Shown here piece by piece: positions 1-64,000 of a DNA stretch of 64,000 bases. Every line of letters begins with the position of its first letter. The stretch's first letter is position 1. The translations under genes were made by a program, and so were the position numbers. The notes below the pieces were generated by a model. That model was not told where the DNA came from, did not search any database, and worked only from the letters and a program-made list of their open reading frames with translations. The DNA is from Nannocystis pusilla. GTDB lineage: Bacteria > Myxococcota_A > Polyangia > Nannocystales > Nannocystaceae. The stretch is taken from assembly GCF_026626665.1 (NCBI RefSeq), contig NZ_JAPNKE010000002.1, forward strand, positions 3,373,168-3,437,167, in the 5' to 3' direction.

Positions 1-309
1 ATCAGCACGGCGGCGGGCGTACGGGGCGGGAACAGGCGGACCATCGCGCTCGTCATGGGCGCGCGAATGTACCCCGGCGCCGCCGCCTGACGACCCGTGC
101 GACCGGAGCGCGCGCCGCCGCAGCCGCGGTTCGTTCGCGCGCGCTTTCACACGAGCCGCTCCGGACGCGCCCGTGGCGACGAGCCCATGCGAGCGCGACA
201 GGCGAGGCCTCGCAGCCTCAGGCCCGCGGATGATCGACCTGTCTCTCGAGACATCCCGTTTCTCCCCCTCACCGGCGCCCTCGGACTCGACGAGCTCTCG
301 GGGCAGCAC

Positions 310-560
310 TCGCGCGCGGCGGGTCGGAATTCATCTGTCTCCGGGGACAGCCCAATTCGCACCCGTCACCCGCCCCTCGGACCGGCCGCTCTCTCGGACA
401 CCACTCGCGCGCGAACGCGACGGCTCCGAATTCACCTGTCTCTCGGGACAACACATCCTGCCCCGGCCTCGACGCCCGCGATTCACCTGTCTCTCGGGTC
501 AGCCGTCGTCCCGCGTCACCTTCGCCTCCGAAGCACCTGTCCTCCAGGACATCTCGCCCG
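310..560. repeat. four copies of an about 55-bp unit carrying the TGTCyC-N2-GGGACA palindrome (GAATTCACCTGTCTCTCGGGACA)
   Basis: Units at about 318, 427, 482 and 537. Confidence 0.8.
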
Positions 561-582
561 CTCGCCCCGCCCCCGCCGGCCT

Positions 583-1062
583 TCACGTCAACCGCTTGCG
601 CATCGCCACGCAGCGCTGCGGCGGCCGCGTGCCGGCGTCGCGGGGGTCGCGGCGCCAGCCGAGCCGCTCGTAGAAGCCGACCGCGTTGAGCGTGGCCGAC
701 AGGCGCAGCTCGGCGGCGCCGAACGCCCGCGCCACTCGCTCGACCCGCTGCATCAGCCGCAGGCCGAGCCCGCCGCCGGTCGCGTCCGGGCTGACGTACA
801 TCGCTCGCACCTCGCGGGTCGCCAGGCGGACGGCCGCGAACGCCACCACTCGCCCGGCGCGCTCGGCCACGTAGACCGTCGACGAGCGCAGCATGCGGTC
901 GTACAGCCCCGGGCTCGGCGCGAGCCACTGCTCGATCGCCTGCGGCGAGTAGTGGCCGGCGCACAGCGCTCGCACCGAGGCAGCATGGACCGTGGCGATC
1001 GCGGCGAGGTCAGCAGGCCGCGCCAGCCGGATCGACGGCGCCCGCACCGCATGAGTGTACAC
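583..1062 (-). CDS. GNAT family N-acetyltransferase
   Basis: 159-aa ORF with GNAT-like motifs (VAFAAVRL...MYVSPDATGGGLGLRLM, acetyl-CoA-binding-type segment); clean ORF in a high-GC context. Confidence 0.7.
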   Translation of the reverse strand: MYTHAVRAPSIRLARPADLAAIATVHAASVRALCAGHYSPQAIEQWLAPSPGLYDRMLRSSTVYVAERAGRVVAFAAVRLATREVRAMYVSPDATGGGLGLRLMQRVERVARAFGAAELRLSATLNAVGFYERLGWRRDPRDAGTRPPQRCVAMRKRLT

Positions 1063-1085
1063 TTGGAAGAGGAGTCATTCGCACC

Positions 1086-1796
1086 ATGCATCACCACGGT
1101 ATCCTGGCGCTCGGCGTCGCCGGCCTGCTCCTCGCCGCATGCGGCCCGGGGACCGCGAGCAAGGCCGAGCCCACCCCGGTTCCGAGCAAAGTCGCCGCGC
1201 CCCCGCCTGCCGAGGTCACCCCGGCTCCGCCGCCCGCGCCCGCGCCCGCGCCCACGGGCCCCGGCCAGCTCGACACCGAACTCGTACGCACCGCCGGCAC
1301 GGCCCAGGGTGTCGAGAAGATCAAGGTCGAGCTCGAGAAGGACGGCTCGGTGCGCTACCTGTCCGTCTATCACCAGGACCCCGCCGCCGTGCCCGAGGCG
1401 GTGCGCAAGCAGCTCGAAGCCACCTACCCCGGCGCCAAGGTCCTGCGCTACGAGACCGAACACGTGGTCCCGCACGGCCGCCTGCACGAGGTCGAGGTCG
1501 AGACCGCCGACAAGCAGCAGTGCGAGCTCAGCGCGAGAGCCGACGGCGGCGTCGTCTACACCGAGTGCCACATCGACGCCAAGGCCCTCCCCGAGCCCGT
1601 GCGCGCCGCCTTCGCCAAGGCTCACCCCGGCGTTGCGATCAAGGAGGTCGAGAAGAAGACCCTCACCGGGGCCGGCGACGAGTACGAGATCGAGTTCGAG
1701 GCCGGCGGTCGCCTGCACGAGCTCTACTTCAAGCCCGACGGCACGGTGATCCGCCACGAGCTGGTGGTCCCCGCCGTCATCGAGGTCCCGGCCTAG
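1086..1796 (+). CDS. lipoprotein with two PepSY-like repeats
   Basis: N-terminal lipoprotein signal (LLLAAC lipobox), Pro/Ala-rich linker, then two similar about 70-aa repeats (VEKIKVELEKDGSVRYLSVY... / VAIKEVEKKTLTGAGDEYEIEFEAGGRLHELYF) typical of PepSY-type domains. Confidence 0.65.
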   Translation: MHHHGILALGVAGLLLAACGPGTASKAEPTPVPSKVAAPPPAEVTPAPPPAPAPAPTGPGQLDTELVRTAGTAQGVEKIKVELEKDGSVRYLSVYHQDPAAVPEAVRKQLEATYPGAKVLRYETEHVVPHGRLHEVEVETADKQQCELSARADGGVVYTECHIDAKALPEPVRAAFAKAHPGVAIKEVEKKTLTGAGDEYEIEFEAGGRLHELYFKPDGTVIRHELVVPAVIEVPA

Positions 1797-1996
1797 CCGT
1801 TCGGACATGCCCCAATAGACAGCTCTCGCGCGCCCGGTCGCTCGCGCGCCCCCCGCACCGACGCAGGGGAGCTGTCCTTTGGACCAGCTCGATCTGCGAC
1901 CGCCGCTCCCGGCCACGCGATGCCGGCGACCCAAGCGAGCGCGCCGCCGCGGGGTCTCCCCGGGGCGGCGCACTTGCTCAGTTGTCGACGCAGGAC

Positions 1997-2521
1997 TCAG
2001 TCGTCGCCGTAGTCGTCGTCGCGCCGCCGGCCGCCACGACCGCCACGACCGCCGCCGCCGCCGCCGCCGCGACCACCGCCGCCGCCGCCGCGACCACCGC
2101 CGCCGCCGCCGCCGCCATAGCCGCCGCCGCCGCCGCCGCGACCACCGCCGCCGCCGCCGCCGCCGCCCCAGTCACGGCCGCCGCCGCCGCCGCCGCCACC
2201 GCGGGGACCGCCGCCACCGCCCTGGAAGCCGCCCGACGGGGCGCGCTCGACGAAGGGCCGCGAGGGCCGATCGCTGCGGGCGCGCTCGACCGCGGCGTCG
2301 CAGCGGATGGTCCGCCCGTCGAGCACCGCGCCGTTCATCGCCTCGAGCGCGGCACGACCGGCCGCCTCATCGGCGAACGTCACGAACCCGAAACCATGGC
2401 TGCGCATGGTCTCCTTGTCCTTGACGACGATCGCCTCGTCGACCTTACCGAAGGGTTCAAAGGCCGCGCGCAGGCTCTCGTCGCCCGTCGCCCACGCCAG
2501 TCCACCGACGAAAATTTTCAC
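1997..2521 (-). CDS. RNA-binding protein (RRM domain) with glycine/arginine-rich C-terminal tail
   Basis: MKIFVGGLAW...HGFGFVTF = RNP2/RNP1 motifs of an RRM; C-terminal GGGGGGR repeats; GTG start preceded by a GGAGAGAGA RBS. The tail produces mirror-image poly-Ala/poly-Arg artefact ORFs on the other frames. Confidence 0.85.
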   Translation of the reverse strand: MKIFVGGLAWATGDESLRAAFEPFGKVDEAIVVKDKETMRSHGFGFVTFADEAAGRAALEAMNGAVLDGRTIRCDAAVERARSDRPSRPFVERAPSGGFQGGGGGPRGGGGGGGGRDWGGGGGGGGGRGGGGGGYGGGGGGGGRGGGGGGRGGGGGGGRGGRGGRRRDDDYGDD

Positions 2522-2952
2522 TTCTGTCTCTCTCCTATTCTCTCTTCACTGCACGCCACGTCGGCCGTGGCTCGCGGCGCCCTGAGCGGGACCGCGTCGT
2601 TGCGTCGACACTCCACAAGCGACACGCCGGACGCACACGCGCGACGCGACCGGAGCGAGGCCGGCTGCGACCCGGCGGGCTCCGTGAGTGCCGATTGAGG
2701 TCATGACCAGAGGCAGGATCCGCCCTCGGCCCGGGCCCTGTCAACCTCCGCGAACCCCTCCGGCGGCGATTTCACCTCACGCGGCTGGGGCCTGGACTTC
2801 ACCTCACCCCCTGGAATTGGCGGCCCGGGCGGCCATGCCGCGCCGGCCTCCACGAGCCGGCGGATCGCCTCGCAGGCCGGCGCACGCCGAGGTGGGCGTG
2901 CCCTCCCCCACATTGCCGCGCCGGCGGCCCGGGCGGAGGTAGAGTCCGCCCC

Positions 2953-4866
2953 GTGCCGATCGCAAGCCTGCGCCAGGTCGAAAAGAGCTACGGCGTCCGT
3001 CGCGTCCTCGCCGGCGTCAACCTCACCCTGATGACCGGCGAGCGTGTCGGGCTGGTCGGCAACAACGGCTCGGGAAAACCACTCTGGCCCGGATCCTCGC
3101 CGGCCTGGACGTCCCCGACGCCGGTGAAGTGGTCCTCCGCCGCGACGCCGCGATCGCGTACCTCGAGCAGGAGCCGCGCCTCCCACCCGGCCTCACCGCC
3201 CTCGAAGCCGTCCTCAGCGGCCTCGGCCAGTGGTCTGCCGCCCGCGCCCGCTACGACGCGGCCACCGCGAGCCTCGAGCGGGCCGCGGGGGCGGCGGTCG
3301 ACGCCCTGGTGGCCGAGCAGGCGGCCGCCGCCGCGGAGATCGAGCGCTGCGGAGGTTGGTCGCGGGCGGCGGAGGCCGAGTCCTACCTCGCGCGCCTCGG
3401 CGTCCGCGATCCCGCCGCGCCGACCGAGCGCCTCAGCGGCGGCGAGCGGCGCCGGGTCGCCCTCGCGGCCCTGCTGGCGCGCCGGCCCGACCTCGCGGTG
3501 CTCGACGAGCCGACCAACCACCTCGACGTCGCCGCGATCGAGTGGCTCGAGCGCCACCTCGCCGAGGACTACAGCGGCGCCGTCCTCCTCATCACCCACG
3601 ACCGCTACATCCTCGACCGCGTGTGCACGCGGACCTTCGAGGTCGACCGCGGCGAGGTCTACGCCTACGACGGGGGCTTCGGCGCCTACCTCGAGGCCAA
3701 GGCCGAGCGCATGGCCCACGCCCAGCGCACCGAGGCCAACCGCCAGAACTTCCTCCGCCGCGAGCTCGAGTGGTTGCGGCGCCAGCCCAAGGCGCGGACC
3801 ACCAAGCAGACCGCGCGGGTCAACCGCGCCGAGGCCGAGCTGGCCAAGTCGGGCCCGCAGCGCGAGCGTCGGGTCGAGCTGTCCCTCGAGGCAGCTCGCA
3901 GCGGCAAGACGATCCTCGAGCTGCGCGGCGTCACCCTCGAGCTCGGCCGCGTCCTCGTCCGCGACTTCACCCTCGCCCTCAATCAGGGCGAGCGGATCGG
4001 CGTCGTCGGCCCCAACGGCAGCGGCAAGACCACCCTGCTGCGCTCGATCGTCGGCCAGCTCCCCGACCGCCGGCGAGATCGTCCGCGGCAAGCACACCGC
4101 GATCGCCTACCTCGACCAGAACCGCTCCGGCCTCGACGACGACCGCAGCGTCTACGACAACATCGCCGAGCGGCGCCGCGGCCTCGAGCTCGGCGGCGGT
4201 CACCCGCTCGACATCGCCCGCTACCTCGAGCGGTTCCTCTTCGACCCCAGCGCCTACGCCCAGAAGGTCGGCTCGCTGTCGGGCGGCGAGCGGGCCCGCG
4301 TCGCCCTCGCGGTGCTGTTGTCGGGCGCCTCCAACCTCGTCCTCCTCGACGAGCCCACCAACGACCTCGACGTCGCCACCCTCGGCGCGGTCGAGGAGAT
4401 GCTGCTCGACTTCGCCGGCGCCGCGATCATCGTCACCCACGATCGCTGGTTCCTCGATCGCGTCGCCACCTCGATCCTCGCCTTCGAGGGCGACGGCAGG
4501 GTCGTGCGCCACCACGGCAACTACAGCGACTACCTCGAGCGCCTGGCCGAGACCGAAGCGGCTCCCGAACCACAGCCCGCCGCACGAGCCGCGCCTGCGG
4601 CCGCCAAGACCGCTGCGCCCGCCGCGAAGCGCGGCCTCAACTACTCCGAGAAGCGCGAGCTCGAGGGGATCCTCGGCAAGATCGAGGCCGCCGAGGGCGA
4701 GGTCCAGGAGCTCGAGGCCAAGCTGGGCGACCCCACTGTCTACAGCGCCGGCAAGGACCAGGTCGCGGACCTGGTGCGCAAGCTCGACGCGGCCCGTCAG
4801 CGCGCCGCCGCCCTCGTCACGCGCTGGGAGGAGCTCGAGCAGCGGAGCGCGGGCGCCGGGGCCTGA
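2953..4866 (+). CDS. ABC-F family ATP-binding cassette protein (Uup/EttA-like), reading frame interrupted twice
   Basis: Two ABC ATPase domains ([11 protein letters not shown]...[10 protein letters not shown]; second Walker [12 protein letters not shown]; [11 protein letters not shown]...[10 protein letters not shown]) and a C-terminal coiled coil. The frame shifts by -1 inside the first Walker A (ggctcgggaaaacc, about 3076) and back by +1 at about 4066 (ccccgaccgcc). Both are single-base indels in short runs, so I treat them as probable sequencing errors. Confidence 0.8.
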
Positions 4867-4947
4867 CGTCGCGGCGCGGCCGGCGTCCCGCGCGTCCGCG
4901 GACTTTATCCGCTTGGGTGTCCGCGCAACTGCTTCTATCCTGCCCTC

Positions 4948-6315
4948 GTGCCCCGCCTCGCTCTGGTCGCGCCGTTCGCCCTCCTCCTCGCCTCGGGCCC
5001 CCTCCTCGTCGACACCGCGCAGGCCGGCCCGGTCCAGTTCGTCGAGCAGCGCAAGAACTTCATGGTGTTCGACGACGACGGCACCGTCGAGCACGCCAAC
5101 TGGTTCTCGCGCACCGGCTTCTACAACGGTTATGGCCCGCTCGAAGAGGGCTTCCTCGCCGCGCACCCGGACGACGCCCAGTTCATCGTCGTCTACTCGA
5201 CCTTCGACCTGGTCGACGGCGTCGGCGCCTTCTATCAGTCGCTCGCCAACGACGTCGCCGGCATCGGCTACTCGCACGCCGCCGACTTCGACCCGGTGAT
5301 CCCGGCCGAGTTCTTCGACGACACCCCGAACAGCCAGTTCATCGGCATGCTGCACATGAACAACTGGCGGAAGTTCATCAAGACCGGCACCGAAGAGATC
5401 GACGACTGGTGGATCTCGCTGGTGTTCGGCCAGGAGCTCGGCCACGCCTGGCTGGCCTTCCCGCACGTCGCCGGCGGCGGCAACACCGAGCTGCTCCTCG
5501 GCCGCTCCCAGGCCCACTGGAACTTCTACATGCACACGAACGGCTCGCCGGTCGAGGGCCACCGCTGGACCGACAACGGCGACGGCACCTTCACCGCCGA
5601 CAAGCTCGACCAGTTCGAGTTCAGCGACCTCGACCTCTACCTCATGGGCCTCATGGATCCCTCCGAGGTGAAGCCGTGGTTCGTCATCGAGGACCCGCAC
5701 GACTGCATCGACTCTGCGCTGCCCGACCAGGCCTGCCCCGAACCCAACTCGTTCCTCTTCAAGGCCGAGAACTTCACCGTCAGCGGCACGCGGCGCGACG
5801 TCACCATCGACGAGGTGATCCAGGCCGAGGGCGAGCGCGTCCCCGCCTACCCCGACGCCCCCAACGAGTTCGGCATCTCCTTCGTCCTCCTCAAGCGCCC
5901 GGACGAGGTCCTGTGCGAGGAGGAGTACGCGGTCATCGACGAGATCGTCGACCGCTCGATCAACATGTGGGTCGGCCAGACCCGCGGCCGCGCCAACATC
6001 ATCAACCGCACCTTCAGCGCCGACCCGGTCCGCCCCGGCGTGTTCTGCGAGGCCGGCACCAGCACCGGCAGCGACGACACCGGCGCCGACCCGACCGGCA
6101 GCGACGACACCGGCCCGACCGAACCGACCACCACCGCCACCACCGACCCGACCACCTCGAGCAGCAGCAGCGGCGGCCGCGATGAGGGCAGCGACGGCGA
6201 CACCGGCGGCAGCAACACGGACAGCGGCTGCGGCTGCCGCTCCCACGAGCCGGCCCCCGCCCTCGCCCTCCTGCTCGCCCTCGCCGCGGTGCGCCGCCGC
6301 CGCGAGCGCACCTGA
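4948..6315 (+). CDS. secreted protein with C-terminal MYXO-CTERM-type sorting signal
   Basis: N-terminal signal peptide (LALVAPFALLLASGPLLVDTAQA). C-terminus is a Thr/Ser/Gly-rich linker, then GCGCRS, a hydrophobic stretch and RRRRERT, matching the myxobacterial C-terminal sorting architecture. Central domain unassigned; no clear HExxH. Confidence 0.8.
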   Translation: MPRLALVAPFALLLASGPLLVDTAQAGPVQFVEQRKNFMVFDDDGTVEHANWFSRTGFYNGYGPLEEGFLAAHPDDAQFIVVYSTFDLVDGVGAFYQSLANDVAGIGYSHAADFDPVIPAEFFDDTPNSQFIGMLHMNNWRKFIKTGTEEIDDWWISLVFGQELGHAWLAFPHVAGGGNTELLLGRSQAHWNFYMHTNGSPVEGHRWTDNGDGTFTADKLDQFEFSDLDLYLMGLMDPSEVKPWFVIEDPHDCIDSALPDQACPEPNSFLFKAENFTVSGTRRDVTIDEVIQAEGERVPAYPDAPNEFGISFVLLKRPDEVLCEEEYAVIDEIVDRSINMWVGQTRGRANIINRTFSADPVRPGVFCEAGTSTGSDDTGADPTGSDDTGPTEPTTTATTDPTTSSSSSGGRDEGSDGDTGGSNTDSGCGCRSHEPAPALALLLALAAVRRRRERT

Positions 6316-6758
6316 CCTCAAAGCCAGCTCACGCCATCGGCGGACCTGGCTTGAAAGCCAGCTCACGCTCGCCGCCGCCGCCCGCCGCCCCACCGGCCGG
6401 CAGTCGTCGACGACACCCCTTCCTCACGCGCACCGACCCGAGCGGACCGTGGAGGACGTGAAGAGGCGCCTGTTCGGCGGCCAACCCTGGCCGTCGAACA
6501 GGCGCCGAGCAACGTGTCCCGAAGGACATCCTCCACCGAGACCGATCGTGTCGGCCCTCACGGCCGCAGCCGTGCGTGGGATCGGCGGACCGACCGAGGC
6601 CGGCGTCCCACCGCGAGGTCCAGTCGGCAATACGTGACGGCCAGCGCTCCGATCTTCGCTGGCCCCCGTCGATTGACCCCGAGCCTCACATGACCCGAAG
6701 GCCATGTCCCAAACTTTTCACCCGCAGCGCCCCAACGGCGCCTCACATGACCTGAAGG

Positions 6759-7082
6759 TCAGATCGCCATCAGCACCGGCACCGGGTGCATGTGGAACGC
6801 GCCCGGCACCGGGCACGCCCCCACCCGCGCCGCGCGGCGGGCCGTGAAGTGCATGATGGTGGCGCGCAGCTCGTCGCTGGTCGGCTTGAGCAGCGTCGCC
6901 ACGTACTGGTAGCCGATATCCTCGAAGTCGTCCTCCGGCTCTGCGTGGCACAGATAGCCGCGGCGATCGAGCCAGAGCGTGCGATGGCCGTGGTACTGCG
7001 CGAGTTCATCGACGAGACGGGCGACCTGCGGTTCGAGCGACACCATGGGTGCAGCCTTTACACACCTCGATCGCCGCCGCAA
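6759..7082 (-). CDS. hypothetical small protein
   Basis: About 95-107-aa ORF directly downstream of, and co-oriented with, the BtuF-like gene. No recognisable motifs. Confidence 0.3.
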   Translation of the reverse strand: MRRRSRCVKAAPMVSLEPQVARLVDELAQYHGHRTLWLDRRGYLCHAEPEDDFEDIGYQYVATLLKPTSDELRATIMHFTARRAARVGACPVPGAFHMHPVPVLMAI

Positions 7083-7100
7083 AAAATCGGCGCTCCGCGA

Positions 7101-8130
7101 TCACAGGCTGGCGATCGCGCGCGCCATGATGCGTGCCGCCTCGAGCATGTGCGGTCCCGGTCGACCCGAGTAGCGCTCGTCGAGCTTCACCACGCGGCCG
7201 GCGCGGGCCGCTCGCAGCGCCTCGAGCCCGGGCCGGTGGATCAAGTTGTCGGGGTCGAGCTTGTCGATCGCCACCCCGCACCACGACACGAAGCAGATGT
7301 CCGGGTCGGCCGCGACCAGCTCGGCCGGCGTGATCTCGAGGCTCGCGCCGGGCCGGTCGGCGAACACGTTGACCCCCCCGGCCAGGTCGATGAGGTTGTT
7401 GCTGAAGCACGCGGCCCCGGGGGTGAACATCGGCCGCGGCCACCACTCGAGGTAGACCCTCGCCGGTCGCGGCGGCCGACGCTGGCGCAGCGCGGCCGCC
7501 TCGGCCTCCATCGCCGCCACCACTTCTTCGGCCCGGCCCGGCACCTCGAGGTCCGCCCCGGCCAGCCGCACCTCGGCGATCACGTCGGCGATCGATCGCG
7601 GCGCCAGCACCCGCTGCGGCACCCCGCGCGCGCAGCCCGGTGACGATCCGCTCCATCCCCGGCACCGAGAGCGAGCTGAACACAAGGTCAGGTCGCAGCT
7701 CGGCCACGCGATCGAGATCCGGCCCGAGGTCCGGCCCGAGGCGCTCGCACCTGGCCGTCTCCGGCAACGAGTCCGACGAGTCCTCGCACGCGATCACGCG
7801 GTCGAAGCAGCCCAGGCTGGCCACCAGCTCGGCGTTCGACGGCGCCAGCGTGATGACCTTTCGGACAGCCTGCGAGGCGCTCGACCCGAGGTCGGACAAC
7901 GTGAATCGTTCCGAGCAGATGGCCTGCCCCTCCTCGTCGATCGCACGAAGCTCGCGAGAGCCGCGCGCGGCGAGCCAGGCGCGGGCCGCGTGGAGCAGGT
8001 CGGGGTCCTCCTCGACCGCGGTCCGGGGCAGCAATTGCCGACCGAGCGAGAACACCGCGACCTGTGCGTGACCTCCGCCGCGCGGCCGGAGTTCGAACGC
8101 CTGCGCCGCCTCCTCGGCCGCGTGTGGCGG
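7101..8130 (-). CDS. periplasmic-binding-protein fold (BtuF/FhuD, type III PBP-like) protein, N-terminus uncertain, one frame interruption
   Basis: The N-terminal half (RKVITLAPSNAELVASLGCFDRVIACEDSS...LRPDLVFSS) and the C-terminal half (ARVYLEWWPRPMFTPGAACFSNNLIDLAGGVNVF...DPDICFVSWCGV) are on different frames. They join at a GGGG run near 7620. No signal peptide is evident, and no ABC permease or ATPase genes are adjacent. Confidence 0.5.
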
Positions 8131-8296
8131 CGGCACCGAGGGCGAGCGGACGGCCACGAAACGGCGGGTCTCCCACTGATGCTCGGGCTTTCGCACGGTC
8201 GGGAGACTGGCTGCTGGATCCAGAAACGGCAGGGGCCCTGCCGCAACCGGCAAGATTTCTGCCGATTTTGCGGCGCCCGATCCGACTTCGGTTAGA

Positions 8297-9126
8297 GTGC
8301 CGGCACACAGGAGGACCTCTATGGAGATCTCGATCAAGGACGCCGCCGATTTGCTGGGCAAGAGCGAGCGCACCGTGCGGCACATGGCCCAGACCGGGCG
8401 CCTGCCCGCCCGCCGCGTCGGCTCGCGCTGGCTCATCGACCGCGACGACCTCATGTCCGGCAAGTACAGCGGCCAGGACGGCGACGACGCCGCGGCCGAG
8501 GCTGCCGAGACCGCCGAGGCCGAGGCGCCGGCGACCGACGTCCAGGAGGACCACTTCGACGACGCCGAGGAGGCCTCGACTTCGGCCGAGCGCCCGCGCC
8601 TGCGGTTCGACCGCGCCCTGCCGCCGGGCACCCCCTCGGTGCGCGCGCTCGACAGCTTCCACATCGCGGCCGACTTGCTGGCCGAGCTCGGCGACCTCCG
8701 CCGCGACCTCCGCGACGCCGCACACCTCCGCGACGCCGAGCAGAACCTGCGCGGCTTCATCCAGGCGCTGGCCGACGGCATCCACGCCGACCTCGGCGAT
8801 CAACCCGAGCGCTTCCGGGCCGCGCGCACCCAGGTGTGTGCCGCCTGACCGACCTCATCCACTTCAACGTCACTCACGACAAGCCGGACCTGACCCCGCT
8901 CGTCGATCGCATCGAGCACGAGCTGCTCAGCTCGTTGCAGGTCCTCATCGGCACCGCCGACGAGCGCTCGAGCTGGCGCTACCGCGTCCGCGGCCTGGCC
9001 GAGCGGACGGCCGCGCGCGTGTTCTCGCGCCTGCGCGGGATCGCCGGCGACGGCCGCGTCGGCGCCCGCCTGGCCGCCCTCGAGGAGCGCTTCTTCGGCG
9101 CCTCCGCGCCCGTCGCGGTCAACTGA
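8297..9126 (+). CDS. helix-turn-helix DNA-binding domain protein (excisionase/MerR-like HTH at N-terminus)
   Basis: MEISIKDAADLLGKSERTVRHMAQTGRLPARRVGSRWLIDRDDL is an HTH_17-type motif. It is followed by an acidic linker and a C-terminal domain that continues in a second frame after a (GT)n slip near 8826. Confidence 0.55.
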
Positions 9127-9150
9127 ACGTCGTCCTGGACGAGCGCGGTC

Positions 9151-9188
9151 GGGCATGTCCTTCGGGACATGTCCGGCCGCACATGTTT
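9151..9188. repeat. GGACATGTCC-family palindromic element (REP-like), 2-3 units
   Basis: ggcatgtcc-ttcg-ggacatgtcc-ggccgc-acatgt. Confidence 0.85.
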
Positions 9189-9280
9189 TAAAGTCAGCCC
9201 ACGCGGGCGGCGCGCGCGATACGACCTTTTGACTTGTTCGTCCGCTCGACCCGGATCAGAACTCCGGCGGAGGAACCATC

Positions 9281-9670
9281 ATGAGACTCCCGCCTCCGCG
9301 CCTCATCTTCTGGATCGTGGCGGTCTCGTGGATCGGCGGCTGTACCCCGGGCCCCGGGCCCACCGATCCGGACGGACCGATCATCCGCACCCCCGAACCC
9401 AAGCCCGTCTCGCAGCTGCCGGCGCGACAGCTCGCCGCCCTCGGCGACGCCGCCCTGCTGTCTGCCCCGCAGTGTCACGCCTGCGGCGACAGCAGCTGTG
9501 CACGCAACACCCCCGACGACGTCTGCCTGGTCCAGTGCAGCAGCTCGGGCGTGCGCCGCTGGGACCTCGGTCAGCTCGCCGACCAGGAGTGCGACCCCGC
9601 CGCGCACAACTTTTGCGAGGCCAACGGCCTCGGCCGCGTGCTCGACTTCTGCTGGGGCGGCTACTCCTGA
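9281..9670 (+). CDS. small cysteine-rich lipoprotein
   Basis: Signal peptide plus lipobox (WIGGC); 10 Cys in the mature about 100 aa. Confidence 0.5.
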   Translation: MRLPPPRLIFWIVAVSWIGGCTPGPGPTDPDGPIIRTPEPKPVSQLPARQLAALGDAALLSAPQCHACGDSSCARNTPDDVCLVQCSSSGVRRWDLGQLADQECDPAAHNFCEANGLGRVLDFCWGGYS

Positions 9671-10060
9671 GAATGCGCTCGCTCGCGCTCGTGCCTGTCG
9701 ACCTGACCCTCGAGCGCGCGCGTGGCCTCACCGCATGTCCACGCGGACATGTTCCTCGGACTGCCGGGGGGCGGAGATACCGCAGCCCATGAACATTCGC
9801 GCTGACTCTCGAGCCTGGTGACGGCTCGGGCTGGCCGAGTCGCTCACGAGCGCAGATGCCTCGGAGGACCGGCTGCCCGCTTACCCGCTTACGGTACGGA
9901 CTCCCCGCCTGGGGTGTCGAGCAGGCGCTCGCCCCCTGGCCGAGCTGTCTGCGCCCCAGGACATGTTCCTCGGACCAGCCCGCCCGGGCGACGCCACCGG
10001 CGACCGAGCCACCACGAGCGGCATCGGCCGCATGGGCCGATGCCGGGCGCGGCCGCGACG

Positions 10061-12100
10061 TCAGCTGATCTTCTCGCCCGGCAAGCTGCGCGGGTCGAGC
10101 TCGAGCACCGTGATCGCGTCGTCCTTCGCGCCCGACGCGAGGACCATGCCCTCGCTGACGCCGAACCGCATCTTGCGGGGCTTGAGGTTGGCGAACACGA
10201 CCACGTGCTTGCCCACCAGCTGTTCGGGCGCGTACGAGGCCGCGATCCCGCTGAAGATGTTGCGCTGCCCGAGCGGCCCGAGGTCGATCGTCAGCTGCAG
10301 CAGCTTGTCGGAGCCCTTCACCCGCGCCGCGGTGAGCACCTTGCCGACGCGGAGGTCGACGGCGGCAAACGCGTCGATGCTGGCCTCGGCCGCCAGCGGC
10401 TCGACCGTGTACGCCGGCACTTCCGGGGCCGCCGGAGCCGCGATCGTCTCCTTGCTGGCCTCGACGATCGCCTCGATCTTCTTGGGGTCGATGCGCTCGG
10501 CCAGCGTCACGTAGGCGCCGACCACCAGGCCCTCCGGCAGCGGCTCGATCGCGTTGACGAAGTCGAGCGGGGCCGGCAGGCGCAGGCCCTCTTCGATCGT
10601 CGCCGCCCACTTCGGCAGCACCGGCTTGAGGATCGCCGCGATCACCTTGCTCGCCCACATGCCCGCGGTGCAGACCGCCCGCGCCCGCTCGGGATCCTTG
10701 CCGACCACCTTCCACGGCTCCTGCGCCGTGATGTAGGCGTCGAACTCGCCGCCGATCTCGATCGCCAGGCGCAGCGCCTTGGCCGACTCGAAGTTGGCGT
10801 AGAGCGCCGGCACCTGCGCCAGCGCCTCACGGGCCTTCGCCATCAGCGGCTCGGCGTCGGCGGGGATCGGGCCGAGCTTGCCCTCCAGCCGACCGACCAG
10901 GAACTTCTGACAGCGGCTGGCGAGGTTGGCCGCCTTGTTGACCAGGTCGGTGTTCACCCGGCTGACGAAGTCGGCCAGGTCGAGGTCGATGTCGTCCTGC
11001 TCCGGCCCGAGCTTGGCCGCGAAGTAGTAGCGGAGGTAGTCGGCCGGCAGGTGGTCGAGGTACGTGCGCGCGAGGATGAAGGTCCCGCGCGTCTTCGACA
11101 TCTTCTCGCCGTTGACGGTCAGCCAGCCGTGCACGTTGATCCGCGTCGGCGTGGTGTAGCCGGCCGCGTGCAGCATCGCCGGCCAGAACAGCGCGTGGAA
11201 GTAGACGATGTCCTTGCCGATGACGTGGACGATCTCGGTGTCCTGGCTCTGATCGGCGCGCCAGTACGACGCGAACGAGGCGCGGTCGGGGTGCTCGTCG
11301 CACCACTTCTGGGTCGCGCCGATGTAGCCGACCGGCGCGTCGAACCACACGTAGAAGAACTTCTTGCCCTCGTAGCCGGGGATCGAGAAGCCGAAGTAAG
11401 GCGCGTCGCGGGAGATGTCCCAGTCGCGCAGGCCGTCGTCGACCCACCGCATCACGTAGTTGCGGACCGCCGACTGCAGCTTGGTCGAGTTCAGCCACTC
11501 GCGCAGGAAGCCCTCGAAGCGGCCGAGCGACACGAACAGGTGCTCCGAGTCGCGCAGCTCCGGCGTGGTCCCGCAGATCGCACAGTGCGGATCCTTGAGC
11601 TCGCTCGGGTTGTACGTGTGGCCGCACTTCTCGCAGACGTCGCCGTACTGGTCCGCCGAGGCGCAGTACGGGCAGGTGCCCTTGACGAAGCGGTCCGGCA
11701 GGAACATCTGGTCTTTGGGACAGTAGAGCTGCCGCGTGACCCGCTTCTCGATCTGCCCCGCCGCCTGCATCTTCTCGTAGATGAACTCGGCGTGCTTGCG
11801 GGTCTCGTCCGAGTGCGTGGTGTAGAAGATGTCCGACTCGATGCCGAAGTCGCGATAGACCTGCGCGTGCTCGGCGTGCATGCGCGCGACCAGGTCGGCC
11901 GGGTCCACGCCCTCACGCCGGGCGCGCAGCTCGATCGGCGTGCCGTGCGTGTCGACCGCCCACATGAAGATCACGTCCTCGCCGGCCAGCCGGCGCGCCC
12001 GCACGTGGACGTCGGTCTGGATGTACTCGAGCAGGTGCCCGAGGTGGGGCGAACCGTTGGCGTACGGGAGGGCGGCGGTGACGAGGACGCGGCGCGGCAT
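10061..12100 (-). CDS. metG: methionine--tRNA ligase
   Basis: Full-length 679 aa. HIGH motif (PYANGSPHLGHL), zinc knuckles (CPYC...CEKC, CAIC), KMSKT motif (KMSKTRG), and a C-terminal EMAP/Trbp111-like tRNA-binding domain. Confidence 0.95.
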   Translation of the reverse strand: MPRRVLVTAALPYANGSPHLGHLLEYIQTDVHVRARRLAGEDVIFMWAVDTHGTPIELRARREGVDPADLVARMHAEHAQVYRDFGIESDIFYTTHSDETRKHAEFIYEKMQAAGQIEKRVTRQLYCPKDQMFLPDRFVKGTCPYCASADQYGDVCEKCGHTYNPSELKDPHCAICGTTPELRDSEHLFVSLGRFEGFLREWLNSTKLQSAVRNYVMRWVDDGLRDWDISRDAPYFGFSIPGYEGKKFFYVWFDAPVGYIGATQKWCDEHPDRASFASYWRADQSQDTEIVHVIGKDIVYFHALFWPAMLHAAGYTTPTRINVHGWLTVNGEKMSKTRGTFILARTYLDHLPADYLRYYFAAKLGPEQDDIDLDLADFVSRVNTDLVNKAANLASRCQKFLVGRLEGKLGPIPADAEPLMAKAREALAQVPALYANFESAKALRLAIEIGGEFDAYITAQEPWKVVGKDPERARAVCTAGMWASKVIAAILKPVLPKWAATIEEGLRLPAPLDFVNAIEPLPEGLVVGAYVTLAERIDPKKIEAIVEASKETIAAPAAPEVPAYTVEPLAAEASIDAFAAVDLRVGKVLTAARVKGSDKLLQLTIDLGPLGQRNIFSGIAASYAPEQLVGKHVVVFANLKPRKMRFGVSEGMVLASGAKDDAITVLELDPRSLPGEKIS

Positions 12101-12168
12101 CGCGGGCGCCTATAGCACGCTTCGCCCGCGGCCGGCGAGGAAGGCCGGCGGAGCGGCCCGAAACGGCC

Positions 12169-12684
12169 TCAGGCGCCTGACGGCTCCGGCCCTCGCGCGT
12201 CGCGGGCGGCGGTGATCTGCGCCTCCAGGCCCTCGAGCTGCTCGAGCAGCCCCTTCGCGGTGGTGCAGCGGCGCTCCATCTGCGCCACGAGGTCGCCGAC
12301 CTGGTTCGACAGCACCTGGATCAGCTCGGGGAACAGATCGACGGCCGCGTGCCTGAGCACGCGCGGCGCCTGCAGCAGCGGGATCACGTTGCCCGGGTTC
12401 TCCGAGGCCAGCGCGATCTTCGACTCGAGGATCTTCACCGTCTTGATGACGAGGTGGTACTCGCCCTGGACGCGCAGGTAGCCGAGGAAGCACAGCTCGA
12501 TGACTCGCTTGCCGTCGCGTCCGGTCGACATCGACTCCTGCAGCGGCCGCGGGTGGACGTAGTCCATGCCGATCATCAGGCGGCCCAGGGCCTTGTCGAT
12601 CGCCGAGATCAGCGCGTTGAGCTGATCGGACCCCTCGTTGAGCCGCTGCGCGGCTTGCCCGAGCTGGTTTAGCCTCTCGTTCAT
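12169..12684 (-). CDS. hypothetical protein (coiled-coil N- and C-termini)
   Basis: 171-aa ORF from MNERLNQLGQ...; immediately upstream of and co-oriented with metG; no recognised domain. Confidence 0.45.
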   Translation of the reverse strand: MNERLNQLGQAAQRLNEGSDQLNALISAIDKALGRLMIGMDYVHPRPLQESMSTGRDGKRVIELCFLGYLRVQGEYHLVIKTVKILESKIALASENPGNVIPLLQAPRVLRHAAVDLFPELIQVLSNQVGDLVAQMERRCTTAKGLLEQLEGLEAQITAARDARGPEPSGA

Positions 12685-12964
12685 CACGAAAACCTCGTGT
12701 CTGCCCGTCAGGGCGAAGGTGCCGGCTCCCGCCGGAGTGGCGCTCGCCACCACCGCGACGGTACCGCTGCGGCGGTCGCGGCGACAAGCCGGCCTCCTTC
12801 GCGGCAAAAGGCGCGAGCCTGCGCCCGGTCCGGTTCCGCGCCGGTGATCCTGCGCCGCTGCCGCGGAGACATGTGCGAGTGGTTCGCACGCGGGCGGCGG
12901 CCAGGCGAGCGCCGGGCGCCATGCGCACCGTCGGCCGCGCGAGCGTCACGCCCCGACCGCGCGA

Positions 12965-15510
12965 TCAGAAGTCGATGTTGTCCTCGACGCGCAGGTCGAC
13001 CGTGTTCTGCCAGCGCGGCAGCGAACCGCCGTACATCAGGGCATACGCGGCCTGCACCTCGAGCACGCGGCGGGTGTAGTTGGCCGTCTCGCGGAACGGG
13101 ATCTCGGCGATGAAGACGTCGAGCTCGAGCGGGGCCGAGCTCGAGCCCTTGGCGGCCAGCCAGCGGGCGACGTTGAAGGGGCCGCCGTTGTAGCTCGCGT
13201 AAGCCAGCGCGGCCTGGCCGTGGAACTTGTGCAGCAGCTCGGCGAAGTAATAGGCCGACAGGCGCACGTTGTGCTCCTCGTCGAACAGCGCGTCGACGTC
13301 GAACGACTCGCCGAGGCGCGCCGCCAGCTGCTGGCCGGTCCACGGCATGATCTGGATGGCCCCGCGCGCGCCCGACGACGACACCACGTGCCGGCGGAAC
13401 CGCGACTCGGTGTACATCAAGGCCCACAGGTGCGTCGGGTCGAAGGCGCGGGCGGTGGCCTCGCGCTCGACCGCCTCGCGGAACGCCCGCGGGTGCCAGC
13501 GCGCCTTGTACGAGCCGGCCGTCGCAGGCATCAGGCGGCTGCGGCGGTACGGCTCGTCGAGCGCCCACGTCAGCGCGAACAGCCCCTCGCGCAGCGTCTC
13601 GCCGGCCCCGCGCTCGCGCACCAGCTTGCGCGCGTCCTTCGGCAGGCCGAGGCGCGGCTGCTTCCACGTCGACTTCCAGCTCAGCCCCACCACCAGGTCT
13701 TCGTGGCGCGGGACCCATCCGCCGCGATCGAGCCCGTAGAGGCCCTCGTAGGCGTCGACCGCGACCCGCAGCTCGCGGCGCGCCTCGTCGAGCAGGCCGG
13801 CGGCGTGGAGCGCCGCGCCGCGGGCCAGCGCCGGGAAGGCCCAGCCGAACTCGCCGGCCAGCGCCTCGAAGGTCGCGCGCGTGGCCGCGAAGTCGGGCGC
13901 CGGGTTCGCCTCTGCGGGCACCGGGGCGAGCGCCGGCAGCGGCCCCGGATCGGCGCCGATGTCGAGCAGCCGCTGGCGCGCCTGCAGGCCGTAGTAGCCG
14001 AGCGGATCCTCGGCCACGAGCTGTCGCAGCAGGCGCTCGGCCTCGCCGCGATCGGGGGTCTGCTCCTCGCCCGCCTCGCCCGTCGCCTTCGCGCCGGCGC
14101 CGGCGGCCAGCAGCGCGCGGGCGCGGAAGTAGCGAGCGGCGCGGGCCTGGTCGGCCGGCAGGCGGCGCTCCGCGCTGGCGAACGCGGTCGCGGCGGCGTC
14201 GAAGTCGCCGAGGCGGAAGTCGAGCCAGGCGTCGAGCCACAGCCCCTCGCCGCGCTGGCGCTCCTTCGCCGGCGTGCGCCCGAGCAGCTCGCGCGCCTTC
14301 TCGTAGCGGCCGCCGCGGACCGCCTGACGGATCGCCTCCCACAGCGCCGCGCGCCCGGCCCCGCCCTTGCGCCCGGCCTGCTCGGTCCAGATCGCCAGCG
14401 CCTCGTCGTAGCGCCCGGCCTTGTCGAGGCAGCGCAGCAGGTCGCCGCGGAGGTCGCCCGAGGCTGACTTTTGAACAGGACCGAAAGGTCATCCGCGCAC
14501 GCGCCGTAGTCGTGGGCGCGCGAGGCGGTCGACGCCCGCGAGCGCAACGCGACCTCTCGGACATGTCCCGGAGTTTTGGAATCTTCGACCAGGTCCGTCA
14601 GGACCTGGCGCGACAGCGTCATGTCGCGCGAGCGGCGGGCCGCGGCCGCGCGGTCGAGCTGCTCGGCCGCGCTGTAGCGGACCGGGCGCCCGAGCTCCGC
14701 CAGCGCCGCCTCGGCGCCGACGGCCGCCTCGGTGCCGGCGCGCCAGATCGCCACGGTGCGCAGCGCCTTGACCGCGTCGGCGGTCTTGCCCTCGCGCGCG
14801 ATCGCCTGCGCTCGCAGCAGCTCGAGGCCGGCGACGTCCGGGTGCTCGGGGTAATCGCGCAGCACCTCGGTCAGCGCCTTGACTGCGCGGCGCGCCGCCG
14901 CCGGGCCCTCGATCGCCGCCATCGTCCGCGCCCGCGCGACTCGCATCGGCGCCGCGTTGCGCACCGGCTCGTGGTCGATCGCCCGCTCCCACGCCGCTAC
15001 CGCCTGCTTGCGCAGCGCGTCGGCCTCGGCGCTCGGGGCCGACGCCGCCGCCTCGACCAGCGCCTGGGCGTACTCGTGAAGCACCACCTCGTGCGGCCAC
15101 GACTTGGCCGGCCGCCGCTCCGCCGCCAGCTCGGCCAGCGCCTGCACCGCTTCGGCCGGGCGCCCGAGCTCGCGGGCGGCGCGGGCCTTCGTCAGGCGCT
15201 GCACGGAGGCTTGCAGCGAACCGACGGGCGCGGGCTCGTGAGCCAGGCGCGCGAGCGCGGCCTCGGGTTCGCCGCGCGCCAGCAAGGCCGCCGCGGAGAC
15301 CTCCGCAGGCGCCTGGGGCGGCAGGGCGGCTGCCGGTGGGGCCTGGGTCCCTGCGGTCGGCGGGCGGGCGCTGAGGGGGATCTGATTGACCCCCCGATGC
15401 ACGCGCTCGGCTTCGGGGGTGAGCGCCGCGGGTCGACAGGCGAGCAGCGCCGTGGTCGCCATGCACAGCGTCAGGGCAGACATCCGCTTCGGGTGGCTCG
15501 CCGGCGCCAT
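12965..15510 (-). CDS. soluble lytic murein transglycosylase (Slt70-like: signal peptide + TPR-like superhelical domain + SLT catalytic domain)
   Basis: N-terminal signal peptide (MSALTLCMATTALLAC) and Ala/Leu-rich TPR-like repeats. C-terminal SLT motif (ESRFRRHVVSSSGARGAIQIMPWTG...YNGGP). The two halves are in different frames and join at an A4/A5 run near 14467. The joined frame reads ...VLFKKSASGDLRGDLLRCLDKAGRYDEALAIW... Confidence 0.8.
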
Positions 15511-15639
15511 GGTCCCCTCAAACTAGCACAGCCCCCGGGACGCGCCGAGAAACCGGTCCCCGCTCTCGCCGCGAGGCGCCTGTCCCCGGAGACCGGTCCG
15601 CCCCAGGAGGCCGCGAGGACGAAGCGTGCAGCCGCAGTC

Positions 15640-16110
15640 GCGGCGGCCTCCCCGTTCGCGCCGGAGCGCCGCGATCGATCGCCCGGAGCTCGAAGATGAC
15701 GCGAGCGTCACCCGCGTCCTCCCGTTCGCGCCGGAGCGCCGCGATCGATCGCCCGGAGCTCGAAGATGACGCGAGCGTCACCCGCGTCCTCCCGTTCGCG
15801 CCGGCGTACCCGCGGCCGATCGGCGTTGCGAACGGAGCCGCTCCCCGCCTCCCTCTCGCGCCGCCGCCAGGACACGACGCCGAGCGCTCCTGCGATACGA
15901 GGCCGTTTTCCGCGGGTGCGGCGACCTCCCCGTTCGCGCCACCGGGCACGCCCTTGCGATACGAGGTCGATCCCGCGGGTGCGGCGGCCTCCCCGTTCGC
16001 GCCTCCGGACACGCCCTTGCGATACGAGGACGATCCCGCGAGTGCGGCGGCCTCCCCGTTCGCCGCTCGCGCGGCCGAGCGACCCTGTGCGACGAGGACG
16101 CCCCCTGCGC
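15640..16110. repeat. degenerate tandem (minisatellite-like) repeat tract
   Basis: Exact 70-bp tandem duplication (15651-15720 = 15721-15790). It is followed by about 4 copies of a roughly 60-bp unit (cctccccgttcgcgcc...acgcccttgcgatacgagg.cgatcccgcg.gtgcggcgg). Units, including the inter-repeat sequence, are themselves repeated, so this is not CRISPR-like. Confidence 0.8.
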
Positions 16111-16603
16111 CCACGACGGTCTCCCTTCGCGCCGCCGTGAACACGGCCGCGCTCCCGCGCGACGAGGATGACCGTCGCGGCGCGGTCGAGCGTCCTGCGG
16201 AACGAGGCCGATCTTCTCACGATCGCGGCGGCCTCCCCGTCGCGCCCACGTGAATCGCTCGCGCGACGGCCGGCGCGCGACGACCTGTACGCGACGATCG
16301 GCGCGATCGTGGCCTGCCTCGGCCGATCCTCCGCGCGCCGCTCTGGCCGCGAGCCTGGGGCCAGGCGGCACGGGGCGCGCGGGCAAGTGACAGTGGAAGC
16401 GCGCGACATGACCCTACAGACATGTCCGAAGGGCTCCCACGAAATCGCATCAGGCCGGCCCGCCCGCGATTCACCGTAGTGGACGTGGTTGCGGTCGAAT
16501 TCGCCGAAGCGATCGGGGCTCGGGCGAAAATGTGGGCCGTCCGCGTGCGGACCCGAAAATGCACCGAGCGATAATGTTGCGACTGCTGTGCTCGCTTTTC
16601 GGT

Positions 16604-16633
16604 TTGACAAGCACCGTCGGCACGGACAAGAAT
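16604..16633 (+). promoter_or_regulatory. candidate sigma70-type promoter (TTGACA-N17/18-cAAGAAT)
   Basis: TTGACA at 16604-16609 and AAGAAT at 16628-16633, in a locally GC-poor stretch. Confidence 0.3.
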
Positions 16634-16639
16634 GGAAGC

Positions 16640-16838
16640 GTCGGTCGGTCCTCCTCTCTGCACCCCGGTGCACGGCTGCCGGCCGCGATTCAAGCCCGAG
16701 CATCTCGGTCTTGATAAGCCGGCAGTCTTCGGTCCTTCGCGGCTGAAGGGTGTACCGTGGTGAGAGGAGGCCCGATCGAATTCGAGGTGTGTTGTTGAGG
16801 CGTGAGCGGGCACGGATGAGGACCGTGCCCGCTTTTTT
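16640..16838 (+). ncRNA. candidate small RNA (about 200 nt) ending at an intrinsic terminator
   Basis: No plausible ORF and GC-poor relative to the surroundings. A promoter-like element lies upstream, and a canonical terminator sits at the 3' end. Identity unknown. Confidence 0.3.
16804..16838 (+). terminator. Rho-independent terminator
   Basis: AGCGGGCACGG-atgagga-CCGTGCCCGCT hairpin (11-bp GC-rich stem) followed by TTTTTT. Confidence 0.7.
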
Positions 16839-16959
16839 CGTGCTCGCGGTGGTTGTGCCTACATCGTGACCCGCGGTCCTGACCGGCTGTCACGTGGAGA
16901 CTGCACCCTACCCCGATCGCGGCGACCTGCACGGGGCCAGGCCGCCGCGGGCGGGCTAT

Positions 16960-19139
16960 TCACGGGGCCTTGAGCGTCAGCGTGTAGTCGCCGGCGCCGC
17001 TGGCCGACACGACCTGCCAGGTGTAGTGGCCGGCGGTGCCCTGATAGGTGACCGACTCGTTGTTGGTCGGGCCCTCCGACTTGGCGACCTTGGCCCAGGT
17101 GGAGCCGTTCCACTTGTAGAGGTAGAGATCGAAGTCGGCCCCGGCCGGGCCGGCGAGACAGCCGGTGTGCGACCCGCTCGCCTTCGTGGAGTAGTACGAG
17201 CCGCCCGGCTCGAACTGGTCCTTGCCGCTGCCGCTCAGGTTGCCCTTGAAGGGCGTGCCCGAACAGCTCTGCTCGCCCCCGTCGCCGCCGTCGCCGCCGC
17301 CGTCGCCATTGGGGCCACCCGGCACGCCCACCGCCGTCCACGCGGCGTGGACCGCCGCGACCGCCTCGGCGTCGTAGAGCTCGGAGGCCGCCTGAGCCGT
17401 CGCGTCGCGAGCGTCCTGGAAGGTCGCGTTGGAGTTGAGGTAGTTCGTCAGCGCGCGGTAGAAGATCTGCGCCGCCTTGTCGATGCCGAGCGCCGGCACC
17501 ACCGTGTTCGTCTTGTTGCGCGGGTGCTTGCCCCCCTGCGACAGCAGGTAGAACGCCAGGTTGGCGATGCCCGAATTGATGTGGACGCCGCCGTTGTCCT
17601 GCTGGCCGGTGTAGCGCTCCGGGTAGTAATCGTACGACTGCTTGTCCTGGGTCGGATTGGACATGTAGCGCATCGCGTCATTGGCCACACCCGGCGTCCA
17701 GCAGGTCTCGGCGAGCAGCCAGGTCTTGGCCGACACGCCGTTCTTGAAGGCGTCGACGGCCGCCGCCATGATGTCCGACATCGCCTCGTTGAGCGCGCCC
17801 GACTGGTTCTGGTAGACGAGGCTGGCCTCGTACTGCGTGACCGCGTGGGTCAGCTCGTGAGCGACCACGTCCAGGTCCTGCGCGAACGGGCTGGCGTAGT
17901 AGCCGTCGCCGTCGCCGTAGACCATCTGCTGGCCGTTCCAGAACGCGTTGACGTAGTTCTTCGAGTAATGGACGGTCGAGTGGATGGTCGCGCCGGCGGC
18001 GTCGAAGCTGTCGCGGCCGAACTTGGCCAGGTAGAAGTCGTGCGTCACGCCCGAGAGGTCGTGGGCGGCCTGGGCGACCTTGTCGTCGGACGCGCCGCCC
18101 TCGCTGACGATCAGCTTGCCCGGCAGCTTGGTGCCGTTATTGGCGTTGTAGACCTTGCGGTGCTTGACGTGGTGGATCTGCGGGTGACGGGCCACCATCT
18201 CGCCGCTCACGGCGTCCGCGAACACGATGTCGCGCTGCGGGCCCTCCTCGTCCTCGTACTCGACCACCGCCTGCCAGGCCAGGCGCGGGCCGGCCTCGGT
18301 CACCACGTAGACGAGCTCGGGCGCGTCGACGCTGACCCACTCGGCGGCCAGGCGGCCCGCCACCGCCTCGATCGCCTCGTCGGGATCGAGGGTCGGCGCC
18401 AGCGGCAGCGCCTCGGCCGGGACGACGCGACCGGTGACCGCCTGGACCTGCCCGCTGAGCGCGTCGGCGTGGACCGTCAGCTCGCCGCCGACCACCGGCA
18501 GGTCGTGGAGGTACTGCCGGAAGCGCACGTGGACCTTGCCGAGCGAGTCGGTGTGGTGGCGGACCGCCTCGAGGTCGGTCTCGTCGCCGAGGCGGAACAC
18601 CGGCGCCATGTCGGCCAGCCAGCCGCGGGCGCTCTCCCGCACGTTGCCGCCGCGGGTCAGCGTCCCGAGGTCGCCGGCGATGAAGCGCGGCACGCCGGCC
18701 TCGTCGGCCTGCACCCGGTCGACCCGCGGCAGGCGGCCGAGCGCCTGGCTCTGCGACCACACGAAGGTCGCCGTCCCGCCCGCCGAGGTCGCGGCCGCGA
18801 CCATCTCGCCGTCGAGCTCGAACGCGAAGTCGGCGGCCGCTCCGGCGGTCTGCACGCCCCAGCGCCCGCCGTGACGGACCAGCAGGTCTTGCACGAGCGC
18901 GGGCCGCTCGTCGCCGCTGCGCACGGATACGCGGGTGAAGTCGATCGGCCCGTCGACCAACGCGAAGCGCACTGCCCCTTCGGACAGGTCGAGCTCGAGG
19001 ACCTCGCCTGGGCCGAGCGCCGCCACGTCGTCGGCGGTGACGGTGCGAGACTCGGTTTCAGCGGCGATCCCCCCTCGTGGCAGGCGGACAGCAGACAGGC
19101 GGAGACGGCAGAGACGATGACGCGACGAGCGGACATGAG
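16960..19139 (-). CDS. M4 (thermolysin-like) zinc metalloprotease, lipoprotein/secreted, with C-terminal pre-peptidase (PPC)-like domain
   Basis: HEXXH (VVAHELTHAV), GALNEAMSD (glutamate third zinc ligand), a FTP/PepSY-like propeptide region, and a C-terminal Gly-rich linker + PPC-like domain. The signal peptide/lipobox (MSARRVIVSAVSACLLSAC) is in a different frame and joins at a G6/G7 run near 19060. Confidence 0.88.
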
Positions 19140-19379
19140 ACCCCCTGGGGCCATCGGACAGGGTCTAAAGACCCTGGCCGAACGACCATGGTGAAAAGGA
19201 CATTGCCGGAGAGGCAGCCTCAGGTCAGCTCACCTGAGACCGCACCACCATAATCGTCGCGTGCTGCGCAGCGCAACCATTCACGCACCCCCGGATCACG
19301 CCTTGGTTCGGTGAGACCGCGAGCACAGAGCGGCCGCACGGACGCACTTCACGCGCATGGATGCGAAAGCCAATACAAT

Positions 19380-19510
19380 TTTTCGCGGTCTGGACAGGTT
19401 TTGGCGGCAACTACGACGATCCCACGGTCGGCGTCCGCGGCGCCGACAAGAAAATTGTAGATCAATACATATTCTTACTCTATTGATTAGAGCGCACCTG
19501 ACCGCAATGC
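19380..19510. promoter_or_regulatory. AT-rich island in the upstream region of the M4 protease gene
   Basis: A locally AT-rich stretch (caagaaaattgtagatcaatacatattcttactctattgattagagcgc) stands out in a 70% GC genome. It is positioned 250-370 bp upstream of the protease start on the minus strand. Confidence 0.35.
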
Positions 19511-19558
19511 ATGATCAACCAACCATGCTCACAGGTCTGCGGTCAGAAGAGATCTCCT

Positions 19559-20941
19559 CTACCCGCCGTCGGCGGTGTCATCGCCGACGATTCCGGCATC
19601 CGGCGCGCGGCGCGACCACAACCAGTAGACAGGCACGCCGGACAGCACGATGGCGCAGTCGACGACGAATTCCCGCGGCTGCGACAGGGCGTAGTTGCCG
19701 AGCAGGAACACGGAGGCGGCCAGGAACAGCAGCGGCACCCACGGGTAGCCGAACGTCCGGTACGGCCGCGGCAGGTCGGGGCGCTTGCGCCGCAGGACGA
19801 ACACGGCGGCCACGCTGAGCGCGTAGAACGGCCAGATGCCGATCACGAATTGCCTCGCCAGCTCGGCGAAGCTGTGGACCGAGACGAACACGATCCCGAG
19901 CGCGGCGCCGAGGACGATGCTGGCCGAGGGCGTGCCGTGGCGCGGGTGGACCTGGGCCAGCCGGCGAAAGAACAGCCGGTCCTCCGCCATGGCGTAGAAC
20001 ACCCGGGGCCCGGTCATCATCGACCCGTTGAGGGTGCCGAAGGTGCTGATCATGACGGCCGCGGCCACCAGAGTGGTGCCGAGCGAGCCGATCAGGGCGG
20101 CGGCGGTGTCGGCGGCGACCAGCTGCGCACGGGCCATCTGCTCCAGCGGGATGACCCGCAGGTACACGAGGTTGGCCGCGAGGTAGAGCGCGACGACCGC
20201 GGCGGTCCCGAGGATGAACACCCGCGGGAGCGTGCGCTGCGGATCGCAGACCTCGCCGCTCACGAAGCCGACGTCGCACCAGCCGTCGTAGGCCCAGAGG
20301 ATAGCGACCATCGCCAGGACGAAGGCCCCGTCGGCTGTCGGCGCCGCGACCGCGGCCGCCGGGACAGTCGCCTCCGGGGCCAGCAGGAGGCCGAGCGCGA
20401 CCAGCCCGAGCAGCGCCGCGACCTTCAGCGCGGTGCTGACGTTCTGCACGAGGGCCCCGAACTCGACGCCGCGGCGGTTGACCGCGGCGACCGTGGCGAT
20501 CATCGCCACCGCCACCACCTGGGCCCGCGACAGCGGTCCGAGCGCCGGCGGCGCTTCGTCGATGCCGAACGTGCGCAGCAGGTACTCGGCCGAGGTCACC
20601 GCGATCGCGCCGTACGCGGCCGGGCGCAGGATGAGCAGCTCGGCCCAGCCGAACAGGAAGGCCGGCAGCTTGCCGAACGCCTCGCGCAGGTAGACGTAGA
20701 TGCCGCCGCTGCGGGGATAGAGGATCGCCAGCTCGGCGACGGTCAATGCGCCGGCCAGGGCGACCACGCCGCCGGCGACCCACGCGAGGACGAACAGGGT
20801 CAGGTCGTCGATGTGGCCGGCGATCTCCGCCGGGGTCCGGAAGATGCCGCTGCCGATCGTCGAGCCGACCAGCACCGCGACGGTGCTGGCGAGGCCGAGC
20901 TTGCGAGGCAACCGCTCGCCCCAGGGGTCAGGGGCCTGCAT
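19559..20941 (-). CDS. APC-family amino acid permease
   Basis: 460 aa with about 12 predicted TM helices and an N-terminal GSGIF signature; intact ORF. Confidence 0.9.
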   Translation of the reverse strand: MQAPDPWGERLPRKLGLASTVAVLVGSTIGSGIFRTPAEIAGHIDDLTLFVLAWVAGGVVALAGALTVAELAILYPRSGGIYVYLREAFGKLPAFLFGWAELLILRPAAYGAIAVTSAEYLLRTFGIDEAPPALGPLSRAQVVAVAMIATVAAVNRRGVEFGALVQNVSTALKVAALLGLVALGLLLAPEATVPAAAVAAPTADGAFVLAMVAILWAYDGWCDVGFVSGEVCDPQRTLPRVFILGTAAVVALYLAANLVYLRVIPLEQMARAQLVAADTAAALIGSLGTTLVAAAVMISTFGTLNGSMMTGPRVFYAMAEDRLFFRRLAQVHPRHGTPSASIVLGAALGIVFVSVHSFAELARQFVIGIWPFYALSVAAVFVLRRKRPDLPRPYRTFGYPWVPLLFLAASVFLLGNYALSQPREFVVDCAIVLSGVPVYWLWSRRAPDAGIVGDDTADGG

Positions 20942-21713
20942 GGGCGACTGATAGCGCAGTTCGCCGCGGCGCAGAAGCTCCTCGCGCGCGCCTCTGCGGG
21001 GGCGTGCAGGCGCGTTCGCGGAGGGCTGGCTCTTGGGTCATGTCGCTGCACGATCGGGTCGCAGCGGGCACGCGGCGAGCATCTGCCGCCCCGGCACTCG
21101 GCCTCGCCGTGATGAAGCGCCCGGGTCGGGTGGCACGGCGTGGCATCGAGCGCGTTCGCGCGGCGCGTGAAAGTGTCTATTCGGACATGTCTACGTCTCC
21201 GTGACGCTGCGTCGCCTCTCGCGCACCGACCGCCGATTGGAGAACCGAGACTATCTATATTAACAGGCTGCACCCGTTCGCCTCGATTCGACGAATAGGT
21301 CGCTCGGCACCTCCGCGGGCCGCAACGAAATCCCGCTCCATCGCGCCGGCCCCGGTGCCCCGCTTCCACCGCTGTGAAGAGCAGCTTCGGTTCGCCCTCC
21401 GACGCACGGCGGCGCCTGTTCTCGATGCCCGCACGTCCGCCGTCTTCGTCTCCGACGTGGTGAGTGATCGGTGAGGCTGCTCGGAGCCCCTCGCCAGCCG
21501 CCCACAGCGACGGCGGAACGCCAACGACGCCAAACGGGCCCTCGACCTCTCGCGCGGCCTGCCACGGCCCGCTCCTCGCCCTGCCCTCGCCATCGTCGGC
21601 CGCACGCCGCTCGCGTTCGCCGGCGGGCGAGACGCCGAAGGCCCGGCGTGCGCCGGGCCTCCTGGCCTTCGAGACATGCTGTCCTTCGAGACAGCCTCAC
21701 GGATCGACTCAGC

Positions 21714-23819
21714 TCAACCCGGCTCGAGGACGAACGGGTACGAGACGATGACCGAGCCGCCGCCTTCCGGCTTGGGGAAGGTCCAGCGCTTGACCGCCTG
21801 GGCGATGCAGGAGCCGACCGCCGGGTCCTTCATCGTGCTCTCCTGGACCACCGCGGTGGGCACCTTGCCGGTGCCGCCGATGGTGAACTGGACGGCGACG
21901 CGGCCCTTGGCGTTGGGGTCGCGGGCGAGGGCCTGGTTGTAGCAGTAGCGGACCTCGTTGATGTGCGCGCGGACGATGCGGCGGATGATGTCCTTGTCGA
22001 GCGCGCCCTGGACCTCGGCCTTGGCCTGACGGACCGTCGGGACGCGGGTGCCGCGGCCGCCGAAGCCGGCGCCGGCGCCACGGCCGTAGCCGGAGCCCGT
22101 GCCGCCGCCGCCGCCCTTGCCGATGAGGCCCGTGTTGCCGAGGCCGATCGTGCCCTCGCCGGTGCCGCCGCCGCCGCGGCCGGTGCCGACCAGGCCGAGG
22201 CCGCCGACGCCGTACGCCTCGCCGATCTCCGTGCCGGTGAGGCCGCCCCACACGTCCGCGTCGTCGTTGCCGACCGCGAACGCGCCGCCGTACGGCGAGG
22301 CGAGGAAGTGGCCGCTCTCGGCGCTCATCACCCCGAGGATGCCGGCCTGGCGCGCGGCCATGTCGGGGTCGAAGTTACGGGCCATCTGCGGGATGGCGTC
22401 CTTCGGGCCCTTCATGGCGTAGAGGCCCGACTTGGTCTTCGAGGTGGGCTTGCCCATCTTGCCCTCCTCGCCCTTGTGACGCTGACCGGTGCCGCCGGCC
22501 TCGTCGTCGGAGTTCTCCATGTCCTCCGGCGGCGGCTCCTCCTCCTCCGGCGGCTTGTCGGGCTGGTTGAGGTAACCGACGAAGCGGTTCTCTTCCATCA
22601 TCTCGTCGAGGCTCAGGTTGCCGGCCTCGTTGGGGATCAGGTGCGTGAGCACCAGCAGGCTGCCGATGACCACGAACGACGCGCCGTTGTAGATCCAGAA
22701 CGGCTTGTCGGTCTCGCTGCCGCCCTTGATCACCGCGCCCGGCGCGACCGAGTTCACGTAGAAGGTGACGTCCTGGTACTTGACCCGCGCCGTCGCTCCG
22801 GGCGGCAGCGGGAAGCTGAACGACGAGCCCTGCGAGCCCGCGCGGCCGGTGGCGACCAGCTGCTGCAGCGTGATCGTCTGGCCGTCGAAGGTGACCTCGC
22901 CGCTCATGTTCTGCGTGAAGTTGAGCGCGAACTCGTGGTCGCTGCCGCGGACCAGCGGGAAGCCGTTGGGCTCGGGCAGGCCGGCCGGCGGCACGTGGAA
23001 CGACGCGCCGTGGCCCTCGCCGATCGTGAAGTTCTTGTTGACGTAGTCGCCGGTGCGGATGAGGCCCATGCTGAACGGCACGAGGCCCGCGATCGCCAGC
23101 AACATGCCGATCGCCGCCAGGCCGTTTCCGGGCGGGGTCGGGCGCGGCGTGCCCTGCTCGATCGACTCCTGGACCCGCTTGCCGTAGCCCGGCCAGTCCT
23201 GGTTCACGTCGCTGAAGAACACCGCCGTGCCGGCGGCCAGCATCACTCCGCCAATGGCGAGGAAGAGCGGCGCCTGCGACTTGCGGTTCTTCAGCTGGCC
23301 GACGTGCTGCACGTCGAGCACCGTCGAGCCGTACATCGCCACGACCTCGGCCACCCGCGAGCCGCTCTGAACCTCGACCTCGCTGAGGTCGATCTGGATC
23401 GGGGCCCGCGTCGCCATCGGCGCCGCCGCGAGCGGAGCCGCCGCCACCGCGGCCGCCGCCACGGCCACCGGCGCGGCCACCTGCGCCGGCGCCGGCGCAG
23501 CCGCGACCTGCTGCTTGGCGAAGCCGACCTCGAGCCGGTACGGCCCGAAGTTCAGGGCGTCGCCGTCGTGCAGCACCGCGTTCTTGTCGATCCGCTGGCC
23601 GTTGAGCACGGTGCCCGCCGCGCTCCCGAGATCGATCACCCGCACCTCTTCGCCGGACACCTCGATCACGGCGTGCATGCGGGCCACGGCCTCGTCATCC
23701 AGACAGATGTGGCTACTCTTCAGTTTTCCGATCTTGATAACGTCTTGCGTCAGCGTCTGCGTATCGACGAGCTGATCGCCGTAAAACACTTTGATGGCGA
23801 GCGTCTTGGTCGTTGTCAT
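21714..23819 (-). CDS. FHA-domain membrane protein with Gly-rich region and TonB-C-like C-terminal domain
   Basis: FHA domain (LAIKVFYGDQ...GKLKSSHICLDDEAVARMHAVIE...LNGQRI) and two TM segments. A Gly-rich tract (GTGRGGGGTGEG...) precedes a C-terminal TonB-C-like fold (VAVQFTIGGTGKV...VKRWTFPKP). The architecture recalls myxobacterial gliding-motility/Tol-like accessory proteins. Confidence 0.75.
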   Translation of the reverse strand: MTTTKTLAIKVFYGDQLVDTQTLTQDVIKIGKLKSSHICLDDEAVARMHAVIEVSGEEVRVIDLGSAAGTVLNGQRIDKNAVLHDGDALNFGPYRLEVGFAKQQVAAAPAPAQVAAPVAVAAAAVAAAPLAAAPMATRAPIQIDLSEVEVQSGSRVAEVVAMYGSTVLDVQHVGQLKNRKSQAPLFLAIGGVMLAAGTAVFFSDVNQDWPGYGKRVQESIEQGTPRPTPPGNGLAAIGMLLAIAGLVPFSMGLIRTGDYVNKNFTIGEGHGASFHVPPAGLPEPNGFPLVRGSDHEFALNFTQNMSGEVTFDGQTITLQQLVATGRAGSQGSSFSFPLPPGATARVKYQDVTFYVNSVAPGAVIKGGSETDKPFWIYNGASFVVIGSLLVLTHLIPNEAGNLSLDEMMEENRFVGYLNQPDKPPEEEEPPPEDMENSDDEAGGTGQRHKGEEGKMGKPTSKTKSGLYAMKGPKDAIPQMARNFDPDMAARQAGILGVMSAESGHFLASPYGGAFAVGNDDADVWGGLTGTEIGEAYGVGGLGLVGTGRGGGGTGEGTIGLGNTGLIGKGGGGGTGSGYGRGAGAGFGGRGTRVPTVRQAKAEVQGALDKDIIRRIVRAHINEVRYCYNQALARDPNAKGRVAVQFTIGGTGKVPTAVVQESTMKDPAVGSCIAQAVKRWTFPKPEGGGSVIVSYPFVLEPG

Positions 23820-24087
23820 CGTCCTTGCCCCGGTCGTGTGGCGCCTCGGACACGGGCCTTTGGGGCTTGTTCCCGAGGCCCGCGAGCTTTTTTCGCGCCC
23901 GCGCGGGCCGTCTGCGCCGGCGCACGTCCGCGCGCGGACCCGGGCTCCGGCGCGCCCCTGCGTCCGGCCACGCGTCCGCGGCTCGCGGCCGGCCGCGACG
24001 GCTTCGTGATACCGTGAACCGAGGCGCCGTCCGTGCCCGGATCCGGGCGAGGTGCGCCTGCCGCCCCTCTCCCGCCCTCGCCCCGGC

Positions 24088-24593
24088 ATGACCTCCGACC
24101 TCGCGCCCCCTCACCTCCCGGCCCGAGCCCGATCCTCACCCTCCGGATCAGCGTCCGCGGCCTCTATGACAGCTGGACGCACTGCCAGCGGCTGGCCGAT
24201 TACATCGCGCGCTTCGTCGCCTCCGATCGCTTCGATCCCGAGCAGCTGACCACGCGCCTCTCGACCTATCTCAACGAGGTGCTCGAGTACGTGTTCCGCG
24301 CCCGGCCGAGCGAGGGCGAGATCGTGGTCGAGGTCGGGCGCACCGACGAGCACGTGATCGCCGAGCTGACGATACCGACCGACGAGGCGCTCGCGCAGCG
24401 GCTGCGCGACGACCTCGGGCGGGTCGCGCCGGCGGACGCGCGCGCCCGCTACGAGGCCGAGTTCGAGTCGATGATCCTGCGTCCGCCGGCCGAGGTCGGG
24501 CTGCTCGAATTGGTGGCGCTCCACGGCGTCGAGCTCGCGCTGCGCGAGGGCGACGGCGTCGGCGTCATCGTCCTTACCGTCCCGCACGAGTGA
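24088..24593 (+). CDS. slr1658-superfamily / SiaB-like GHKL-type regulatory ATPase (start uncertain)
   Basis: LRISVRGLYDSWTHCQRLADYIARFV...LNEVLEYVFRA...GEIVVEVGRTDEHVIAELTIP parallels the downstream SiaB-like protein (LNELIENAVKF...GEFVVVVSNQV). It lacks an in-frame ATG, so a GTG start or an upstream frameshifted ATG at 24088 is likely. Confidence 0.55.
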
Positions 24594-24605
24594 GCCGAGC
24601 TGGGT

Positions 24606-25778
24606 ATGGAGAACGAGCAACCGTTTTCGATCCGCTTCAGCGAGAACGACCAGGAGGTCGCGCTCGAGGGGACGCTGCGGCCCGCCGGCCCCGAGGCGTT
24701 CGCGCCGGTGCGGGCGCGCCTCGACCACGCCGCCGACGCCGTGCGCGGCGTCCTCTACCTCAACTTCAAGCGCCTGCGTTACCTCAACCACACCGGCTTC
24801 CTCGAGCTCGCGCGCTTCATCGCCGCCTGCGCCGAGCGCCACCCGAGCCTCAAGCTCAAGCTCGTCGTCTCGAGCGTCGTCCCGTGGGCGCCGCTGCGGT
24901 TCGGCTTCCTCGGCGCGCAGTTCGGCAACACCATCGTCGAGCAGTACGACAAGGCGTTTTACCCCGGTCAGGGCGTCATCGAGAACGATCAGCTCGTGCC
25001 GGTCCTGCGGACTCAGACCAACATCGTGTGGTCGCACGAGCGCGAGCTGCTGCGCCGCCACGGCCTCGGCAAGCACATGCGGATCGCCGACATCTGCTGC
25101 GGGATCGGCGACTTCGCGGTGCTCGTCTACAAGGAGTTCGAGCCCGCGTACATCGTCGGCGTCGACCACTCGCGGCCCTTCCTTCAATACGCGCAGCAGA
25201 TGGCCCGCGAGTTCGGCATCACCGACATCGAGTATCAGTTCGGCGACGCGACCCACCTGTTCTTGCCGTCGAACAGCTTCGACTTCGTCACCTCGCGCCT
25301 GGCGCTGCAGATCTTCAACGACCCGTCGAGCATCTTGCGCGAGCTGGTGCGGATCTGTAAACCCGGCGGTCGGGTCTACCTGACCAACGAGATGACGGCG
25401 CACAACTACGGCTACCCGCGCCACGAGTCGGTCGCGTGGACCTACCAGCAGGCCGTGAAGATCGCCCAGAGCCTCGGCATGGACATGAACTTCGGGCCCA
25501 AGATGTTCTCGCAGCTCACCGACATGGGCCTCGAGGACGTGCGCATGGAGCAGATCCCGATCACCAACAACAACACCGCGATCGACGACTTCGCGCGGGT
25601 GATCGAGAGCTGGGAGGAGTACGTCACCGGCGAGCTGTCGACCGCCACGCAGCAGCCGCCGGAGGTGGTCGAGCGCCTGCGCATGGGCTTCCGCGATCAC
25701 GTCTACGCGATCCGCAGCCGCCGCGGCTTCGCCACCTGGCCGATCTACGTCGCCTCCGGCCGCAAACCGGAGCGCTGA
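24606..25778 (+). CDS. fusion protein: N-terminal SiaC-like (DUF1987) domain + class I SAM-dependent methyltransferase
   Basis: The N-terminal about 140 aa (FSIRFSENDQEVALEGTLRP...LYLNFKRLRYLNHTGFLELARF) aligns by eye with the stand-alone SiaC-like protein at 28742 (VWFDAPARTVHFEGVLRL...LQFLNSSGINMLYKF). The C-terminus carries methyltransferase motif I ADICCGIGDFA and post-I acidic residue (VGVDHS), then ICKPGGRVYL. Confidence 0.8.
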   Translation: MENEQPFSIRFSENDQEVALEGTLRPAGPEAFAPVRARLDHAADAVRGVLYLNFKRLRYLNHTGFLELARFIAACAERHPSLKLKLVVSSVVPWAPLRFGFLGAQFGNTIVEQYDKAFYPGQGVIENDQLVPVLRTQTNIVWSHERELLRRHGLGKHMRIADICCGIGDFAVLVYKEFEPAYIVGVDHSRPFLQYAQQMAREFGITDIEYQFGDATHLFLPSNSFDFVTSRLALQIFNDPSSILRELVRICKPGGRVYLTNEMTAHNYGYPRHESVAWTYQQAVKIAQSLGMDMNFGPKMFSQLTDMGLEDVRMEQIPITNNNTAIDDFARVIESWEEYVTGELSTATQQPPEVVERLRMGFRDHVYAIRSRRGFATWPIYVASGRKPER

Positions 25779-25799
25779 CGGCCCTCGCCGCTCGACCGC

Positions 25800-28159
25800 A
25801 TGGCCACCACGGGCTCAAGGTTCCGCACCAAGTTCGTCCTCGTCGCCGGGGTCGGGCTGGTCATCGGGCTGACGCTCGCGGCGCTGGCCTCGCTGCAGGG
25901 CATCCGCGTGCTCGGCGGCGACGCGTCGGAGGAGATCCGCAAGGGCCTCGAGCGAGCCAGCCGCGAGTACCTCACCAACCACATCGAGGACACCGCGCAG
26001 CGCGTCGAATTCCTGCGCGGGCGGGCGCGGGCCGAGCTCGGCGTGCTCGCGGCGGTCACCCAGACGCTCATCGACGAGCAGGCCGACCTCGCGCCGCTGA
26101 CCGCCGCCGCCGCCGCCGCCGGGCCGCTGCGCGACGCCCTCGTCTACGACCCGCGCGGCGACTGGTCGCAGACCGAGGCCGGCGAGGCGTCGGCGGTGGC
26201 CGTGTGGGGCTACCTGCACGCGCCGGTAGCTCCCGATCAGCCCGGCCTTCGGGACATCAAGCCCGAGGTCCGCGCCGCGGTCGAGCAGACCGCCCTGCTC
26301 GACCTGCTGCTGCCTGCGCTGCTGCAGTACGGGGCCGAGAAGCAGGCCATGTACTTCATCGGCCCCGAGGGCGCCGAGTACCTGCGGATCGCCCCCTACG
26401 CCGACGCGGCCGGCCACGCCGATCGACTCTATCCCGGCCACAACAAGAGCCCGTTCTGGGGCTTCTACTTCCCCGGCATCGTCGACGGCTGGCGGCGCTG
26501 GCTCGGCGACCCCGCGCGCATGCGCGACCCGGCGGCGCAGGTCACCGGCACCGCGCCGTACACCGACGCGGGCGGCAGCGGGGCCATCATGACCATGTTT
26601 CAGCCGCTGTGGGACGCCTCGCGCGCGCGTTCGCCGGGGCCGTCGGCGTCGACGTCACCCTCGGCCAATTGATCCGCTACGTCCAGGACCTCGAGCTCGC
26701 CGGCTCGGGCTTCGCCTTCCTCGCCCAGGAGAACGGCAACGTGTTCGCCGTCAACGCCGACGGCCAGGAGATCCTCGGCCTGCAGCAGGCCAGCGGCTCG
26801 TCGGGCGCCGGCGTCGACATCTTCCAGCAGTTCCTGCACCAGTCGCGCGACCCGGCCATCCGGGCGCTCGCGCTGCCCGGCGGCGACGCCGTCGACTACC
26901 GCGACCCGGTCGCGATCGGCGGCAAGGACTACGTCGTCGTGCTCAAGCGGCTCGATCCGTTCAACGTCTGGTCGGGTTCGACCGACATCGTGCCGGAGCG
27001 CTGGACCCTCGGCTTCGTCGTGCCTGCCGCCGAGATCTACGCCTCGCTGCACAAGGCGCAGGACACCATCGCTGCCAGCAGCCGCGGGATCCTCAGCAGC
27101 CAGATCGTCATCACCCTCGTCGCGCTGGCGATCGTGATGTTCGGGATCCTCCTGGTCTCGCGGCGCATGACCGGCGCGCTGGTCGACCTCGCCGCGGGCG
27201 CCGGCAAGATCGCGCAGAAGGACTACGACGTGCGGGTCGACGTGCGCAGCGACGACGAGTTCGGCGCGCTCGGCCGCGCCTTCAATCAGATGGCCGCCGA
27301 GATCCGCGCGTATACGCACGACCTCGAGCGCCTGGTCGAGCAGCGCACCGCCGAGCTGCAGCGGGCCTCCCGCGAGATCATGGCACTCAACGAGCGGCTC
27401 AAGCAGGAGAACCTGCGCCTCGGCGCCGAGCTCGACGTCGCCCGCCGGCTGCAGCTCATGGTGCTGCCGCAGGAGCGCGAGCTGGCCGAGCTCGAGGGCC
27501 TGGACGTCGCCGGCTACATGCGGCCCGCGGACGAGGTCGGCGGCGACTACTACGACGTCCTGCGCGCCGGCGACGGCGTCAAGATCGGCATCGGCGACGT
27601 CACCGGCCACGGCCTCGAGAGCGGCGTGCTGATGCTGATGATCCAGACGGCCGTGCGCACCTTGCAGGCCGCCGAGGAGCGCGACGCGGAGCGCTTCCTC
27701 AACATCGTCAACAAGGTCCTCTACCAGAACATCCAGCGCGTCGGCCTCGACCGCACCGCGACGCTGGTGCTCCTCGACTACGCGCAGGGCGTGCTCCGCC
27801 TCACCGGGCAGCACGAGGAGGCGGTGGTGGTCCGGCGGAACGGCTCGATCGAGCGCATCGACACGGTCGACCTCGGCATGCCGGTGGGGCTCGAGGTCGA
27901 CATCGCCGCGTTCATCGCCCGCACCGAGCTGCGCCTGTCGCCGGGCGATGTCGTCGTCCTGTACACTGACGGCATAACCGAGGCGGAGGACATCCACGGC
28001 GAGCAGTACGGCATCGACCGCCTGTGCGAGGTCGTGCACCGGGTCCACGAGCGGCCGGCGGCCGACATCAAGCAGGCGATCGTCGACGACGTCATGCGCT
28101 TCATCGGCGCGCAGAAGGTCTTCGACGACATCACGACGGTGGTGATCAAGCGGCGCTGA
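25800..28159 (+). CDS. membrane sensor PP2C-type phosphatase (TM - periplasmic Cache-like domain - TM - HAMP - SpoIIE/PP2C), SiaA-like
   Basis: TM1 (FVLVAGVGLVIGLTLAAL), an about 400-aa periplasmic region, TM2 (IVITLVALAIVMFGILLV), and a HAMP motif (DDEFGALGRAFNQMAAEI). PP2C motifs follow: GGDYYDV, GDVTGHG, LYTDGITEA. The frame changes once at a (CG)n run near 26615. Confidence 0.8.
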
Positions 28160-28181
28160 GGCGCCGAGGCGGACGGAGAGT

Positions 28182-28745
28182 ATGGACGGCATCATCGGCG
28201 AGTACAAAGAGCCCACCGACGCTGGACCGCGCGTCATGCTGACGTTCTACCCCGGGGCGTTCCCGGTGAAGTGGAACCAGTGCAGCGTGGCGGCCGACTT
28301 CTTCGCCGAGTACTTCGTCGACGTCGGCGAGGGCGGGCTCACCGAGGAGGCCGAGCGGCGCGACTTCGTCGGCAGCGTCGGTTACGTGCTCAACGAGCTG
28401 ATCGAGAACGCGGTCAAGTTCTGCGCCGGCGGCACCGTCGTCATCGACGCGGGCGTCGAGGCGGGCGAGTTCGTGGTCGTCGTCAGCAACCAGGTGTGCG
28501 GCGACGCGGTCGACGGCCTGCGGGTCAAGTTCGCCGAGCTGCTCGACGGCGATCCCGCCGAGCTCCTGATGCAGCGGGTCGAGGAGAACGCCGCCAACCC
28601 CGAACTCACGACCTCGGGCCTGGGCTTTCTCACCATGCTGTCGGACTACAAGGCCCGGCTCGGCTGGCGCTTCGACCCCGCCCCTGGCAATCCTGACAAC
28701 GCGCTCCTCAAGACCGCCGCCCGGCTACAGGTGAAATCGTCATGA
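28182..28745 (+). CDS. SiaB-like serine/threonine kinase (GHKL ATPase, anti-sigma-factor-like)
   Basis: 187 aa with an N-box-like LNELIENAVKF and a Gly-rich ATP lid region (TSGLGF). It sits between the PP2C gene and the SiaC-like gene, as in the siaABC operon. Confidence 0.8.
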   Translation: MDGIIGEYKEPTDAGPRVMLTFYPGAFPVKWNQCSVAADFFAEYFVDVGEGGLTEEAERRDFVGSVGYVLNELIENAVKFCAGGTVVIDAGVEAGEFVVVVSNQVCGDAVDGLRVKFAELLDGDPAELLMQRVEENAANPELTTSGLGFLTMLSDYKARLGWRFDPAPGNPDNALLKTAARLQVKSS

Positions 28746-29116
28746 CGGACACAACTACGCGACCCTCCGGGTCGGACACCGACATCAAAGGCCCCGGCTA
28801 TCGCGTGTGGTTCGACGCGCCCGCGCGCACGGTCCACTTCGAGGGCGTGCTCCGCCTCAGCACCAGCGAGTACAAGCCGATCGAGGACCTGCTCGACCGC
28901 GTCCTGCTGGAAAGCCCCGCGCTCGGCCTGCGCATGACCGAGCTGCAGTTCCTGAACAGCTCGGGCATCAACATGCTCTACAAGTTCGCCATCGCCGCGC
29001 GCAAGAAGGGCGAGACGGAGATCAAGGTCCACGGCTCGTCGAACATCCCGTGGCAGGGCAAGTCGCTGCCCAACCTCAAGAAGTTCCTGCCGACGATCGT
29101 CATCGCCCTCGACTGA
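28742..29116 (+). CDS. SiaC-like (DUF1987) regulatory phosphoprotein
   Basis: 124 aa with the characteristic FLNSSGINMLYKF motif. Its ATGA start overlaps the stop of the upstream kinase gene. Confidence 0.8.
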   Translation: MTDTTTRPSGSDTDIKGPGYRVWFDAPARTVHFEGVLRLSTSEYKPIEDLLDRVLLESPALGLRMTELQFLNSSGINMLYKFAIAARKKGETEIKVHGSSNIPWQGKSLPNLKKFLPTIVIALD

Positions 29117-29129
29117 GCCGGCCGCCCGC

Positions 29130-30356
29130 ATGCTCACGGATGACCCGCGCTGGCAGCGAGCCCTCGCCGACCCCGACGCCGCGGCCGAGCTCCTGGCCGA
29201 CCCCGGCGCGCGCGCCGAGTTCATGGCCGCCGTCGCCGCGCTGCAGGCCGAGCACGACGACCTGGTCTTGCTGCACGACTCGACGCTCGAGCACGCCAAC
29301 GAGATCGAGGAGCAGCTGGCCGTCAAGATCGAGCAAGTCGAGGCCCTGGTGGTCGAGCTCGAGCTGCGCAACACCTTCATCCGCCAGGTGTTCGGCCGCC
29401 ACGTCACCGACGAGGTCGTCAACACCTTGCTCGCCTCGCCGGAGGGCCGCCAGCTCGGCGGCGAGCGGCGCACCCTGACGATCCTGATCTCCGACCTGCG
29501 CGGCTTCTCGACGCTGTGCGAGGGCCTCGGCCCCGAGCAGGTGGTGGCGATCCTCAACATCTACCTCGGCGCCATGGCCGACGTGATCGGCGAGTACCGC
29601 GGCTCGATCAACGAGTTCATCGGCGACGCCATCCTCGCGGTGTTCGGCGCCCCGGTGCCGCAGGACGACCACCCCGAGCGCGCGGTCGCCTGCGCGATCG
29701 CCATGCAGCGGGCGATGGGCCGCGTCAACGCCGAGCTGGCCGAGCACGGCCTGCCCGCGCTCGAGATGGGCATCGGCGTCCACACCGGCGAGGTCGTGGT
29801 CGGCAACATCGGCTCGAACCGCCGCGCCAAGTACGGCGTGGTCGGCCGCCACGTCAACCTGACCTCGCGCATCGAGAGCTACACCGTCGGCGGTCAGGTG
29901 CTGATCTCCGAGTCGGCCGCGCGAGCCCTCGGCGACCGCCTCCGCACCCGCGGCTGCTTCGAGGTCCGGCCCAAGGGCGTGCGCGAGCCGATCACGATCC
30001 ACGACGTCACCGGCGTCGACGGCCCGTTCGCCATCCACATGATCGAAGAGGCCGCCGAGTGGCGGGTCCTGGCCGAGCCGCAGCCGCTCGTCTTCACCGC
30101 GCTCGAGGGCAAGGACACCGGCGGCCAGGAGTTCCCGGCGCTGCTCGTGGCCCACGACGAGCGCCACAACGCCGAGCTGCGGGTCGCCGCCTCGCTGCCG
30201 CTGCGCGCCGACCTCAAGCTCGTCCTCGCCGCCCTGCCCGGCGTCGACGCCTACGCCAAGGTCGTCGCCGCCGGCCCGGGCCGCGCGGTCGTCCGCTTCA
30301 CCGCCCTGCCGCGCGCGCTGCAAGAGCTGCTCGACTCCCTGCCCGCGCGGGCCTGA
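29130..30356 (+). CDS. class III adenylate/guanylate cyclase with N-terminal coiled-coil/regulatory region
   Basis: Catalytic motifs ILISDLRGFSTL (metal Asp), FIGDAILAVFGAP (second Asp), and GIGVHTGEVVVGNIGSNRRAKYGVVGRHVNLTSRIES (transition-state Asn/Arg). Confidence 0.85.
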   Translation: MLTDDPRWQRALADPDAAAELLADPGARAEFMAAVAALQAEHDDLVLLHDSTLEHANEIEEQLAVKIEQVEALVVELELRNTFIRQVFGRHVTDEVVNTLLASPEGRQLGGERRTLTILISDLRGFSTLCEGLGPEQVVAILNIYLGAMADVIGEYRGSINEFIGDAILAVFGAPVPQDDHPERAVACAIAMQRAMGRVNAELAEHGLPALEMGIGVHTGEVVVGNIGSNRRAKYGVVGRHVNLTSRIESYTVGGQVLISESAARALGDRLRTRGCFEVRPKGVREPITIHDVTGVDGPFAIHMIEEAAEWRVLAEPQPLVFTALEGKDTGGQEFPALLVAHDERHNAELRVAASLPLRADLKLVLAALPGVDAYAKVVAAGPGRAVVRFTALPRALQELLDSLPARA

Positions 30357-30391
30357 GGCGCGAGGCGCAACGCTGCGCCTCGCTGCGCGAT

Positions 30392-30472
30392 GGGACATGT
30401 CCGTATCGACATGTCCTTCATGGCATGGCTGAACAGGCATGTCCTCCGGAGCATGCCCCATCGGACATGCCC
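30392..30472. repeat. GGACATGTCC-family array, six units with strict 15-bp period
   Basis: GGACATGTCCgtatc GACATGTCCttcat GGCATGGCTgaaca GGCATGTCCtccgg AGCATGCCCcatcg GACATGCCC. Lies between the convergent cyclase and kinase genes. Confidence 0.9.
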
Positions 30473-30482
30473 CTCCGGTACG

Positions 30483-32047
30483 TCAGTCGCGGCGGGCCAG
30501 CAGCGTCGCGTGCATGTCGCTGCCGTCGATGCTCTCGTCGAGCGGCTCGTCGATGTCGATGATCACGCTCTCGCCGCCCGAGCTGGTCGGCGGCGGGATC
30601 GGCGGGACCGAGCGCGGCGCGACCGAGCCCGGCGGGCCCTCGACGGGGGCGGTCCGCGACCCGCGGCCCTCGACGCCGGCGAAGCGGGCCGCCAGGGTGC
30701 GCACGAACGCGCCCATCCACGGCTTCATCGACGTCAGCTCCTCCTCGATCAGGTCGCTGGTGATCTTGGTGAGCGTCGCGTCCTCGACGACCAGCACGCT
30801 GGCGGTCCGGCGCGAGGCGGCGAAGATCGACGTCTCGCCGAACACGTCGCCCGGCCCGAGCCAGCGCAGCGACACGTGGTGCCCGGCCTCGAGCTTGTAG
30901 ACCTCGAGCCTGCCGGCCAGCACGATGTAGGCCGCGTCGCCGATCTCGCCCTCGCGGATCACGTGGTCGCCGGCGGCGAAGCGGACCGTCTGGAAGCTGC
31001 CGCTGCCGCGCAGCAGGCGGACGATGTCGGCCTGCAGCGCCGCCACGCTCGGGTAGCGATCGTCGGGGTCGCGGCGCAGCGCCCGGGTCACGATGCGCAC
31101 CAGCTCGCGCGGGAACGGCACCGCGACGTGGCTGTCGGGCGGGGCGAACTTCGCCTCGCGCGCGAGGATCAGCGCGTCCATCGCCGTGCGCGCGTGGTAC
31201 GGCGGCCGCCCGGCCATCATCTCGTAGAGCAGCGCGCCCATCGAGAACACGTCGGCGCGCTCGTCGAGCGGGTGGCTGTTGGCCTGCTCGGGCGACATGT
31301 ACGACGGCGTGCCGAACACCAGCCCGTCGGTCTCCGACGGCGGCAGCGGCGGCAGGGCGTCGCGGACCCACCGCGCCTCGTCTTCGGCGGACCGCAGCGG
31401 CAGGATCTGGGCCCCGCCCCAGTCCATCAGATAGACCTGGCCGTAGGCGCCGACCATCACGTTGGCCGACTTGATGTCGCAGTGGATCACCCCGCGGCTG
31501 TGGGCGAACGACAGCGCGTCGCACACCTTGACGAAGATCTCGAGGCGGTGGAACAGCCGCTCGTGGTCGGTCGCCGGCTCGCCGCCGATCAGCGCCTTCA
31601 GCTCTGGCCCTCGACCAGCTTCATCGTGAAGTAGAGCTGGCCCTGCTCGTCGCGCCCGAGCTCGTGGATCGGCACGATGTTGGGGTGGTCGAGCTGACCC
31701 GTCACCTGGGCCTCGCGCAAGAACCCGTGCACGAGCATCAGGTGGTCGTAGGTCTTGGCGTGCATGACCTTGGCGGCCATCCGCCGCTGCAGCACCTCGT
31801 CGAACGCGAGCCGCACCGAGCCCATCCCGCCGCGCGCCAGCTCGTCGCCGAACGACAGCCGCGGCACCTGGTCCGGCAGCGCCGCGCGGATGAGGGCCTC
31901 CAGCCGCTCCTCATAGGAGAGCGGGGAGTCGCGGTCGAACAGCCGCTCGAGCGCGGCGCTGGGGGACGAGCCTCCGGGGCGGCGACCTGGCATGCGGGGC
32001 CACGATACAATGGCGCCTCGGCGGTGGTACACCGGGGCGGCCGGCAT
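30483..32047 (-). CDS. Ser/Thr protein kinase with C-terminal cyclic-nucleotide-binding (cNMP) domain
   Basis: Kinase N-lobe (GRGGMGSV...AAKV) and catalytic loop (HCDIKSAN), DWG, SPE. The cNMP domain reads FAAGDHVIREGEIGDAAYIVLAGRLEVY...GPGDVFGETSIFAASRRTASVLVV. The two halves are in different frames and join at a cc/c site near 31590. The start is uncertain (31995 or 32047). Confidence 0.8.
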
Positions 32048-33200
32048 GGACCTGCGCACCGCCCTCGTCACGCTCCGCCTGCGCCACCCGTTCGGCCTGT
32101 CGCGCGGCACCGTGAGCGAACTGCCGAGCTTGCTCGTGCGCATCGACCCGGGCGACCCGGACGGCGCAGCAGCGGACGGCCCCGATCGCCGCGGCCTCGG
32201 TGAGGCCTCGCCCGTGCGCTACCTCGGTCAGTCGGCGGTCGCTGCCGCGCCGCTGGCGGTCGCGATCGCGGCCGAGCTCTCCCCCGAGATCCTCGCCGAC
32301 CCGCGCGCGATCGCGGCCGCCGGCCCGCGCATGCGCGAGCTCGCCCCCGATCACTCCGCGGCTCGCTGCGCCGTCGACACCGCCCTGTGGGACGCCGCCG
32401 CCCGCGCCTGCGGCCGCCCGCTGGCCGAGCTGCTGGCCGATCCCGACGTGCTCGATCGGGCAGGTCTCGATCGCCATGTCCTTTCGGCCACCTCGGGGGC
32501 CACGGTCACCTCTTACACGATCGCGCTCGACGAGCTCCCGGCGATGGCGGCCCGCGCGGCCGCGGCCGCGCACCTCCCGGTGCTCAAGATCAAGCTCGGA
32601 AAGGGCCGCGAATTCGACCGCGCCGCCCTGCGTGCGGTCGCCGCCGCCGCGCCGCGCGCCCGCCTGCGGGTCGACGCCAACGGCGGCTGGACCCCGGACG
32701 ACGTGCGCGCCCTGCTCCCGCTGCTGGTCGATCTCGGGGTCGAGCAGCTCGAGCAGCCGCTGCCTGCGGGTCGGCCCGACCTCCTCGCGGCGCTCGCGCG
32801 CGACTGCCCGTTGCCGATCTACGCCGACGAGGACGTGCAGGGCCCGGACGACGTGGCGGCGCTGCGGGGCCGGGTCGCGGGGATCAACGTCAAGCTGATG
32901 AAGTGCGGCGGGATCTCGCCGGCCCTGGCGACGATCGCCGCGGCCCGGGATAGCGGCCTGCGGGTGCTCGTCGGCTGCATGATCGAGACCCGCGTCGGGC
33001 TCGCCGCCGGCGCCGCCCTGGCCCGCCTCGCCGACGAGGCCGACCTCGACGCCCACATGCTCACGCGGGCCGACCCGATGCCGCCGGGGAGCCAAGAGCG
33101 GCTCGCGCCCGACCTGCCGCGGCTTTGCGGCCCCGGCCTCGGCGTCCCGCCCGGGGCGTTGCCCGCGGACGGCGACCCGGGCCCCGGGCGCGTGGCATAA
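32046..33200 (+). CDS. enolase-superfamily enzyme (dipeptide epimerase / muconate-cycloisomerase-like)
   Basis: Metal-ligand and catalytic motifs: KIKLG (Lys), RVDANGGW (Asp), EQP (Glu), YADE (Asp), NVKLMKCGG (Lys). Confidence 0.75.
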   Translation: MDLRTALVTLRLRHPFGLSRGTVSELPSLLVRIDPGDPDGAAADGPDRRGLGEASPVRYLGQSAVAAAPLAVAIAAELSPEILADPRAIAAAGPRMRELAPDHSAARCAVDTALWDAAARACGRPLAELLADPDVLDRAGLDRHVLSATSGATVTSYTIALDELPAMAARAAAAAHLPVLKIKLGKGREFDRAALRAVAAAAPRARLRVDANGGWTPDDVRALLPLLVDLGVEQLEQPLPAGRPDLLAALARDCPLPIYADEDVQGPDDVAALRGRVAGINVKLMKCGGISPALATIAAARDSGLRVLVGCMIETRVGLAAGAALARLADEADLDAHMLTRADPMPPGSQERLAPDLPRLCGPGLGVPPGALPADGDPGPGRVA

Positions 33201-33213
33201 TCCACGCTCCGCC

Positions 33214-36200
33214 TTGAATCCCGACGAGCCCCAGGCCCGCGCCTCGCTGCCGGTGACGCCACCTGTCCCTGAGGACATCCTTCCGCGTCCGCTCGGCCGC
33301 TACGAGCTGGTGCGTCGGGTCGGCTCCGGCAGCATGGGCGTCGTCTACGCGGCCGTCGATCGCGACAGCGGCCGCACCATCGCGCTCAAGACCCTGCACC
33401 AGCTCGACCCGGGCGCGCTGTTCCGCCTCAAGAACGAGTTCCGCAGCGCCGCCGGCCTGTCGCACCCGAACCTCGTCAGCCTCCACCAGCTCGTCTCGCA
33501 CGACGACGAGTGGTTCATCACCATGGAGTTCGTCGACGGCGTCAGCTTCTTCGACCATGTCCGTCAGGGCATGTCCGAAAGGACAGGCGCAGCGCCGCCG
33601 CCGGAGCGCCTGCGCCCCGCCTTGCTGCAGCTGGCCGCCGGCGTCAGCGCCCTGCACGCCGCCGGCAAGCTGCACCGCGACCTCAAGTCGTCGAACGTGC
33701 TGGTCACCGCCGACGGCCGCGTCGTCATCCTCGACTTCGGCCTCGCCGCCGACGACGTCGCCGAGGGCGGCGAGGACGGCCTGCTCGGCACGCCGGCGAC
33801 GATGGCGCCGGAGCAGGCCGCCGGCAACCCGGCCTCGCCCGCGAGCGACTGGTACGCGATCGGCGTCATGCTCTACGAGGCGCTGACCGGCCGCCTGCCG
33901 TTCACCGGCCCGCCGCTCGCGATCCTCCACGCCAAGCAGCACGAAGATCCGGCGCCGCCGCAGGCGCTCGTGCCCGACGTCGATCCGAGCTGGCGGCGCT
34001 GTGCATGGGCCTGCTGCAGCGCGACCCGGCCGCGCGGCTCGGCGGCGCCGACATCCGCGAGGCCCTCGGCGAGGCCCCGCTCGGGCCCACCGAGTCGGGC
34101 GCGCGCTTCGTCGGCCGCGACGACCTGCTGTCGGCCATGCGCGACGCCTTCCAGCTCGCGCTCGCCGGCTCGCCGGTGTGCGTGTACGTCCGCGGCCGCT
34201 CCGGCATCGGCAAGACCGCGCTCATCGATCGCTTCATCGCCGAGCTGCGCCGCAACGACCGCGCCTTCGTCCTCCAGGGCCGCTGCTACGAGCGCGAGAG
34301 CGTGCCGTACAAGGCCTTCGACAGCGTCCTCGACGCGCTCGCGCAGCACCTCCGCCACCTCCCGCAGGAGGAGGCCGCGGCCCTGCTGCCGCGCGAGATC
34401 CACGAGCTCACGCGGCTGTTCCCCGTCCTCGCGCGCGCCCCCGTGGTCGCCGATCTGCCGCAGCGCAACTTCGTCGCCCCCGACCCGCAAGAGGCGCGGC
34501 GTCGGGCCTTCCGCGGGCTCAAGGAGCTGCTGGCGCGGATCGCCGATCGCCGCCCGCTGGTGCTGCGGATCGCCGACCTGCAGTGGGGCGACGAGGACAG
34601 CGCGCGCCTGCTGGTCGAGCTGCTGTCGCCGCCCGATCCGCCGGCGATGCTCTTCATCGGCTCGTACCGCATCGACGAGGACGACGCGCCGATGCTCCGC
34701 GAGCTGCGGCGGCTCGGCGCGCGGCCCGAGCTCAAGGCGCTGGTGCGCGACCTGCTGGTCGAGCCGCTCTCGCCCGATCAGGCCGAGGAGCTCGCGCTCG
34801 CCCGGCTCGGCCGCGACAGCGACAGCGCGCGCGCCGAGGCGCGCCGGATCGCCGCCGAGTCGGGCGGCAACCCGCTGTTCGTCGAGGAGCTCGCGCGTCA
34901 CATCGCCGGTCACCGCGGCGCCGCGCCGGCCGAGGTCTCGCTCGACGCGGTCGTGCGCACCCGCCTCGCCGGCCTGCGCGCCGCCGGTCGCAGCCTGCTC
35001 GAGATCGTCGCCGTCGCCGGGCGGCCGATCCCGCCGAGCCTCGCGTTCACGGCCTCGGGCGTCACCGATCGCGCGGTCCTCGGCGAGCTGCAGGCGCAGC
35101 ACCTGCTGCGCACGCTGGCCTCGCGCAGCGGCGACACCGTCGAGTGCTACCACGACCGGATCCGCGACACCGTGCTGGCGCAGCTCGGCGGCGACCGCCT
35201 GGCGCAGCTGCACCGCACCCTCGCCGACGCCCTCGCGCAGTCGGCCGACGACCCCGAGCTGCTGGCCCACCACCTGCACGCCGCCGGCGCCTTGAAGGAG
35301 GCGCACGCGGCCGCCGTCGCCGCCGCCGAGCGGGCCGCCGCTTCACTCGCCTTCTACCGCGCCGCCCAGCTGTACGGTCGCGCCCTCGCGTGGGCGTCCG
35401 ACCTCCCGGACGACGAGCGGCGCGCCCTCCTGCGTCGCCGCGCCGACGCGCTCGCGCTGGCCGGTCGCAGCGCCGAAGCGGCCCCCGTCTACGCCAGCGC
35501 CGCCGAGGGCGCCTCGCCGGCCGAATCACTCGAGCTGCGCCGCCGCGCCGGCGAGCAGTTCCTCGTCAGCGGCAACATCGACCAGGGCGTGCAGATGCTG
35601 CGCCCCGCGCTGGTCGAGGTCGACCTCGGCTACCCGGCCACGCCCGGCCGCGCCAACATGTCGATCATCACTCGCTCGACGCAGCTCAGCCTGCGCGGCC
35701 TCGGCTTCGCCGCGGTGCGCGAGGAGCAGGTCCCGCCGGCCGACCTGCTGCGCCTCGACGTGTGCCTGTCGGCCGCCGTCGGCCTCGCCTTCGTCGACCC
35801 GATCCGCGGCTACAGCTTCTACCAGCGCGGCCTCCTCCTGGCCCTTCAGACAGGTGAGCCGCAGCGGATCGCCCGCGCCCTCGCCGGCGTCGGCGCCATG
35901 ATCATGAGCCGCGGCACCGCCAACGCCGTCGGCCGCGGCACCACCCTGCTCAAGGAGGCGCGCCGCCTCGCCGAGCAGCTCTCCGAGCCGCGCCTCATCG
36001 GCCTGTGCGAGATCGTCGACGCCATCGCCGCCGTCTCGCTCGGCCGCTGGCGCCGCGCGCTCGAGCACTGCGAGCAGGGCGCCCAGATCCTGCTCGACCG
36101 CTGCGTCGGCGTCGGCTGGGAGCTCGACCTCGCCCGCATGAGCACGATGCGCGGCCTGTTCATGCTCGGCGAGCTGGCCGAGCTCGGCCACCGCGCCCAC

Positions 36201-36899
36201 GCCTGGCTGCGCGAGTCGGAGGACGCCGGCGATCTGTGCGGCGAGGTCTGGTCGGCGCTCTACAGCGCCTACGCCCTGCTCGGCGCCGACGACATCACCA
36301 GCGCGCGCGACCGCGTGCGCGGGGCGATGCGCCGCTGGTCGAAGGACGGCTTCCACTTCCAGCACATGCTCGCGCTGATCCTCGAGACCTCGTGCGACCT
36401 GTACCAAGGGCAAGGTGGCTCCGCCTGGCAGCGTCTGGCCGAGAGCTGGGTCGCCGTCGAGAACTCGTACATCTTCGGCTGGCAGGGCCAGCGGATCCTC
36501 TTCCTCCACGCGCGAGGCCTCGCCGCCGTCGCGGCCGCGCGCGAGCAGCCGCACAACGCCGGCGTCCTGCTCGCCGCCGCCGAACGCGACGCCGCCCAGC
36601 TCGAGGAGGACCGCGCGCTGCGCCACGACTCCGTCGCCATGGCCGCGCTGATCCGGGCCGGCATCGCCGCGCAGAACGGCGACATCCAGCAGGCGCTCGT
36701 CCGCCTCGAGGCCGCCGCCGCCAGCTTCGACACCGCCGACATGCCGGTCCACGCCGCCTGCGCCCGGCGCCGCCGCGGCGAGCTGCTGGGCCCCAGCGGC
36801 GCCACCTTGATCGCCCAGGCCGACCAGTACCTCGCCTCGCGGGCCATCCTCCGCCCCGCCCAGTGGAGCGCGATGTACAACGGCAGCGCGCCCACCTGA
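33214..36899 (+). CDS. large multidomain Ser/Thr protein kinase (kinase + AAA/NB-ARC-like ATPase + TPR-like C-terminal region)
   Basis: Kinase motifs GSGSMGVVY, ALK, HRDLKSSNVLV, DFG, APE. Walker A GRSGIGKTAL and Walker B LVLRIADLQWGDEDS. A long Ala/Leu-rich helical repeat region follows. One frame interruption at gg/g near 33965. Confidence 0.85.
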
Positions 36900-37117
36900 C
36901 GCGCGGCTGCATCCACTGTGCGACGGCCTGCTCGCGCCCCATCCTCCGAATCCGCGACCTCGCGTCACCACAGCGCTCGCCCTCCGCGCATCGACTGCGC
37001 GACGACCTGCCCGCGCCGGATCCTCCGCATCCGCGACCTCGCGTCACCGCGGCGCTCGTCGACGATGAACCCCGCAGCTCGGCTCGCTCGCACCGGCCGG
37101 TCCGCCGGCCGCGACCG

Positions 37118-37190
37118 ACCGGCGTGAGCTCCGCAGGCCGACCGGCGTGAGCTCCGCAGCCCGACCGGCGTGAGCCCCGCAGAGCCTCGC
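37118..37190. repeat. 3 x 23-bp tandem direct repeat upstream of purT
   Basis: (c/g)ccgaccggcgtgagc(t/c)ccgcag repeated three times head-to-tail. A second pair of about 40-bp direct repeats (atcctccg.atccgcgacctcgcgtcacc) lies at 36945 and 37018. Confidence 0.8.
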
Positions 37191-37287
37191 ATTGCCCCGC
37201 GCGAGGGCCTGGCCGACGCGTGTGACCTCGCGCCCGCGGCGCCCGCCTTGCCGCGCGCGACAGTGCGCCACTATCCTGCGCGCGCTC

Positions 37288-38487
37288 GCCATGGATCTCA
37301 CGCTCGGCACTCCTCTGTCTCCCTCGTCCACACGGCTGCTCCTGCTCGGCTCGGGCGAACTCGGCCGCGAGGTTGCGATCGAAGCCATGCGCCTCGGCGC
37401 CGAGGTCATCGCGTGCGACCGCTACGCCAACGCCCCGGCCATGCAGGTCGCCCACCGCAGCCACGTGTTCGACATGCAGGACCGCGACGCGGTGCGGGCC
37501 GTCGTCGCCCGCGAGAAGCCCCACTACATCGTCCCCGAGATCGAGGCCATCGCCACCGACGCGCTGGTCGAGCTCGAGAGCGAGGGCTGGGCCGTCATCC
37601 CGACCGCGCGGGCCGCCCGGCTCACCATGGACCGCGAGGGCATCCGCCGCCTCGCCGCCGAGCAGCTCGGCTTGCCGACCAGCCCCTACGCCTTCGCCGA
37701 CACGCGCGAGGAGGTCGAGGCCGCGGTCCAGCGCCTCGGCCTGCCGTGCGTGATCAAGCCCGTCATGTCGAGCTCGGGCAAGGGTCAGAGCACCGTGCGC
37801 ACCGCCGCCGATGTCGCCGCCGCCTGGGAGTACGCGCTGTCGGGCGCCCGCGGTCGCTCGGCCCGCGTCATCGTCGAGGGCTTCGTCCCGTTCGACTACG
37901 AGATCACGCTGCTCACGATCCGCACCCGCCACGAGGGCACCCTGTTCTGCCCGCCGATCGGCCACCGGCAGGAGCGCGGCGACTACATGGAGTCGTGGCA
38001 GCCCCACGCCATGGCGCCGCAGGCCCTCGCGCGCGCGCAGGAGATCGCCGCCGCGGTCACCGAGGCGCTCGGCGGCGCCGGCCTGTTCGGCGTCGAGCTG
38101 TTCGTCGTCGGCGACGAAGTCATCTTCAGCGAGGTCAGCCCGCGCCCGCACGACACCGGCATGGTCACCATGATCACGCAGGACCAGAGCGAGTTCGAGC
38201 TGCACGTGCGCGCGATCCTCGGCCTCCCGATCGGCCAGGTCATCCTCCGCGCGCCCGGGGCCTCCGCCGTGGTCCTGGCCGATCGCCCGGGCACCAACCC
38301 GCGCTTTACCGGCGTCGGCAAGGCCCTCGCCGACCCGCGCACCAAGGTCCGCCTGTTCAGCAAGCCCGACACCCGCAAGTACCGGCGCATGGGCGTCGTC
38401 CTGGCCTACGGCGACGACGTCGCCGAGTGCCGCGCCCGCGCCGAGGCGGCCGCCGCCGAGATCCGCGTGGTCGTCGACGCCGGCTGA
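37288..38487 (+). CDS. purT: formate-dependent phosphoribosylglycinamide formyltransferase (GAR transformylase 2)
   Basis: Full-length ATP-grasp enzyme with N-terminal [20 protein letters not shown]-grasp motifs, and a conserved C-terminal region ([11 protein letters not shown]). Confidence 0.92.
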
Positions 38488-38502
38488 GCATTGGATGATT
38501 TC

Positions 38503-38556
38503 GGGACATGTCGCTTGCGACATGTCCCCTGCAGCATGTCTTTGGTGACATGCCGC
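38503..38556. repeat. GGACATGTCC-family array, four units, about 15-bp period
   Basis: GGGACATGTCgcttgc GACATGTCCcctgc AGCATGTCTttggt GACATGCCG. Confidence 0.9.
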
Positions 38557-38574
38557 AAAGGCCCGATCTATCGG

Positions 38575-39617
38575 CTACTGGTCGAACAGCTCGAGCAGCG
38601 TGCGCAGCCCCGGCGAGCCGGGCGCCTGCGGCTTGTCGGCCAGCGCGCGGCGGATCTCGAGGTGCGCCGCCGGCAGGATCGACCGCAGCTGCTCGAGCGC
38701 CTTCGGATCGCCGCCCTGGGCCGCTGCCACCTTCGCCTGCACCCGCTCGCGCCCGGGCCCCGCGAGCCGCGGGCCCACGTCCCACGCGGTCACGACCGCG
38801 CCTGCACCGAGGGACATGTCTCCGAGTTCATCGTGGCGCAGCTTCGCCGGCCGTTCGCTCGTCAGCACGTCCAGCCGGCCCAGAGTGAACCGTTGCCCCG
38901 CCCCCAGCGCCGTCGCCCGGCCCGCGCGCAGCAGCGTCACGCCCGCGTCGACCGCCGTCAGAGTCAGCGTCGCCTCGGTCGTCCACGTGCCCGCGTCGAT
39001 CTGCGGATAGTGCCCCTTCGCCGCCGCCAGCAGGCCCTTCGGCACCTTCAAGCCCGAGTAGCCGACCGGCGGCGCCGCCTGCTGCGCCACGCCGTGAACT
39101 CGATCGGCCCCGTCTCGAACTGGCCCTTCAGCAGCGCCTCGCAGGCCCGCAGGTGCCGCTCGATCCGCCCCAGCAGCTCCGCCCGCACAGGCGCGCTCGC
39201 CGGCAGCGGCGCCGCCCGGCGCCACAGGTAGCCGGCCAGCCCCGCGTGGAAGAGCGGCAGCGCCTCCATGCTGCTCAGCAGCGCCGGCAGCTCGGCCATC
39301 GTCTCGCCGCCGCCCGCCTTGCGCGCCTCGACGTGGGCCCGCCAGCGGCTGCGAAACGCCTCGCCTTCGGCGCCGCCGACCGCGTCCGCCAGCGCCTCGA
39401 GGGCGGACGCGACCTGCAACCAGCGCGGGTCGGAGGCCGGCGTCGCCTCCGGCACGGTCACCAGCGCCAGCGCCAATCGCTTGCCCGGCCCGACGTCGAG
39501 CCCGTCGTCGGCGACGAGCCGCGCCCACCGGCCCAGCGCCGCCTCGTCGGCCAGCGGGAACACGTCGGGCCCGAGCGCCGGCGCGGCGCTCTCCGCAGCA
39601 CTTGTCTCCCGGGACAT
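38575..39617 (-). CDS. hypothetical protein
   Basis: About 347 aa with two halves in different frames; no recognised domain. Its ATG lies inside a copy of the GGACATGTCC element. It sits immediately downstream of, and is co-oriented with, the radical SAM gene. Confidence 0.45.
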
Positions 39618-39892
39618 GTCCTCTTCACCCTGCTGCAAAGGACCTGCCCCATTCGACATGTCCTGAGAGCCTTGCCCCGCGCCGGGCGCCGCCCCGTGCC
39701 CGTCCGGCTCCTCGCGCCCGCGCAGCCGGTCGGCGCAGCCCTGCACGAACACGATCAGCAGCGCGAGCAGGCGGATCGCCGGCGCCGCCGCGCTCGAGAG
39801 CAGCGCCACCTGGCCGCGGCGCCAGCGGAGCACCACCGCCGCGGCCAGCGCGAGCGCCACCGCGAACGACCCCAGATCGAGCCACCAGCGCC

Positions 39893-40936
39893 TCACACCG
39901 CCTCCTTGCGGCAGGCGCCGAACGCCTGCTCGCGGCACGGGTTGCCGTTGCGGGCCTGCAGCCAGCACTCGTGGCCGTCCGAGCACTCGCGGTGGCCGGC
40001 GCTGCGGAAGCGCGTGAAGCCGCGGGTCCAGATGTCGCGCAGCAGCCGGTCGCGCACGTTGCCCTCCGACTCGCGCAGGTCGGTGGTGGTGCACGGCAGC
40101 ACCTCGCCGGTGGCCCCGACGACGCAGGAGATCCGGCCGGCCCCGCACAGGAACGGCTGGTCGCGGTAGAAGCGATCGTCGGCGCCGGCGCTGCCCCACT
40201 CGTTGCACAGCTCGACGTGGAACAGCCCGCGCTTGCGGCGGGCGAACGCGGCCACGCGGCGCAGTTGCTCCGGCGTCGGACACAGCGCGGTGTGCTCGGC
40301 CCCGCGGCCCTCGGGGGCGAAGAGATGGAGGCCCCACGAGTCGGCGCCCGAGGCAGCCACGATCGGGAACAGATCGGCCAGGCGGTCGGCGTTCTCGCGC
40401 GTCACCGTCGTGCCCGCCACCACCTCCGGGCAGCCGCACCTTGAGCGTGCGGATGGCAGCCAGCGCCGCCGCGTGACTGCCCTGACGCCCGCGGAACAGG
40501 TCGTGCTGCCGGGCCTCGCCGTCGAGGCTGATCGCCGCCAGCGTGGGCGGGTGACGCTCGAACAGCGACCTGAACTTGGGGACATGTCCCCCGTGCGTGT
40601 GCATCGCCCACTCGAGCCCCTGCGCCCGCGCGTGCGCCACGATCTCGGCGATGTCGCGGCGCAGCAGCAGCTCCCCGCCCGCGATCACGAAGGTCGGCCG
40701 GCCGAGCGCCACCAGCTCGTCGACCACCAGGCGGATCGCCTCCTGCGTCGTCAGCTCGCCCTCGGCCCGCTTGCCCGCGCCCGAGTAGCAATGCGGACAG
40801 CGGAGGTCGCACATCGCGGTGGCGATCCACTGCACCGCGACCGGCCGGCGCACCAGGCGGAGCGCGTGCAGCAGCCGCGTCTCGGTCTCCCAGACCTCGG
40901 GCGCGGCGCGAGCATACAGACGATGAAGCAGGCCCA
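39893..40936 (-). CDS. radical SAM enzyme with C-terminal SPASM domain
   Basis: CDLRCPHCY (CX3CX2C) near the N-terminus. The C-terminal 7-Cys SPASM pattern reads FLCGAG...ISCVV...LPCTT...RECSDGHECW...NPCRE...GACRK. One frame interruption near 40430. Confidence 0.7.
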
Positions 40937-40975
40937 TGCCCGCGAGGATAGCCTCACCCCGCCGCGCGCGCGGGC

Positions 40976-42283
40976 GTGGGCGATCGCGCGGAAGCTCGGA
41001 TCGTCGCGGCGGAACGCCAGCGTGGCCAGGAGCGCCAGCGCCCACAGCACCGCGATGTGGAGGAACATCGTCTCGCCGCCGTAATGCTTGAACAGGAAGC
41101 CCGACACCAGCGGCCCCGCGAGCGTGCCGAGCCCGTACGAGCCGTTCAGCAGCGCGTTGCTGCGGCTGAAGTCGCGTGGGTCGACGATGAGGCTCTGCAG
41201 CGCCAGGCTCATCGGCCAGATCGGCGCCAGCGAAGCGCCCGCGAACAGCACCGCGACGGCGACCATCCAGAACGCGGGCAAGTAGACCAGCGACGCCGTC
41301 AGCACCACTCCGAGCGCCACCAGGGAGCGCACCGTCTTGAGGTGGCCGTAGCGATCGCCGAGGCGGCCGACGAACACCACGCTGGCGGCCATGCCGATCG
41401 AGAAGCTCGCCACCAGCAGGCTCGTGTCCTCTTTCGGCACCTTCCGCACCGCGATGAGGAACAGGGGCAGGAACAGCACCAGCGACGCCTGGAAGTAGCC
41501 GTAGCAGAACGTCGGGATGCAGGCCGTCTTGATCTTCCAATACAGCGAGAGGATCGGCGGCCGGGCGTCGTCCTCCGCCGGCTTGACGGGCTGCGCGCCG
41601 GCCTCGTGGCCGTGATCGCCGCCGTGATCGCTGCCGGCGATCGGCTGGATGTCGCGGTCGAGGAACACGTAGGCGATCAGCGCCGCCAGCGACGCGAACA
41701 GCCCCGCGGCCACGAACACCATCTGCATCGGGTAGAGCAGCATCACCGCCCAGCCGAACACCGCCCCGATGCCGTAACCTGTGGCCATCGAGATGGTGTA
41801 GAGGCTGGTGATGAGCCCGCGGTGCGCCGTCGTCGTGCGCATCAGCAGGATCGTCTCGAGGCTGACCCACACGCCGACCGAGAACGCGCCGTCGATCCCG
41901 CGCGCCGTCGCCAGCCCGCCGAAGCTGAGCAGGAACGGGAAGATGGCCGTCGCCCCCGCGTACACCAGCAGCGCGGCCGCCAGCATCGTCCGCGGCGACA
42001 GCTTCTTGATCAGCAGCCCCATCGGCACGCTGAACGCCGCGATGCCGAGCGAGAAGAAGATCGCCAGCTCGCCGATCGTGAGCTCGTCGATCCCGCGGAC
42101 CTTGTTCAGGTAGACCGCGACGACCGCGGTCACCATCCCGTAGGCCGTCCCCGTCATCCCGCAAACGACGTACGCGGTGCGGATGTTGGAGTCGCGCAGC
42201 TCGCTGTGCCAGAGCTGTTGCAGCTCGTTGCGGACCTTGGACCACTGCCCGGCGGGTGTGGGGGGCGAGACCGTCGTCGTCAT
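40976..42283 (-). CDS. MFS transporter
   Basis: About 12 TM helices and an MFS-type motif between TM2 and TM3. The exact 3' end is obscured because the ORF stays open into the radical SAM gene. Confidence 0.8.
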
Positions 42284-42371
42284 CGTGGGGGGACGCGATG
42301 ATCGGGTCCGGGCAGGCGAAAAACCAGTCCCATCACGCGTGATCTTGCGTGATTTTCGCGCGGCTTCGCGC

Positions 42372-43056
42372 TCACTCCTTGTCGCGGACCGAGTCGCGCT
42401 TGCAGTTCTTTGTCACATCGAGCGGCAGCATCGCGGGATCTTCGAGGCGCATCGCCGCGAAGGTCGAGCCTTTCAGGTCGAGCGCGAAGGGCACTGACAG
42501 ATCGCCCTCGATATCCCCGCAGAAGAACTTCTCGTCGATGATGGTGGCGACCATCCTCAGCGTCGCCTCGATGTCGGCGCCGGTCACCGGATTGGCCGCG
42601 CCGGTCACCTTCACCAGGCCGGCGTCGATGTCGAACTTGCCGTCGGCGACGGGGATGTCCGAGTAGCACAGCGGGTCGCCGATCGGCTCGCGCGGCACGT
42701 TGACCTTGCCCTGCATGAGGCTCAGCGGCTGCAGGCAGGCCGCGAGGAGCGTGTTGCCCATCTCGTCGGTGGTCAGCGTGTTGGTGGCGATGAACTGCAG
42801 CGGCAGGTCGGGCGAGATGACCGTCGACACTGCCAGCAGGAAGTCGCCGCTGATGTCGGCCTCCGCGGGCATCACGTCCGGAGGCGGCGGCGGCATGAAG
42901 TCGCGATCGTCCTTGGTGTTGTCGAGGAACTCTTCGAACTTGGCCTCGGAGTCGGGGCAGCCCGCCAGCAGCGGCATCAGCAAGGACAGTCCGAGCAGCG
43001 AGGCGCCGGCCCGAGGACAGGGCACAGAAAACGATCGGGACATCCTGCGCATCACT
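42372..43056 (-). CDS. hypothetical lipoprotein
   Basis: Signal peptide + lipobox (LLMPLLAGC). The mature region is well-formed, but the upstream part of the long ORF is clearly non-coding artefact. Confidence 0.5.
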
Positions 43057-43136
43057 CTGCCGTGCATTTTGTCCGCCGTAAAGCAGTGACCTCGGTGTAA
43101 AGTGGCGCCGGTTTGTCGCCGTACGAGGTCACCTTC

Positions 43137-44609
43137 ATGTCGCTCGCTCGTCATGCGTCTCGCTCGCGCACCCTCTTCGCCTGTGGCCTGTTGACCGCCG
43201 CGCTCGTCGGCGCGAACGAGGCCCGGGCGTCCGGCCTCAGCACCGCGCGATTCGGCGGCGAGCACGGCCACGTGACCACCGACAACCCGACCGCGATCTA
43301 CTACAACCCCGCGGGTATCGCGCTGAAGCCCGGCACGCGGATCTTCGTCGACGGCAGCTTCGCGGCCCGATGGGTCAGCTACGACCGCCCGGAGTCCGCG
43401 ATCAGCAGCGCGACCGGCACCCCCGAGGGGGCCACCGACGCCAACGCCGGCGTCGCCAAGCTGTCCAACTTCATCGCCGGTCCGTTCGCCGGCGCCAGCT
43501 CGGACTTCGGCACCAAGTTCTTCTCGGCCGGCGCCGCGGTGTACTTCCCGTTCGGCGGCCAGTCGACGTGGAAGCCCAACGAGAAGTACCGCGGCAGCCA
43601 GGACTACCCGGGCGCGGTCGACGGCGTGCAGCGCTGGCACACCATCGACGGCAAGTTGCGGTCGATGTACATCACCGGCGCCGTCGCCTTCAACATCGCC
43701 AAGATCGGCCTCTCGATCGGCCTGTCGGGCAGCGCCATCCGCAGCGAGATCGACACCATCCGGGCCCGCAACGCCGACGGCACCGACGACCTCGTGGGCT
43801 CCGACGGCACCCTCAAGGAGGGTCGCAGCTGGCTCAAGGCCTCGGGCTGGCAAGGCAGCTTCGGCATCGGCGCGATCTGGAACTGGCGCGACAAGCTGTG
43901 GATCGGCGCCTCCTACACCAGCCGGCCCAACATCACCGGCAACATGACGCTGAAGGGCGAACTCAGCAACGCGTTCGGCACCGCCGCCGTGGCCCCCGCG
44001 GCGCCGATCGAGCTGCAGCAGCGCCTGCCCGACATCGTCCGCTTCGGCTTCCGCGTCCGCCCGGTGCCCAAGCTCGAGCTGCGCCTGTTCGGCGACTTCA
44101 CCAACTGGAAGGTGATGGACAAGCAGTGCGTCCTCGACGCCACCAAGGCCGATCGCCAGTGCGACTTCGCCAACGCCGACACCGCCCTCACCGACCCCGC
44201 GTCGTACGGCGGCGACGGCCCGGACGACAACGTCAAGAACGTCACCCAGAACATCCCGCGCTTCTGGAAGCCGGCCGGCGGCGTCCGCTTCGGCGCCAGC
44301 TACTGGGTGATCGAGGCCGTCGAGCTGTACGCCGGCCTCGGCTTCGACTCGACCGCCGTCCCCGTCCAGACCATCGAGCCCGCCCTGCTCGACTCCAACA
44401 AGATGACCTTCTCGCTGGGCGGCCGCTTCCGCCTGCACCAGCGCCTCCACCTCGGCTTGACCTTCACCGACATCGCCTACTTCAAGGTCGACACCAAGGG
44501 CCGGAGCGTCCTCAACAAGTTCCAGGCGCCGACGAAGGCCGCCAGCGCCGACGGCATCTATAAGCAGAACATCTTCCTGACGAACCTGTACCTCGACGTG
44601 AACTTCTGA
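43137..44609 (+). CDS. outer-membrane beta-barrel transporter, FadL/TodX (OMPP1) family
   Basis: Signal peptide, alternating beta-strand pattern, and a C-terminal aromatic residue (…LYLDVNF). Start resembles FadL (…ARFGGEHGHVTTDNPTAIYYNPAGIA). Confidence 0.75.
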   Translation: MSLARHASRSRTLFACGLLTAALVGANEARASGLSTARFGGEHGHVTTDNPTAIYYNPAGIALKPGTRIFVDGSFAARWVSYDRPESAISSATGTPEGATDANAGVAKLSNFIAGPFAGASSDFGTKFFSAGAAVYFPFGGQSTWKPNEKYRGSQDYPGAVDGVQRWHTIDGKLRSMYITGAVAFNIAKIGLSIGLSGSAIRSEIDTIRARNADGTDDLVGSDGTLKEGRSWLKASGWQGSFGIGAIWNWRDKLWIGASYTSRPNITGNMTLKGELSNAFGTAAVAPAAPIELQQRLPDIVRFGFRVRPVPKLELRLFGDFTNWKVMDKQCVLDATKADRQCDFANADTALTDPASYGGDGPDDNVKNVTQNIPRFWKPAGGVRFGASYWVIEAVELYAGLGFDSTAVPVQTIEPALLDSNKMTFSLGGRFRLHQRLHLGLTFTDIAYFKVDTKGRSVLNKFQAPTKAASADGIYKQNIFLTNLYLDVNF

Positions 44610-44614
44610 GCTGG

Positions 44615-44710
44615 CACCGGGGACATGTCCCTCGGGTCAGCCTGGGAGCCTGGCACTCGGGACATGTTCGCAAGGCCAGCCCCCGGTCGGCCGGCACTCA
44701 GGACATGTCG
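44615..44710. repeat. GGACATGTCC-family array, three units at 40-bp spacing
   Basis: cacCGGGGACATGTCCCtcggg / cactCGGGACATGTTCgcaagg / cactcAGGACATGTCggcgcg. Confidence 0.85.
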
Positions 44711-44739
44711 GCGCGCGGCCGAGGCCGTCGCCGGCGAGC

Positions 44740-45711
44740 TCAGTGCTGCGCCCGCGCCTCGCCCTCGCGGCGGAACAGCTTGCGGTACGTCATCGGCGAC
44801 GCGCCCATCACCTGCGCGAAGCGGTTGCGCAGCGTCGACGCGGCCGCGAAGCCGACGTCGCCGGCGATCTCCTCGAGCGACAGCGAGGTCGACTCGAGCA
44901 GCTGCTGGGCGCGGGCGATCCGGGCGGTGAGGACCCACTTCAGCGGCGTCGTCCCGGTCTGCTCGCGGAACCGCCGGCTGAGGGTCCGCGTGCTCATCCG
45001 GGCCCGCCGGGCCAGCGTCGGCAGCGTCAGCTCGTCGCGCAGGTGCCGGTTCATCCAGTCGAGCAGCGGCGCCAGGCTGCTGGTCGACGTCGGCGGCTCG
45101 TGGACGATGTACTGCGCCTGGCCGCCGCTGCGCTCGAGCGGGACGACCGCGAGCCGCGAGGCGTGAGCGGCCACCGCGGCGCCGTGATCGCTGCGCAGCA
45201 TGTGCAGGCACAGGTCCATCCCCGCGGCCCCGCCCGCCGAGGTCAAGATCCGCCCGTTGTCGACGAACAGCACGTTCGGATCGACGGTGAGCGTCGGATA
45301 GCGCCGGGCGAGCAAGCCGGCGGCGACCCAGTGCGTCGTCACCCGCAGGCCGTCGAGCAGCCCGGCCTCCGCCAGCACGAACGCGCCGCTGCAGATCGAT
45401 GCGATCCGCGCCCGCCGCCGCGCCGCCGCCCGCAGCGCCTCGAGCACCGCCGGCGAGGACGGCCGCGTCGGGTCCATCACGCCGGGCACGATCACGGTGT
45501 GCGCCCGCGCCAGATCGGCGAGGCCCCAGCGCAGCGCCAGCTGAAACGCCCCCGCGTCGACGCTCCGGGTCTCGCCGCACACGCGCACCTCGTACGGCCG
45601 CGCGCCCCCGGGCACCTCGGCGCGCCCGAACACCTCGCACGGCATCGTCAGGTCGAACGCGACCACCCCCGGCAAGGCCACCACCGCGACCACGTGCGGA
45701 CGCAAGGTCAT
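44740..45711 (-). CDS. AraC-family transcriptional regulator with N-terminal DJ-1/PfpI (GlxA-like) domain
   Basis: DJ-1/PfpI fold with nucleophile elbow (IASICSGAFVLAEAG). C-terminal AraC HTH (LARRARMSTRTLSRRFREQTGTTPLKWV...). Confidence 0.85.
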   Translation of the reverse strand: MTLRPHVVAVVALPGVVAFDLTMPCEVFGRAEVPGGARPYEVRVCGETRSVDAGAFQLALRWGLADLARAHTVIVPGVMDPTRPSSPAVLEALRAAARRRARIASICSGAFVLAEAGLLDGLRVTTHWVAAGLLARRYPTLTVDPNVLFVDNGRILTSAGGAAGMDLCLHMLRSDHGAAVAAHASRLAVVPLERSGGQAQYIVHEPPTSTSSLAPLLDWMNRHLRDELTLPTLARRARMSTRTLSRRFREQTGTTPLKWVLTARIARAQQLLESTSLSLEEIAGDVGFAAASTLRNRFAQVMGASPMTYRKLFRREGEARAQH

Positions 45712-46129
45712 GCTCCCACGCTCGCACGCGTCGCCGCGCCCGGGCAAGTGGCGAAAACGCCAACAAGTGCTCACTTCTCGCCACCGATGCGCCCCGCTCG
45801 AGCCATCGATCGCCATGGCGGAGGCACATGTCCTCGAGGACATCTGATCTCACCGAAGTAAAGCTCCCGGTGCTCGGCTCACCGAGCGCAGACCTCGCTC
45901 GCGCACGTCCGCACCCGGGCCGCCGCGTCCCTGCGTCCCTCGCTACAGCACCAGCACCGACGCCCTCGGCGAGGCTCGCTCGGGGCGCGAGACGAAGGTC
46001 ACCGGCGGCGCTCCGCGATCGACCGCCGAGTCATGAGGCGGCCTGCCAGCGAACCGAGCCGGCGCCGCCCCTCGCGCGCCCGCGCCGGGTGCTCTCGCGT
46101 TTCGCCGCGCGCGGGCTTAGCCTTGACGC

Positions 46130-47244
46130 ATGACCCCACTCGACGAACTCGCGGCCCTGCTGCGTCCGGCAGGCGGCGGGCTCTTCCTCGTCTCGACCGG
46201 GCGCGCCGAGCAGCTGGCGATGCAGCGCCGGATCTACGGCGCCGACGACGAGACCGGCGTCGACGCGGCGTTTCGCCGCAACCTCGCCGCGATCGCCGAC
46301 GCGCGCGTCGTCATCCTCGGCTGTCCCTCGACGTCGGCGCCGGCTTCCTGCGCGGCGCGAACGTCGGGCCCCAGGCGATCCGCACCGGCCTCCTCGCCAG
46401 CGACGCCGACTGGCCGGCGCGGGCCGCCGCCGCCGGCGTGCTCGACATCGGCGACGTGTTCGTCATCCCGCAGCTGCTCCACGACGACATGTTGAGCGCC
46501 GGCCAGCTCGCCGCCAGCCGGCGCGCGCTCTACGGCCACCTGCCCGAAGAGACAGCCGCCACCTTGCCGGTCTCGCCGCTGTCGATCGCCGAGCGCGCGC
46601 TCGACCTCGTCTACCAGCTCAACCCCGCCATCGTCCCGGTCGTCCTCGGCGGCGACCACTCCAACGCCTGGCCCGTGGCCGCCAACCTGGCCAAGCACCG
46701 CCGCGATCGCTGGGCCATCGTCCAGCCCGACGCCCACACCGATCTCCTGGCCGAGCGGCTCGGCATCAAGATCTGCTTCGCCACCTGGTCCTACCACGCC
46801 AACGAGCTGCTCGGCCGCGACGGCCGGCTCGTGCAGGTCGGCGTGCGCGCCTCGCGACACGACCGCGGCCACTGGGAGCAGGGCCTGGGCGTGCGCCAGT
46901 TCTGGGCCGAGGAGGTCAAGGCCGACCCCGCCGGCACGATCGCCGCCATCGTCGCCCACCTCAAGGGCCTCGGCGTCACCTCGGTCTACTTCTCCAACGA
47001 CATCGACGGCACCGACTCGCACTGGGCCGACGCCGCCGGCACGCCCGAGCCTGACGGCCTCGAGCCCGAATTCGTGGTCGAGCTGATCCGCGCTCTCGGC
47101 CGCGAGGTCGGCCTGTGCGCCGCCGACGTCGTCGAGGTCGCCCCGCCGCTCGCCCGCGACGGCGGCAAGCAGACCGTCGCGCTCGCGGTCCGCTACCTGC
47201 GCGAGAGCCTGGCCGCCATCGCCGGCCCCAGCCTCGCGCCGTGA
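46130..47244 (+). CDS. arginase/agmatinase/formiminoglutamase-family ureohydrolase
   Basis: Manganese-binding motifs GGDHS, DAHTD, SNDIDGTD. One frame interruption near 46320. Confidence 0.8.
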
Positions 47245-47249
47245 GAGAC

Positions 47250-47400
47250 CGGCTGTCCGTGAGGACAGCCAGGCCTGTCCCCGAGGACATCTCCCCGCAC
47301 CTGTCCGGACGGACAGCCGAGAAGCGGCCCTGTTCACTGTCCGCGAGGACAGCCAGTCCGGCCCGCAGGCACGCGCCGCGCCGCACCTGCCCGTTCGGAC
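47250..47400. repeat. TGTCC-N4-GGACA variant array (four or five hairpin units)
   Basis: ggCTGTCCgtgaGGACAGcc, CTGTCCccgaGGACA, CTGTCCggacGGACAGcc, TGTCCgcgaGGACAGcc. Confidence 0.85.
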
Positions 47401-47403
47401 AGC

Positions 47404-48190
47404 TCAGCCCGCGCGGCCCTGCTGCAGCTCGGCGATCCGCTTCTTCGCCACGTTGTTGCTGAAGTCCGAGCAGCAATCCATGCGGATGTACGTCGACCAC
47501 TCGTCGATCGCCTTCTGCGTCTCGCCCTTCGCCTCGTAGACCTGGGCGGCGCCGGCGTGGGCCGTCTTGTCGCCCTGGTACTTGATCATCGCCTTGGCGT
47601 AGGTCGTGAGCGCCTCGTCGAGCTTGCCCTGCTCGCGCAGCACGTCGCCGAGCTCGCTGTACACGAACTTGACCGCCTCGTCGTTCTTGATGACCTCGCG
47701 GAACACCGCCTCGGCCTGCTCGAACTGCTTCGCGCGGCGCAGCGCCTGGCCCTGGTGGAGCCCGTAGTTGCCGTTGTCGGGGTCGAGCTGCGCCGCCTTG
47801 CCCCACGACGCGGCCGCGTCGGCGTCCTTGTCGCTCTTCTCGAGCGCCGCGGCGCGGGTCGCGTGGTAGTCGGCCACGTCGCCCTTGGCGGCGATCGCCT
47901 TGTCGATCAGCTCGATCGCCTTGGCCGGGTCCTTGTCGCCGTACAGCCGCACCTTCGCCAGCAGCGCCTGCGCCTCCGGGTTGCTCGGCTCGACCTCGAG
48001 CACGCGCTTCAGCAGGTTCTGGGCCTCTTCCCACTTCTCGTCGTTGACGCGCGCGGCCGCGTTGGCGAGGTCCTTCTTCATCTGGGCCGCCTGCTCGGCC
48101 GGATCGACCGCGGGCGTGGAGTTGCACGCCGGCGCGAGGGCGGAGGCGGCGGTCAGGACGACGGTCAGGGCGCAGGCGGCGAAACGGGGC
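47404..48190 (-). CDS. TPR-repeat lipoprotein
   Basis: GTG start; signal + lipobox (LTAASALAPAC); at least four TPR-like repeats. Confidence 0.6.
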
Positions 48191-48384
48191 ACAGAGGGAC
48201 CTCCAGCGACTTCGGTATCACGCGGCGGCCCGCCGACACAAGGGCGGCCGCTCGCCTGCCGGCCCCGGCCCCTCGCGCGGCGCGGACCCGGGCCCCGCGC
48301 GCCCTTCGATCGCTCGCTCGCGGGCCGCTCGCGCCGGTGGCCGTTTTGGCGCGCGGATGATACGCTGGCCGCCTCCCGAGGCCG

Positions 48385-49652
48385 ATGTCCGGACGCGACT
48401 CCCACTCCGAAGACCCGCGCGGGCCCCGGCCGCTGCGCCCGCACGTCGGGCTCGCCGAGCCGAGCGACGACCCCGGCCTCGAGCTGGGCGCCGACATCGC
48501 CGATCCCGGCCTCTCCGGCCTCTTGCGCCGCGGGGTCAAGGCCGCGATCGCGCGCTGGGCCGTACTGCGACGACCTGCCGCCGAGTGGCCGCGCCCGCAG
48601 GACGAGGCCCGCCACGCCTGGGACGGCCGGCCGCACTTCGCCGAGGACTTCGTGTTCGTCGGCGTGCAGCCCGAGCTCGCCGTGCTCGCGCGCCTCGAGT
48701 GGTTGCCCGGCCGCGACGCCCACCGCGTCTGGCTCACCCTCTTCACGCCCACCGCGATCTACTGCCTCCCCGGCGGCCAGGCGCTGCTGCGCGGCGACGG
48801 CGAGCGCGGCTGGTCGGTCGGCGGCCTCAGCTTCGACTGCGTCGAGCCGCTGCGCACCTGGACCCTGCGTTACCGCGGCGCCCTGCACGTGCACGACCCG
48901 CGCGGCCGACCGCTGCGCCCCGCCGGCGACGCCCCCGCCGAGTCGATCGAGGCCCGCCTCGACCTCACCTTCCTCGCCGGCCTCTTGCCGTTCGTCCCCG
49001 GCACCGACGACGACCCCGACCTGCTCGCGCGCCAGCTCGGCGCCGCCGCCTGGGACACTCGCCTGCTCCGCGCCGTGCGCCGCCACCCGCTCCGCGGCTA
49101 CGTCCAGGCCGGCGATCTACACGGCACGATCACCCTCGGCCGCGACCTGCGGGCCTTCGGCGGCGCCGCCCTGCGCGTCCACAACTGGGGCGTGCGCGAC
49201 TGGGGCGCCAGCGACGCCGCCATGCAGTGCTTCGCCACGCTCGGCCCGCTGCGGACGTGGGTGCACACCGCCCGTTTCCCGTGGGTGAGCCTGTCCGGCG
49301 GCTTCGTCCAGCGGCCCGGCGGCGTCGTCCCGATCCGCGACCTCGGGGTCACGCAGGAGCGCCGCCCCGGCCGCGCGCCCGCTCGCACCGGCCTGGCCGT
49401 CGAGGCCCCCGGCGGACCGCTCGCCCTCGAGGCCGAGACCGTCGCCGAGCTCCCGCTCGACATGGACGGCCGCGGCCACCTCGACATCGCCCTCGTCCGC
49501 GTCCACGCGGGCGGCGAGCGCCCACCCCCGCCCGCGCCGAGGGCCCCCGCCTCGTCGCCGGCCCCGCGCGCCCGCCCGAGGAGTCGCACGGCTGGGGCCT
49601 CTGCTTCACCCAGCGCCGCCTGCTCCCGCGCCCCACCCCGCGCACCGGCTGA
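48385..49652 (+). CDS. hypothetical protein (C-terminus uncertain)
   Basis: Well-formed about 380-aa region with no recognised motifs. The 3' end runs into a repeat array and a C/G homopolymer tract. Confidence 0.4.
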
Positions 49653-49884
49653 CCTGTCCGTTCGAGCATGTCCGCCGGACCATGCCCGGGCCGCGCGGCT
49701 CGGCCGCTCCATCCGGCTCGTCCACCCGATGACCTGCTCATTCGGGCCTGTCGGCCGGACTGCGCCCAGGCCGCGCAGGTCGGCCGCTCGAATCCTGCGC
49801 CGCCTGTGCTCGCTGGACCGCTCCACTCGAGCGGCCCCGGGTAGCCGTCGCTATTCCGGTGACTTCCACGAAGCGACTGCCCTT

Positions 49885-49990
49885 CGATGGCATGACCATT
49901 CGGACATGTCCTTTTGACCATGCCCCATCAGGAATGTCTTTCCAACCATGCCCGAAAGAGCATGTCCATGAGCACATGCCCTCGGCGCCA
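49885..49990. repeat. GGACATGTCC-family array, seven units with 15-bp period
   Basis: GGACATGTCCtttt GACCATGCCCcatca GGAATGTCTttcca ACCATGCCCgaaag AGCATGTCCatgag CACATGCCC. A second, looser array lies at 49650-49760. Confidence 0.9.
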
Positions 49991-50046
49991 GGGAGCTCGT
50001 CGTGTCCGTCTCCGCTCGGGCGGCCGACCTGCCCGTCGCCCCCCGC

Positions 50047-50571
50047 TCAGCCGGCCTGCTCGTCGAGCTCGTCGGCGAACGCCTCGGCCGTCTCGGCGTC
50101 GGCCGGCGCCTCCATGTCGGGCGCGTCGGTGCGGACGAAGTCCAGCGGACCGAGCCCGCCGTAGCGGATCTCGCCGGTCAGCGCGGAGCCCTCGCGGTTG
50201 ATCAGCACGTAGCCGCCGCCGCGACCGCCGCGGCCGTCCTGCCACTGGAAGGTCACCAGGTTGCTCGGCAGCATCGCCCCGCCCTCGGGCGGCGTGGCCC
50301 GGATCTGGCGCAGGTTGCAGACGAAGCGGATGAGCCCGTCCTCGCTGACGAAGCGGCCGTAGTAGCGATCGCTCGCCAGCCGCTGGATCGACAGCGTGCC
50401 GAAGATGCCCGCGCTCTCGCCGACCCACTCGCCGGTGAAGTCGCTGGCCCCCTCCGGATAGACCTCGCCGGAGGGCGGCGTCACGTCGACCACGTCCGAG
50501 ACCCGCGCGCCGTTCGGCTTGCAGCCGCCGGCGAGCGCGAGCAGGAGCGCGGCGCGAAGGAGGCGAGCCAT
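50047..50571 (-). CDS. hypothetical lipoprotein
   Basis: Signal + lipobox (LLLALAGGC); about 170 aa. Confidence 0.5.
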   Translation of the reverse strand: MARLLRAALLLALAGGCKPNGARVSDVVDVTPPSGEVYPEGASDFTGEWVGESAGIFGTLSIQRLASDRYYGRFVSEDGLIRFVCNLRQIRATPPEGGAMLPSNLVTFQWQDGRGGRGGGYVLINREGSALTGEIRYGGLGPLDFVRTDAPDMEAPADAETAEAFADELDEQAG

Positions 50572-50717
50572 ACGAGGGATGGTGGATACCTCTCGGCCCG
50601 ATCCGACGCGGTTCGCTGCTTCCACGGCGGTGGCAAAAGTCACACGTTCTGGCCGCTCTGGGGCGCCGGAAACGCACGAGCGTCACGCCGACGACCTGAC
50701 TACAATCCCGCCCGGCG

Positions 50718-51473
50718 ATGGGCGCACGATTCACCACGATGTCCGCGCGGGCCTTCGGCCTCGTCGTCGGCATCGCCGTCGCCGGCGCCTCGCTGCCCGT
50801 CCACGCGCAGGGCCCGAGCGCCCCTGCCACGGCCCCCGCGCCTGCGCCTGCGCCCGAGTCCAAGCCCGCGCCTGCGCCGGACGCGAGCAAGCAAGATCCC
50901 CCCGCTCCGGGGCCTGACGGCAAGGAGCCTGTCCCGCAGACCCAGCCGGTCACCGCCCCGCCCCCGGCCGGGCAGGCCGACCTGGTGGCGCCGCCGAACA
51001 ACGTGTCCCAAAGCGCAGGTCTCGGCAGCACCGTCGCCACCAGCGACCCCGAGGCCAAGCGGGCCAAGGCCGAGCTCGAGGGCACCGCCCTGCGCGACAA
51101 GCCGGTCGACGGCGTCCCCGAGCGGCTGCCGCCGCTGCAGCGGGCCGGCTGGTGGTGTGTGTTCGGCGGCTTCGCCCTCGCCTCGACCGGCGGCGTGTTC
51201 GCCGGCCTGGCCGAGACCGAGGAGGACAAGGCCGCGCGGCTCATCGCCCAGCTCGACCCCGAGACCGGCGCCTCCCTGCAGTACGCCGACGTCAAGGGCG
51301 AGTACGACGACATCCTCGCCCGCGGCCGCCGCGACGCGGTGCTCGCCCGCAGCTTCCTCGCCGCCGGCGGCGTCGTGCTCGCCGCCGCCATCGGCCTGTT
51401 CATCGCCGACCGCGTCAAGCGCCGGCCCACCCGCGTGCAGGCCGGCCTCGGCGGCCTCCAGGTGCGCTTCTAG
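50718..51473 (+). CDS. secreted/membrane protein, Pro/Ala-rich
   Basis: Signal peptide ending VHAQG, PAPAPAP repeats, and two predicted C-terminal TM helices. Confidence 0.5.
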   Translation: MGARFTTMSARAFGLVVGIAVAGASLPVHAQGPSAPATAPAPAPAPESKPAPAPDASKQDPPAPGPDGKEPVPQTQPVTAPPPAGQADLVAPPNNVSQSAGLGSTVATSDPEAKRAKAELEGTALRDKPVDGVPERLPPLQRAGWWCVFGGFALASTGGVFAGLAETEEDKAARLIAQLDPETGASLQYADVKGEYDDILARGRRDAVLARSFLAAGGVVLAAAIGLFIADRVKRRPTRVQAGLGGLQVRF

Positions 51474-51494
51474 ATGGCCGAAGGAACAGGACCC

Positions 51495-51884
51495 ATGCGC
51501 CATGTCGCGAACGCCATGTTGAGCGGCCTGCTGTTCGGGTCCGCCGCGCTGTCGGCCTGCTTCAACGCGCCCAGCGACCCGGTGCAGTTCGCCTGCGAGC
51601 CCGACGACGCGGGCGAGTGTCCGGCCGGCTACGAGTGCCGGATCGACGGCTGCTGCCACCGCGAGGACACGCCCGACGACGACTCCGTGGGCGCGTGCAA
51701 GCTCGGCGCCACCGGCGCGAACCCTGGCGATCCGCCGCCCCCGCCCCCGCAGACGACCACCGAGACCGGCACCGACAGCGACGGCACCGCCGGCACCACC
51801 GACGCGACCGACGCCACGGGCGCGACCACCACGACCGGCGCAACTTCCACCGGCGGCGCCACCACCGGCGACACGACCTCCTGA
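51495..51884 (+). CDS. Cys-rich lipoprotein with Thr/Gly-rich tail (paralogue family A)
   Basis: Lipobox AALSAC; CEPDDAGECPAGYECRIDGCC; tail TTTETGTDSDGTAGTTDATDATGATTTTGATSTGG. Confidence 0.5.
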   Translation: MRHVANAMLSGLLFGSAALSACFNAPSDPVQFACEPDDAGECPAGYECRIDGCCHREDTPDDDSVGACKLGATGANPGDPPPPPPQTTTETGTDSDGTAGTTDATDATGATTTTGATSTGGATTGDTTS

Positions 51885-52125
51885 AGCCGCGGGGCGGCGC
51901 CTCCGCCCCACCGCACGCGCCGGGCCTGCCTCACGGCGCCTCGCCCTCACGGCGCACGCACCTGCCTCCCGGCCCCCTGGGCCATGAACTTTGCTTCACG
52001 GCCCACAGGGCCACTTGCACCCGGGCGCCTCTGGCCCGATCTCATGGAGCCCCCTCGCGGGGCTCTTGCTACGCGGCCCCACCGGGCCGAAAACCGCGGG
52101 CTCGCGGGCCCGCAGCGACACGGGG

Positions 52126-52860
52126 ACGATCGTGGGACTCAAGGACCTCTTCAGCAGCGCGGGTCGCAGCAAGAGCAAGCTCGACAAGCACATCAAGACC
52201 GTCCAGAACCAGTACGCGCAGTCGGCCGACCGCTACTACGCGATGGAGCAGCTGCTGGAGATGGCCGAGATCCCGGCGATCGTCGGCCTGATGAAGCGGT
52301 TCACGATGAACGCCAGCAAGTCCATCGAGGACGAGGAGGAGAAGGGCTGGCTGTACAAGCGCCTGCTCGGCCTCCCGCTCGACACCGTGCTGCCGGCGGC
52401 CAAGGAGTTCTGCCTCCAGAGCGACAACATCGCCTGGGTCTTGCGCGTCGTCGAGGAGCTGGCGAGCAAGCAGCAGGAGTGGGACATCCTCGACGCGCTG
52501 CTGGCCCACCACCCGCCGGGCTACGAGCGCGACCCGAGCGCCAAGCTGCAGCTGCTCACGCACCTGCAGGAGATCGACGACGCGCGCGTCCCGGACATCC
52601 TCGCCGGCTACCTCGAAGATCCGGACGAGGGCGTGCGCTTCTTCGCGGTCGAGGCGCTGCTCGACATCGGCGAGCCGCGCTCGCTCGGCCCGCTGGTCGC
52701 CCGCCTCGGCAACCCCGCCGAGGACTCGCTGCGCCTGCGCACCCGGATCCTCACCGGCCTCGCGCGCCTCGGCTGGGACGTGAGTGCCCACCGCGACGTC
52801 ATCAACAAGGCCATCGGCAACGACCACACCTTCGACGGCACCCACATCAAGGAGCGCTGA
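52126..52860 (+). CDS. HEAT-repeat protein
   Basis: Repeated HEAT/PBS-lyase-like motifs (DEGVRFFAVEALLDIGEPRSLGPLVARL). Likely GTG start; the annotated long ORF begins upstream at 51991. Confidence 0.55.
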   Translation, partial: TIVGLKDLFSSAGRSKSKLDKHIKTVQNQYAQSADRYYAMEQLLEMAEIPAIVGLMKRFTMNASKSIEDEEEKGWLYKRLLGLPLDTVLPAAKEFCLQSDNIAWVLRVVEELASKQQEWDILDALLAHHPPGYERDPSAKLQLLTHLQEIDDARVPDILAGYLEDPDEGVRFFAVEALLDIGEPRSLGPLVARLGNPAEDSLRLRTRILTGLARLGWDVSAHRDVINKAIGNDHTFDGTHIKER

Positions 52861-52866
52861 TAAGCC

Positions 52867-56117
<3,251 letters not shown>

Positions 56118-56121
<4 letters not shown>

Positions 56122-56606
56122 CCGAGCAGAAGATCCCGATGACCCCCGCCGGGTACGCCAAGCTGCGCGCCGAGCTCAAGCAGATCAAGGAAGTCGACAG
56201 GCCCGAGAACGTCCGTGACATCGAGACCGCGCTCGGCCACGGCGACCTGCGCGAGAACGCCGAGTACCACGCCGCCAAGGAGCGCCAGGCCCAGCTCGAC
56301 GGCCGCATGCGCTACCTCGAGTCGCGGATCGGCATGGCCCAGGTCATCGACCCCGAGACCGTCAAGGAGAACAAGGTCACCTTCGGCGCCACGGTGACGA
56401 TGCTCGACGTCGAGAACGACCAGAAGGTCGTCTACCAGATCGTCGGCGAGGACGAGTCCGACGCCACCCACGGCAAGATCTCGCTCGGCGCCCCGATCGC
56501 CCGGGCGATGCTCGGCAAGCGCGTCGGCGACGAGGTCCTGGTCAAGCTGCCCAAGGGCGACCGCGAGTACGAGGTCGTCCGCATCGAGTACAAGGCCATC
56601 TCGTGA
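56118..56606 (+). CDS. greA: transcription elongation factor GreA
   Basis: 162 aa with coiled-coil N-terminus ([16 protein letters not shown]...) and conserved acidic tip residues (DLRENAEY). It overlaps the carB stop. Confidence 0.95.
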
Positions 56607-57223
56607 CGCCGCCCCGTCCGCGCCAGACCTTCGCCTCCGGCGTCGCGCTGGCCATGCTGGTCGCGCTCGCGGGCTGCCGGCCCAAGGCCGGCGATCCGTG
56701 TCGCTGCGCCAGCGACTGCGGCGCCGGCCTCGAGTGTTACGCCGAGGGCGAGAAGATCCTGTCGGGCGACGCCTGCTTCAAGCCGGGCGTCATCGGCCAG
56801 TGCGTCGTCTCCGAGAGCGTCGACACCGACTCCGCCGGCCCCGGCCTGCCCGACATGCCGATCCGCGACGACCTCCCGTCCAAGCGCGACATCGCCGGCC
56901 CGGGCAGCAACAGCCTCAGCGAGAGCGCCAGCGGCCCGACCGACGGCTCCGCCACCGCCTCGTCGATGACCGGCACGACCACCGAGGGCACCGCGACCGA
57001 CGGCACCGCGACCGACGGCACCGCGACCGACGGCACCGCGACCGACACGACGACCACCTCGTCGACCACGGACACGACCACCACGTCGACGACCGACACG
57101 ACCACGACCTCGAGCACCACGGACTCGTCGACCACGAGCACCTCGACCGACTCGACGACGACCACCACCGGCTCGACCACCGACTCGACCAGCTCGACCA
57201 GCACCGGGAGCTCGTCGGGATGA
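56603..57223 (+). CDS. Cys-rich lipoprotein with Thr-rich low-complexity tail (paralogue family A)
   Basis: Lipobox LVALAGC; CRCASDCGAGLECYAEGE...; tail (TATDGTATDG)n TTTTSSTTD... Confidence 0.6.
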   Translation: MTPPRPRQTFASGVALAMLVALAGCRPKAGDPCRCASDCGAGLECYAEGEKILSGDACFKPGVIGQCVVSESVDTDSAGPGLPDMPIRDDLPSKRDIAGPGSNSLSESASGPTDGSATASSMTGTTTEGTATDGTATDGTATDGTATDTTTTSSTTDTTTTSTTDTTTTSSTTDSSTTSTSTDSTTTTTGSTTDSTSSTSTGSSSG

Positions 57224-57705
57224 CGGAGGCCGAGGCCCACTGGCTGTGGCGCCTCGACGCGGACGCCTGGATGCGGTCCGCGCTGACCGAGCTCGAGGCC
57301 GGCGCCGACCACGTCGCCGTCCGCCGCACCGCCCTCACCCACGCCCGCCGGGCCGCCGGGATGGCCCTCAACGCCGTCCTGGTCGCCTGGGCGCACGCCC
57401 AGGGCACGCCTGACGCCCTCGAGGCCGCCGAGTCGCGCTGGGGCCGCAGCTACGTCGACCACCTGCGCCTGCTCGGCGACAGCGGCCCCGAGAACCAGGT
57501 CCCCCTCGGAGCCCGCGCCGCCGAGGCCGCCCGCGCGCTGATGGCCATCCCCGTGGCCATCACCGCCGGCTCCGCCGGCGCCGAGGTCCTCGTCCAGCTC
57601 CACCGCGGCCCCAACCAGGCCGCGCAGCAGGGCCTCGACCACGCCCGCACGATTGTCCACGGCTGCGCGAACGCCATCGCCGACCTGCGAACCGCGGCCC
57701 TGTAG
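57220..57705 (+). CDS. hypothetical alpha-helical protein (possible HEPN-like R-x5-H motif)
   Basis: ATGA start overlaps the upstream stop; RRTALTH motif; 162 aa. Confidence 0.45.
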   Translation: MTEAEAHWLWRLDADAWMRSALTELEAGADHVAVRRTALTHARRAAGMALNAVLVAWAHAQGTPDALEAAESRWGRSYVDHLRLLGDSGPENQVPLGARAAEAARALMAIPVAITAGSAGAEVLVQLHRGPNQAAQQGLDHARTIVHGCANAIADLRTAAL

Positions 57706-57799
57706 CGACCGCTCGCAAGGCGCGGAGGCGCCGCCCGCAAGGCTCGTTCGCCGACGCGAGCGCGCGCGACGCTCGAGCGCGCGGACGCATCGTCTTCAC

Positions 57800-58400
57800 C
57801 CTGCACCGCTCGAGTGCCAACGCGAGCGCAGCGAACGCGTGCTCGATGCGAGCGCGAGCGCCTCGTCCTCATCGACAGTCGCTCCACCACGAGCGCGCAT
57901 CGCCCTCTTCGCTCCTCATGCGAGCGCATCGTCCTCGACGACAGTCGCGCGAGCACGCGAGCGCATCGCCCTCTTCGATCCTCATGCGAGCGCATCGTCC
58001 TCATCGACGGCCGCTCGAGCACGCGAACGAATCGTCAACCTCGACGCTCGAGCGCGCGAGCGCATCGCCGTCACCGATCATCGCTCGAGCGCGAAAGCGC
58101 ATCGTCCTCATCGACGGCCGCTCGAGCCCGCGAAAGAATCGTCAACCTCGACGCTCGAGCACGCGAGCGCATCGCCGTGACCGCTCATCGCTCGAGCGCG
58201 CGAGCGCATCGTCCTCATCGACGGCCGCTCGAGCCCGCGAACGAATCGTCAACCTCGACGCTCGAGCGCGCGAGCGCATCGCCGTCACCGATCATCGCTC
58301 GAGCGCGCGAGCGCATCGTCCTCATCGACGGCCGCTCGAGCCCGCGAACGAATCGTCAACCTCGACGCTCGAGCACGCGAGCGCATCGCCGATCGCATCG
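57800..58400. repeat. higher-order tandem repeat (about 120-bp unit x 3 plus degenerate copies)
   Basis: The unit is built from three about 40-bp sub-units, each beginning cgagcNcgcgaNcgNatcg (for example cgagcgcgcgagcgcatcg-tcctcatcgacggccgct). Nearly perfect 120-bp copies start at about 58058, 58177 and 58297. Confidence 0.85.
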
Positions 58401-58880
58401 CGTCGGTGCTCCTTGAGCGACCCGCTCGCACGCCTCGGGCCTCTCGGTCGACGCTCGCTCGGTCACGAGAGCTCATCGCCCCCAACTGCTCGCGCCTCGA
58501 CGCTCGCGGCACGCATCACCCGACTTGCGGACCTCGTGTACGGCCTGTCGCGCCGCACCCGAAGCCGACGCACGAGCCTGCCCCGATGCATGGCGAGCGC
58601 TGCGGGCACCTCCGGGCGCCGCTCTCGCCGCGGACACAAGTCCGGCGAGCTCGTGCGTCGCCCTCGCCTCGGACACAAGTCCGGCGAGCCCATGCGCTGC
58701 GATCGCGATCGACCTCGCGGACAGCAGTCCGCCGCGCCCCCTTCCGACCCGCGTCCGCGCAGCAGCGTCAGGCGGACAGCAGTCCGAGAACCGGCCGCGA
58801 CATCGGTCCGCGATCGGACCCCACGCCCTCGCGCTGGCACGCATCGGGCCGCGCGCGCGGGCACCTGCTACTGTGAGCCC

Positions 58881-59666
58881 ATGCTCGACGCGCAGCTCCG
58901 CGGCCCCGGCGTCACCGCCGCCCGGCTCGTCTCTGTCCTCGCGTTCCTGTCCTTTGGGGCATGCCAGCGGGTCCCCTACGACGACGACGACACCGCCGGC
59001 AACCAGGGCGACGACGAGAGCGACACCGACACCGACGGCGGGGGCGACACCCAGCCGACCACGGGAGCGCCGGAGCCGCCGCCGGACCTCAACCCGGTCT
59101 ACGACTGTGAACCGTCCGGAACTCCCGCATGTCCCGAAGGACAGAAGTGTACCGCCATCAGCGAGGGCGGCCTGCAGAACCACTTCAAGTGCGTGCCCGA
59201 CGACAGCGCGATCCTTCCGCTCGAGCCGTGCGTGCCTGCGCCCGAGAGCGGACAGGACGCGTGCGGCGCCGGCACCGTGTGCCTCTCGCCGACGCAGGAC
59301 GACCCGACCTCCGGCCTCTGTTTCTCGCTCTGCCGCAACGACATCGACTGCGACCCGGGCCTGTGCGTCACCAGTCCGTTCAGCGGCACGACCTACTGCG
59401 CGGACAGCTGTGATCCTCTCGTGGCCATCTGTCCGCCCAACCTCGGCTGTCGCCAGGGCACCGATCGATTCGTCTGCGAGATGCTGCTCGACGTCGACAT
59501 GGGCACCGAGGGCGCCAACTGCTCCGAGTTCAACGGCCGCGGCTGCGCGCCGACGTACGTGTGCATGCCGGGGGCGCTGGTGCCGATGCGGCTCTTCCAG
59601 CTGCTGCACCTCGACCTGCGCCACGAACGAGGGCGACGCCCAGTGCGCGTCGCCCTCCCTCTGTGA
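58881..59666 (+). CDS. Cys-rich secreted lipoprotein (paralogue family A, larger)
   Basis: Lipobox LSFGAC, an acidic linker, and about 24 Cys in EGF/defensin-like spacing (CEPSGTPACPEGQKC...). 3' end uncertain. Confidence 0.55.
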   Translation: MLDAQLRGPGVTAARLVSVLAFLSFGACQRVPYDDDDTAGNQGDDESDTDTDGGGDTQPTTGAPEPPPDLNPVYDCEPSGTPACPEGQKCTAISEGGLQNHFKCVPDDSAILPLEPCVPAPESGQDACGAGTVCLSPTQDDPTSGLCFSLCRNDIDCDPGLCVTSPFSGTTYCADSCDPLVAICPPNLGCRQGTDRFVCEMLLDVDMGTEGANCSEFNGRGCAPTYVCMPGALVPMRLFQLLHLDLRHERGRRPVRVALPL

Positions 59667-59734
59667 ACCGCTGTTTCCGAGCCCCGCGCCCGGGTTCGAG
59701 AGCATCGGGGCCTGCTTCGTGCCGGCGTAGCCCG

Positions 59735-60346
59735 TCAGGGCTTGAGACAGGCGATCATCGAGATGATGAACTCGTCGACGAAGCTCTGCTCGTCCTTGCG
59801 CGGGAACGCCGGATGCGCCTCGCTGATGCGCCCCGACAGCAGCATCGTGCAGAGCCCGTGGAGCGACATCCAGATACGGAACGAGGCCAGCGACAGGTCG
59901 ACGTCGCCGCGCCAGCAGCCGCGCGCCGCGCCCTCCTCCAGCCAGCCCTGGAACGTCTTGAGCGGGCGCAGCAGCAGGTCCACCTCCTCGGTGTTGTGCT
60001 GCGACCAATCGATCTGCTCGTTACCCATCATCACCGAGTACAGCCACTTGTGCGACTTGGCGAACTGCACATAGTTGCGGCCGGCGTTGACGAGGCGCTC
60101 CGCCGGGTCCTCGGTCGAGGCTGCGGGCTCCAATACCTCGCTCTGCAGCAGTTCGGCCCCGTAGATCCGGATCTCGCGGAGGATCTTCGATTTACTCTCG
60201 AAGTGCTGATAGAGCGCCGTGGCGCTCACTCCGAGGCGGGCCGCGATGCCGCGCATCGTCAGCCCTTCTTCACCCCGCTCGCTCCCGATCTCGAGGCTGG
60301 TTTGGATGATTCCCTGTCGTAGGCCTGCTCGCTGAACACGTGACAT
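59735..60346 (-). CDS. TetR/AcrR-family transcriptional regulator
   Basis: N-terminal HTH (LTMRGIAARLGVSATALYQHF) and C-terminal ligand-binding helices. Confidence 0.9.
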   Translation of the reverse strand: MSRVQRAGLRQGIIQTSLEIGSERGEEGLTMRGIAARLGVSATALYQHFESKSKILREIRIYGAELLQSEVLEPAASTEDPAERLVNAGRNYVQFAKSHKWLYSVMMGNEQIDWSQHNTEEVDLLLRPLKTFQGWLEEGAARGCWRGDVDLSLASFRIWMSLHGLCTMLLSGRISEAHPAFPRKDEQSFVDEFIISMIACLKP

Positions 60347-60386
60347 TCCTCATGACTAGCAGGTTTTTTGCCTGACGGAACCTTGG

Positions 60387-60420
60387 ATTTCCCGGGGGCG
60401 CAACTTGGAACAAGGTTCGT
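60387..60420. promoter_or_regulatory. inverted repeat in TetR/IMPase divergent promoter region (candidate operator)
   Basis: GAACCTTG ... CAAGGTTC arms (60388-60395 and 60411-60418) in a locally AT-richer intergenic region. Confidence 0.3.
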
Positions 60421-60614
60421 AACCCCAAAATGACGTTCAGCGAGAAAAATGCCAGCCTCGGGCGACGGCTGATTTCCGCTGTTTTGTCGCCAGGTTATTC
60501 AAGATTCCACCGCATATCAGGCGCATCCCGATGAGCCGGTCCCGGCCGCGTCCTCAGTGAGATCTCGCCACCCCCTTCAGAGAGCGCCCGAGGGCGCCGG
60601 AAAGAGTTCCCCGC

Positions 60615-61481
60615 GTGGCCACTTTCGACCCCGAGCTCCGACTCGTCCTCTCGCTCGCCCGCGAGGCCGGCGCCATCGCCCTGGCCTATCAGACAGGTGG
60701 TGCCGACGTCATGCAGGCCCAGGACAAGCCTGACGACGCCGGCCCGGTCACTCGCGCGGACACCGAGATCAACGCGCGCCTGGTCGCTGCGCTGCGCGCG
60801 GCCTTCCCCGGCGACGCGGTCGTCGCCGAGGAGTCCGCCGACGACGCCGCTGCAGCCGCCGACGTCTCGCGCTGCTGGTACGTCGACCCGATCGACGGCA
60901 CCGCCGAGTACGCCCGCGGCGAGACGTGCTGGGCGATCCAGATCGGCCTCTGCATCGGCGGCGAACCCGTCCTCGGCGTCGTCTACGAGGCCGGCGCGGC
61001 GCGCCTCTCGTGGGGCATCTGCACGCCCGATCGGCGTGAAGCGTTCGTCATCGACGACAGCGGCGCGGCCACCCCGCTGCGTGCCAGCGGTCGCTCGCTC
61101 GCCGAGCTGCGCCTCGTCAGCAGCCTGAGTCACGCCTCCCCGAAGACCCTCGAGGTCATGCGGGTCCTCGGCATCCCGCCCGAGCGCAACCTCCGGCTCG
61201 GCTCCGTCGGCGTGAAGGTGGGCACCATCGCCCGCGGCGAGGCCGACCTTTATGTCCACCCGCGCAGCGGCACCAAGCTGTGGGACACCTGCGCGCCGTG
61301 GGCCCTGCTGCGCGCCGTCGGCGGCGTCATCACCGATCTGTGGGGCCAACCACTGATCTACGACCCGCTTCGGCTCGGCCACGACCATGGGCTGGTCGCC
61401 TCGCACGGCGCGCACCACGACGACATCCTCGCGGCCATCCGTCCGCTCGTCGACACCTGGTATCGCTCGCCGCACGCATGA
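60615..61481 (+). CDS. inositol-monophosphatase-family phosphatase (CysQ / 3'(2'),5'-bisphosphate nucleotidase-like)
   Basis: Motifs EES, WYVDPIDGT, WDTCA. Confidence 0.85.
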   Translation: MATFDPELRLVLSLAREAGAIALAYQTGGADVMQAQDKPDDAGPVTRADTEINARLVAALRAAFPGDAVVAEESADDAAAAADVSRCWYVDPIDGTAEYARGETCWAIQIGLCIGGEPVLGVVYEAGAARLSWGICTPDRREAFVIDDSGAATPLRASGRSLAELRLVSSLSHASPKTLEVMRVLGIPPERNLRLGSVGVKVGTIARGEADLYVHPRSGTKLWDTCAPWALLRAVGGVITDLWGQPLIYDPLRLGHDHGLVASHGAHHDDILAAIRPLVDTWYRSPHA

Positions 61482-61560
61482 CCTTGCGGACAGGTGTACT
61501 GGCACATGTTCTACCGGACAGGTGTCCTTGGGCCTGTCCGCGCGGACAGGCCCGCAGGCG
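61480..61560. repeat. GGACA/TGTCC-family variant array
   Basis: GGACAGGTGT...CACATGTTC...GGACAGGTGTCC...CCTGTCCgcgcGGACAGG. Confidence 0.8.
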
Positions 61561-61566
61561 CCGACC

Positions 61567-62673
61567 TCAGCGCGACTTTGCGACGATGACGATCGCCGCG
61601 ATCACCGCGGCCACCAGCAGCACGGTCAGCACGATCTTGGCCACGCTCCACGGCCGCTCGCCCGCGACCTCGCCGGTGCGGGCGTTGACGATGAAGCGGA
61701 ACACCTTCTCTTTGTAGCGGAAGCTCGAGATCCACAGCGGCAGGAGCACGTGCTTGCACTTCACGTCCGCGTGGCGGACCTGCATCGACAGGATCTGCTG
61801 CACGTCGCCGCCGATGTCGCTGCGGATGGCCGAGCGGATCTCCGGCTGCATGCGCTCGTCGGCGACCTGGAACCCGTCCTCGAGCCCGATCCGGTAGCGC
61901 TCCGCGATGAACCCGCTGAGGTAGCCGGCTTCGAAGCCGCGCAGGTTGTGGAGGTCCCACGGCTCGAGCTTCTCGATCAGCGGCCGCGGCAGCGACTGCG
62001 ACGCGCACACCAGCACGTCGTCGAAGCCGACGTGCACCGTCCCGCTCGCCGGGCGCCAGCGCGTCTTCTGCACCTGACGCGTCTGCCGGTTGCCCTGCGC
62101 GTCGGTGTACGACTCCGTCACGTAGTAGTGATCGCCGCGCAGCCCCTTGTAGCGCGTCGTCGTCTGCGAGTCGTAGGTCCAGTACGGCAGGTAGACGCCG
62201 TCGATCCCGTGGACCTGCGCCAGCCGCTTCAGGTCGTTCGGCGCGAACCATAGCTTGCGGACCCACTGCTGGAACGCCTCGCGCGCCTTCGGTCCGTCGA
62301 TGCCGAACGGCAGCAGCGACTCGGGCGGTACGATCTCGCCGAGCTCCTTGACGTCCATCACCACCGGCGCGCCGCAGAACGCACAGCGACCCGCCTGCCC
62401 GGCCAGCATCGCCTGCGCCCCGCAGCCCTCGCACTGCACGCTGTGGCCCCCGAGCGTCGACGCCGGCGCGCGGCCGATCCGCTGCAACATGTCCTCGAAG
62501 TCATGTTCGAGGATCGACCGCTCGCCCTGGATCGCCTGCGTGTGACCGCAGTGGTTGCAGCGAAGCTGGTCCGATCCGGGCGCGTACTCGAGGGCCGAGC
62601 CGCACTGCTCGCAGGGGAACGTCAGCTTGCCCTCACCGAGGGCCACGTTGGTTTCGGGGTCGCGCTCGGCCAT
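61567..62673 (-). CDS. membrane-anchored protein with two zinc-ribbon motifs
   Basis: CEQCG...CNHCGH and CEGCG...CAFCG near the N-terminus; C-terminal TM helix (IVLTVLLVAAVIAAIVIV). Confidence 0.55.
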   Translation of the reverse strand: MAERDPETNVALGEGKLTFPCEQCGSALEYAPGSDQLRCNHCGHTQAIQGERSILEHDFEDMLQRIGRAPASTLGGHSVQCEGCGAQAMLAGQAGRCAFCGAPVVMDVKELGEIVPPESLLPFGIDGPKAREAFQQWVRKLWFAPNDLKRLAQVHGIDGVYLPYWTYDSQTTTRYKGLRGDHYYVTESYTDAQGNRQTRQVQKTRWRPASGTVHVGFDDVLVCASQSLPRPLIEKLEPWDLHNLRGFEAGYLSGFIAERYRIGLEDGFQVADERMQPEIRSAIRSDIGGDVQQILSMQVRHADVKCKHVLLPLWISSFRYKEKVFRFIVNARTGEVAGERPWSVAKIVLTVLLVAAVIAAIVIVAKSR

Positions 62674-62799
62674 CGGGCGCGAGTGTACCCGAGCGCCCCG
62701 GTCGCTTGCGACGGCCCGGACCGCGCCGCCCGCCGGTGCGCGATCGTGCCTCCATGACCCGCCTCCGGCAGGCCCGCCTCGCTCGCGCGGCTCGAGCCT

Positions 62800-63105
62800 G
62801 TGGCCTCCGCTCGCGCCGCCGAGACCGTCCAGGAGCTCGAGGGACAGGTCTCGATGGACAGCCTCGGCCAATTCTTCGTCGCCTTCGACGTCCCTGCCGG
62901 CACGCGAGCGATCGAGATCGCCCACGACGACTGTCGGACGACAACATCCTCGACTGGGGCCTCGTCGACCCGCAGGGTGTGTTCCGCGGCCGGGGCGGCG
63001 GCAACGAGGTGAACGCCGTCGTCGTCGAGGCCGCCACCTCGCTCCTACGTCCCCCGCCCGATCGCCGCCGGCACGTGGAGCGTCGTCGTCGGGGCAAGGC
63101 CTTCA
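62800..63105 (+). pseudogene. possible short gene or gene remnant split over three frames
   Basis: Protein-like segments LEGQVSMDSLGQFFVAFDVPAGTRAIEIAHDD, ILDWGLVDPQGVFRGRGGGNEVNAVVVEAATS and SYVPRPIAAGTWSVVVGA follow one another in different frames. Confidence 0.2.
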
Positions 63106-63248
63106 CCGGAGTGACTACCGCAAGCCCCAGGAGGCGAGCCCGCCGCCGCCGCCGAAACCCAGCAGACCGACACGACTCGAAGGACATGTTCTTCCAGTCA
63201 TGTCCCTTCAATCATCCACGAAACCTGTCCCATCGACCAGCCTGGCCG

Positions 63249-63981
63249 TCACACCGCCCGCAGCACGTAGAACGAGTACCCGTAGTCCTCGGCGTGCGCG
63301 CGGAACATCGCCACCTCCGCCTCCGTCTCGCGGATGGCCGCGCGCATCGCCGCGTCCGCCGTCTCACGGAGCTCTTCCATCCGGCGCAGGCGCGGCCCGT
63401 AGTAGTTGTCCCACCACGCTCGCGCCGGCAGCCGGTGCACGCCCAGCACCGCGAACCCCGCCTCACGCGCGTGCGCGGCGTTCGTCGCCTCCGTCCCCAT
63501 CGCCGGATAACCGGAGGCCCAGTACTCGCGCGCCGCCGCGGCCGGCGAGTCGGTCCACCAGCTCGCCTCCGAGATCACCGCGACCCCGCCCTGCGCCAGC
63601 AGCGGTCGCCAGCGCTGCACCGCGCCGGCGAACGTCAGGTGGTACGCCGCCCCTCCGACCACAGCAAGTCGAGCGATCCAGCCGGCCAGTCGAGCGCTCG
63701 AAGTCGGCCTCCACCGCGCGCACGAGCGACGCGAGCCCGCGCTCGCGCGCCCGCGCCTCGAGCTGGTCGAGGAACGCCCGCAACCCGTCGACCGCGATCA
63801 CCGGCGCCCCGAACGTCTCCGCCAGCAGCAGCGCCCCGGCCCCCGCGCCGCAGCCGAGGTCGGCGATCCGCGGCGCCTCCGGCAGCGCCGGCAAGCCCGC
63901 CAGGATCTCCCGGCTGAACTGCGTGTCTCCCGGCCCCATGCGCTCGAGCCCGCGGTGCAGCTCGATGAGCGCGGCCATCAT
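63249..63981 (-). CDS. class I SAM-dependent methyltransferase
   Basis: Motif I IADLGCGAGAGALLLAE and post-I VIAVD. The C-terminal half is on another frame (join near 63640). The true start may lie above 63981, near the window edge. Confidence 0.7.
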
Positions 63982-64000
63982 TTCTTCTCCCGTCGGCTCG

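What the first reader, a model, noticed from the sequence alone, without database searches (positions are those of the whole stretch)
250..63240. Pervasive GGACA/TGTCC palindromic element, often in tandem arrays with a strict 15-bp period, concentrated between convergent gene ends
**Core element and abundance.** The perfect 10-mer palindrome GGACATGTCC occurs at least 7 times (at 9165, 14558, 30393, 39612, 40579, 44623 and 49896). The chance expectation for a given 10-mer in 64 kb is about 0.06. Roughly 25 one- or two-mismatch variants add to this (GACATGTCC, GGCATGTCC, AGCATGCCC, GGACATGTTC, and others). A second arrangement uses the same half-sites as TGTCC-N4-GGACA hairpins.

**Array structure.** Many occurrences are tandem arrays with a 10-bp core plus a 5-bp spacer. 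There are six units at 30392-30472, seven at 49885-49990, four at 38503-38556, and two or three at 9151-9188. Adjacent cores can pair, so the RNA could adopt several alternative hairpins.

**Placement.** Almost every convergent 3' intergenic gap in the window carries one (1800, 6500, 9730/9957, 30400, 38500, 44650, 47300, 49650-49990, 61500, 63200). A few sit in 5' or divergent regions (9151, 45826, 39608). At least four copies are embedded in coding sequence:
- the Slt gene (DSKTPGHVRE at 14553),
- the large kinase (FDHVRQGMSE at 33551),
- the radical SAM gene (HTHGGHVPKF at 40575),
- the start codon of the gene at 39617.

**Interpretation.** The placement pattern resembles REP/BIME-type elements, acting as terminators or mRNA 3' stabilisers. 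The half-site regularity would also fit a binding site for an abundant DNA-binding protein.

**ORF-track signature.** The element explains the recurring TCPxGH/Q peptides in spurious ORFs (RTCPNGHA, RACPSGHV, TCPRGHL, RTCPFDHAPSGMSFQPCPKEHVHEHMPSAPG).
Basis: seen in the sequence. Interest (0 to 1): 0.75.

Follow-up and report, generated by a model that had tools for sequence, protein, structure and literature searches.

The report
Nannocystis 14-bp palindromic repeat arrays
This Nannocystis pusilla chromosome segment is peppered with a genus-specific 10-bp palindrome (GGRCATGYCC) stacked head-to-tail every 14 bp right after stop codons, an apparently undescribed REP/BIME-like repeat family that most likely forms hairpins at mRNA 3' ends.

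Summary
The unit is a 10-bp core GGRCATGYCC plus a 4-bp A/T-rich spacer, which can also be read as abutting TGYCC-N4-GGRCA mini-hairpins.

GGACATGTCC occurs 7 times (0.04 expected). CATG-CATG distances peak at 14, 28 and 42 bp, and never at 15.

The window is Nannocystis pusilla. A three-unit pattern scan of 185,579 species genomes hit almost only Nannocystis.

In 84 Nannocystis/Nannocystaceae loci plus the window, arrays of 3 or more units sit in 66 of 107 convergent gaps but only 5 of 87 divergent gaps. They start a median of 8 nt from a stop codon, often overlapping it.

Arrays hold their positions across four genomes yet change far faster than synonymous sites. The exact phase and the CATG are kept throughout.

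They fold strongly on both strands, and the mRNA strand is enriched in G and U at the two degenerate positions. There is no Watson-Crick covariation and no U-tract.

Copies inside genes come as frame-preserving 3 or 6 units with foreign-looking codons.

Best reading: a selfish, REP/BIME-like palindromic element tolerated or co-opted as bidirectional 3'-end hairpins. It is not a member of the REP family proper. Its maintenance mechanism is unknown.

The parts
30393..30472 (.). Six-unit array filling the convergent gap between the adenylate/guanylate cyclase gene (29130-30356 +) and the cNMP-binding Ser/Thr kinase gene (from 30483, -). It lies 36 nt after one stop and 10 nt before the other.
   Evidence: Orthologous arrays of 5-6 units occur in L103, L104 and L105. 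Folding z = -2.9 (+) and -4.2 (-).
49888..49981 (.). Seven-unit array in the convergent gap 49652-50047.
   Evidence: Folding z = -3.5 and -3.6. The orthologous gap in N. bainbridge (L062) and in N. pusilla CP185339 (L103) carries 6-7 units in a different arrangement.
49650..49691 (.). Three-unit array whose first, degenerate unit TGACCTGTCC contains the TGA stop (49650-49652) of the 421-aa gene. A decayed copy follows at about 49722-49763 (roughly 72-bp duplication).
   Evidence: The PGAP gene end in L103 (20353) lies on the same TGACC.
38504..38555 (.). Four-unit array between PurT (37291-38487 +) and the 442-aa gene (from 38575, -). It lies 16 nt and 19 nt from the two stops.
   Evidence: In the four-genome alignment the cores are conserved and the spacers are not. 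Folding z = -5.0 and -7.4.
9151..9188 (.). Three-unit array 24 nt after the stop of the upstream + gene (tandem gap). Units 1 and 2 form a 16-bp stem (9145-9180) followed by ACATGTTTTA.
   Evidence: z = -7.2. It is flagged as terminator-like.
9731..9754 (.). Two-unit array in the convergent gap 9670-10061 upstream of the MetRS 3' end. A further single unit lies at 9959-9968.
6686..6709 (.). Two-unit array in the convergent gap 6315-6759. A free-standing TGTCC-cgaa-GGACA hairpin lies at 6515-6528.
1803..1812 (.). Single unit GGACATGCCC, 6 nt after the stop of the + gene that ends at 1796.
16404..16427 (.). Two-unit array in the repeat-rich non-coding stretch 15511-16960.
33553..33590 (+). Three units (the third decayed) inside the 1228-aa kinase gene (about 33213-36899), read in frame as DHVRQGMSERTG.
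   Evidence: Gene limits come from PGAP calls in L103-L105. The sequence is identical or near-identical in all four genomes.
39598..39677 (-). Six degenerate units lying inside the N-terminal part of the 438/442-aa gene as called by PGAP in the orthologues. Local coding signal is weak, so this could instead be an internal non-coding spacer.
40580..40589 (-). Single perfect unit inside the radical SAM/SPASM gene (about 39888-40934, -).
   Evidence: Orthologous copies occur in L104 and L105, with gene calls.
14559..14568 (-). Single perfect unit inside the 848-aa SLT transglycosylase gene (12965-15511, -). In the window this gene is broken by a 1-bp homopolymer deletion.
38798..38821 (-). Two units (one decayed) inside the 442-aa gene, conserved in all four genomes.
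44621..44710 (.). Composite element in the FadL/AraC convergent gap. Three units at 44621, 44660 and 44701 are separated by about 30-nt GC-rich hairpin-forming linkers.
   Evidence: The same layout with different linkers occurs in L103 and L105.
45824..45847 (.). Two units (the second decayed) in the divergent AraC/arginase gap, one of the few promoter-side copies.
   Evidence: (conserved in L103 and L105).
47254..47401 (.). Five free-standing TGYCC-N4-GGACA hairpins separated by about 8-36 nt, spanning nearly all of the arginase/TPR convergent gap (47245-47403).
61474..61553 (.). Array of five to six units, several with CAGG or CCTG in place of CATG, in the convergent gap 61481-61567. The first unit ACGCATGACC contains the TGA stop (61479-61481).
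63182..63205 (.). Two-unit array about 40 nt downstream of the stop of the - gene 63249-63662 (tandem gap).
237..450 (.). A 96-bp tandem repeat (2.2 copies) whose copies each carry CTGTC-N6-GACAG, i.e. TGTCT-N4-GGACA-type hairpins of the same half-site family. A free-standing hairpin lies at 538-551.

Best explanation
This is a Nannocystis-specific family of short interspersed palindromic repeats.

**Anatomy.** The unit is 14 bp: a core GGRCATGYCC plus 4 A/T-rich bases. It can equally be read as a TGYCC-N4-GGRCA mini-hairpin abutting its neighbour at CA|TG. Units are stacked head-to-tail in arrays of 2-7 without any phase slip.

**Behaviour.** It behaves like E. coli REP/BIME elements. It is very abundant, roughly one array per 4 kb in the window, which extrapolates to thousands per 12-Mb genome. 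It is non-autonomous. It sits almost entirely just 3' of stop codons and often fills the whole gap between convergent genes.

**Proposed mechanism (inferred).** The arrays are transcribed into the 3' ends of one or both flanking mRNAs. There, any two neighbouring units pair into a 10-bp stem with a 4-nt loop. Several alternative registers are possible. This gives a compact, orientation-independent stack of hairpins that stops or pauses RNA polymerase, blocks 3' exonucleases, or both. Canonical hairpin-plus-U terminators were no commoner than chance in the 20 kb of this genome that was scanned. Because the first hairpin begins within a ribosome footprint of the stop codon, it may also affect translation termination, as reported for E. 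coli REPs lying within 15 nt of a stop.

**Origin (inferred).** The family originated and persists as selfish DNA. Some sequence-specific process keeps CATG and the 14-bp quantum while unit number, spacers and R/Y positions turn over quickly. Selection then leaves copies where they are harmless or useful: at gene 3' ends, or as 3n-unit in-frame insertions in tolerant protein loops.

**Shown versus inferred.** Shown: the anatomy, abundance, taxonomic range, placement, folding potential, strand bias, conservation of position with sequence hypervariability, and frame-preserving copies inside genes. Inferred: the termination or stabilisation role, and the propagation mechanism.
For: **Not chance.**
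- Enrichment and strict 14-bp periodicity.
- The window is N. pusilla.
- 84 of 102 genome hits to the three-unit pattern are in Nannocystis or Nannocystaceae.
- The other hits are mostly one-off perfect minisatellites.
- Density is near background in more distant relatives.
- There were no viral hits.

**Placement.**
- Of 134 arrays with 3 or more units, 66 are in convergent gaps, 43 in tandem gaps, 5 in divergent gaps and 11 in genes.
- The available gaps number 107 convergent, 263 tandem and 87 divergent.
- The median distance to the nearest stop is 8 nt in convergent gaps.
- In tandem gaps arrays lie a median 27 nt after the upstream stop and 130 nt before the next start.
- The stop codon is in register with the array: 23 of 122 are in one of the 14 phases.
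- A 7-unit array ends 7 nt from the 3' end of a tRNA-Ala gene, so the link is to transcript ends and not only to translation.

**Folding.**
- z-scores are -2.9 to -7.4 on both strands, formed by neighbouring units pairing.

**RNA-level signal.**
- In tandem gaps, oriented to the mRNA strand, the degenerate core positions are G/U-rich.
- Position 3 (R) is A 87 / G 76 and position 8 (Y) is T 112 / C 50 (p = 0.005).
- The spacers and the rest of the gap are strand-symmetric.

**Scarcity of ordinary terminators.**
- There were 6 sites against 5.2 expected in 20 kb, and one of the two good ones is an array.
- A/T runs of 7 nt or more are 8-fold enriched next to arrays.

**Retention.**
- Arrays sit at the same gaps in four genomes.
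- The same holds in L062 versus the window and in L007 versus L020.

**Selfish or rapid-turnover side.**
- PurT four-fold sites differ by 6-16% between genomes, yet array spacers are only 15-62% identical.
- Array-bearing gaps are 26-74% identical, against 64-90% for divergent gaps.
- Copies inside genes are 3 or 6 units long and have atypical AT-rich codons.

**Literature.**
- E. coli REPs cluster 1-20 nt after ORFs and stall ribosomes when within 15 nt of the stop (PMC12306157).
Against: - There is no Watson-Crick covariation between the R and Y positions, within units or between neighbours.
- Real arrays fold no better than arrays assembled from randomly drawn units (-0.480 versus -0.458 kcal/mol/nt, p = 0.08). 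Pairing looks like a by-product of the consensus rather than a separately selected trait.
- There is no general U-tract after arrays, so they are not canonical intrinsic terminators.
- Unit counts show no preference for even numbers.
- Arrays of 3-6 units sit inside expressed-looking genes, so an array is not an obligatory terminator.
- The invariant CATG, the exact 14-bp spacing and the symmetric flank rule (spacer never A...T, 0 of 220) are what a sequence-specific protein would impose, not what hairpin stability alone would impose.
- No transcript data were available.
- Gene contexts for the 84 loci rest on my own GC3-based gene caller.
Confidence: 0.5

Rival explanations
1. The arrays are double-stranded DNA binding platforms. 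A Nannocystis-specific dimeric protein, such as a nucleoid-associated protein, a ribbon-helix-helix or HTH factor, or a topoisomerase cofactor, recognises GGRCA/TGYCC half-sites. It polymerises along the 14-bp-phased sites. Possible roles are a bidirectional transcription roadblock or a supercoil/cohesion anchor between convergent genes.
For: - CATG is about 95-99% conserved, while the flanking positions are only about 70% conserved.
- Spacing is exact: 14 bp 228 times against 13 bp once and 15 bp never.
- The half-sites vary independently, with no base-pair covariation.
- A symmetric negative flank rule holds: no T before the core and no A after it, and the A...T combination occurs 0 times in 220.
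- Both half-site arrangements, N0 and N4, are enriched and no others are.
- Single units that cannot fold alone are also over-represented: 6-8 lie in coding sequence. I estimated about 1.4 expected by scaling the shuffle mean to the coding fraction.
- Neighbouring units are not co-adapted for folding.
Against: - The mRNA-sense G/U bias at the degenerate positions is not expected for a symmetric duplex site.
- Placement is tied to the upstream stop codon (0-30 nt) rather than merely to the gap.
- Sites turn over extremely fast, which is unusual for conserved binding sites.
- No candidate protein has been identified.
- No gene family recurs next to arrays.
Confidence: 0.22
2. The element is purely selfish or mutational DNA with no cellular role. 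Arrays arise and expand by a mechanism that acts in 14-bp quanta, such as slippage, template switching in quasi-palindromes, or an unknown transposase. They simply accumulate where they do least harm: just past stop codons, and in tolerant protein loops when the length is a multiple of 3.
For: - Arrays are hypervariable relative to synonymous sites and to promoter gaps.
- Unit-number distribution is geometric-like: 53, 45, 33, 14 and 3 arrays with 3, 4, 5, 6 and 7 units.
- Copies inside genes are limited to 3 or 6 units and carry foreign-looking codons.
- Arrays are depleted from divergent, promoter-containing gaps, as expected from purifying selection alone.
- There is no covariation and no folding co-adaptation.
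- Density is high within one clade and near background outside it.
Against: - Every orthologous array-bearing gap examined keeps an array across species separated by 6-16% synonymous divergence, and across a pair at 83% nucleotide identity, despite rapid internal change.
- Adjacent units are rarely recent duplicates. Spacers differ and same-position R/Y states are uncorrelated, so simple slippage does not explain the arrays.
- There is a sense-strand G/U bias.
- Arrays are associated with A/T runs.
Confidence: 0.2
3. The pattern is a compositional coincidence, an assembly artefact, or the by-product of overlapping coding constraints.
For: The window does contain single-base homopolymer indels relative to Illumina contigs.
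Against: - No shuffle reached the observed counts.
- The same arrays are present in independent assemblies, including Illumina-based contigs at 99.98% identity, and in at least eight Nannocystis assemblies.
- Most copies are non-coding.
Confidence: 0.01

Closest known systems
REP / BIME elements of Enterobacteria and Pseudomonas (repetitive extragenic palindromes and their clustered form)
   Same: - They are high-copy, non-autonomous and extragenic, and they lie mostly just downstream of stop codons.
- They cluster with regular spacing and can form hairpins in mRNA 3' ends.
- Their regions are hot spots of change between strains.
- Their proposed roles are termination, mRNA stabilisation and protein binding (abstracts of PMC3733652 and PMC2817692; stop-codon proximity in PMC12306157).
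   Different: - The unit here is a 10-bp core in a 14-bp period, not a 20-40-bp self-folding palindrome.
- There is no GTAG or CGTC tag. The conserved tetranucleotide is CATG, at the centre of the core and at the junction between mini-hairpins.
- Units are directly abutted with an invariant 4-bp spacer.
- No RAYT gene has been linked to it.
- It is restricted to one myxobacterial genus.
Rickettsia palindromic elements (RPEs), selfish palindromic repeats inserted in frame into protein genes (from my own knowledge)
   Same: A minority of copies lie in frame inside conserved protein genes. Examples are the AMP-binding domain of feruloyl-CoA synthase and a Ser/Thr kinase. They add or replace short peptide loops.
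   Different: - RPEs are about 100-150 bp single elements, not arrays of 14-bp units.
- Here most copies are intergenic.
- In the one case checked, the host loop kept its length.
Highly iterated palindrome HIP1 (GCGATCGC) of cyanobacteria (from my own knowledge)
   Same: It is a short, lineage-specific palindrome that is hugely over-represented, including some copies in coding sequence, with the cause unresolved.
   Different: HIP1 is dispersed singly and is common within genes. The Nannocystis motif is degenerate at two positions, is mostly intergenic, and is organised in phased tandem arrays at gene 3' ends.
Inverted pairs of DNA uptake sequences (DUS/USS) in Neisseria and Haemophilus that double as terminators (from my own knowledge)
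   Same: A roughly 10-bp genus-specific motif is frequently paired downstream of genes, so that the transcript forms a terminator-like hairpin.
   Different: DUS/USS are non-palindromic and occur as single inverted pairs. Their abundance is explained by transformation bias. No link to competence is known or testable here, and the phased multi-unit arrays have no counterpart.
Operator or centromere arrays bound by ribbon-helix-helix proteins (met boxes for MetJ, heptad arrays for omega, parH for ParG) (from my own knowledge)
   Same: Short (pseudo)palindromic boxes are repeated head-to-tail in exact phase, sometimes with A/T-rich 4-bp spacers. Box sequence is conserved without base-pair covariation.
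   Different: Those arrays occur at one or a few loci per replicon and in promoters or centromeres. They do not occur thousands of times at gene 3' ends.

Membership tests
REP / BIME | High-copy, extragenic, concentrated near gene 3' ends | tested here: met
   There are about 16 arrays or hairpin clusters in the 64-kb window. Convergent gaps carry an array in 66 of 107 cases, divergent gaps in 5 of 87. The median distance to a stop is 8 nt.
REP / BIME | The unit is a 20-40-bp imperfect palindrome that folds on its own | tested here: not met
   The core is 10 bp and the period 14 bp. A stable stem needs two neighbouring units. The alternative is a 5-bp-stem mini-hairpin.
REP / BIME | Conserved GTAG or CGTC tetranucleotide at one end of the palindrome (PMC3733652) | tested here: not met
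   The logo of 560 units shows no such tag. The conserved tetranucleotide is the central or junction CATG, and array flanks are not conserved.
REP / BIME | A cognate RAYT (Y1/HUH) transposase gene flanked by the repeats (PMC2817692) | not testable with these tools
   Whole Nannocystis genomes could not be scanned. Among 542 ORFs in the array-bearing loci, no small gene family recurs next to arrays. That sample is under 2% of the genomes.
REP / BIME | BIME-type clustering: regularly spaced units in alternating orientation | tested here: inconclusive
   Spacing is perfectly regular. Because each unit is itself a palindrome, alternating and direct orientation cannot be told apart.
Intrinsic (Rho-independent) terminator | G+C-rich hairpin | tested here: met
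   Stems of 10-16 bp, about -0.48 kcal/mol/nt, z = -2.9 to -7.4 on both strands.
Intrinsic (Rho-independent) terminator | U-tract immediately 3' of the hairpin | tested here: not met
   In sense-oriented tandem gaps the 14 nt after arrays contain T 110, A 100, C 206 and G 186. Only about 10% of arrays lie within 40 nt of an A/T run of 7 nt or more, which is still 8-fold enriched. One window array (9145-9180) passes the hairpin-plus-T scan.
Simple minisatellite / VNTR made by slippage | Neighbouring units are near-identical copies, spacer included | tested here: not met
   In Nannocystis the spacers of adjacent units differ, and same-position R/Y states are uncorrelated. The non-Nannocystis hits are true perfect minisatellites.
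Highly iterated palindrome (HIP1-like) | A short palindrome dispersed singly through coding and non-coding DNA | tested here: not met
   Most copies are in phased intergenic arrays. Single copies in coding sequence exist but are a minority: 6-8 of the 28 sites with at most 1 mismatch.
Any curated RNA family (Rfam 15) | Match at or above the gathering score | tested here: not met
   There were 0 matches in the whole window on both strands.
RPE-like in-frame palindromic insertions | Copies inside conserved protein-coding genes that keep the reading frame | tested here: met
   - L015 1864-1901 (3 units) lies inside the single AMP-binding domain match, residues 67-444.
- L049 3812-3849 (3 units) and L056 496-575 (6 units) have GC3 of 0.92-0.99 in the same frame on both sides.
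- The window copy at 33553-33590 is 3 units.
- Caveat: the feruloyl-CoA synthase loop has the same length in homologues that lack the motif.

The most novel reading that the evidence does not exclude
The arrays are written and rewritten by a dedicated sequence-specific machinery that works in 14-bp quanta at CA|TG junctions. One possibility is an HUH/Y1-type or other nuclease-ligase that moves 14-nt TGYCC-N4-GGRCA mini-hairpins. Each inserted module would recreate its own target site. That would make this the smallest self-targeting mobile DNA module described.

This single idea would explain several observations together:
- the exact phase and the invariant CATG;
- spacers that are unrelated between neighbouring units;
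- the absence of covariation;
- turnover faster than synonymous change;
- length-neutral, frame-preserving copies inside genes.

A close variant is that a Nannocystis-specific DNA-binding protein polymerises on the arrays and terminates convergent transcription as a roadblock.
Probability: 0.15. Interest if true: 0.85.

Novelty: new variant of a known kind. Interest (0 to 1): 0.6.

Why it matters
Nannocystis genomes (11-13 Mb, 72% G+C) are mined for natural products, yet how their genes end is essentially unknown.

If these arrays are the main 3'-end signal, three things follow:
- They mark transcription-unit boundaries that annotation pipelines miss.
- They explain spurious ORFs and C-terminal mis-calls.
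- They give compact bidirectional terminator or insulator parts for myxobacterial synthetic biology.

As genome biology, this is a clean natural case in which a short palindrome keeps its sequence and phase through very rapid turnover without base-pair covariation. That makes the long-standing question of what creates and maintains REP-like repeats directly testable in a new lineage.

The 3n-unit copies inside genes add a second example, besides Rickettsia RPEs, of palindromic repeats shaping protein loops.

The hypervariable but position-stable arrays would also make excellent strain-typing markers.

Tried and rejected
- **15-bp period.** Rejected by the distance spectra.
- **Known RNA family.** Rfam gave no hit at gathering score.
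- **Widespread motif.** The genome-collection scan shows it is essentially confined to Nannocystis. The other hits are unrelated perfect 14-bp minisatellites or different TGACATGTCA arrays. There were no viral hits.
- **Covariation support for RNA hairpins.** I looked within units, across the spacer, and for the 10-bp inter-unit stem. None was found. A unit-shuffling fold test was also negative.
- **U-tracts after arrays.** Absent in general.
- **Even-number preference of units.** Absent.
- **A mobilising gene next to arrays.** Clustering 542 neighbouring ORFs found only the usual large myxobacterial paralogue families.
- **Simple insertion in feruloyl-CoA synthase.** Rejected, because homologues lacking the motif have a loop of the same length.
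- **Exact-protein look-up of the window's RND pump.** It failed, probably because of a wrong start or a frameshift. Look-ups of the window's own PurT and MetRS returned only short Illumina contigs. These were still useful for exposing two 1-bp assembly indels.
- **Literature.** Searches for Nannocystis or myxobacterial REP-like repeats and for GGACATGTCC in bacteria found nothing relevant.
- **First gene caller.** My first GC3 ORF filter mis-called several window genes. I corrected them with PGAP calls from orthologous loci.

Full report

Yes, with one correction.
- GGACATGTCC occurs 7 times in the 64-kb window, against 0.04 expected from dinucleotide-preserving shuffles.
- Sites with at most 1 mismatch number 28, against 1.7 expected.
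- Sites with at most 2 mismatches number 71.
- A two-unit pattern (RRCATGYC-N6-RRCATGYC) matches 10 times counting both strands, and a three-unit pattern 3 times. Both have 0.00 expected.

The period is 14 bp, not 15.
- In the window, CATG-CATG distances are 14 (23 pairs), 28 (11), 42 (8), 56 (5) and 15 (0).
- In about 795 kb of Nannocystis DNA, neighbouring good cores are 14 bp apart 228 times, 13 bp once and 15 bp never.

- It also occurs free-standing: 10 in the window, five of them in a row at 47254-47401.
- Only N4 is enriched, at 18 occurrences. Every other spacing from 0 to 20 nt gives 0-4.

**2. What and whose is it?**

The window is 72% G+C.
- Its PurT protein is 100% identical to a Nannocystis pusilla protein.
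- Two Illumina contigs match the window at 99.96-99.98% identity.

I scanned one genome per species (185,579 species) for three phased units.
- 84 of them are in Nannocystis: N. bainbridge, N. exedens, N. punicea, N. radixulma, N. sp. RBIL2, Nannocystis MAGs and one Nannocystaceae MAG.
- The 18 others are mostly perfect one-off 14-bp minisatellites, or different TGACATGTCA arrays.
- 21-kb loci around PurT from more distant relatives show only background-level single units and no phased pairs: a Nannocystis sp. MAG at 83% PurT identity, a metagenomic relative, and a Myxococcales MAG.
- A viral-contig scan found nothing.
- Rfam has no match.
- The searchable literature has nothing on such repeats in Nannocystis or other myxobacteria.

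**3. Anatomy**

A logo was built from 560 units in 134 arrays of the Nannocystis/Nannocystaceae loci plus the window.
- The core frequencies are G .68, G .72, R (A .55 / G .37), C, A, T, G, Y (T .53 / C .41), C .77, C .66.
- The 4-nt spacer is about 55-60% A+T in a 28% A+T genome.
- CATG is the best-conserved part. About 95% of internal units have it, allowing for the fact that I detected arrays through CATG chains.

Spacers are diverse, with no favoured tetraloop. They obey one symmetric rule: the first base is rarely A and the last rarely T. The A...T combination is seen 0 times in 220.

Array sizes among those with at least 3 units are 53, 45, 33, 14 and 3 for 3, 4, 5, 6 and 7 units. There is no preference for even numbers. 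Array flanks are not conserved.

There are mosaic forms:
- At 44621-44710, three units alternate with about 30-nt GC-rich hairpin linkers. The same layout with different linkers occurs in two other genomes.
- At 237-450, the same half-site hairpin is embedded in a 96-bp tandem repeat.

**4. Placement**

I used a GC3-based gene caller, which called 82% of the sequence as coding. It was applied to the 84 Nannocystis/Nannocystaceae loci plus the window.
- The 134 arrays of at least 3 units lie as follows: 66 convergent, 43 tandem, 5 divergent, 11 in genes and 9 at locus edges.
- The gaps available are 107 convergent, 263 tandem and 87 divergent.
- Per gap, that is 0.62, 0.16 and 0.06.

Arrays abut stop codons.
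- The median distance to the nearer stop is 8 nt in convergent gaps, and many arrays fill the entire gap.
- In tandem gaps they lie a median 27 nt after the upstream stop and 130 nt before the next start.
- The stop codon is in register with the array. The commonest layout is cTGAcc-NNNN-GGRCATG, in which TGA sits on the TGY of a degenerate half-unit. This phase accounts for 23 of 122 cases, out of 14 possible phases.
- Window examples are TGACCTGTCC at 49650 and ACGCATGACC at 61474.

PGAP gene calls in three orthologous loci agree with this picture.

One 7-unit array ends 7 nt from the 3' end of a tRNA-Ala gene. The association is therefore with transcript ends, not only with translation.

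The site near 63200 is in a tandem gap.

**5. Evidence bearing on mechanism**

(a) *Folding.* Arrays fold strongly on either strand, with neighbouring units making 10-16-bp stems and 4-nt loops. z-scores are -2.9 to -7.4. The mosaic and spaced forms give z of -1.6 to -3.2.

(b) *No compensatory evolution.*
- The R and Y positions are independent between the partners of every plausible stem.
- Within a unit they are anti-correlated. GGACATGCCC and GGGCATGTCC total 292 against 233 expected, at the expense of the perfect palindromes.
- Real arrays fold no better than arrays assembled from randomly drawn units (-0.480 versus -0.458 kcal/mol/nt, p = 0.08).

(c) *An RNA-strand signal.*
- In 57 tandem-gap arrays oriented to the upstream mRNA, the two degenerate positions are shifted toward G and U.
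- The counts are A 87 / G 76 at R versus T 112 / C 50 at Y (p = 0.005).
- Spacers and the rest of the gap are strand-symmetric.
- G and U are the promiscuous pairing bases. This is what selection for pairing in any register would produce without pairwise covariation.

(d) *No general U-tract* follows arrays.
- Canonical hairpin-plus-T sites are at chance level in the first 20 kb (6 versus 5.2 expected). One of the two convincing ones is the 9145-9180 array.
- A/T runs of 7 nt or more, often TTTTTAAAAA, are rare in these genomes but 8-fold enriched within 40 bp of arrays (13 versus 1.6 expected).

(e) *Evolution.* Arrays keep their positions across N. pusilla (two strains), N. sp. ILAH1 and N. 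punicea.
- The cyclase/kinase gap has 6, 5, 6 and 5 units, and the PurT gap 4, 2, 4 and 4.
- The same holds between the window and N. bainbridge, and between N. radixulma and N. sp. RBIL2 at 83% nucleotide identity.

Internally they change very fast.
- PurT four-fold sites differ by 6-7% (16% to N. punicea), yet spacers are only 15-62% identical and cores 70-85%.
- Compared with the two closer genomes, array-bearing convergent gaps are 31-74% identical and divergent promoter gaps 81-90%.
- Adjacent units are seldom recent duplicates.

(f) *Copies inside genes.* These are real and come in frame-preserving sizes.
- L015 1864-1901: three units (42 nt) inside the AMP-binding domain of feruloyl-CoA synthase.
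- L049 3812-3849: three units.
- L056 496-575: six units.
- Window 33553-33590: three units in the large kinase.
- Window 39598-39677: six degenerate units in the 442-aa gene as called by PGAP.

The three checked in detail (L015, L049, L056) have AT-rich codons that are foreign to a genome with about 95% GC3. In feruloyl-CoA synthase, homologues without the motif have a loop of exactly the same length. The motif therefore replaced sequence rather than simply adding to it.

(g) *No recurring neighbour gene.* No gene family recurs next to arrays among 542 neighbouring ORFs.

**6. Interpretation**

The best-supported reading has confidence of about 0.5. This is a REP/BIME-like selfish palindromic repeat family specific to Nannocystis, tolerated and probably co-opted at gene 3' ends.

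In transcripts it would provide compact, orientation-independent stacks of hairpins. These would act as bidirectional termination or pause sites, as 3'-exonuclease barriers, or both. It may also influence translation termination, because the first stem starts within a ribosome footprint of the stop. In E. coli, REPs within 15 nt of a stop stall ribosomes (PMC12306157, which cites the original study).

The termination or stabilisation step is inferred, not shown.

Base pairing does not explain several features: the invariant CATG, the exact 14-bp quantum, the flank rule, and retention of the motif through turnover faster than synonymous change. These call for a sequence-specific factor. That could be a protein binding the duplex or the hairpins (rival, about 0.22), or an enzyme or templated process that builds arrays in 14-bp modules (the novel case, about 0.15).

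A purely selfish, function-less element is the other live rival (about 0.2). It is weakened by the universal retention of arrays at orthologous gaps and by the strand bias. Chance or artefact is excluded.

**7. Comparison with known systems**

Functionally and ecologically the element resembles REP/BIME. It fails the family's defining sequence features:
- the unit is too short;
- there is no GTAG or CGTC tag;
- RAYT linkage is untestable here.

It is therefore not filed as a REP.

It is not a slippage minisatellite, because spacers differ between neighbouring units. It is not a canonical intrinsic terminator, because there is no U-tract. It is not HIP1-like, because it is not singly dispersed.

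It shares the in-frame behaviour inside genes with Rickettsia RPEs, and the phased-box architecture with ribbon-helix-helix operator arrays.

I rate it a new variant of a known kind.

**8. Caveats**
- Gene contexts outside the PGAP-annotated loci rest on my own caller.
- The loci were chosen for having at least one three-unit match. This does not bias gap type, but it does inflate per-gap frequencies.
- The per-genome abundance (thousands) is an extrapolation from the window.
- The window carries at least two 1-bp homopolymer deletions that break real genes. ORF-based statements about it need care for that reason.

Noticed in passing
window about 14468 and about 39080: Relative to Illumina-derived contigs of the same strain (99.96-99.98% identical), the window lacks one base at each of two sites, one of them an A5 run. 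This breaks the 848-aa SLT transglycosylase gene (12965-15511, -) and the 442-aa gene downstream of the radical SAM gene. These are probably long-read assembly indels. A similar frameshift probably explains why the 421-aa gene appears to run on to 49917 instead of stopping at 49652.
   Followed up: partly
L004 6471, L013 1084, L027 5584, L097 2799 and others; window 9181-9190: A/T runs of 7 nt or more, often palindromic (TTTTTAAAAA), are very rare in these 72% G+C genomes: 111 in 731 kb. They are 8-fold enriched within 40 bp of arrays (13 versus 1.6 expected). They may be a bidirectional U-tract partner for the array hairpins.
   Followed up: partly
L037 6606-6699 and 6706-6786: One of the longest Nannocystis arrays found (7 units) ends 7 nt from the 3' end of a tRNA-Ala gene. 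In L028, two arrays lie within 300 nt downstream of a tRNA-Ser gene.
   Followed up: partly
L015 1864-1901; L049 3812-3849; L056 496-575; window 33553-33590: Arrays inside protein-coding genes come as 3 or 6 units (42 or 84 nt), which preserves the frame. They encode D-M...T-C...H-V/A-type peptides, and the three locus copies use AT-rich codons atypical for the genome. In feruloyl-CoA synthase the motif occupies a variable loop that has the same length in homologues without it.
   Followed up: partly
Nannocystis/Nannocystaceae loci and window (546 units): Within a unit the two degenerate positions are anti-correlated. The asymmetric forms GGACATGCCC and GGGCATGTCC are in excess (292 versus 233 expected). 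The perfect 6-bp palindromes ACATGT and GCATGC are depleted. Possible causes are restriction avoidance or palindrome instability. This is unexplained.
   Followed up: no
window 15643-15804, 15891-16063, 36909-37058, 37115-37182: Large, nearly perfect tandem repeats (70-, 63-, 79- and 23-bp periods, 87-97% identity) lie in two non-coding stretches: upstream of the SLT gene, and between the large kinase and PurT. They are unrelated in sequence to the 14-bp element.
   Followed up: no
window about 38575-40934 compared with L103 11405-11719: The radical SAM/SPASM gene and the adjacent 438/442-aa gene are present in the window, N. punicea and N. sp. ILAH1. In N. pusilla CP185339 they are replaced by a 104-aa remnant. 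This is a presence/absence polymorphism of a possible peptide-modification cassette within the species.
   Followed up: no
L096 483, L089 3876, L073 1657, L065 4686: Outside Nannocystis, a few genomes carry 14-bp-phased TGACATGTCA-type boxes with differing spacers: Roseovarius and Rhodobacteraceae MAGs, Hamadaea, and a Mycobacterium MAG. These are unlike the perfect minisatellites among the other hits and may be operator arrays of unrelated regulators.
   Followed up: no
window 49650-49790: The first array after the 421-aa gene, together with about 30 nt of its flank, is duplicated in tandem (about 72 bp), and the second copy is decayed. N. bainbridge and the other N. pusilla strain instead have a single 6-7-unit array at the stop. 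This is an example of how quickly these gaps are remodelled.
   Followed up: partly
window 18723-18794 (-): ARAGORN calls a tRNA-Thr (CGT) inside the M4 metallopeptidase coding region (16960-19026, -). It is probably a false positive.
   Followed up: no
window 538, 33264, 47302, 47388: Free-standing TGYCC-N4-GGACA hairpins are often preceded by CACC (CACCTGTCC...). This hints at a slightly longer conserved foot when the hairpin is not abutted to another unit.
   Followed up: no

Follow-up and report, generated by a model that had tools for sequence, protein, structure and literature searches.

The window analysed here, a stretch of 64,000 nucleotides from Nannocystis pusilla (contig NZ_JAPNKE010000002.1), carries six genes (g1–g6) on its forward strand between positions 24,088 and 30,356. 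An earlier note on this DNA had described six co-directional genes with 4- to 22-bp gaps or overlaps, and this description stands: all six genes are present with the motifs quoted for each, the spacing from g1 to g6 is 12, 21, 22, -4 (an ATGA overlap) and 13 bp, and neither terminator-like nor promoter-like sites were found on the forward strand within the six-gene cluster. Two of the genes taken as intact reading frames are, however, interrupted in the window: g1, which starts with the ATG at 24088, is shifted out of frame by the loss of one nucleotide from a C-run at 24106, as seen by alignment with three sister genomes, whilst g3 is split by a 1-nt deletion in a CG-run at 26630 into 25800–26672 and a second frame ending at 28159. 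A further 1-nt deletion at about 31600 breaks the window copy of the neighbouring gene for a cNMP-binding kinase. Were all three frameshifts genuine, the operon would be decaying in the source strain and the system non-functional there, which we consider very improbable. Comparison of 13.3 kb with the corresponding sequence of Nannocystis sp. RBIL2, which is 97% identical to the window, revealed six single-base deletions and no insertions; several of these lie in short C or CG runs, they affect coding and intergenic DNA alike and they are not depleted in coding sequence. The deletion sites in g3 and the kinase gene are intact in five out of five sister genomes, that in g1 in all three compared, and the codons flanking the sites are otherwise conserved. 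As only deletions occur and the sister genomes are intact, we read this pattern as the signature of consensus indel errors: the frameshifts at 24106 and 26630 are almost certainly errors of the assembly.

The product of g3 (25800–28159, + strand) is a BgrU-like sensor phosphatase with the order TM, dCache, TM, HAMP and PP2C (SpoIIE type), exhibiting the PP2C motifs GGDYYDV, GDVTGHG and DGITEA; Pfam matches were obtained for HAMP (E 2.1e-13), SpoIIE (E 3.6e-39) and, weakly, dCache_1, and orthologues of 786 aa are intact in five Nannocystis genomes. The following gene, g4 (28182–28745, +), encodes a GHKL Ser kinase resembling BgrW, which NCBIfam places in the slr1658 superfamily (slr1658_superfam, 143 bits against a cut-off of 100; Pfam HATPase_c, E 0.002). 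Its N-box NELIENAVKF (residues 71–80) and G2 box SGLGFL (145–150) are conserved across the family and a canonical G1 box is absent; kinase activity is predicted by analogy with its orthologue in Sinorhizobium meliloti. The third component, g5 (28742–29116, +), consists of a single STAS-like domain, resembles BgrV and belongs to the slr1659 superfamily (124.5 bits, cut-off 100), with SiaC as its closest structural match. Its predicted phospho-acceptor is Ser73 (codon 28958–28960), located where helix 2 begins, within the invariant motif FLNSSGIN. In Sorangium and Polyangium, g4 and g5 are naturally fused. The presence of a PP2C/GHKL-kinase/STAS-like partner-switching module is thus supported, but its assignment to the SiaA/B/C families is not: g3 reaches 115 bits with the SiaA model (cut-off 700), g4 23.7 bits with SiaB_fam (cut-off 85), and Pfam DUF1987 (SiaC) matches neither g5 nor the N-terminal domain of g2.

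The first two genes encode a second pair of related proteins. BgrS-like g1 (24088–24593, +) is a degenerate GHKL kinase that matches slr1658_superfam below the cut-off (E 6.7e-9, 35 bits). Compared by hhalign with the family of g4, of which it is a paralogue, it gave 98.4% (E 5.4e-15), and it has lost both the N-box Asn (LNEVLEYVF) and the G2 box. BgrT-like g2 (24606–25778, +) consists of an N-terminal STAS-like domain (residues 7–113; residues 5–94 against NCBIfam slr1659_superfam, E 5.1e-11) and a class I SAM methyltransferase (residues about 155–390; Pfam Methyltransf_11, E 3.8e-19), joined by a linker that is almost invariant. Its AF2 model (pLDDT 89) displays the order b-b-a-b-a-b-a-b in the N-terminal domain, and Foldseek matches comprise small-molecule and peptide methyltransferases (3MGG, LahSb). 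The likeness of this domain to g5 pointed out in the earlier note proved to be one between paralogues (hhalign against the g5 family: 97.7%, E 1.5e-12), although its length is about 113 aa and not about 140. Judged from the family alignment, it is a STAS-like domain without phospho-acceptor: His62 occupies the position of SpoIIAA Ser58, where Ser or Thr never occurs across the family. Of the acceptors expected in both SiaC-like sequences only that of g5 is therefore predicted, and the idea that one phosphatase/kinase pair gates two outputs by phosphorylation is not supported, given His62 in g2 and the lost N-box Asn in the adjacent kinase paralogue g1.

The last gene, g6 (29130–30356, +), encodes a class III nucleotidyl cyclase (Pfam Guanylate_cyc, E 4.2e-26) that is soluble and lacks a sensor domain of its own. 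An N-terminal helix module (g6N, residues about 28–80) with the motif LEHANEIEEQL (53–63, 29286–29318; consensus LEHxxEIExxL) is followed by the transducer element FGRH (88–91), a Cya2-like catalytic domain (108–305; D122, E162, D166, G236, N243 and R247) and a conserved C-terminal extension (g6C, 306–408); no Pfam model matched g6N or g6C. On careful alignment the catalytic set is complete (D122, D166, N243, R247), as the earlier note had presumed. Over the catalytic domain, g6 is 57% identical (112/198, E 1.5e-69) to Cya2 from Synechocystis PCC 6803 (PDB ID: 2W01), and the two agree in their metal and transition-state residues as well as in the Glu/Gly specificity pair. Given this identity and the alignment of Glu162 with E488 of Cya2, where the single change E488K yields an adenylate cyclase, g6 probably makes cGMP. 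Both enzymes share the transducer element and possess a C-terminal extension; however, Cya2 sits in the membrane under the cis control of a CHASE2 domain, whilst g6 exhibits only the g6N helix upstream. In more distant relatives (45–50% identity, same catalytic and C-terminal domains), the place that in g6 holds only g6N is taken by sensor arrays in cis (PAS; Cache-HAMP-PAS). The gene that comes next after the cyclase, in the window as well as in 8/8 related Nannocystis loci, is convergent (30483–31993, - strand) and encodes a possible cyclic-nucleotide receptor, a Ser/Thr protein kinase that ends in a cNMP-binding domain with the phosphate-binding cassette FGETSIFAASRRTASV. For the orthologue from N. 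pusilla, Pfam matches were obtained to Pkinase (E 2e-37) and cNMP_binding (E 5.6e-17).

In S. meliloti 1021, the same five genes follow a GGDEF-EAL gene on pSymB (458,865–465,603) in the same order, and the proteins encoded by g1–g5 show 30, 47.5, 44.6, 36 and 46% identity to their counterparts in full-length alignments. From gene order and domain types, we take these genes to be bgrSTUWV, preceded by bgrR (SMb20447). The correspondence extends over kinase paralogue, STAS::methyltransferase, dCache-HAMP-PP2C phosphatase, GHKL kinase and STAS-like protein, with a nucleotide cyclase in the same operon in both cases. The arrangement, which had been thought undescribed, thus matches a known cassette including the methyltransferase fusion, and the operon is a variant of a Bgr-type switch rather than a new kind of system. 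BgrSTUWV is a partner-switching system that modulates the diguanylate cyclase BgrR (PMC8457831), the phosphorylation state of BgrV is set by BgrU and BgrW (PMC7647112), and the product of bgrV represses BgrR (PMC13438883). The known and the proposed effector differ: BgrR is a GGDEF-EAL protein that is PAS-like at its N-terminus, lacks g6N and is encoded first in its operon, whereas the Nannocystis cyclase is class III, Cya2-like, encoded last and bears the g6N helix. Within window positions 14000–40000 no GGDEF gene was found. New compared to the known Bgr system would be a Cya2-like, probably cGMP-making cyclase in place of a c-di-GMP-making target, and since BgrR lacks g6N the docking mode cannot simply be carried over.

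The check on synteny suggested in the earlier note showed g1–g5 to be strongly co-conserved: this cassette gave 452 matches in a one-genome-per-species collection, and of 81 non-redundant loci, drawn from Myxococcota, Alpha- and Gammaproteobacteria and Verrucomicrobiota, essentially all keep its gene order, g2 occurring in every cassette. In the window, as in 8/8 related Nannocystis loci (g2 identity 65–99%), the cyclase gene follows after 13 bp, and g4–g5 directly precede metagenomic g6 orthologues (at least 61% identity) in 11/11 informative cases. Amongst the 81 loci, the adjoining enzyme exhibiting the g6N motif is a cyclase in 15, spanning at least three catalytic subtypes (E/G, K/T, K/D), and a PP2C, the commonest neighbouring effector, in 39 (together 54/81); a BgrR-like GGDEF-EAL protein stands beside the cassette at 11 loci and no recognisable effector near it at 16. 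Class III cyclases are abundant in myxobacterial genomes, so adjacency within one genus would be weak evidence alone; the recurrence of g6N beside the cassette on unrelated catalytic domains in four phyla supports, without proving, a role of the cyclase as cassette effector. For five g6-type cyclases (55–59% identity, full g6N) no cassette was found within 2–7 kb, and together with the 16 loci lacking a recognisable effector nearby this indicates that the linkage is frequent but not obligatory.

We favour, with a probability of roughly 0.6, the reading that g1–g5 are the Nannocystis orthologues of BgrSTUWV and that g6 is an effector under the control of g5. A periplasmic ligand sensed by g3/BgrU would lead to dephosphorylation of Ser73 in g5/BgrV, the phosphate being restored by the GHKL kinase g4/BgrW, and the phosphorylation state of g5 would determine its choice of partner and hence the activity of the adjacent effector enzyme, in Nannocystis the soluble Cya2-type cyclase g6 with cGMP as predicted product. 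The helix LEHxxEIExxL would serve as docking and transmission element towards the cyclase transducer element, with unphosphorylated g5 binding it directly, much as SiaC contacts the N-terminal stalk helix of its cyclase SiaD. The pseudokinase g1 and the non-phosphorylatable g2 would form a second, phosphorylation-independent pair that probably competes within the same binding network, and the cyclic nucleotide would probably be read by the neighbouring cNMP-binding kinase. The analysis shows synteny, homology, shared motifs and predicted folds; each interaction, the direction of control and the specificity for the substrate are inferred.

Another wiring, which we hold to be possible but doubtful, is that g4 (or pseudokinase g1) binds and activates the cyclase helix whilst unphosphorylated g5 merely sequesters g4; in this case phosphatase g3 would turn the cyclase off. 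RsbU is activated in this manner, by its kinase paralogue RsbT binding to the N-terminal domain, and the commonest adjacent effector, a soluble PP2C with N-terminal helical module (39/81), has the RsbU architecture. The PP2C in Sorangium is moreover followed by a second kinase-like/STAS-like pair, giving two tiers as in the RsbRST, RsbU and RsbVW cascade. Against this stand the structural proximity of g5 to SiaC, a direct binder of a cyclase stalk helix, and the direct inhibition of BgrR by BgrV that Baena et al. reportedly proposed in 2019. The genetically described repressor role of BgrV (PMC13438883) would for its part fit the sequestration of an activator. That the cyclase is a mere neighbour, regulated independently, and that the sole conserved output of the cassette is methyltransferase g2 or else a target not linked to it, we regard as unlikely: the universal presence of g2, the variable or missing adjoining enzyme, the unlinked g6-type cyclases and the many class III cyclases per myxobacterial genome would agree with it, but the 13-bp gap with no terminator ahead of g6, the linkage kept in Nannocystis loci with g2 identity as low as 65% and in the metagenomic orthologues, and the placement of g6N specifically beside the cassette in four phyla all argue otherwise. 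For S. meliloti, the cyclase encoded beside the cassette has been demonstrated to be its target (PMC13438883, PMC7647112, PMC8457831).

Comparison with other partner switches places the operon further. SiaABCD of Pseudomonas aeruginosa belongs to another family, its SiaA, SiaB and DUF1987 models being below cut-off or silent on the window proteins; its cyclase SiaD is of the GGDEF type, it contains neither a methyltransferase nor a second pair, and the acceptor of SiaC is a Thr as opposed to the predicted Ser73 of g5. The effects on the target are also opposite, with BgrV repressing and SiaC activating. The RsbRST-RsbU/RsbUVW systems of Bacillus subtilis share PP2C, GHKL kinase, STAS protein and an effector with N-terminal helical module, yet the window locus lacks a sigma factor and has a second-messenger enzyme as output, and the families are distant (STAS matches only at E 0.05–1). 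For the slr1658/slr1659 pair of Synechocystis and other cyanobacteria, curated superfamily models exist (NF047703, NF047705), and g4 and g5 pass their cut-offs. At the one cyanobacterial locus examined, in Rivularia, this pair also adjoins a sensor PP2C, with PilJ in place of the dCache sensor of g3 and with neither methyltransferase fusion nor cyclase neighbour. The only phenotype published for the pair is that of the slr1658 mutant and concerns recovery from iron starvation and pgr5 overexpression.

The six co-directional genes g1 to g6 lie on the + strand at 24088–24593 (g1), 24606–25778 (g2), 25800–28159 (g3), 28182–28745 (g4), 28742–29116 (g5) and 29130–30356 (g6), with successive intergenic spacings of 12, 21, 22, −4 and 13 bp, and a promoter/terminator scan of this high-GC organism (window GC approximately 70%) returned no terminator-like site on the + strand inside the cluster. 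All motifs quoted in the earlier note were found in the window, and the six-gene observation is real, sequence defects aside: g1 loses its frame just past its ATG, where a C-run at 24106 is one nucleotide short, and g3 is split at 26630 by the loss of 1 nt from a CG-run. Over the operon region, the window shares 97% DNA identity with Nannocystis sp. RBIL2 and 92–94% with N. pusilla, N. punicea, N. radixulma and N. bainbridge. Against RBIL2, it exhibits six single-base deletions (23946, 24106, 26630, 28165, 31600 and 33987; four coding, two intergenic) and no single-base insertions in 13.3 kb, with g1, g3, a cNMP-binding kinase gene and a large kinase gene all broken as a result. The g3 and cNMP-binding kinase sites are intact in all five sister genomes, as is the g1 site in the three compared. 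Given this bias and the intact sister genomes, the deletions look like uncorrected consensus indel errors and not biology, and hence further ORFs in the window may also be artificially split; treatment of g1 and g3 as pseudogenes was dropped in favour of assembly error on the basis of the RBIL2 comparison.

In terms of protein families, g2 contains a class I SAM methyltransferase domain (Pfam Methyltransf_11, E 3.8e-19), g3 combines dCache (a weak match), HAMP and SpoIIE-type PP2C domains (Pfam/NCBIfam) and g6 matches Guanylate_cyc (Pfam). Going by curated models, the GHKL kinase g4 and the STAS-like g5 belong to the slr1658 and slr1659 superfamilies (NF047703, 143 bits; NF047705, 124.5 bits; curated cut-off 100 in both cases) and not to SiaA/B/C. 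The scores of g1 (slr1658_superfam, 35 bits) and of residues 5–94 of g2 (slr1659_superfam, 43 bits, E 5e-11) are under the cut-off of 100 bits, and these two were tied to the superfamilies of g4 and g5 through hhalign. The SiaA equivalog model NF038263 gave 115 bits on g3 versus a cut-off of 700, with the HAMP-PP2C part alone aligning; the SiaB family kinase model NF038262 gave 23.7 bits on g4 versus a cut-off of 85 and no match on g1; and DUF1987, the Pfam model used as the test for SiaC, matched none of the window proteins, g5 included. When HATPase_c_2, STAS and DUF1987 were sought with Pfam among the window proteins, g4 gave weak DUF6272 and HATPase_c matches only, and PDB sequence searches with g4, g5 and their family profiles gave only marginal STAS and His-kinase N-box matches, the SiaB and SiaC structures not being reached. 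With the curated Sia models below cut-off or silent, SiaABC family membership of these proteins is rejected: the label "SiaABC-like" applied in the earlier note is appropriate as an analogy and as a distant structural relationship, not as a family assignment.

The cassette g1–g5, its STAS::methyltransferase fusion included, is the known Bgr system. On pSymB of S. meliloti 1021 (458,865–465,603) a GGDEF-EAL gene is followed by the same five genes in the same order, and g1–g5 align near full-length with the S. meliloti S, T, U, W and V proteins at 30, 47.5, 44.6, 36 and 46% identity, respectively (BLASTP). Names were assigned to the pSymB genes from their order, their domain types and the locus tag of bgrR, SMb20447; a literature search for SMb20447-52 returned nothing. 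The pSymB locus matches the hexacistronic bgrRSTUWV operon. According to three reports, the DGC BgrR is modulated by the BgrSTUWV partner-switching system (PMC8457831), the phosphorylation state of BgrV is set by the phosphatase BgrU and the kinase BgrW (PMC7647112) and a repressor of BgrR is encoded by bgrV (PMC13438883). Whereas the Bgr effector is a GGDEF-EAL protein encoded at the operon head, no GGDEF/EAL ORF is found between 14000 and 40000 of the window.

In order to survey the cassette, HMMs built from the window proteins were iterated over 81 non-redundant loci. Essentially all of them share the order g1-g2-g3-g4-g5, spanning Myxococcota, Alpha-/Gammaproteobacteria and Verrucomicrobiota; full-length g2 homologues are common (910 clusters in a protein database; 452 matches in a one-genome-per-species collection), and the cassette occurs on 120 plasmid records, 80 of them from Sinorhizobium. 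A cyanobacterial relative in Rivularia differs in having a simpler set of slr1658-like, slr1659-like and PilJ-PP2C proteins plus a further DUF6272 protein. In Sorangium cellulosum So ce56 (locus L002, 11697–14588) and equivalent Sorangium/Polyangium loci, the BgrW-like and BgrV-like domains are fused in one protein (~305 aa). The fusion gene is followed by genes for a PP2C carrying the N-terminal helix module of g6 (g6N), for another kinase-like/STAS-like pair and for a PAS-GAF-STAS protein; the whole forms a cascade in two tiers that recalls RsbRST, RsbU and RsbVW. Three Nannocystis MAG loci (L012–L014) exhibit a cassette without the internal dCache-HAMP-PP2C gene, in the order g1-g2-g4-g5-cyclase; upstream and on the opposite strand, L012 and L013 have a separate cluster in which a PP2C is joined by a divergent kinase-like/STAS-like pair and by another class III cyclase that lacks g6N, and L014 shows the PP2C only, at its contig end.

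Within the cassette, g5 displays the STAS/anti-sigma-antagonist fold (β-β-α-β-α-β-α-β) with a putative phospho-acceptor serine opening helix 2: this residue, Ser73, aligns with Ser58 of SpoIIAA in a profile alignment and sits in the motif FLNSSGIN, which is invariant across the g5 family. Conservation of this motif, of the PP2C motifs and of the N-box and G2 box leads us to predict that g3 and g4 set the phosphorylation state of g5. The remaining proteins, g1 and g2, are a second pair that is unable to use this canonical switch. Residues 7–113 of g2 adopt the same fold as g5 (structure model, pLDDT 89), with hhalign relating this domain to the g5 family at 97.7% (E 1.5e-12) and g1 to its paralogue g4 at 98.4% (E 5.4e-15). 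The column of Ser73 is occupied by His62 in g2 and holds neither Ser nor Thr in any of 30 diverse homologues, and g1 has lost two features that are invariant in the g4 family, the Asn of the N-box and the G2 box. The proposal that a phosphorylated STAS domain lets the kinase and phosphatase gate the methyltransferase thus finds no support, and the g1/g2 pair would rather take part through competitive binding. These results assign evolutionary origins to two uncharacterised proteins, BgrS as a pseudokinase paralogue of BgrW and BgrT as a non-phosphorylatable STAS domain joined to a methyltransferase. The methyltransferase domain resembles small-molecule/peptide methyltransferases (3MGG, LahSb and phosphoethanolamine methyltransferases). 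The g2 linker EQYDxAFYPGQGVIExDxLxPVLRTQTxIxWxHE (24939–25070, residues 112–155) is near-invariant across four phyla and has the lowest confidence of the g2 model (pLDDT 64–67); it may be a binding or substrate loop.

Turning to g6, residues 108–305 share 57% identity (112/198; E 1.5e-69) with the guanylyl cyclase Cya2 of Synechocystis (PDB ID: 2W01), and the transducer element is likewise conserved. Alignment to 2W01 identifies Asp122 and Asp166 as metal-binding residues, Asn243 and Arg247 as transition-state residues and Glu162/Gly236 as a specificity pair identical to that of Cya2, Glu162 falling on Cya2 E488; the role of the Gly is reportedly described by Rauch et al. (2008). E488K on its own is sufficient to turn Cya2 into an adenylate cyclase (PMC5995499). 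Together with the shared Glu/Gly pair, this leads to the prediction that g6 makes cGMP, preferring GTP over ATP. The protein is without a sensor domain: some 80 residues precede the transducer element and contain the sequence LEHANEIEEQL (g6N), and a conserved extension of ~100 residues (g6C) lies downstream of the catalytic domain. This anatomy fits a cyclase receiving its input in trans via the N-terminal helix. No Pfam model covers g6N, g6C or the corresponding segments of the g6N-PP2C proteins, and a 56-column alignment of g6N gave no significant homologue in a 5.8-billion-sequence database.

In order to judge whether g6 is the effector, neighbouring genes were compared across the 81 loci. 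A class III cyclase with g6N adjoins the cassette in 15 of these, downstream and on the same strand in all eight related Nannocystis loci and upstream in seven others (Polyangia, Myxococcota, "Alphaproteobacteria", Chthoniobacteraceae, Gammaproteobacteria and unclassified MAGs). A soluble PP2C with the g6N motif is adjacent in 39/81, being downstream in Sorangium/Polyangium and upstream and divergent in many Alpha-/Gammaproteobacteria and in Chthoniobacter; BgrR-like GGDEF-EAL genes lie upstream of the cassette in rhizobial loci only (11/81), and the fetched flank of the other 16/81 holds no recognised effector. As the g6N cyclases span the catalytic subtypes Glu/Gly, Asp/Gly, Lys/Thr and Lys/Asp, the constant element is the helix and not the catalytic domain. 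The reverse test examined 80 metagenomic g6 relatives for a neighbouring cassette: amongst orthologues of at least 61% identity, g4-g5 lie immediately upstream in all 11 informative cases; for five relatives at 55–59% identity, each with a complete g6N, the surrounding 2–7 kb contain no cassette; and at 45–50% identity the catalytic and C-terminal domains are kept, with PAS or Cache-HAMP-PAS arrays in cis at the place where g6 bears g6N alone. Both tests thus indicate that the linkage of cassette and cyclase is frequent and recurrent, not obligatory. Cis sensors upstream of g6N in tier-2 metagenomic cyclases were also considered and rejected, since a reading of the ORFs shows the proteins to start just ahead of g6N, the long stop-to-stop frames being artefacts of high GC. 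A Gammaproteobacteria MAG (L049, 6216–7586) carries a cassette-adjacent Cya2-like cyclase with 3–4 tandem N-terminal g6N copies (DLEMMIEMSAEHADTVQEEL).

Directly past g6, and convergent with it, a Ser/Thr protein kinase with a cNMP-binding domain (FGETSIFAASRRTASV) is encoded at 30483–31993 on the − strand, and each of the Nannocystis loci examined has it in that place. The sequence of its phosphate-binding cassette, RRTAS, bears the Arg-Thr-Ala signature known from PKG and CNG channels. This kinase is a candidate bacterial cGMP-dependent kinase, and it is plausible that it reads the product of g6.

The most far-reaching interpretation is less likely than not, with a probability of roughly 0.3: a Bgr-type switch in Nannocystis controls cGMP and not c-di-GMP, with g5 or g4 docking on the uncatalogued helix LEHxxEIExxL, a portable input socket on guanylate/adenylate cyclases and PP2Cs in four phyla, and with the neighbouring Ser/Thr kinase sensing the cGMP through its cNMP-binding domain. 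If correct, this would be a bacterial route from an extracellular ligand via a partner switch and cGMP to a PKG-like kinase. In the mechanism that we propose, a periplasmic ligand would act on the dCache domain of g3, whose PP2C activity would lower phospho-Ser73 of g5 whilst the g4 kinase would raise it, and unphosphorylated g5 would switch partner. A direct g4–g5 interaction is supported by the natural fusion of the two in Sorangium and Polyangium, and two docking partners for g6N are conceivable: g5 itself in a SiaC-like manner, which we prefer, or, as with RsbT, g4 once released from g5. In case of docking by g5, as in that by g4, the activity of the g6 dimer would be altered through g6N, although known systems differ in the direction of control: BgrV represses BgrR, and SiaC activates SiaD. 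If correct, this would be a bacterial route from an extracellular ligand via a partner switch and cGMP to a PKG-like kinase.

Partner-switching systems are known to act on sigma factors, and three of them (Sia, Hsb and Bgr) on diguanylate cyclases, whilst cGMP signalling in bacteria is rare and poorly understood. Were the class III cyclase the target, partner-switch control would extend to cAMP/cGMP signalling, and a predicted guanylate cyclase next to a kinase whose cNMP-binding site is PKG-like offers a directly testable pathway. The more general point is comparative: the effectors of one cassette are GGDEF-EAL, PP2C or cyclase proteins, and the short N-terminal helix common to the latter two suggests a modular docking element, which could explain target choice by the widespread Bgr/slr1658-slr1659 systems. 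The arrangement had been thought undescribed, which does not apply to the cassette and its fusion, both being Bgr, but appears to apply to the class III cyclase effector: literature searches of an incomplete library found no paper on partner-switch control of such cyclases and none relevant to myxobacterial cGMP signalling. The Cya2-like class III cyclase in effector position, the g6N helix common to alternative effectors, the recognition of BgrS/BgrT as degenerate paralogues of BgrW/BgrV and the neighbouring cNMP-dependent kinase appear to be new.

The combination of a Cya2-like catalytic domain with g6C is a widespread module, found at L120, L165 and ~55 other metagenomic loci, in which Glu is usually kept at the specificity position and whose fusion partners are PAS arrays or dCache-HAMP-PAS sensors. 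Cyclases of predicted guanylate type may be commoner among soil bacteria than the literature suggests. An N. pusilla protein of 1621 aa, which combines mandelate racemase/muconate-lactonising enzyme domains with a protein kinase domain and AAA_16, has its orthologue on the + strand at ~32046–36899, where the window sequence breaks it over different frames. Divergent from g1, a 699-aa FHA-domain protein (Yop-YscD_cpl/FHA) is encoded at 21717–23819 on the − strand; it is conserved in N. pusilla, related Nannocystis genomes align over its region at DNA level, and a link to the nearby Ser/Thr signalling genes is possible.

Follow-up and report, generated by a model that had tools for sequence, protein, structure and literature searches.

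Few cGMP signaling systems and few cGMP receptors are known in bacteria, among them CgrA of R. centenum, XC_0249 of Xanthomonas, and the cGMP-activated TIR defense proteins of a recent preprint. On the side of synthesis, Cya2 of Synechocystis is described in one report as a guanylyl cyclase that an E488K change turns into an adenylyl cyclase (PMC5995499). According to a second report, the base-specifying pair of Cya2 is E-G, the enzyme binds ATP and GTP with similar affinity, and a Tyr three residues past the transition-state Asn (VNLTYRIES) boosts its guanylyl cyclase activity (PMC4215837). On the side of reception, L472 and R473 of the Plasmodium cGMP-dependent protein kinase PfPKG are guanine-specific contacts, while the Thr of its phosphate-binding cassette bridges the phosphate and guanine N2 (PMC4412288). 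A full-text search of the literature, which included the kinase atlas preprint, found no characterized bacterial fusion of a kinase with a cyclic-nucleotide-binding (CNB) domain.

Here, we describe a candidate for such a fusion in Nannocystis pusilla, where its gene lies tail-to-tail with that of a class III cyclase. The window, meaning the whole stretch of 64,000 nt that was analyzed, contains a single cyclase and a single cNMP-binding domain, and the features of the locus are as follows.

24087..29116, plus strand: genes upstream on the cyclase strand (Pfam; NCBIfam NF047703, 6.6e-42, and NF047705, 2.3e-36)
29130..30356, plus strand: class III nucleotidyl cyclase of Cya2 type, 408 aa (Pfam PF00211, Guanylate_cyc, 4.2e-26)
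30357..30482, no strand: convergent spacer of 126 nt, with a GC-rich hairpin after the cyclase stop and then six palindromic units of 14-nt period, consensus GGACATGTCC (sequence)
30483..31597, minus strand: 3' segment of the kinase gene, with the C-lobe (HCDIKSAN, MDWG, YMSPEQ), the cNMP-binding domain, a disordered tail, and the stop at 30485-30483 (translation)
31598..31993, minus strand: 5' segment of the kinase gene, with an N-terminal helical extension and the kinase N-lobe (three-frame translation)
31600..31601, minus strand: frameshift site, with 1 nt missing relative to N. punicea (gapped alignment)
31032..31846, minus strand: protein kinase catalytic domain, PknB-like, residues 68-339 of the repaired protein (Pfam PF00069)
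30741..30986, minus strand: CNB domain, residues 355-436 of the repaired protein (Pfam PF00027)

A sequence-only reading of this DNA had taken positions 30483-32047 as one kinase gene. This span is not one ORF, and its 1,565 nt do not divide evenly by 3; we found that the frame breaks at 31600/31601, within the kinase catalytic domain. The N-lobe frame, which carries the Gly-rich loop (ARGGMGSV), the Lys in MAAKV, and the Glu in FLREAQ, closes at a premature TGA at 31600-31598 (..KLVEGQS*), and the remaining protein lies in another frame. When the N. punicea ortholog (P0001) was compared to the window by tblastn, its residues 1-130 matched 31993-31604 in frame -1 with 91.5% identity and its residues 129-504 matched 31610-30486 in frame -3 with 91.2% identity. 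On the plus strand, the site reads CTTCA/GCTCTGG in the window (the slash marks the break) and CTTGAGGCTCTGG in N. punicea, and one inserted base gives a 521-codon ORF containing ..EGQSLKALIGG.., as in the orthologs. The likely start is the ATG at 31993, where the orthologs begin (MP[SG]RRPGG), not 32047. Orthologs in five other Nannocystis species and two N. pusilla strains are unbroken at 503-504 aa; WP_269040659 of N. punicea is one such intact ortholog. Of 14 genes of the window that were compared with N. punicea, 5, namely the kinase and four nearby genes, are split by isolated 1-2-nt indels, with amino acid identities flanking the breaks of 74-97% across the split genes and 91-92% for the kinase. 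Since so many genes are similarly broken and the orthologs are intact, including those of other N. pusilla strains, we read the break as a probable rather than proven error of assembly or sequencing. Judging from these comparisons, the kinase in the living cell would most likely be encoded by one intact minus-strand gene of ~503 codons (31993 to 30483). More generally, this assembly has many 1-2-nt indels, and apparent pseudogenes in it should not be trusted at face value.

By its domain matches, the repaired protein is a predicted PknB-type (Hanks-type) Ser/Thr kinase with one C-terminal CNB domain. This agrees with the earlier description of a eukaryotic-like kinase with a C-terminal cNMP-binding domain, as Pkinase (PF00069) matched at 3.4e-37 (128.7 bits versus a cutoff of 31.7) and cNMP_binding (PF00027) at 9.1e-18 (64.5 bits versus a cutoff of 27.5), and the motifs quoted earlier (RGGMGSV..AAKV, HCDIKSAN, DWG, FAAGDHVIREGE.., and FGETS..RRTASV) are present on the minus strand. 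A phmmer comparison with M. tuberculosis PknB gave 1.2e-39 with the catalytic residues aligned, and the alignment keeps the Lys, the Glu, the catalytic Asp/Lys/Asn, the Asp of DWG, and SPE (ARGGMGSV, AAK, FLREAQ, HCDIKSAN, MDWG, and SPEQ). The catalytic core residues of a Hanks-type kinase are complete in the repaired protein; an uninterrupted coding sequence for it is absent from the assembly. Two variants run through the family: among 84 relatives, HRD is replaced by HCD in 79 and DFG by DWG in 83. By analogy with non-RD kinases and with CK2, in which DWG is also found, the combination of HCD (non-RD) and DWG would fit regulation of this kinase through its attached domain rather than through phosphorylation of its activation loop. 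An AlphaFold model of an ortholog was confident for both domains (pLDDT 83.6, pTM 0.74) and matched PknB in Foldseek with an E value of 1e-21 and a TM score of 0.89. A Foldseek search with the whole model returned kinase-domain matches only, and none of the solved structures has the two domains arranged in this way. Many further members of the kinase family occur in public genomes and metagenomes.

The CNB domain forms a β-barrel (335-412) followed by the αB/αC helices in the ortholog model, and its top matches among solved structures were cGMP-dependent protein kinases, namely PfPKG (1.3e-23) and PKG I (7.7e-17). The residues that bear on nucleotide choice, in the kinase pocket and in the cyclase, lie as follows.

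30795..30842, minus strand: phosphate-binding cassette FGETSIFAASRRTASV, with Gly, Glu, Arg, Thr, and Ala (sequence; aligned to PfPKG E483, R492, and T493)
30864..30869, minus strand: β5 Leu-Arg pair in SLRW, equivalent to PfPKG L472/R473 (alignment)
29613..29615, plus strand: Glu162, first base-specifying residue of the cyclase (gsinEFiGD aligned to gtidEFmGD; Glu488 in Cya2)
29835..29837, plus strand: Gly236, second base-specifying residue of the cyclase (KYGVVG in the window cyclase and in Cya2)

Alignment of the cassette, which had been suggested earlier, found it intact (G, E, R, T, and A are present) and not degenerate. G386, E387, R396, and A398 are invariant among the 84 relatives, and T397 is conserved in at least 90%, as are L376 and R377 of β5. 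The PKG-type pocket residues are thereby present, with SLRW and RRTAS aligning with L472/R473 and R492/T493 of PfPKG.

The neighboring class III cyclase was also as described earlier, on the plus strand at 29130-30356. Besides its catalytic domain at ~29472-29978, it has a coiled-coil/transducer region and, at the C-terminus, an extension of ~110 aa for which no family match was found. Its match to Synechocystis Cya2 (PDB 2W01) is 1.5e-69 over residues 108-305, with ~60% identity. The metal-binding residues D122 and D166 and the transition-state residues N243 and R247 are present, and the specificity positions hold Glu/Gly, compared to Lys/Asp in adenylyl cyclases. The Glu162/Gly236 pair predicts cGMP as the product of this cyclase.

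Since the cyclase stop (30354-30356) and the kinase stop (30485-30483) face each other, the two genes converge and are therefore not co-transcribed. The sequence-only reading of the spacer was correct as to convergence and the six palindromic units, whose CATG cores lie exactly 14 nt apart (30396, 30410, 30424, 30438, 30452, and 30466); the spacer is, however, 126 nt long and not 127, and the palindromes are not specific to it. We counted 71 copies of the motif in the window versus 25.9 expected, with 14-nt-period arrays at approximately ten other sites, and this dispersal does not support the repeats as a dedicated regulatory array. The spacer RNA folds at -65.9 kcal/mol (z = -4.9), and a U-tract terminator was sought in the spacer but not found. 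Consensus promoter and terminator scans of 30200-32300 found nothing, a result that is uninformative in a genome of 72% GC.

We found that the linkage of kinase and cyclase recurs in related genomes, which had been raised as a check on the pairing. The cyclase adjoins the kinase in N. punicea and at L082/L083, L084/L085, L086, and L090, and lies one gene away in L088. Within the clade of at least 50% identity, it is adjacent or one gene away in the window and in 6 of the 7 other genomes examined. At eight loci, the two proteins diverge together, with kinase/cyclase identities to the window (in %) of 92/94, 70/79, 65/62, 58/58, 50/57, 50/54, 47/49, and 42/44, while the orientation of the pair varies from tail-to-tail to head-to-tail or 5 kb apart. 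Among the matches listed, a cyclase lies within 10 kb at 10 of 46 kinase+CNB loci versus 1 of 34 kinase-only loci (one-sided Fisher p ~0.016); the representative-genome matches listed contained no Nannocystis genome, and close relatives were reached through exact-protein look-ups. No cyclase was found within 10 kb of one ortholog (P0077) or of the short 446-aa paralog clade, for which the N. punicea paralog P0093 was compared. Together, these patterns indicate that the kinase is inherited with the cyclase and that their linkage is conserved.

Upstream of the cyclase lie genes for a 168-aa slr1658-like protein, a methyltransferase, a dCache-HAMP-PP2C phosphatase (frame-broken at ~26630), a 187-aa slr1658-superfamily protein (SiaB-like), and a 124-aa slr1659-superfamily protein, and N. 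punicea has the same upstream gene order. The phosphatase domain matched SpoIIE/PP2C at 3.6e-39, and slr1658_superfam (6.6e-42) and slr1659_superfam (2.3e-36) were both above cutoff. For the small operon proteins, SiaB_fam_kinase (2.8e-5) and STAS (0.022) were below cutoff, and Pfam returned sub-threshold STAS and HATPase matches only. The sequence-only reading had placed a producer and a candidate receptor of one messenger side by side, downstream of this partner-switch module. The first part is supported, as the cassette is intact and the linkage recurs. In L084/L085, L086, and L090, however, the pair is found without the partner-switch genes. Because the pair persists without those genes, we rejected the kinase as a member of the partner-switch operon; its conserved partner is the cyclase.

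We consider the locus to be best explained, on balance, as a cGMP relay in which the kinase carries its own CNB sensor, and we hold this explanation with somewhat more confidence than doubt. The upstream sensory PP2C and slr1658/slr1659 proteins, acting as a SiaABC-like switch, would probably set the activity of the Cya2-type cyclase, which would make cGMP. The nucleotide would then bind the sensor domain of the kinase and switch its output, so that a cGMP signal would be passed on to targets as Ser/Thr phosphorylation. In the predicted soluble protein, the last kinase helix would run directly into the single C-terminal CNB domain. The identity of the nucleotide, the direction of regulation (activation or inhibition), and the substrates are what we infer here. 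The choice between cAMP and cGMP, which was left open earlier, leans to cGMP, given a Cya2-like cyclase with Glu/Gly and PKG-type pocket contacts.

A relay of the same design that uses cAMP, or both nucleotides, would require that Glu/Gly does not specify GTP and that the sensor is unselective. The cassette Arg-Thr is found also in cAMP-responsive HCN channels, which counts against cGMP specificity of the kinase pocket, and identical pocket residues occur in kinase paralogs that have no linked cyclase. On the cyclase side, the activity-enhancing Tyr of Cya2 is absent, with Ser in the window cyclase (VNLTSRIES) and Ser, Ala, or Gly in the linked cyclases, which counts against the cGMP reading; the cyclases beside more distant kinase+CNB relatives have Lys or Gln as their first specificity residue, those of the Lys type being adenylyl-cyclase-like, and the similar ATP and GTP affinities reported for Cya2 point the same way. 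We nevertheless regard this variant of the relay as unlikely, since all eight linked cyclases that diverge together with the kinase retain Glu/Gly, Cya2 needs a Glu-to-Lys change to become an adenylyl cyclase, and PKG makes its guanine-specific contacts through the β5 Leu-Arg and the cassette Thr. It is less likely still that adjacency carries no specific function, with the kinase sensing a global pool from many cyclases and the neighborhood kept by shared descent. Myxobacteria encode many cyclases, the two genes here are convergent and not co-transcribed, and the paralogs and one ortholog lack a nearby cyclase, all of which would suit a global pool. The pair, however, outlasts orientation flips, an inserted gene, and loss of the partner switch while its other neighbors change completely, and both the co-divergence of the two proteins and the enrichment of cyclases near kinase+CNB loci, among the matches listed, argue for a specific partnership.

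The frame break could also be real, leaving the kinase of this strain as a recent pseudogene or as two non-functional fragments, with no relay here. The deletion is present in the deposited complete genome, it does not fall in a long homopolymer (where N. punicea has GG, the window has a single G), and the NCBI annotation covers the 3' segment only, as a 357/372-aa protein (P0007/P0134) that represents the C-terminal fragment. Against this, the rate of isolated 1-2-nt indels among the neighboring genes would be implausible for true decay, in another long N. pusilla assembly this gene is split elsewhere (434 + 46 aa), and it is intact in other strains, so that we hold true decay to be very improbable. 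Programmed -1 frameshifting at 31600/31601 was considered as well and rejected: a -1 slip would yield the sequence seen in the orthologs, but the site lacks a slippery heptamer, and the four neighboring genes are likewise broken. Finally, a cyclase beside a CNB-fused effector resembles the layout of Pycsar anti-phage defense, and PADLOC returned a PycC match of 2.8e-28 together with matches to PD-T4-6 kinases. These matches reflect generic domain homology, and Cya2 is matched far more strongly; the Cya2-like cyclase has a purine pocket and sits downstream of a dCache-HAMP sensory phosphatase, the chromosomal neighborhood is stable (with purT, or smpB in relatives), and the effector is a kinase without a TIR or transmembrane killing domain. 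We therefore rejected a Pycsar-type system, to which we give almost no credence.

If the cGMP relay is correct, the kinase would represent a new class of bacterial cGMP effector beside transcription factors, a diguanylate cyclase, and TIR proteins, and would be the first direct bacterial link between cGMP and Ser/Thr phosphorylation. Bacterial cyclic-nucleotide signaling would thereby gain a further kind of output. It would also mean that the logic of a second messenger acting on a protein kinase, long seen as a hallmark of eukaryotes, evolved independently in bacteria out of different components. Since producer and receptor form a defined and conserved gene pair, this hypothesis is easy to test.

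Each part of the locus resembles a described system while departing from it. The catalytic domain has its best match, in both sequence and fold, in M. tuberculosis PknB, but PknB is a receptor kinase of the membrane that has PASTA domains and an RD loop, whereas the protein here is non-RD, is predicted to be soluble, and carries a fused CNB domain. The cyclase shares with Synechocystis Cya2 the Glu/Gly pair, the metal-binding Asp residues, and the Asn/Arg transition-state pair; Cya2 is membrane-bound with an N-terminal CHASE2 sensor, while the 408-aa cyclase here is soluble. In its logic, the operon resembles Pseudomonas aeruginosa SiaABCD (PMC7647112 and PMC8457831), in which the partner switch of SiaA (PP2C), SiaB (kinase), and SiaC activates the cyclase SiaD; here, a HAMP-PP2C phosphatase, a small SiaB-like kinase, and a small switch protein precede a nucleotide cyclase. 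SiaD is, however, a GGDEF enzyme, and a class III mononucleotide cyclase takes its place here; the match to SiaB is weak and below cutoff, with slr1658/slr1659 superfamilies instead, and a methyltransferase and a second slr1658-like gene are additional.

The pairing itself recalls XC_0250/XC_0249 of Xanthomonas campestris (PMC3770947), in which a class III guanylyl cyclase gene likewise lies beside that of a CNB effector controlling an attached enzyme, with adjacency kept in related genomes. In contrast to that pair, the output here is a Ser/Thr kinase and not a diguanylate cyclase (CNB-GGDEF), the cyclase is of Cya2 type and lies behind a partner-switch operon, and the pocket has PKG-type contacts instead of the Asn-Glu diad of XC_0249. 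As in PKG (human PKG I and PfPKG), a Ser/Thr kinase and a CNB domain are joined in one polypeptide, the best structural matches of the CNB domain are CNB-B and CNB-D of PKG, and the β5 Leu-Arg, the cassette Glu, and the Arg-Thr are common to both. On the other hand, PKG has an AGC catalytic domain and two to four N-terminal CNB domains, while the kinase here is PknB-type and non-RD (HCD) with DWG, carries a single C-terminal CNB domain, and has neither a leucine zipper nor a recognizable pseudosubstrate. Because of these differences, the resemblance to PKG points to function and not to family membership, and to an independent fusion rather than an ortholog. Kinase and cyclase together may form a bacterial counterpart to the cGMP-dependent kinase pathway of animals. 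In its fullest form, a proposal for which we find belief and doubt evenly matched, myxobacteria in the Nannocystis lineage and among its relatives would have independently built a cGMP-dependent kinase from a PknB-type non-RD kinase and a PKG-type pocket. This kinase would long have been inherited with a guanylyl cyclase of Cya2 type dedicated to it, and in Nannocystis a SiaABC-like switch, itself behind an extracellular dCache sensor, would gate that cyclase.

We found that all of the kinase and cyclic-nucleotide-binding (CNB) motifs quoted in the sequence-only reading are present on the minus strand, from 32047 to 30483, but they do not form the single open reading frame it had drawn over 30483-32047, as they are split over frames and the span of 1565 nt is no multiple of three. 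One frame, with the kinase N-lobe preceded by an N-terminal extension (..ARGGMGSV..MAAKV..FLREAQ..YFTMKLVEGQS), stops at a TGA at 31600-31598, and a second (ELKALIGGEPA..HCDIKSAN..MDWG..SPEQ..) runs on through the cNMP-binding domain to a stop at 30485-30483. Adding one base after ..CAGAGC gives a kinase ORF of 521 codons (..EGQSLKALIGG..), and the repaired protein has Pfam Pkinase (residues 68-339, 3.4e-37) and cNMP_binding (residues 355-436, 9.1e-18) domains. The true start is probably the ATG at 31993, where orthologues begin. An annotated N. pusilla protein of 357 aa is 100% identical to the C-terminal fragment, while intact orthologues of 499-504 aa occur in N. punicea (92% identity), N. 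exedens, N. radixulma, N. bainbridge, unclassified Nannocystis strains and two other N. pusilla assemblies; in one more long N. pusilla assembly the same gene is split at a different place (434 + 46 aa).

When aligned with the syntenic N. punicea locus (15.3 kb, 93.6% nucleotide identity), the window lacks a single base between 31600 and 31601. In tblastn searches with 14 N. punicea proteins, five genes were frame-split, each by an isolated indel of 1-2 nt.

Frame breaks in the window (tblastn against N. punicea)
26630, dCache-HAMP-PP2C phosphatase
31600/31601, minus strand, CNB kinase (also by nucleotide alignment)
33987, 1228-aa kinase-AAA16 protein
~39100 (by list order), 442-aa protein
~40438 (by list order), radical-SAM protein

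Amino-acid identity flanking the five breaks is 74-97% (91-92% for the kinase). Since fresh inactivation of a third of the genes is implausible for a free-living bacterium, an indel error of a long-read assembly is the most likely cause of the kinase frame break. A programmed -1 frameshift would also give the right kinase sequence, but there is no slippery site and the other four breaks would stay unexplained. The assembly appears rich in indels, and apparent pseudogenes in it are therefore suspect.

Genes and spacer at the kinase locus
21714-23819, minus strand, FHA-domain protein of ~701 aa, divergent from the cyclase operon
24087-29116, operon preceding the cyclase, resembling a partner switch
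29130-30356, plus strand, class III cyclase (Pfam 4.2e-26)
30357-30482, spacer
30483-31993 (probable start), minus strand, CNB kinase

The kinase and cyclase genes are convergent, as the sequence-only reading held, with a spacer of 126 nt instead of its 127, and the 64-kb window contains no other cyclase or cNMP-binding domain. Their linkage recurs in other genomes, with the cyclase beside or one gene from the kinase at most orthologue loci examined.

Orthologue loci with a linked cyclase (percentages, kinase identity)
N. punicea, tail-to-tail, operon as in the window
70%, cyclase one gene off, glycosyltransferase in between
65%, tail-to-tail, operon shortened
58%, tail-to-tail with the cyclase alone, unrelated genes replacing the partner-switch genes
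50% (two loci), cyclase directly upstream on the same strand

No cyclase was found at the locus of one 54% orthologue or at that of the clade of short 446-aa paralogues. Kinase and cyclase identities to the window drop in parallel (92/94, 70/79, 65/62, 58/58, 50/57, 50/54, 47/49 and 42/44%). Among 80 loci listed from representative genomes, a class III cyclase lay within 10 kb of 10 of 46 genes for kinases with a CNB domain, compared to 1 of 34 for related kinases without one (one-sided Fisher p ~0.016); the most distant of these loci have cyclases of other types. The relay had been tied to the partner-switch operon; the kinase-cyclase pair is conserved, but kinase plus partner switch is not. 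Since linkage and co-divergence persist where the partner-switch genes differ, the conserved unit, judged by these comparisons, is the pair. At the locus of a metagenomic relative (L082, 16263-20909; also L083), a divergent second module lies ~4 kb from the pair and comprises a GRAS-family protein, a 179-aa protein, a SpoIIE phosphatase, 176-aa and 135-aa proteins, and a second cyclase with non-canonical specificity positions (..KVTTIGD.., ..FDLWGD..).

The strongly folding spacer (-65.9 kcal/mol, z = -4.9) may stop transcription in both directions. The GGACATGTCC units within it follow a strict 14-nt period and belong to a repeat family found at many window sites; the 10-nt palindrome matched 71 times with at most two mismatches, compared to 25.9 ± 5.2 expected, a count reached in 0 of 100 shuffles.

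Arrays of GGACATGTCC with a 14-nt period
9151-9174, 16404-16427, 30393-30472, 33553-33576, 38504-38527, 39612-39663
44621-44710, 49650-49673, 49958-49981, 61530-61553, 63182-63205

This looks like a REP-like family dispersed over the window, and we know of no description of it. The two units at 33553-33576 lie inside the 1228-aa kinase-AAA16 coding region, where they encode part of ..HVRQGMSERTG..

Cyclase residues 108-305 align with Synechocystis guanylyl cyclase Cya2 (PDB 2W01; 1.5e-69, ~60% identity), with Glu162 at the first base-specifying position (gsinEFiGD, gtidEFmGD in Cya2) and Gly236 at the second (KYGVVG in both). The corresponding residues of adenylyl cyclases are Lys and Asp. The Glu/Gly pair is kept in all eight linked cyclases for which identities are given, and the metal-binding Asp residues and Asn/Arg transition-state pair are present in the window cyclase. 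In Cya2 the pair is E-G (PMC4215837), and the single change E488K makes it an adenylyl cyclase (PMC5995499). A Cya2 Tyr (VNLTYRIES) reported to raise guanylyl cyclase activity (PMC4215837) is Ser in the window cyclase, which argues for caution in predicting a guanylyl cyclase.

Upstream of the cyclase, the operon encodes a dCache-HAMP-PP2C phosphatase, a 187-aa protein of the slr1658 superfamily (NCBIfam, 6.6e-42), a 124-aa protein of the slr1659 superfamily (2.3e-36), a second, weaker slr1658-like protein, and a methyltransferase whose N-terminal ~120 aa have no assignment; the NCBIfam SiaB-kinase match was weak. FHA domains bind phosphothreonine, so the FHA protein is a candidate downstream partner of a Ser/Thr kinase. 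At 98.7% identity to its N. punicea counterpart, it is the most conserved gene of the region. In P. aeruginosa SiaABCD, a nucleotide cyclase is under the control of three proteins, a phosphatase, a kinase and a switch protein (PMC7647112, PMC8457831). The operon has a similar layout, with PP2C phosphatase and slr1658/slr1659 proteins ahead of the cyclase, although the cyclase under its control would be of class III; by this analogy, it is a plausible input route.

The phosphate-binding cassette of the sensor domain, FGETSIFAASRRTASV, is not degenerate: its Gly, Glu, Arg, Thr and Ala are each kept by all or by at least 90% of 84 relatives. Among solved structures, the nearest in sequence are the cGMP-dependent protein kinases PfPKG (1.3e-23) and PKG I (7.7e-17), and SLRW aligns with PfPKG L472/R473, RRTAS with R492/T493 and FGE with E483. 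In PfPKG, T493 bridges the phosphate and guanine N2, and strand-5 L472/R473 recognise guanine specifically, as in human PKG I CNB-B (PMC4412288). Since these guanine contacts align, the pocket has cGMP contacts of the PKG type. The 446-aa N. punicea paralogue (L087, 11644563-11665903) has the same cGMP-type residues beside ankyrin-repeat and metallo-β-lactamase-fold proteins; as it keeps the pocket with no cyclase nearby, each genome may encode several kinases that respond to nucleotides.

The catalytic domain aligns best with M. tuberculosis PknB (1.2e-39) and keeps the β3 Lys, αC Glu, catalytic Asp/Lys/Asn, Mg-binding Asp and SPE motif. HCD replaces HRD in 79 of 84 relatives, making this a non-RD kinase, and DWG replaces DFG in 83. 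Non-RD kinases can usually dispense with phosphorylation of the activation loop, and DWG is also found in the constitutively active CK2, so these motifs fit an active enzyme under some other control. AlphaFold modelled the N. punicea orthologue confidently from an alignment of 84 sequences (pLDDT 83.6, pTM 0.74); the last kinase helix (317-330) leads directly into the sensor β-barrel (335-412), followed by two helices (413-444) and a disordered tail. Foldseek placed PknB on top (E 1e-21, TM 0.89), with no solved structure spanning kinase and CNB domains among its matches. In the tail (~30534-30575, minus strand; ~470-485 in P0001, the N. punicea orthologue), the motif E-S-[VI]-x-I-D occurs in 44 of 84 relatives and is absent from short paralogues unlinked to a cyclase; a role in docking or as a pseudosubstrate is possible.

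The Pkinase+cNMP_binding architecture is common to all of the best 120 of 6920 matches (E <= 1e-20); such proteins are abundant in sequence databases, where they are annotated by domains only, and our full-text searches yielded no experimental work on a bacterial member. We propose that an external signal would set cyclase activity (in Nannocystis by way of the PP2C switch, elsewhere by other inputs), and that the predicted product, cGMP, would bind the sensor domain at the C-terminus of the kinase itself. The helices on either side of the barrel would then change conformation and alter kinase output toward substrates, by activation or inhibition, and possibly by dimerisation or release of the tail motif. 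The pair offers a directly testable hypothesis on bacterial cGMP signalling. By analogy, the kinase would work like PKG but is no PKG, because its catalytic domain is PknB-type, its domain order is reversed and it has a single sensor domain. Among bacteria, the nearest precedent is Xanthomonas XC_0250/XC_0249, where a guanylyl cyclase gene adjoins that of a CNB effector, a cGMP-binding CNB-GGDEF protein (PMC3770947).
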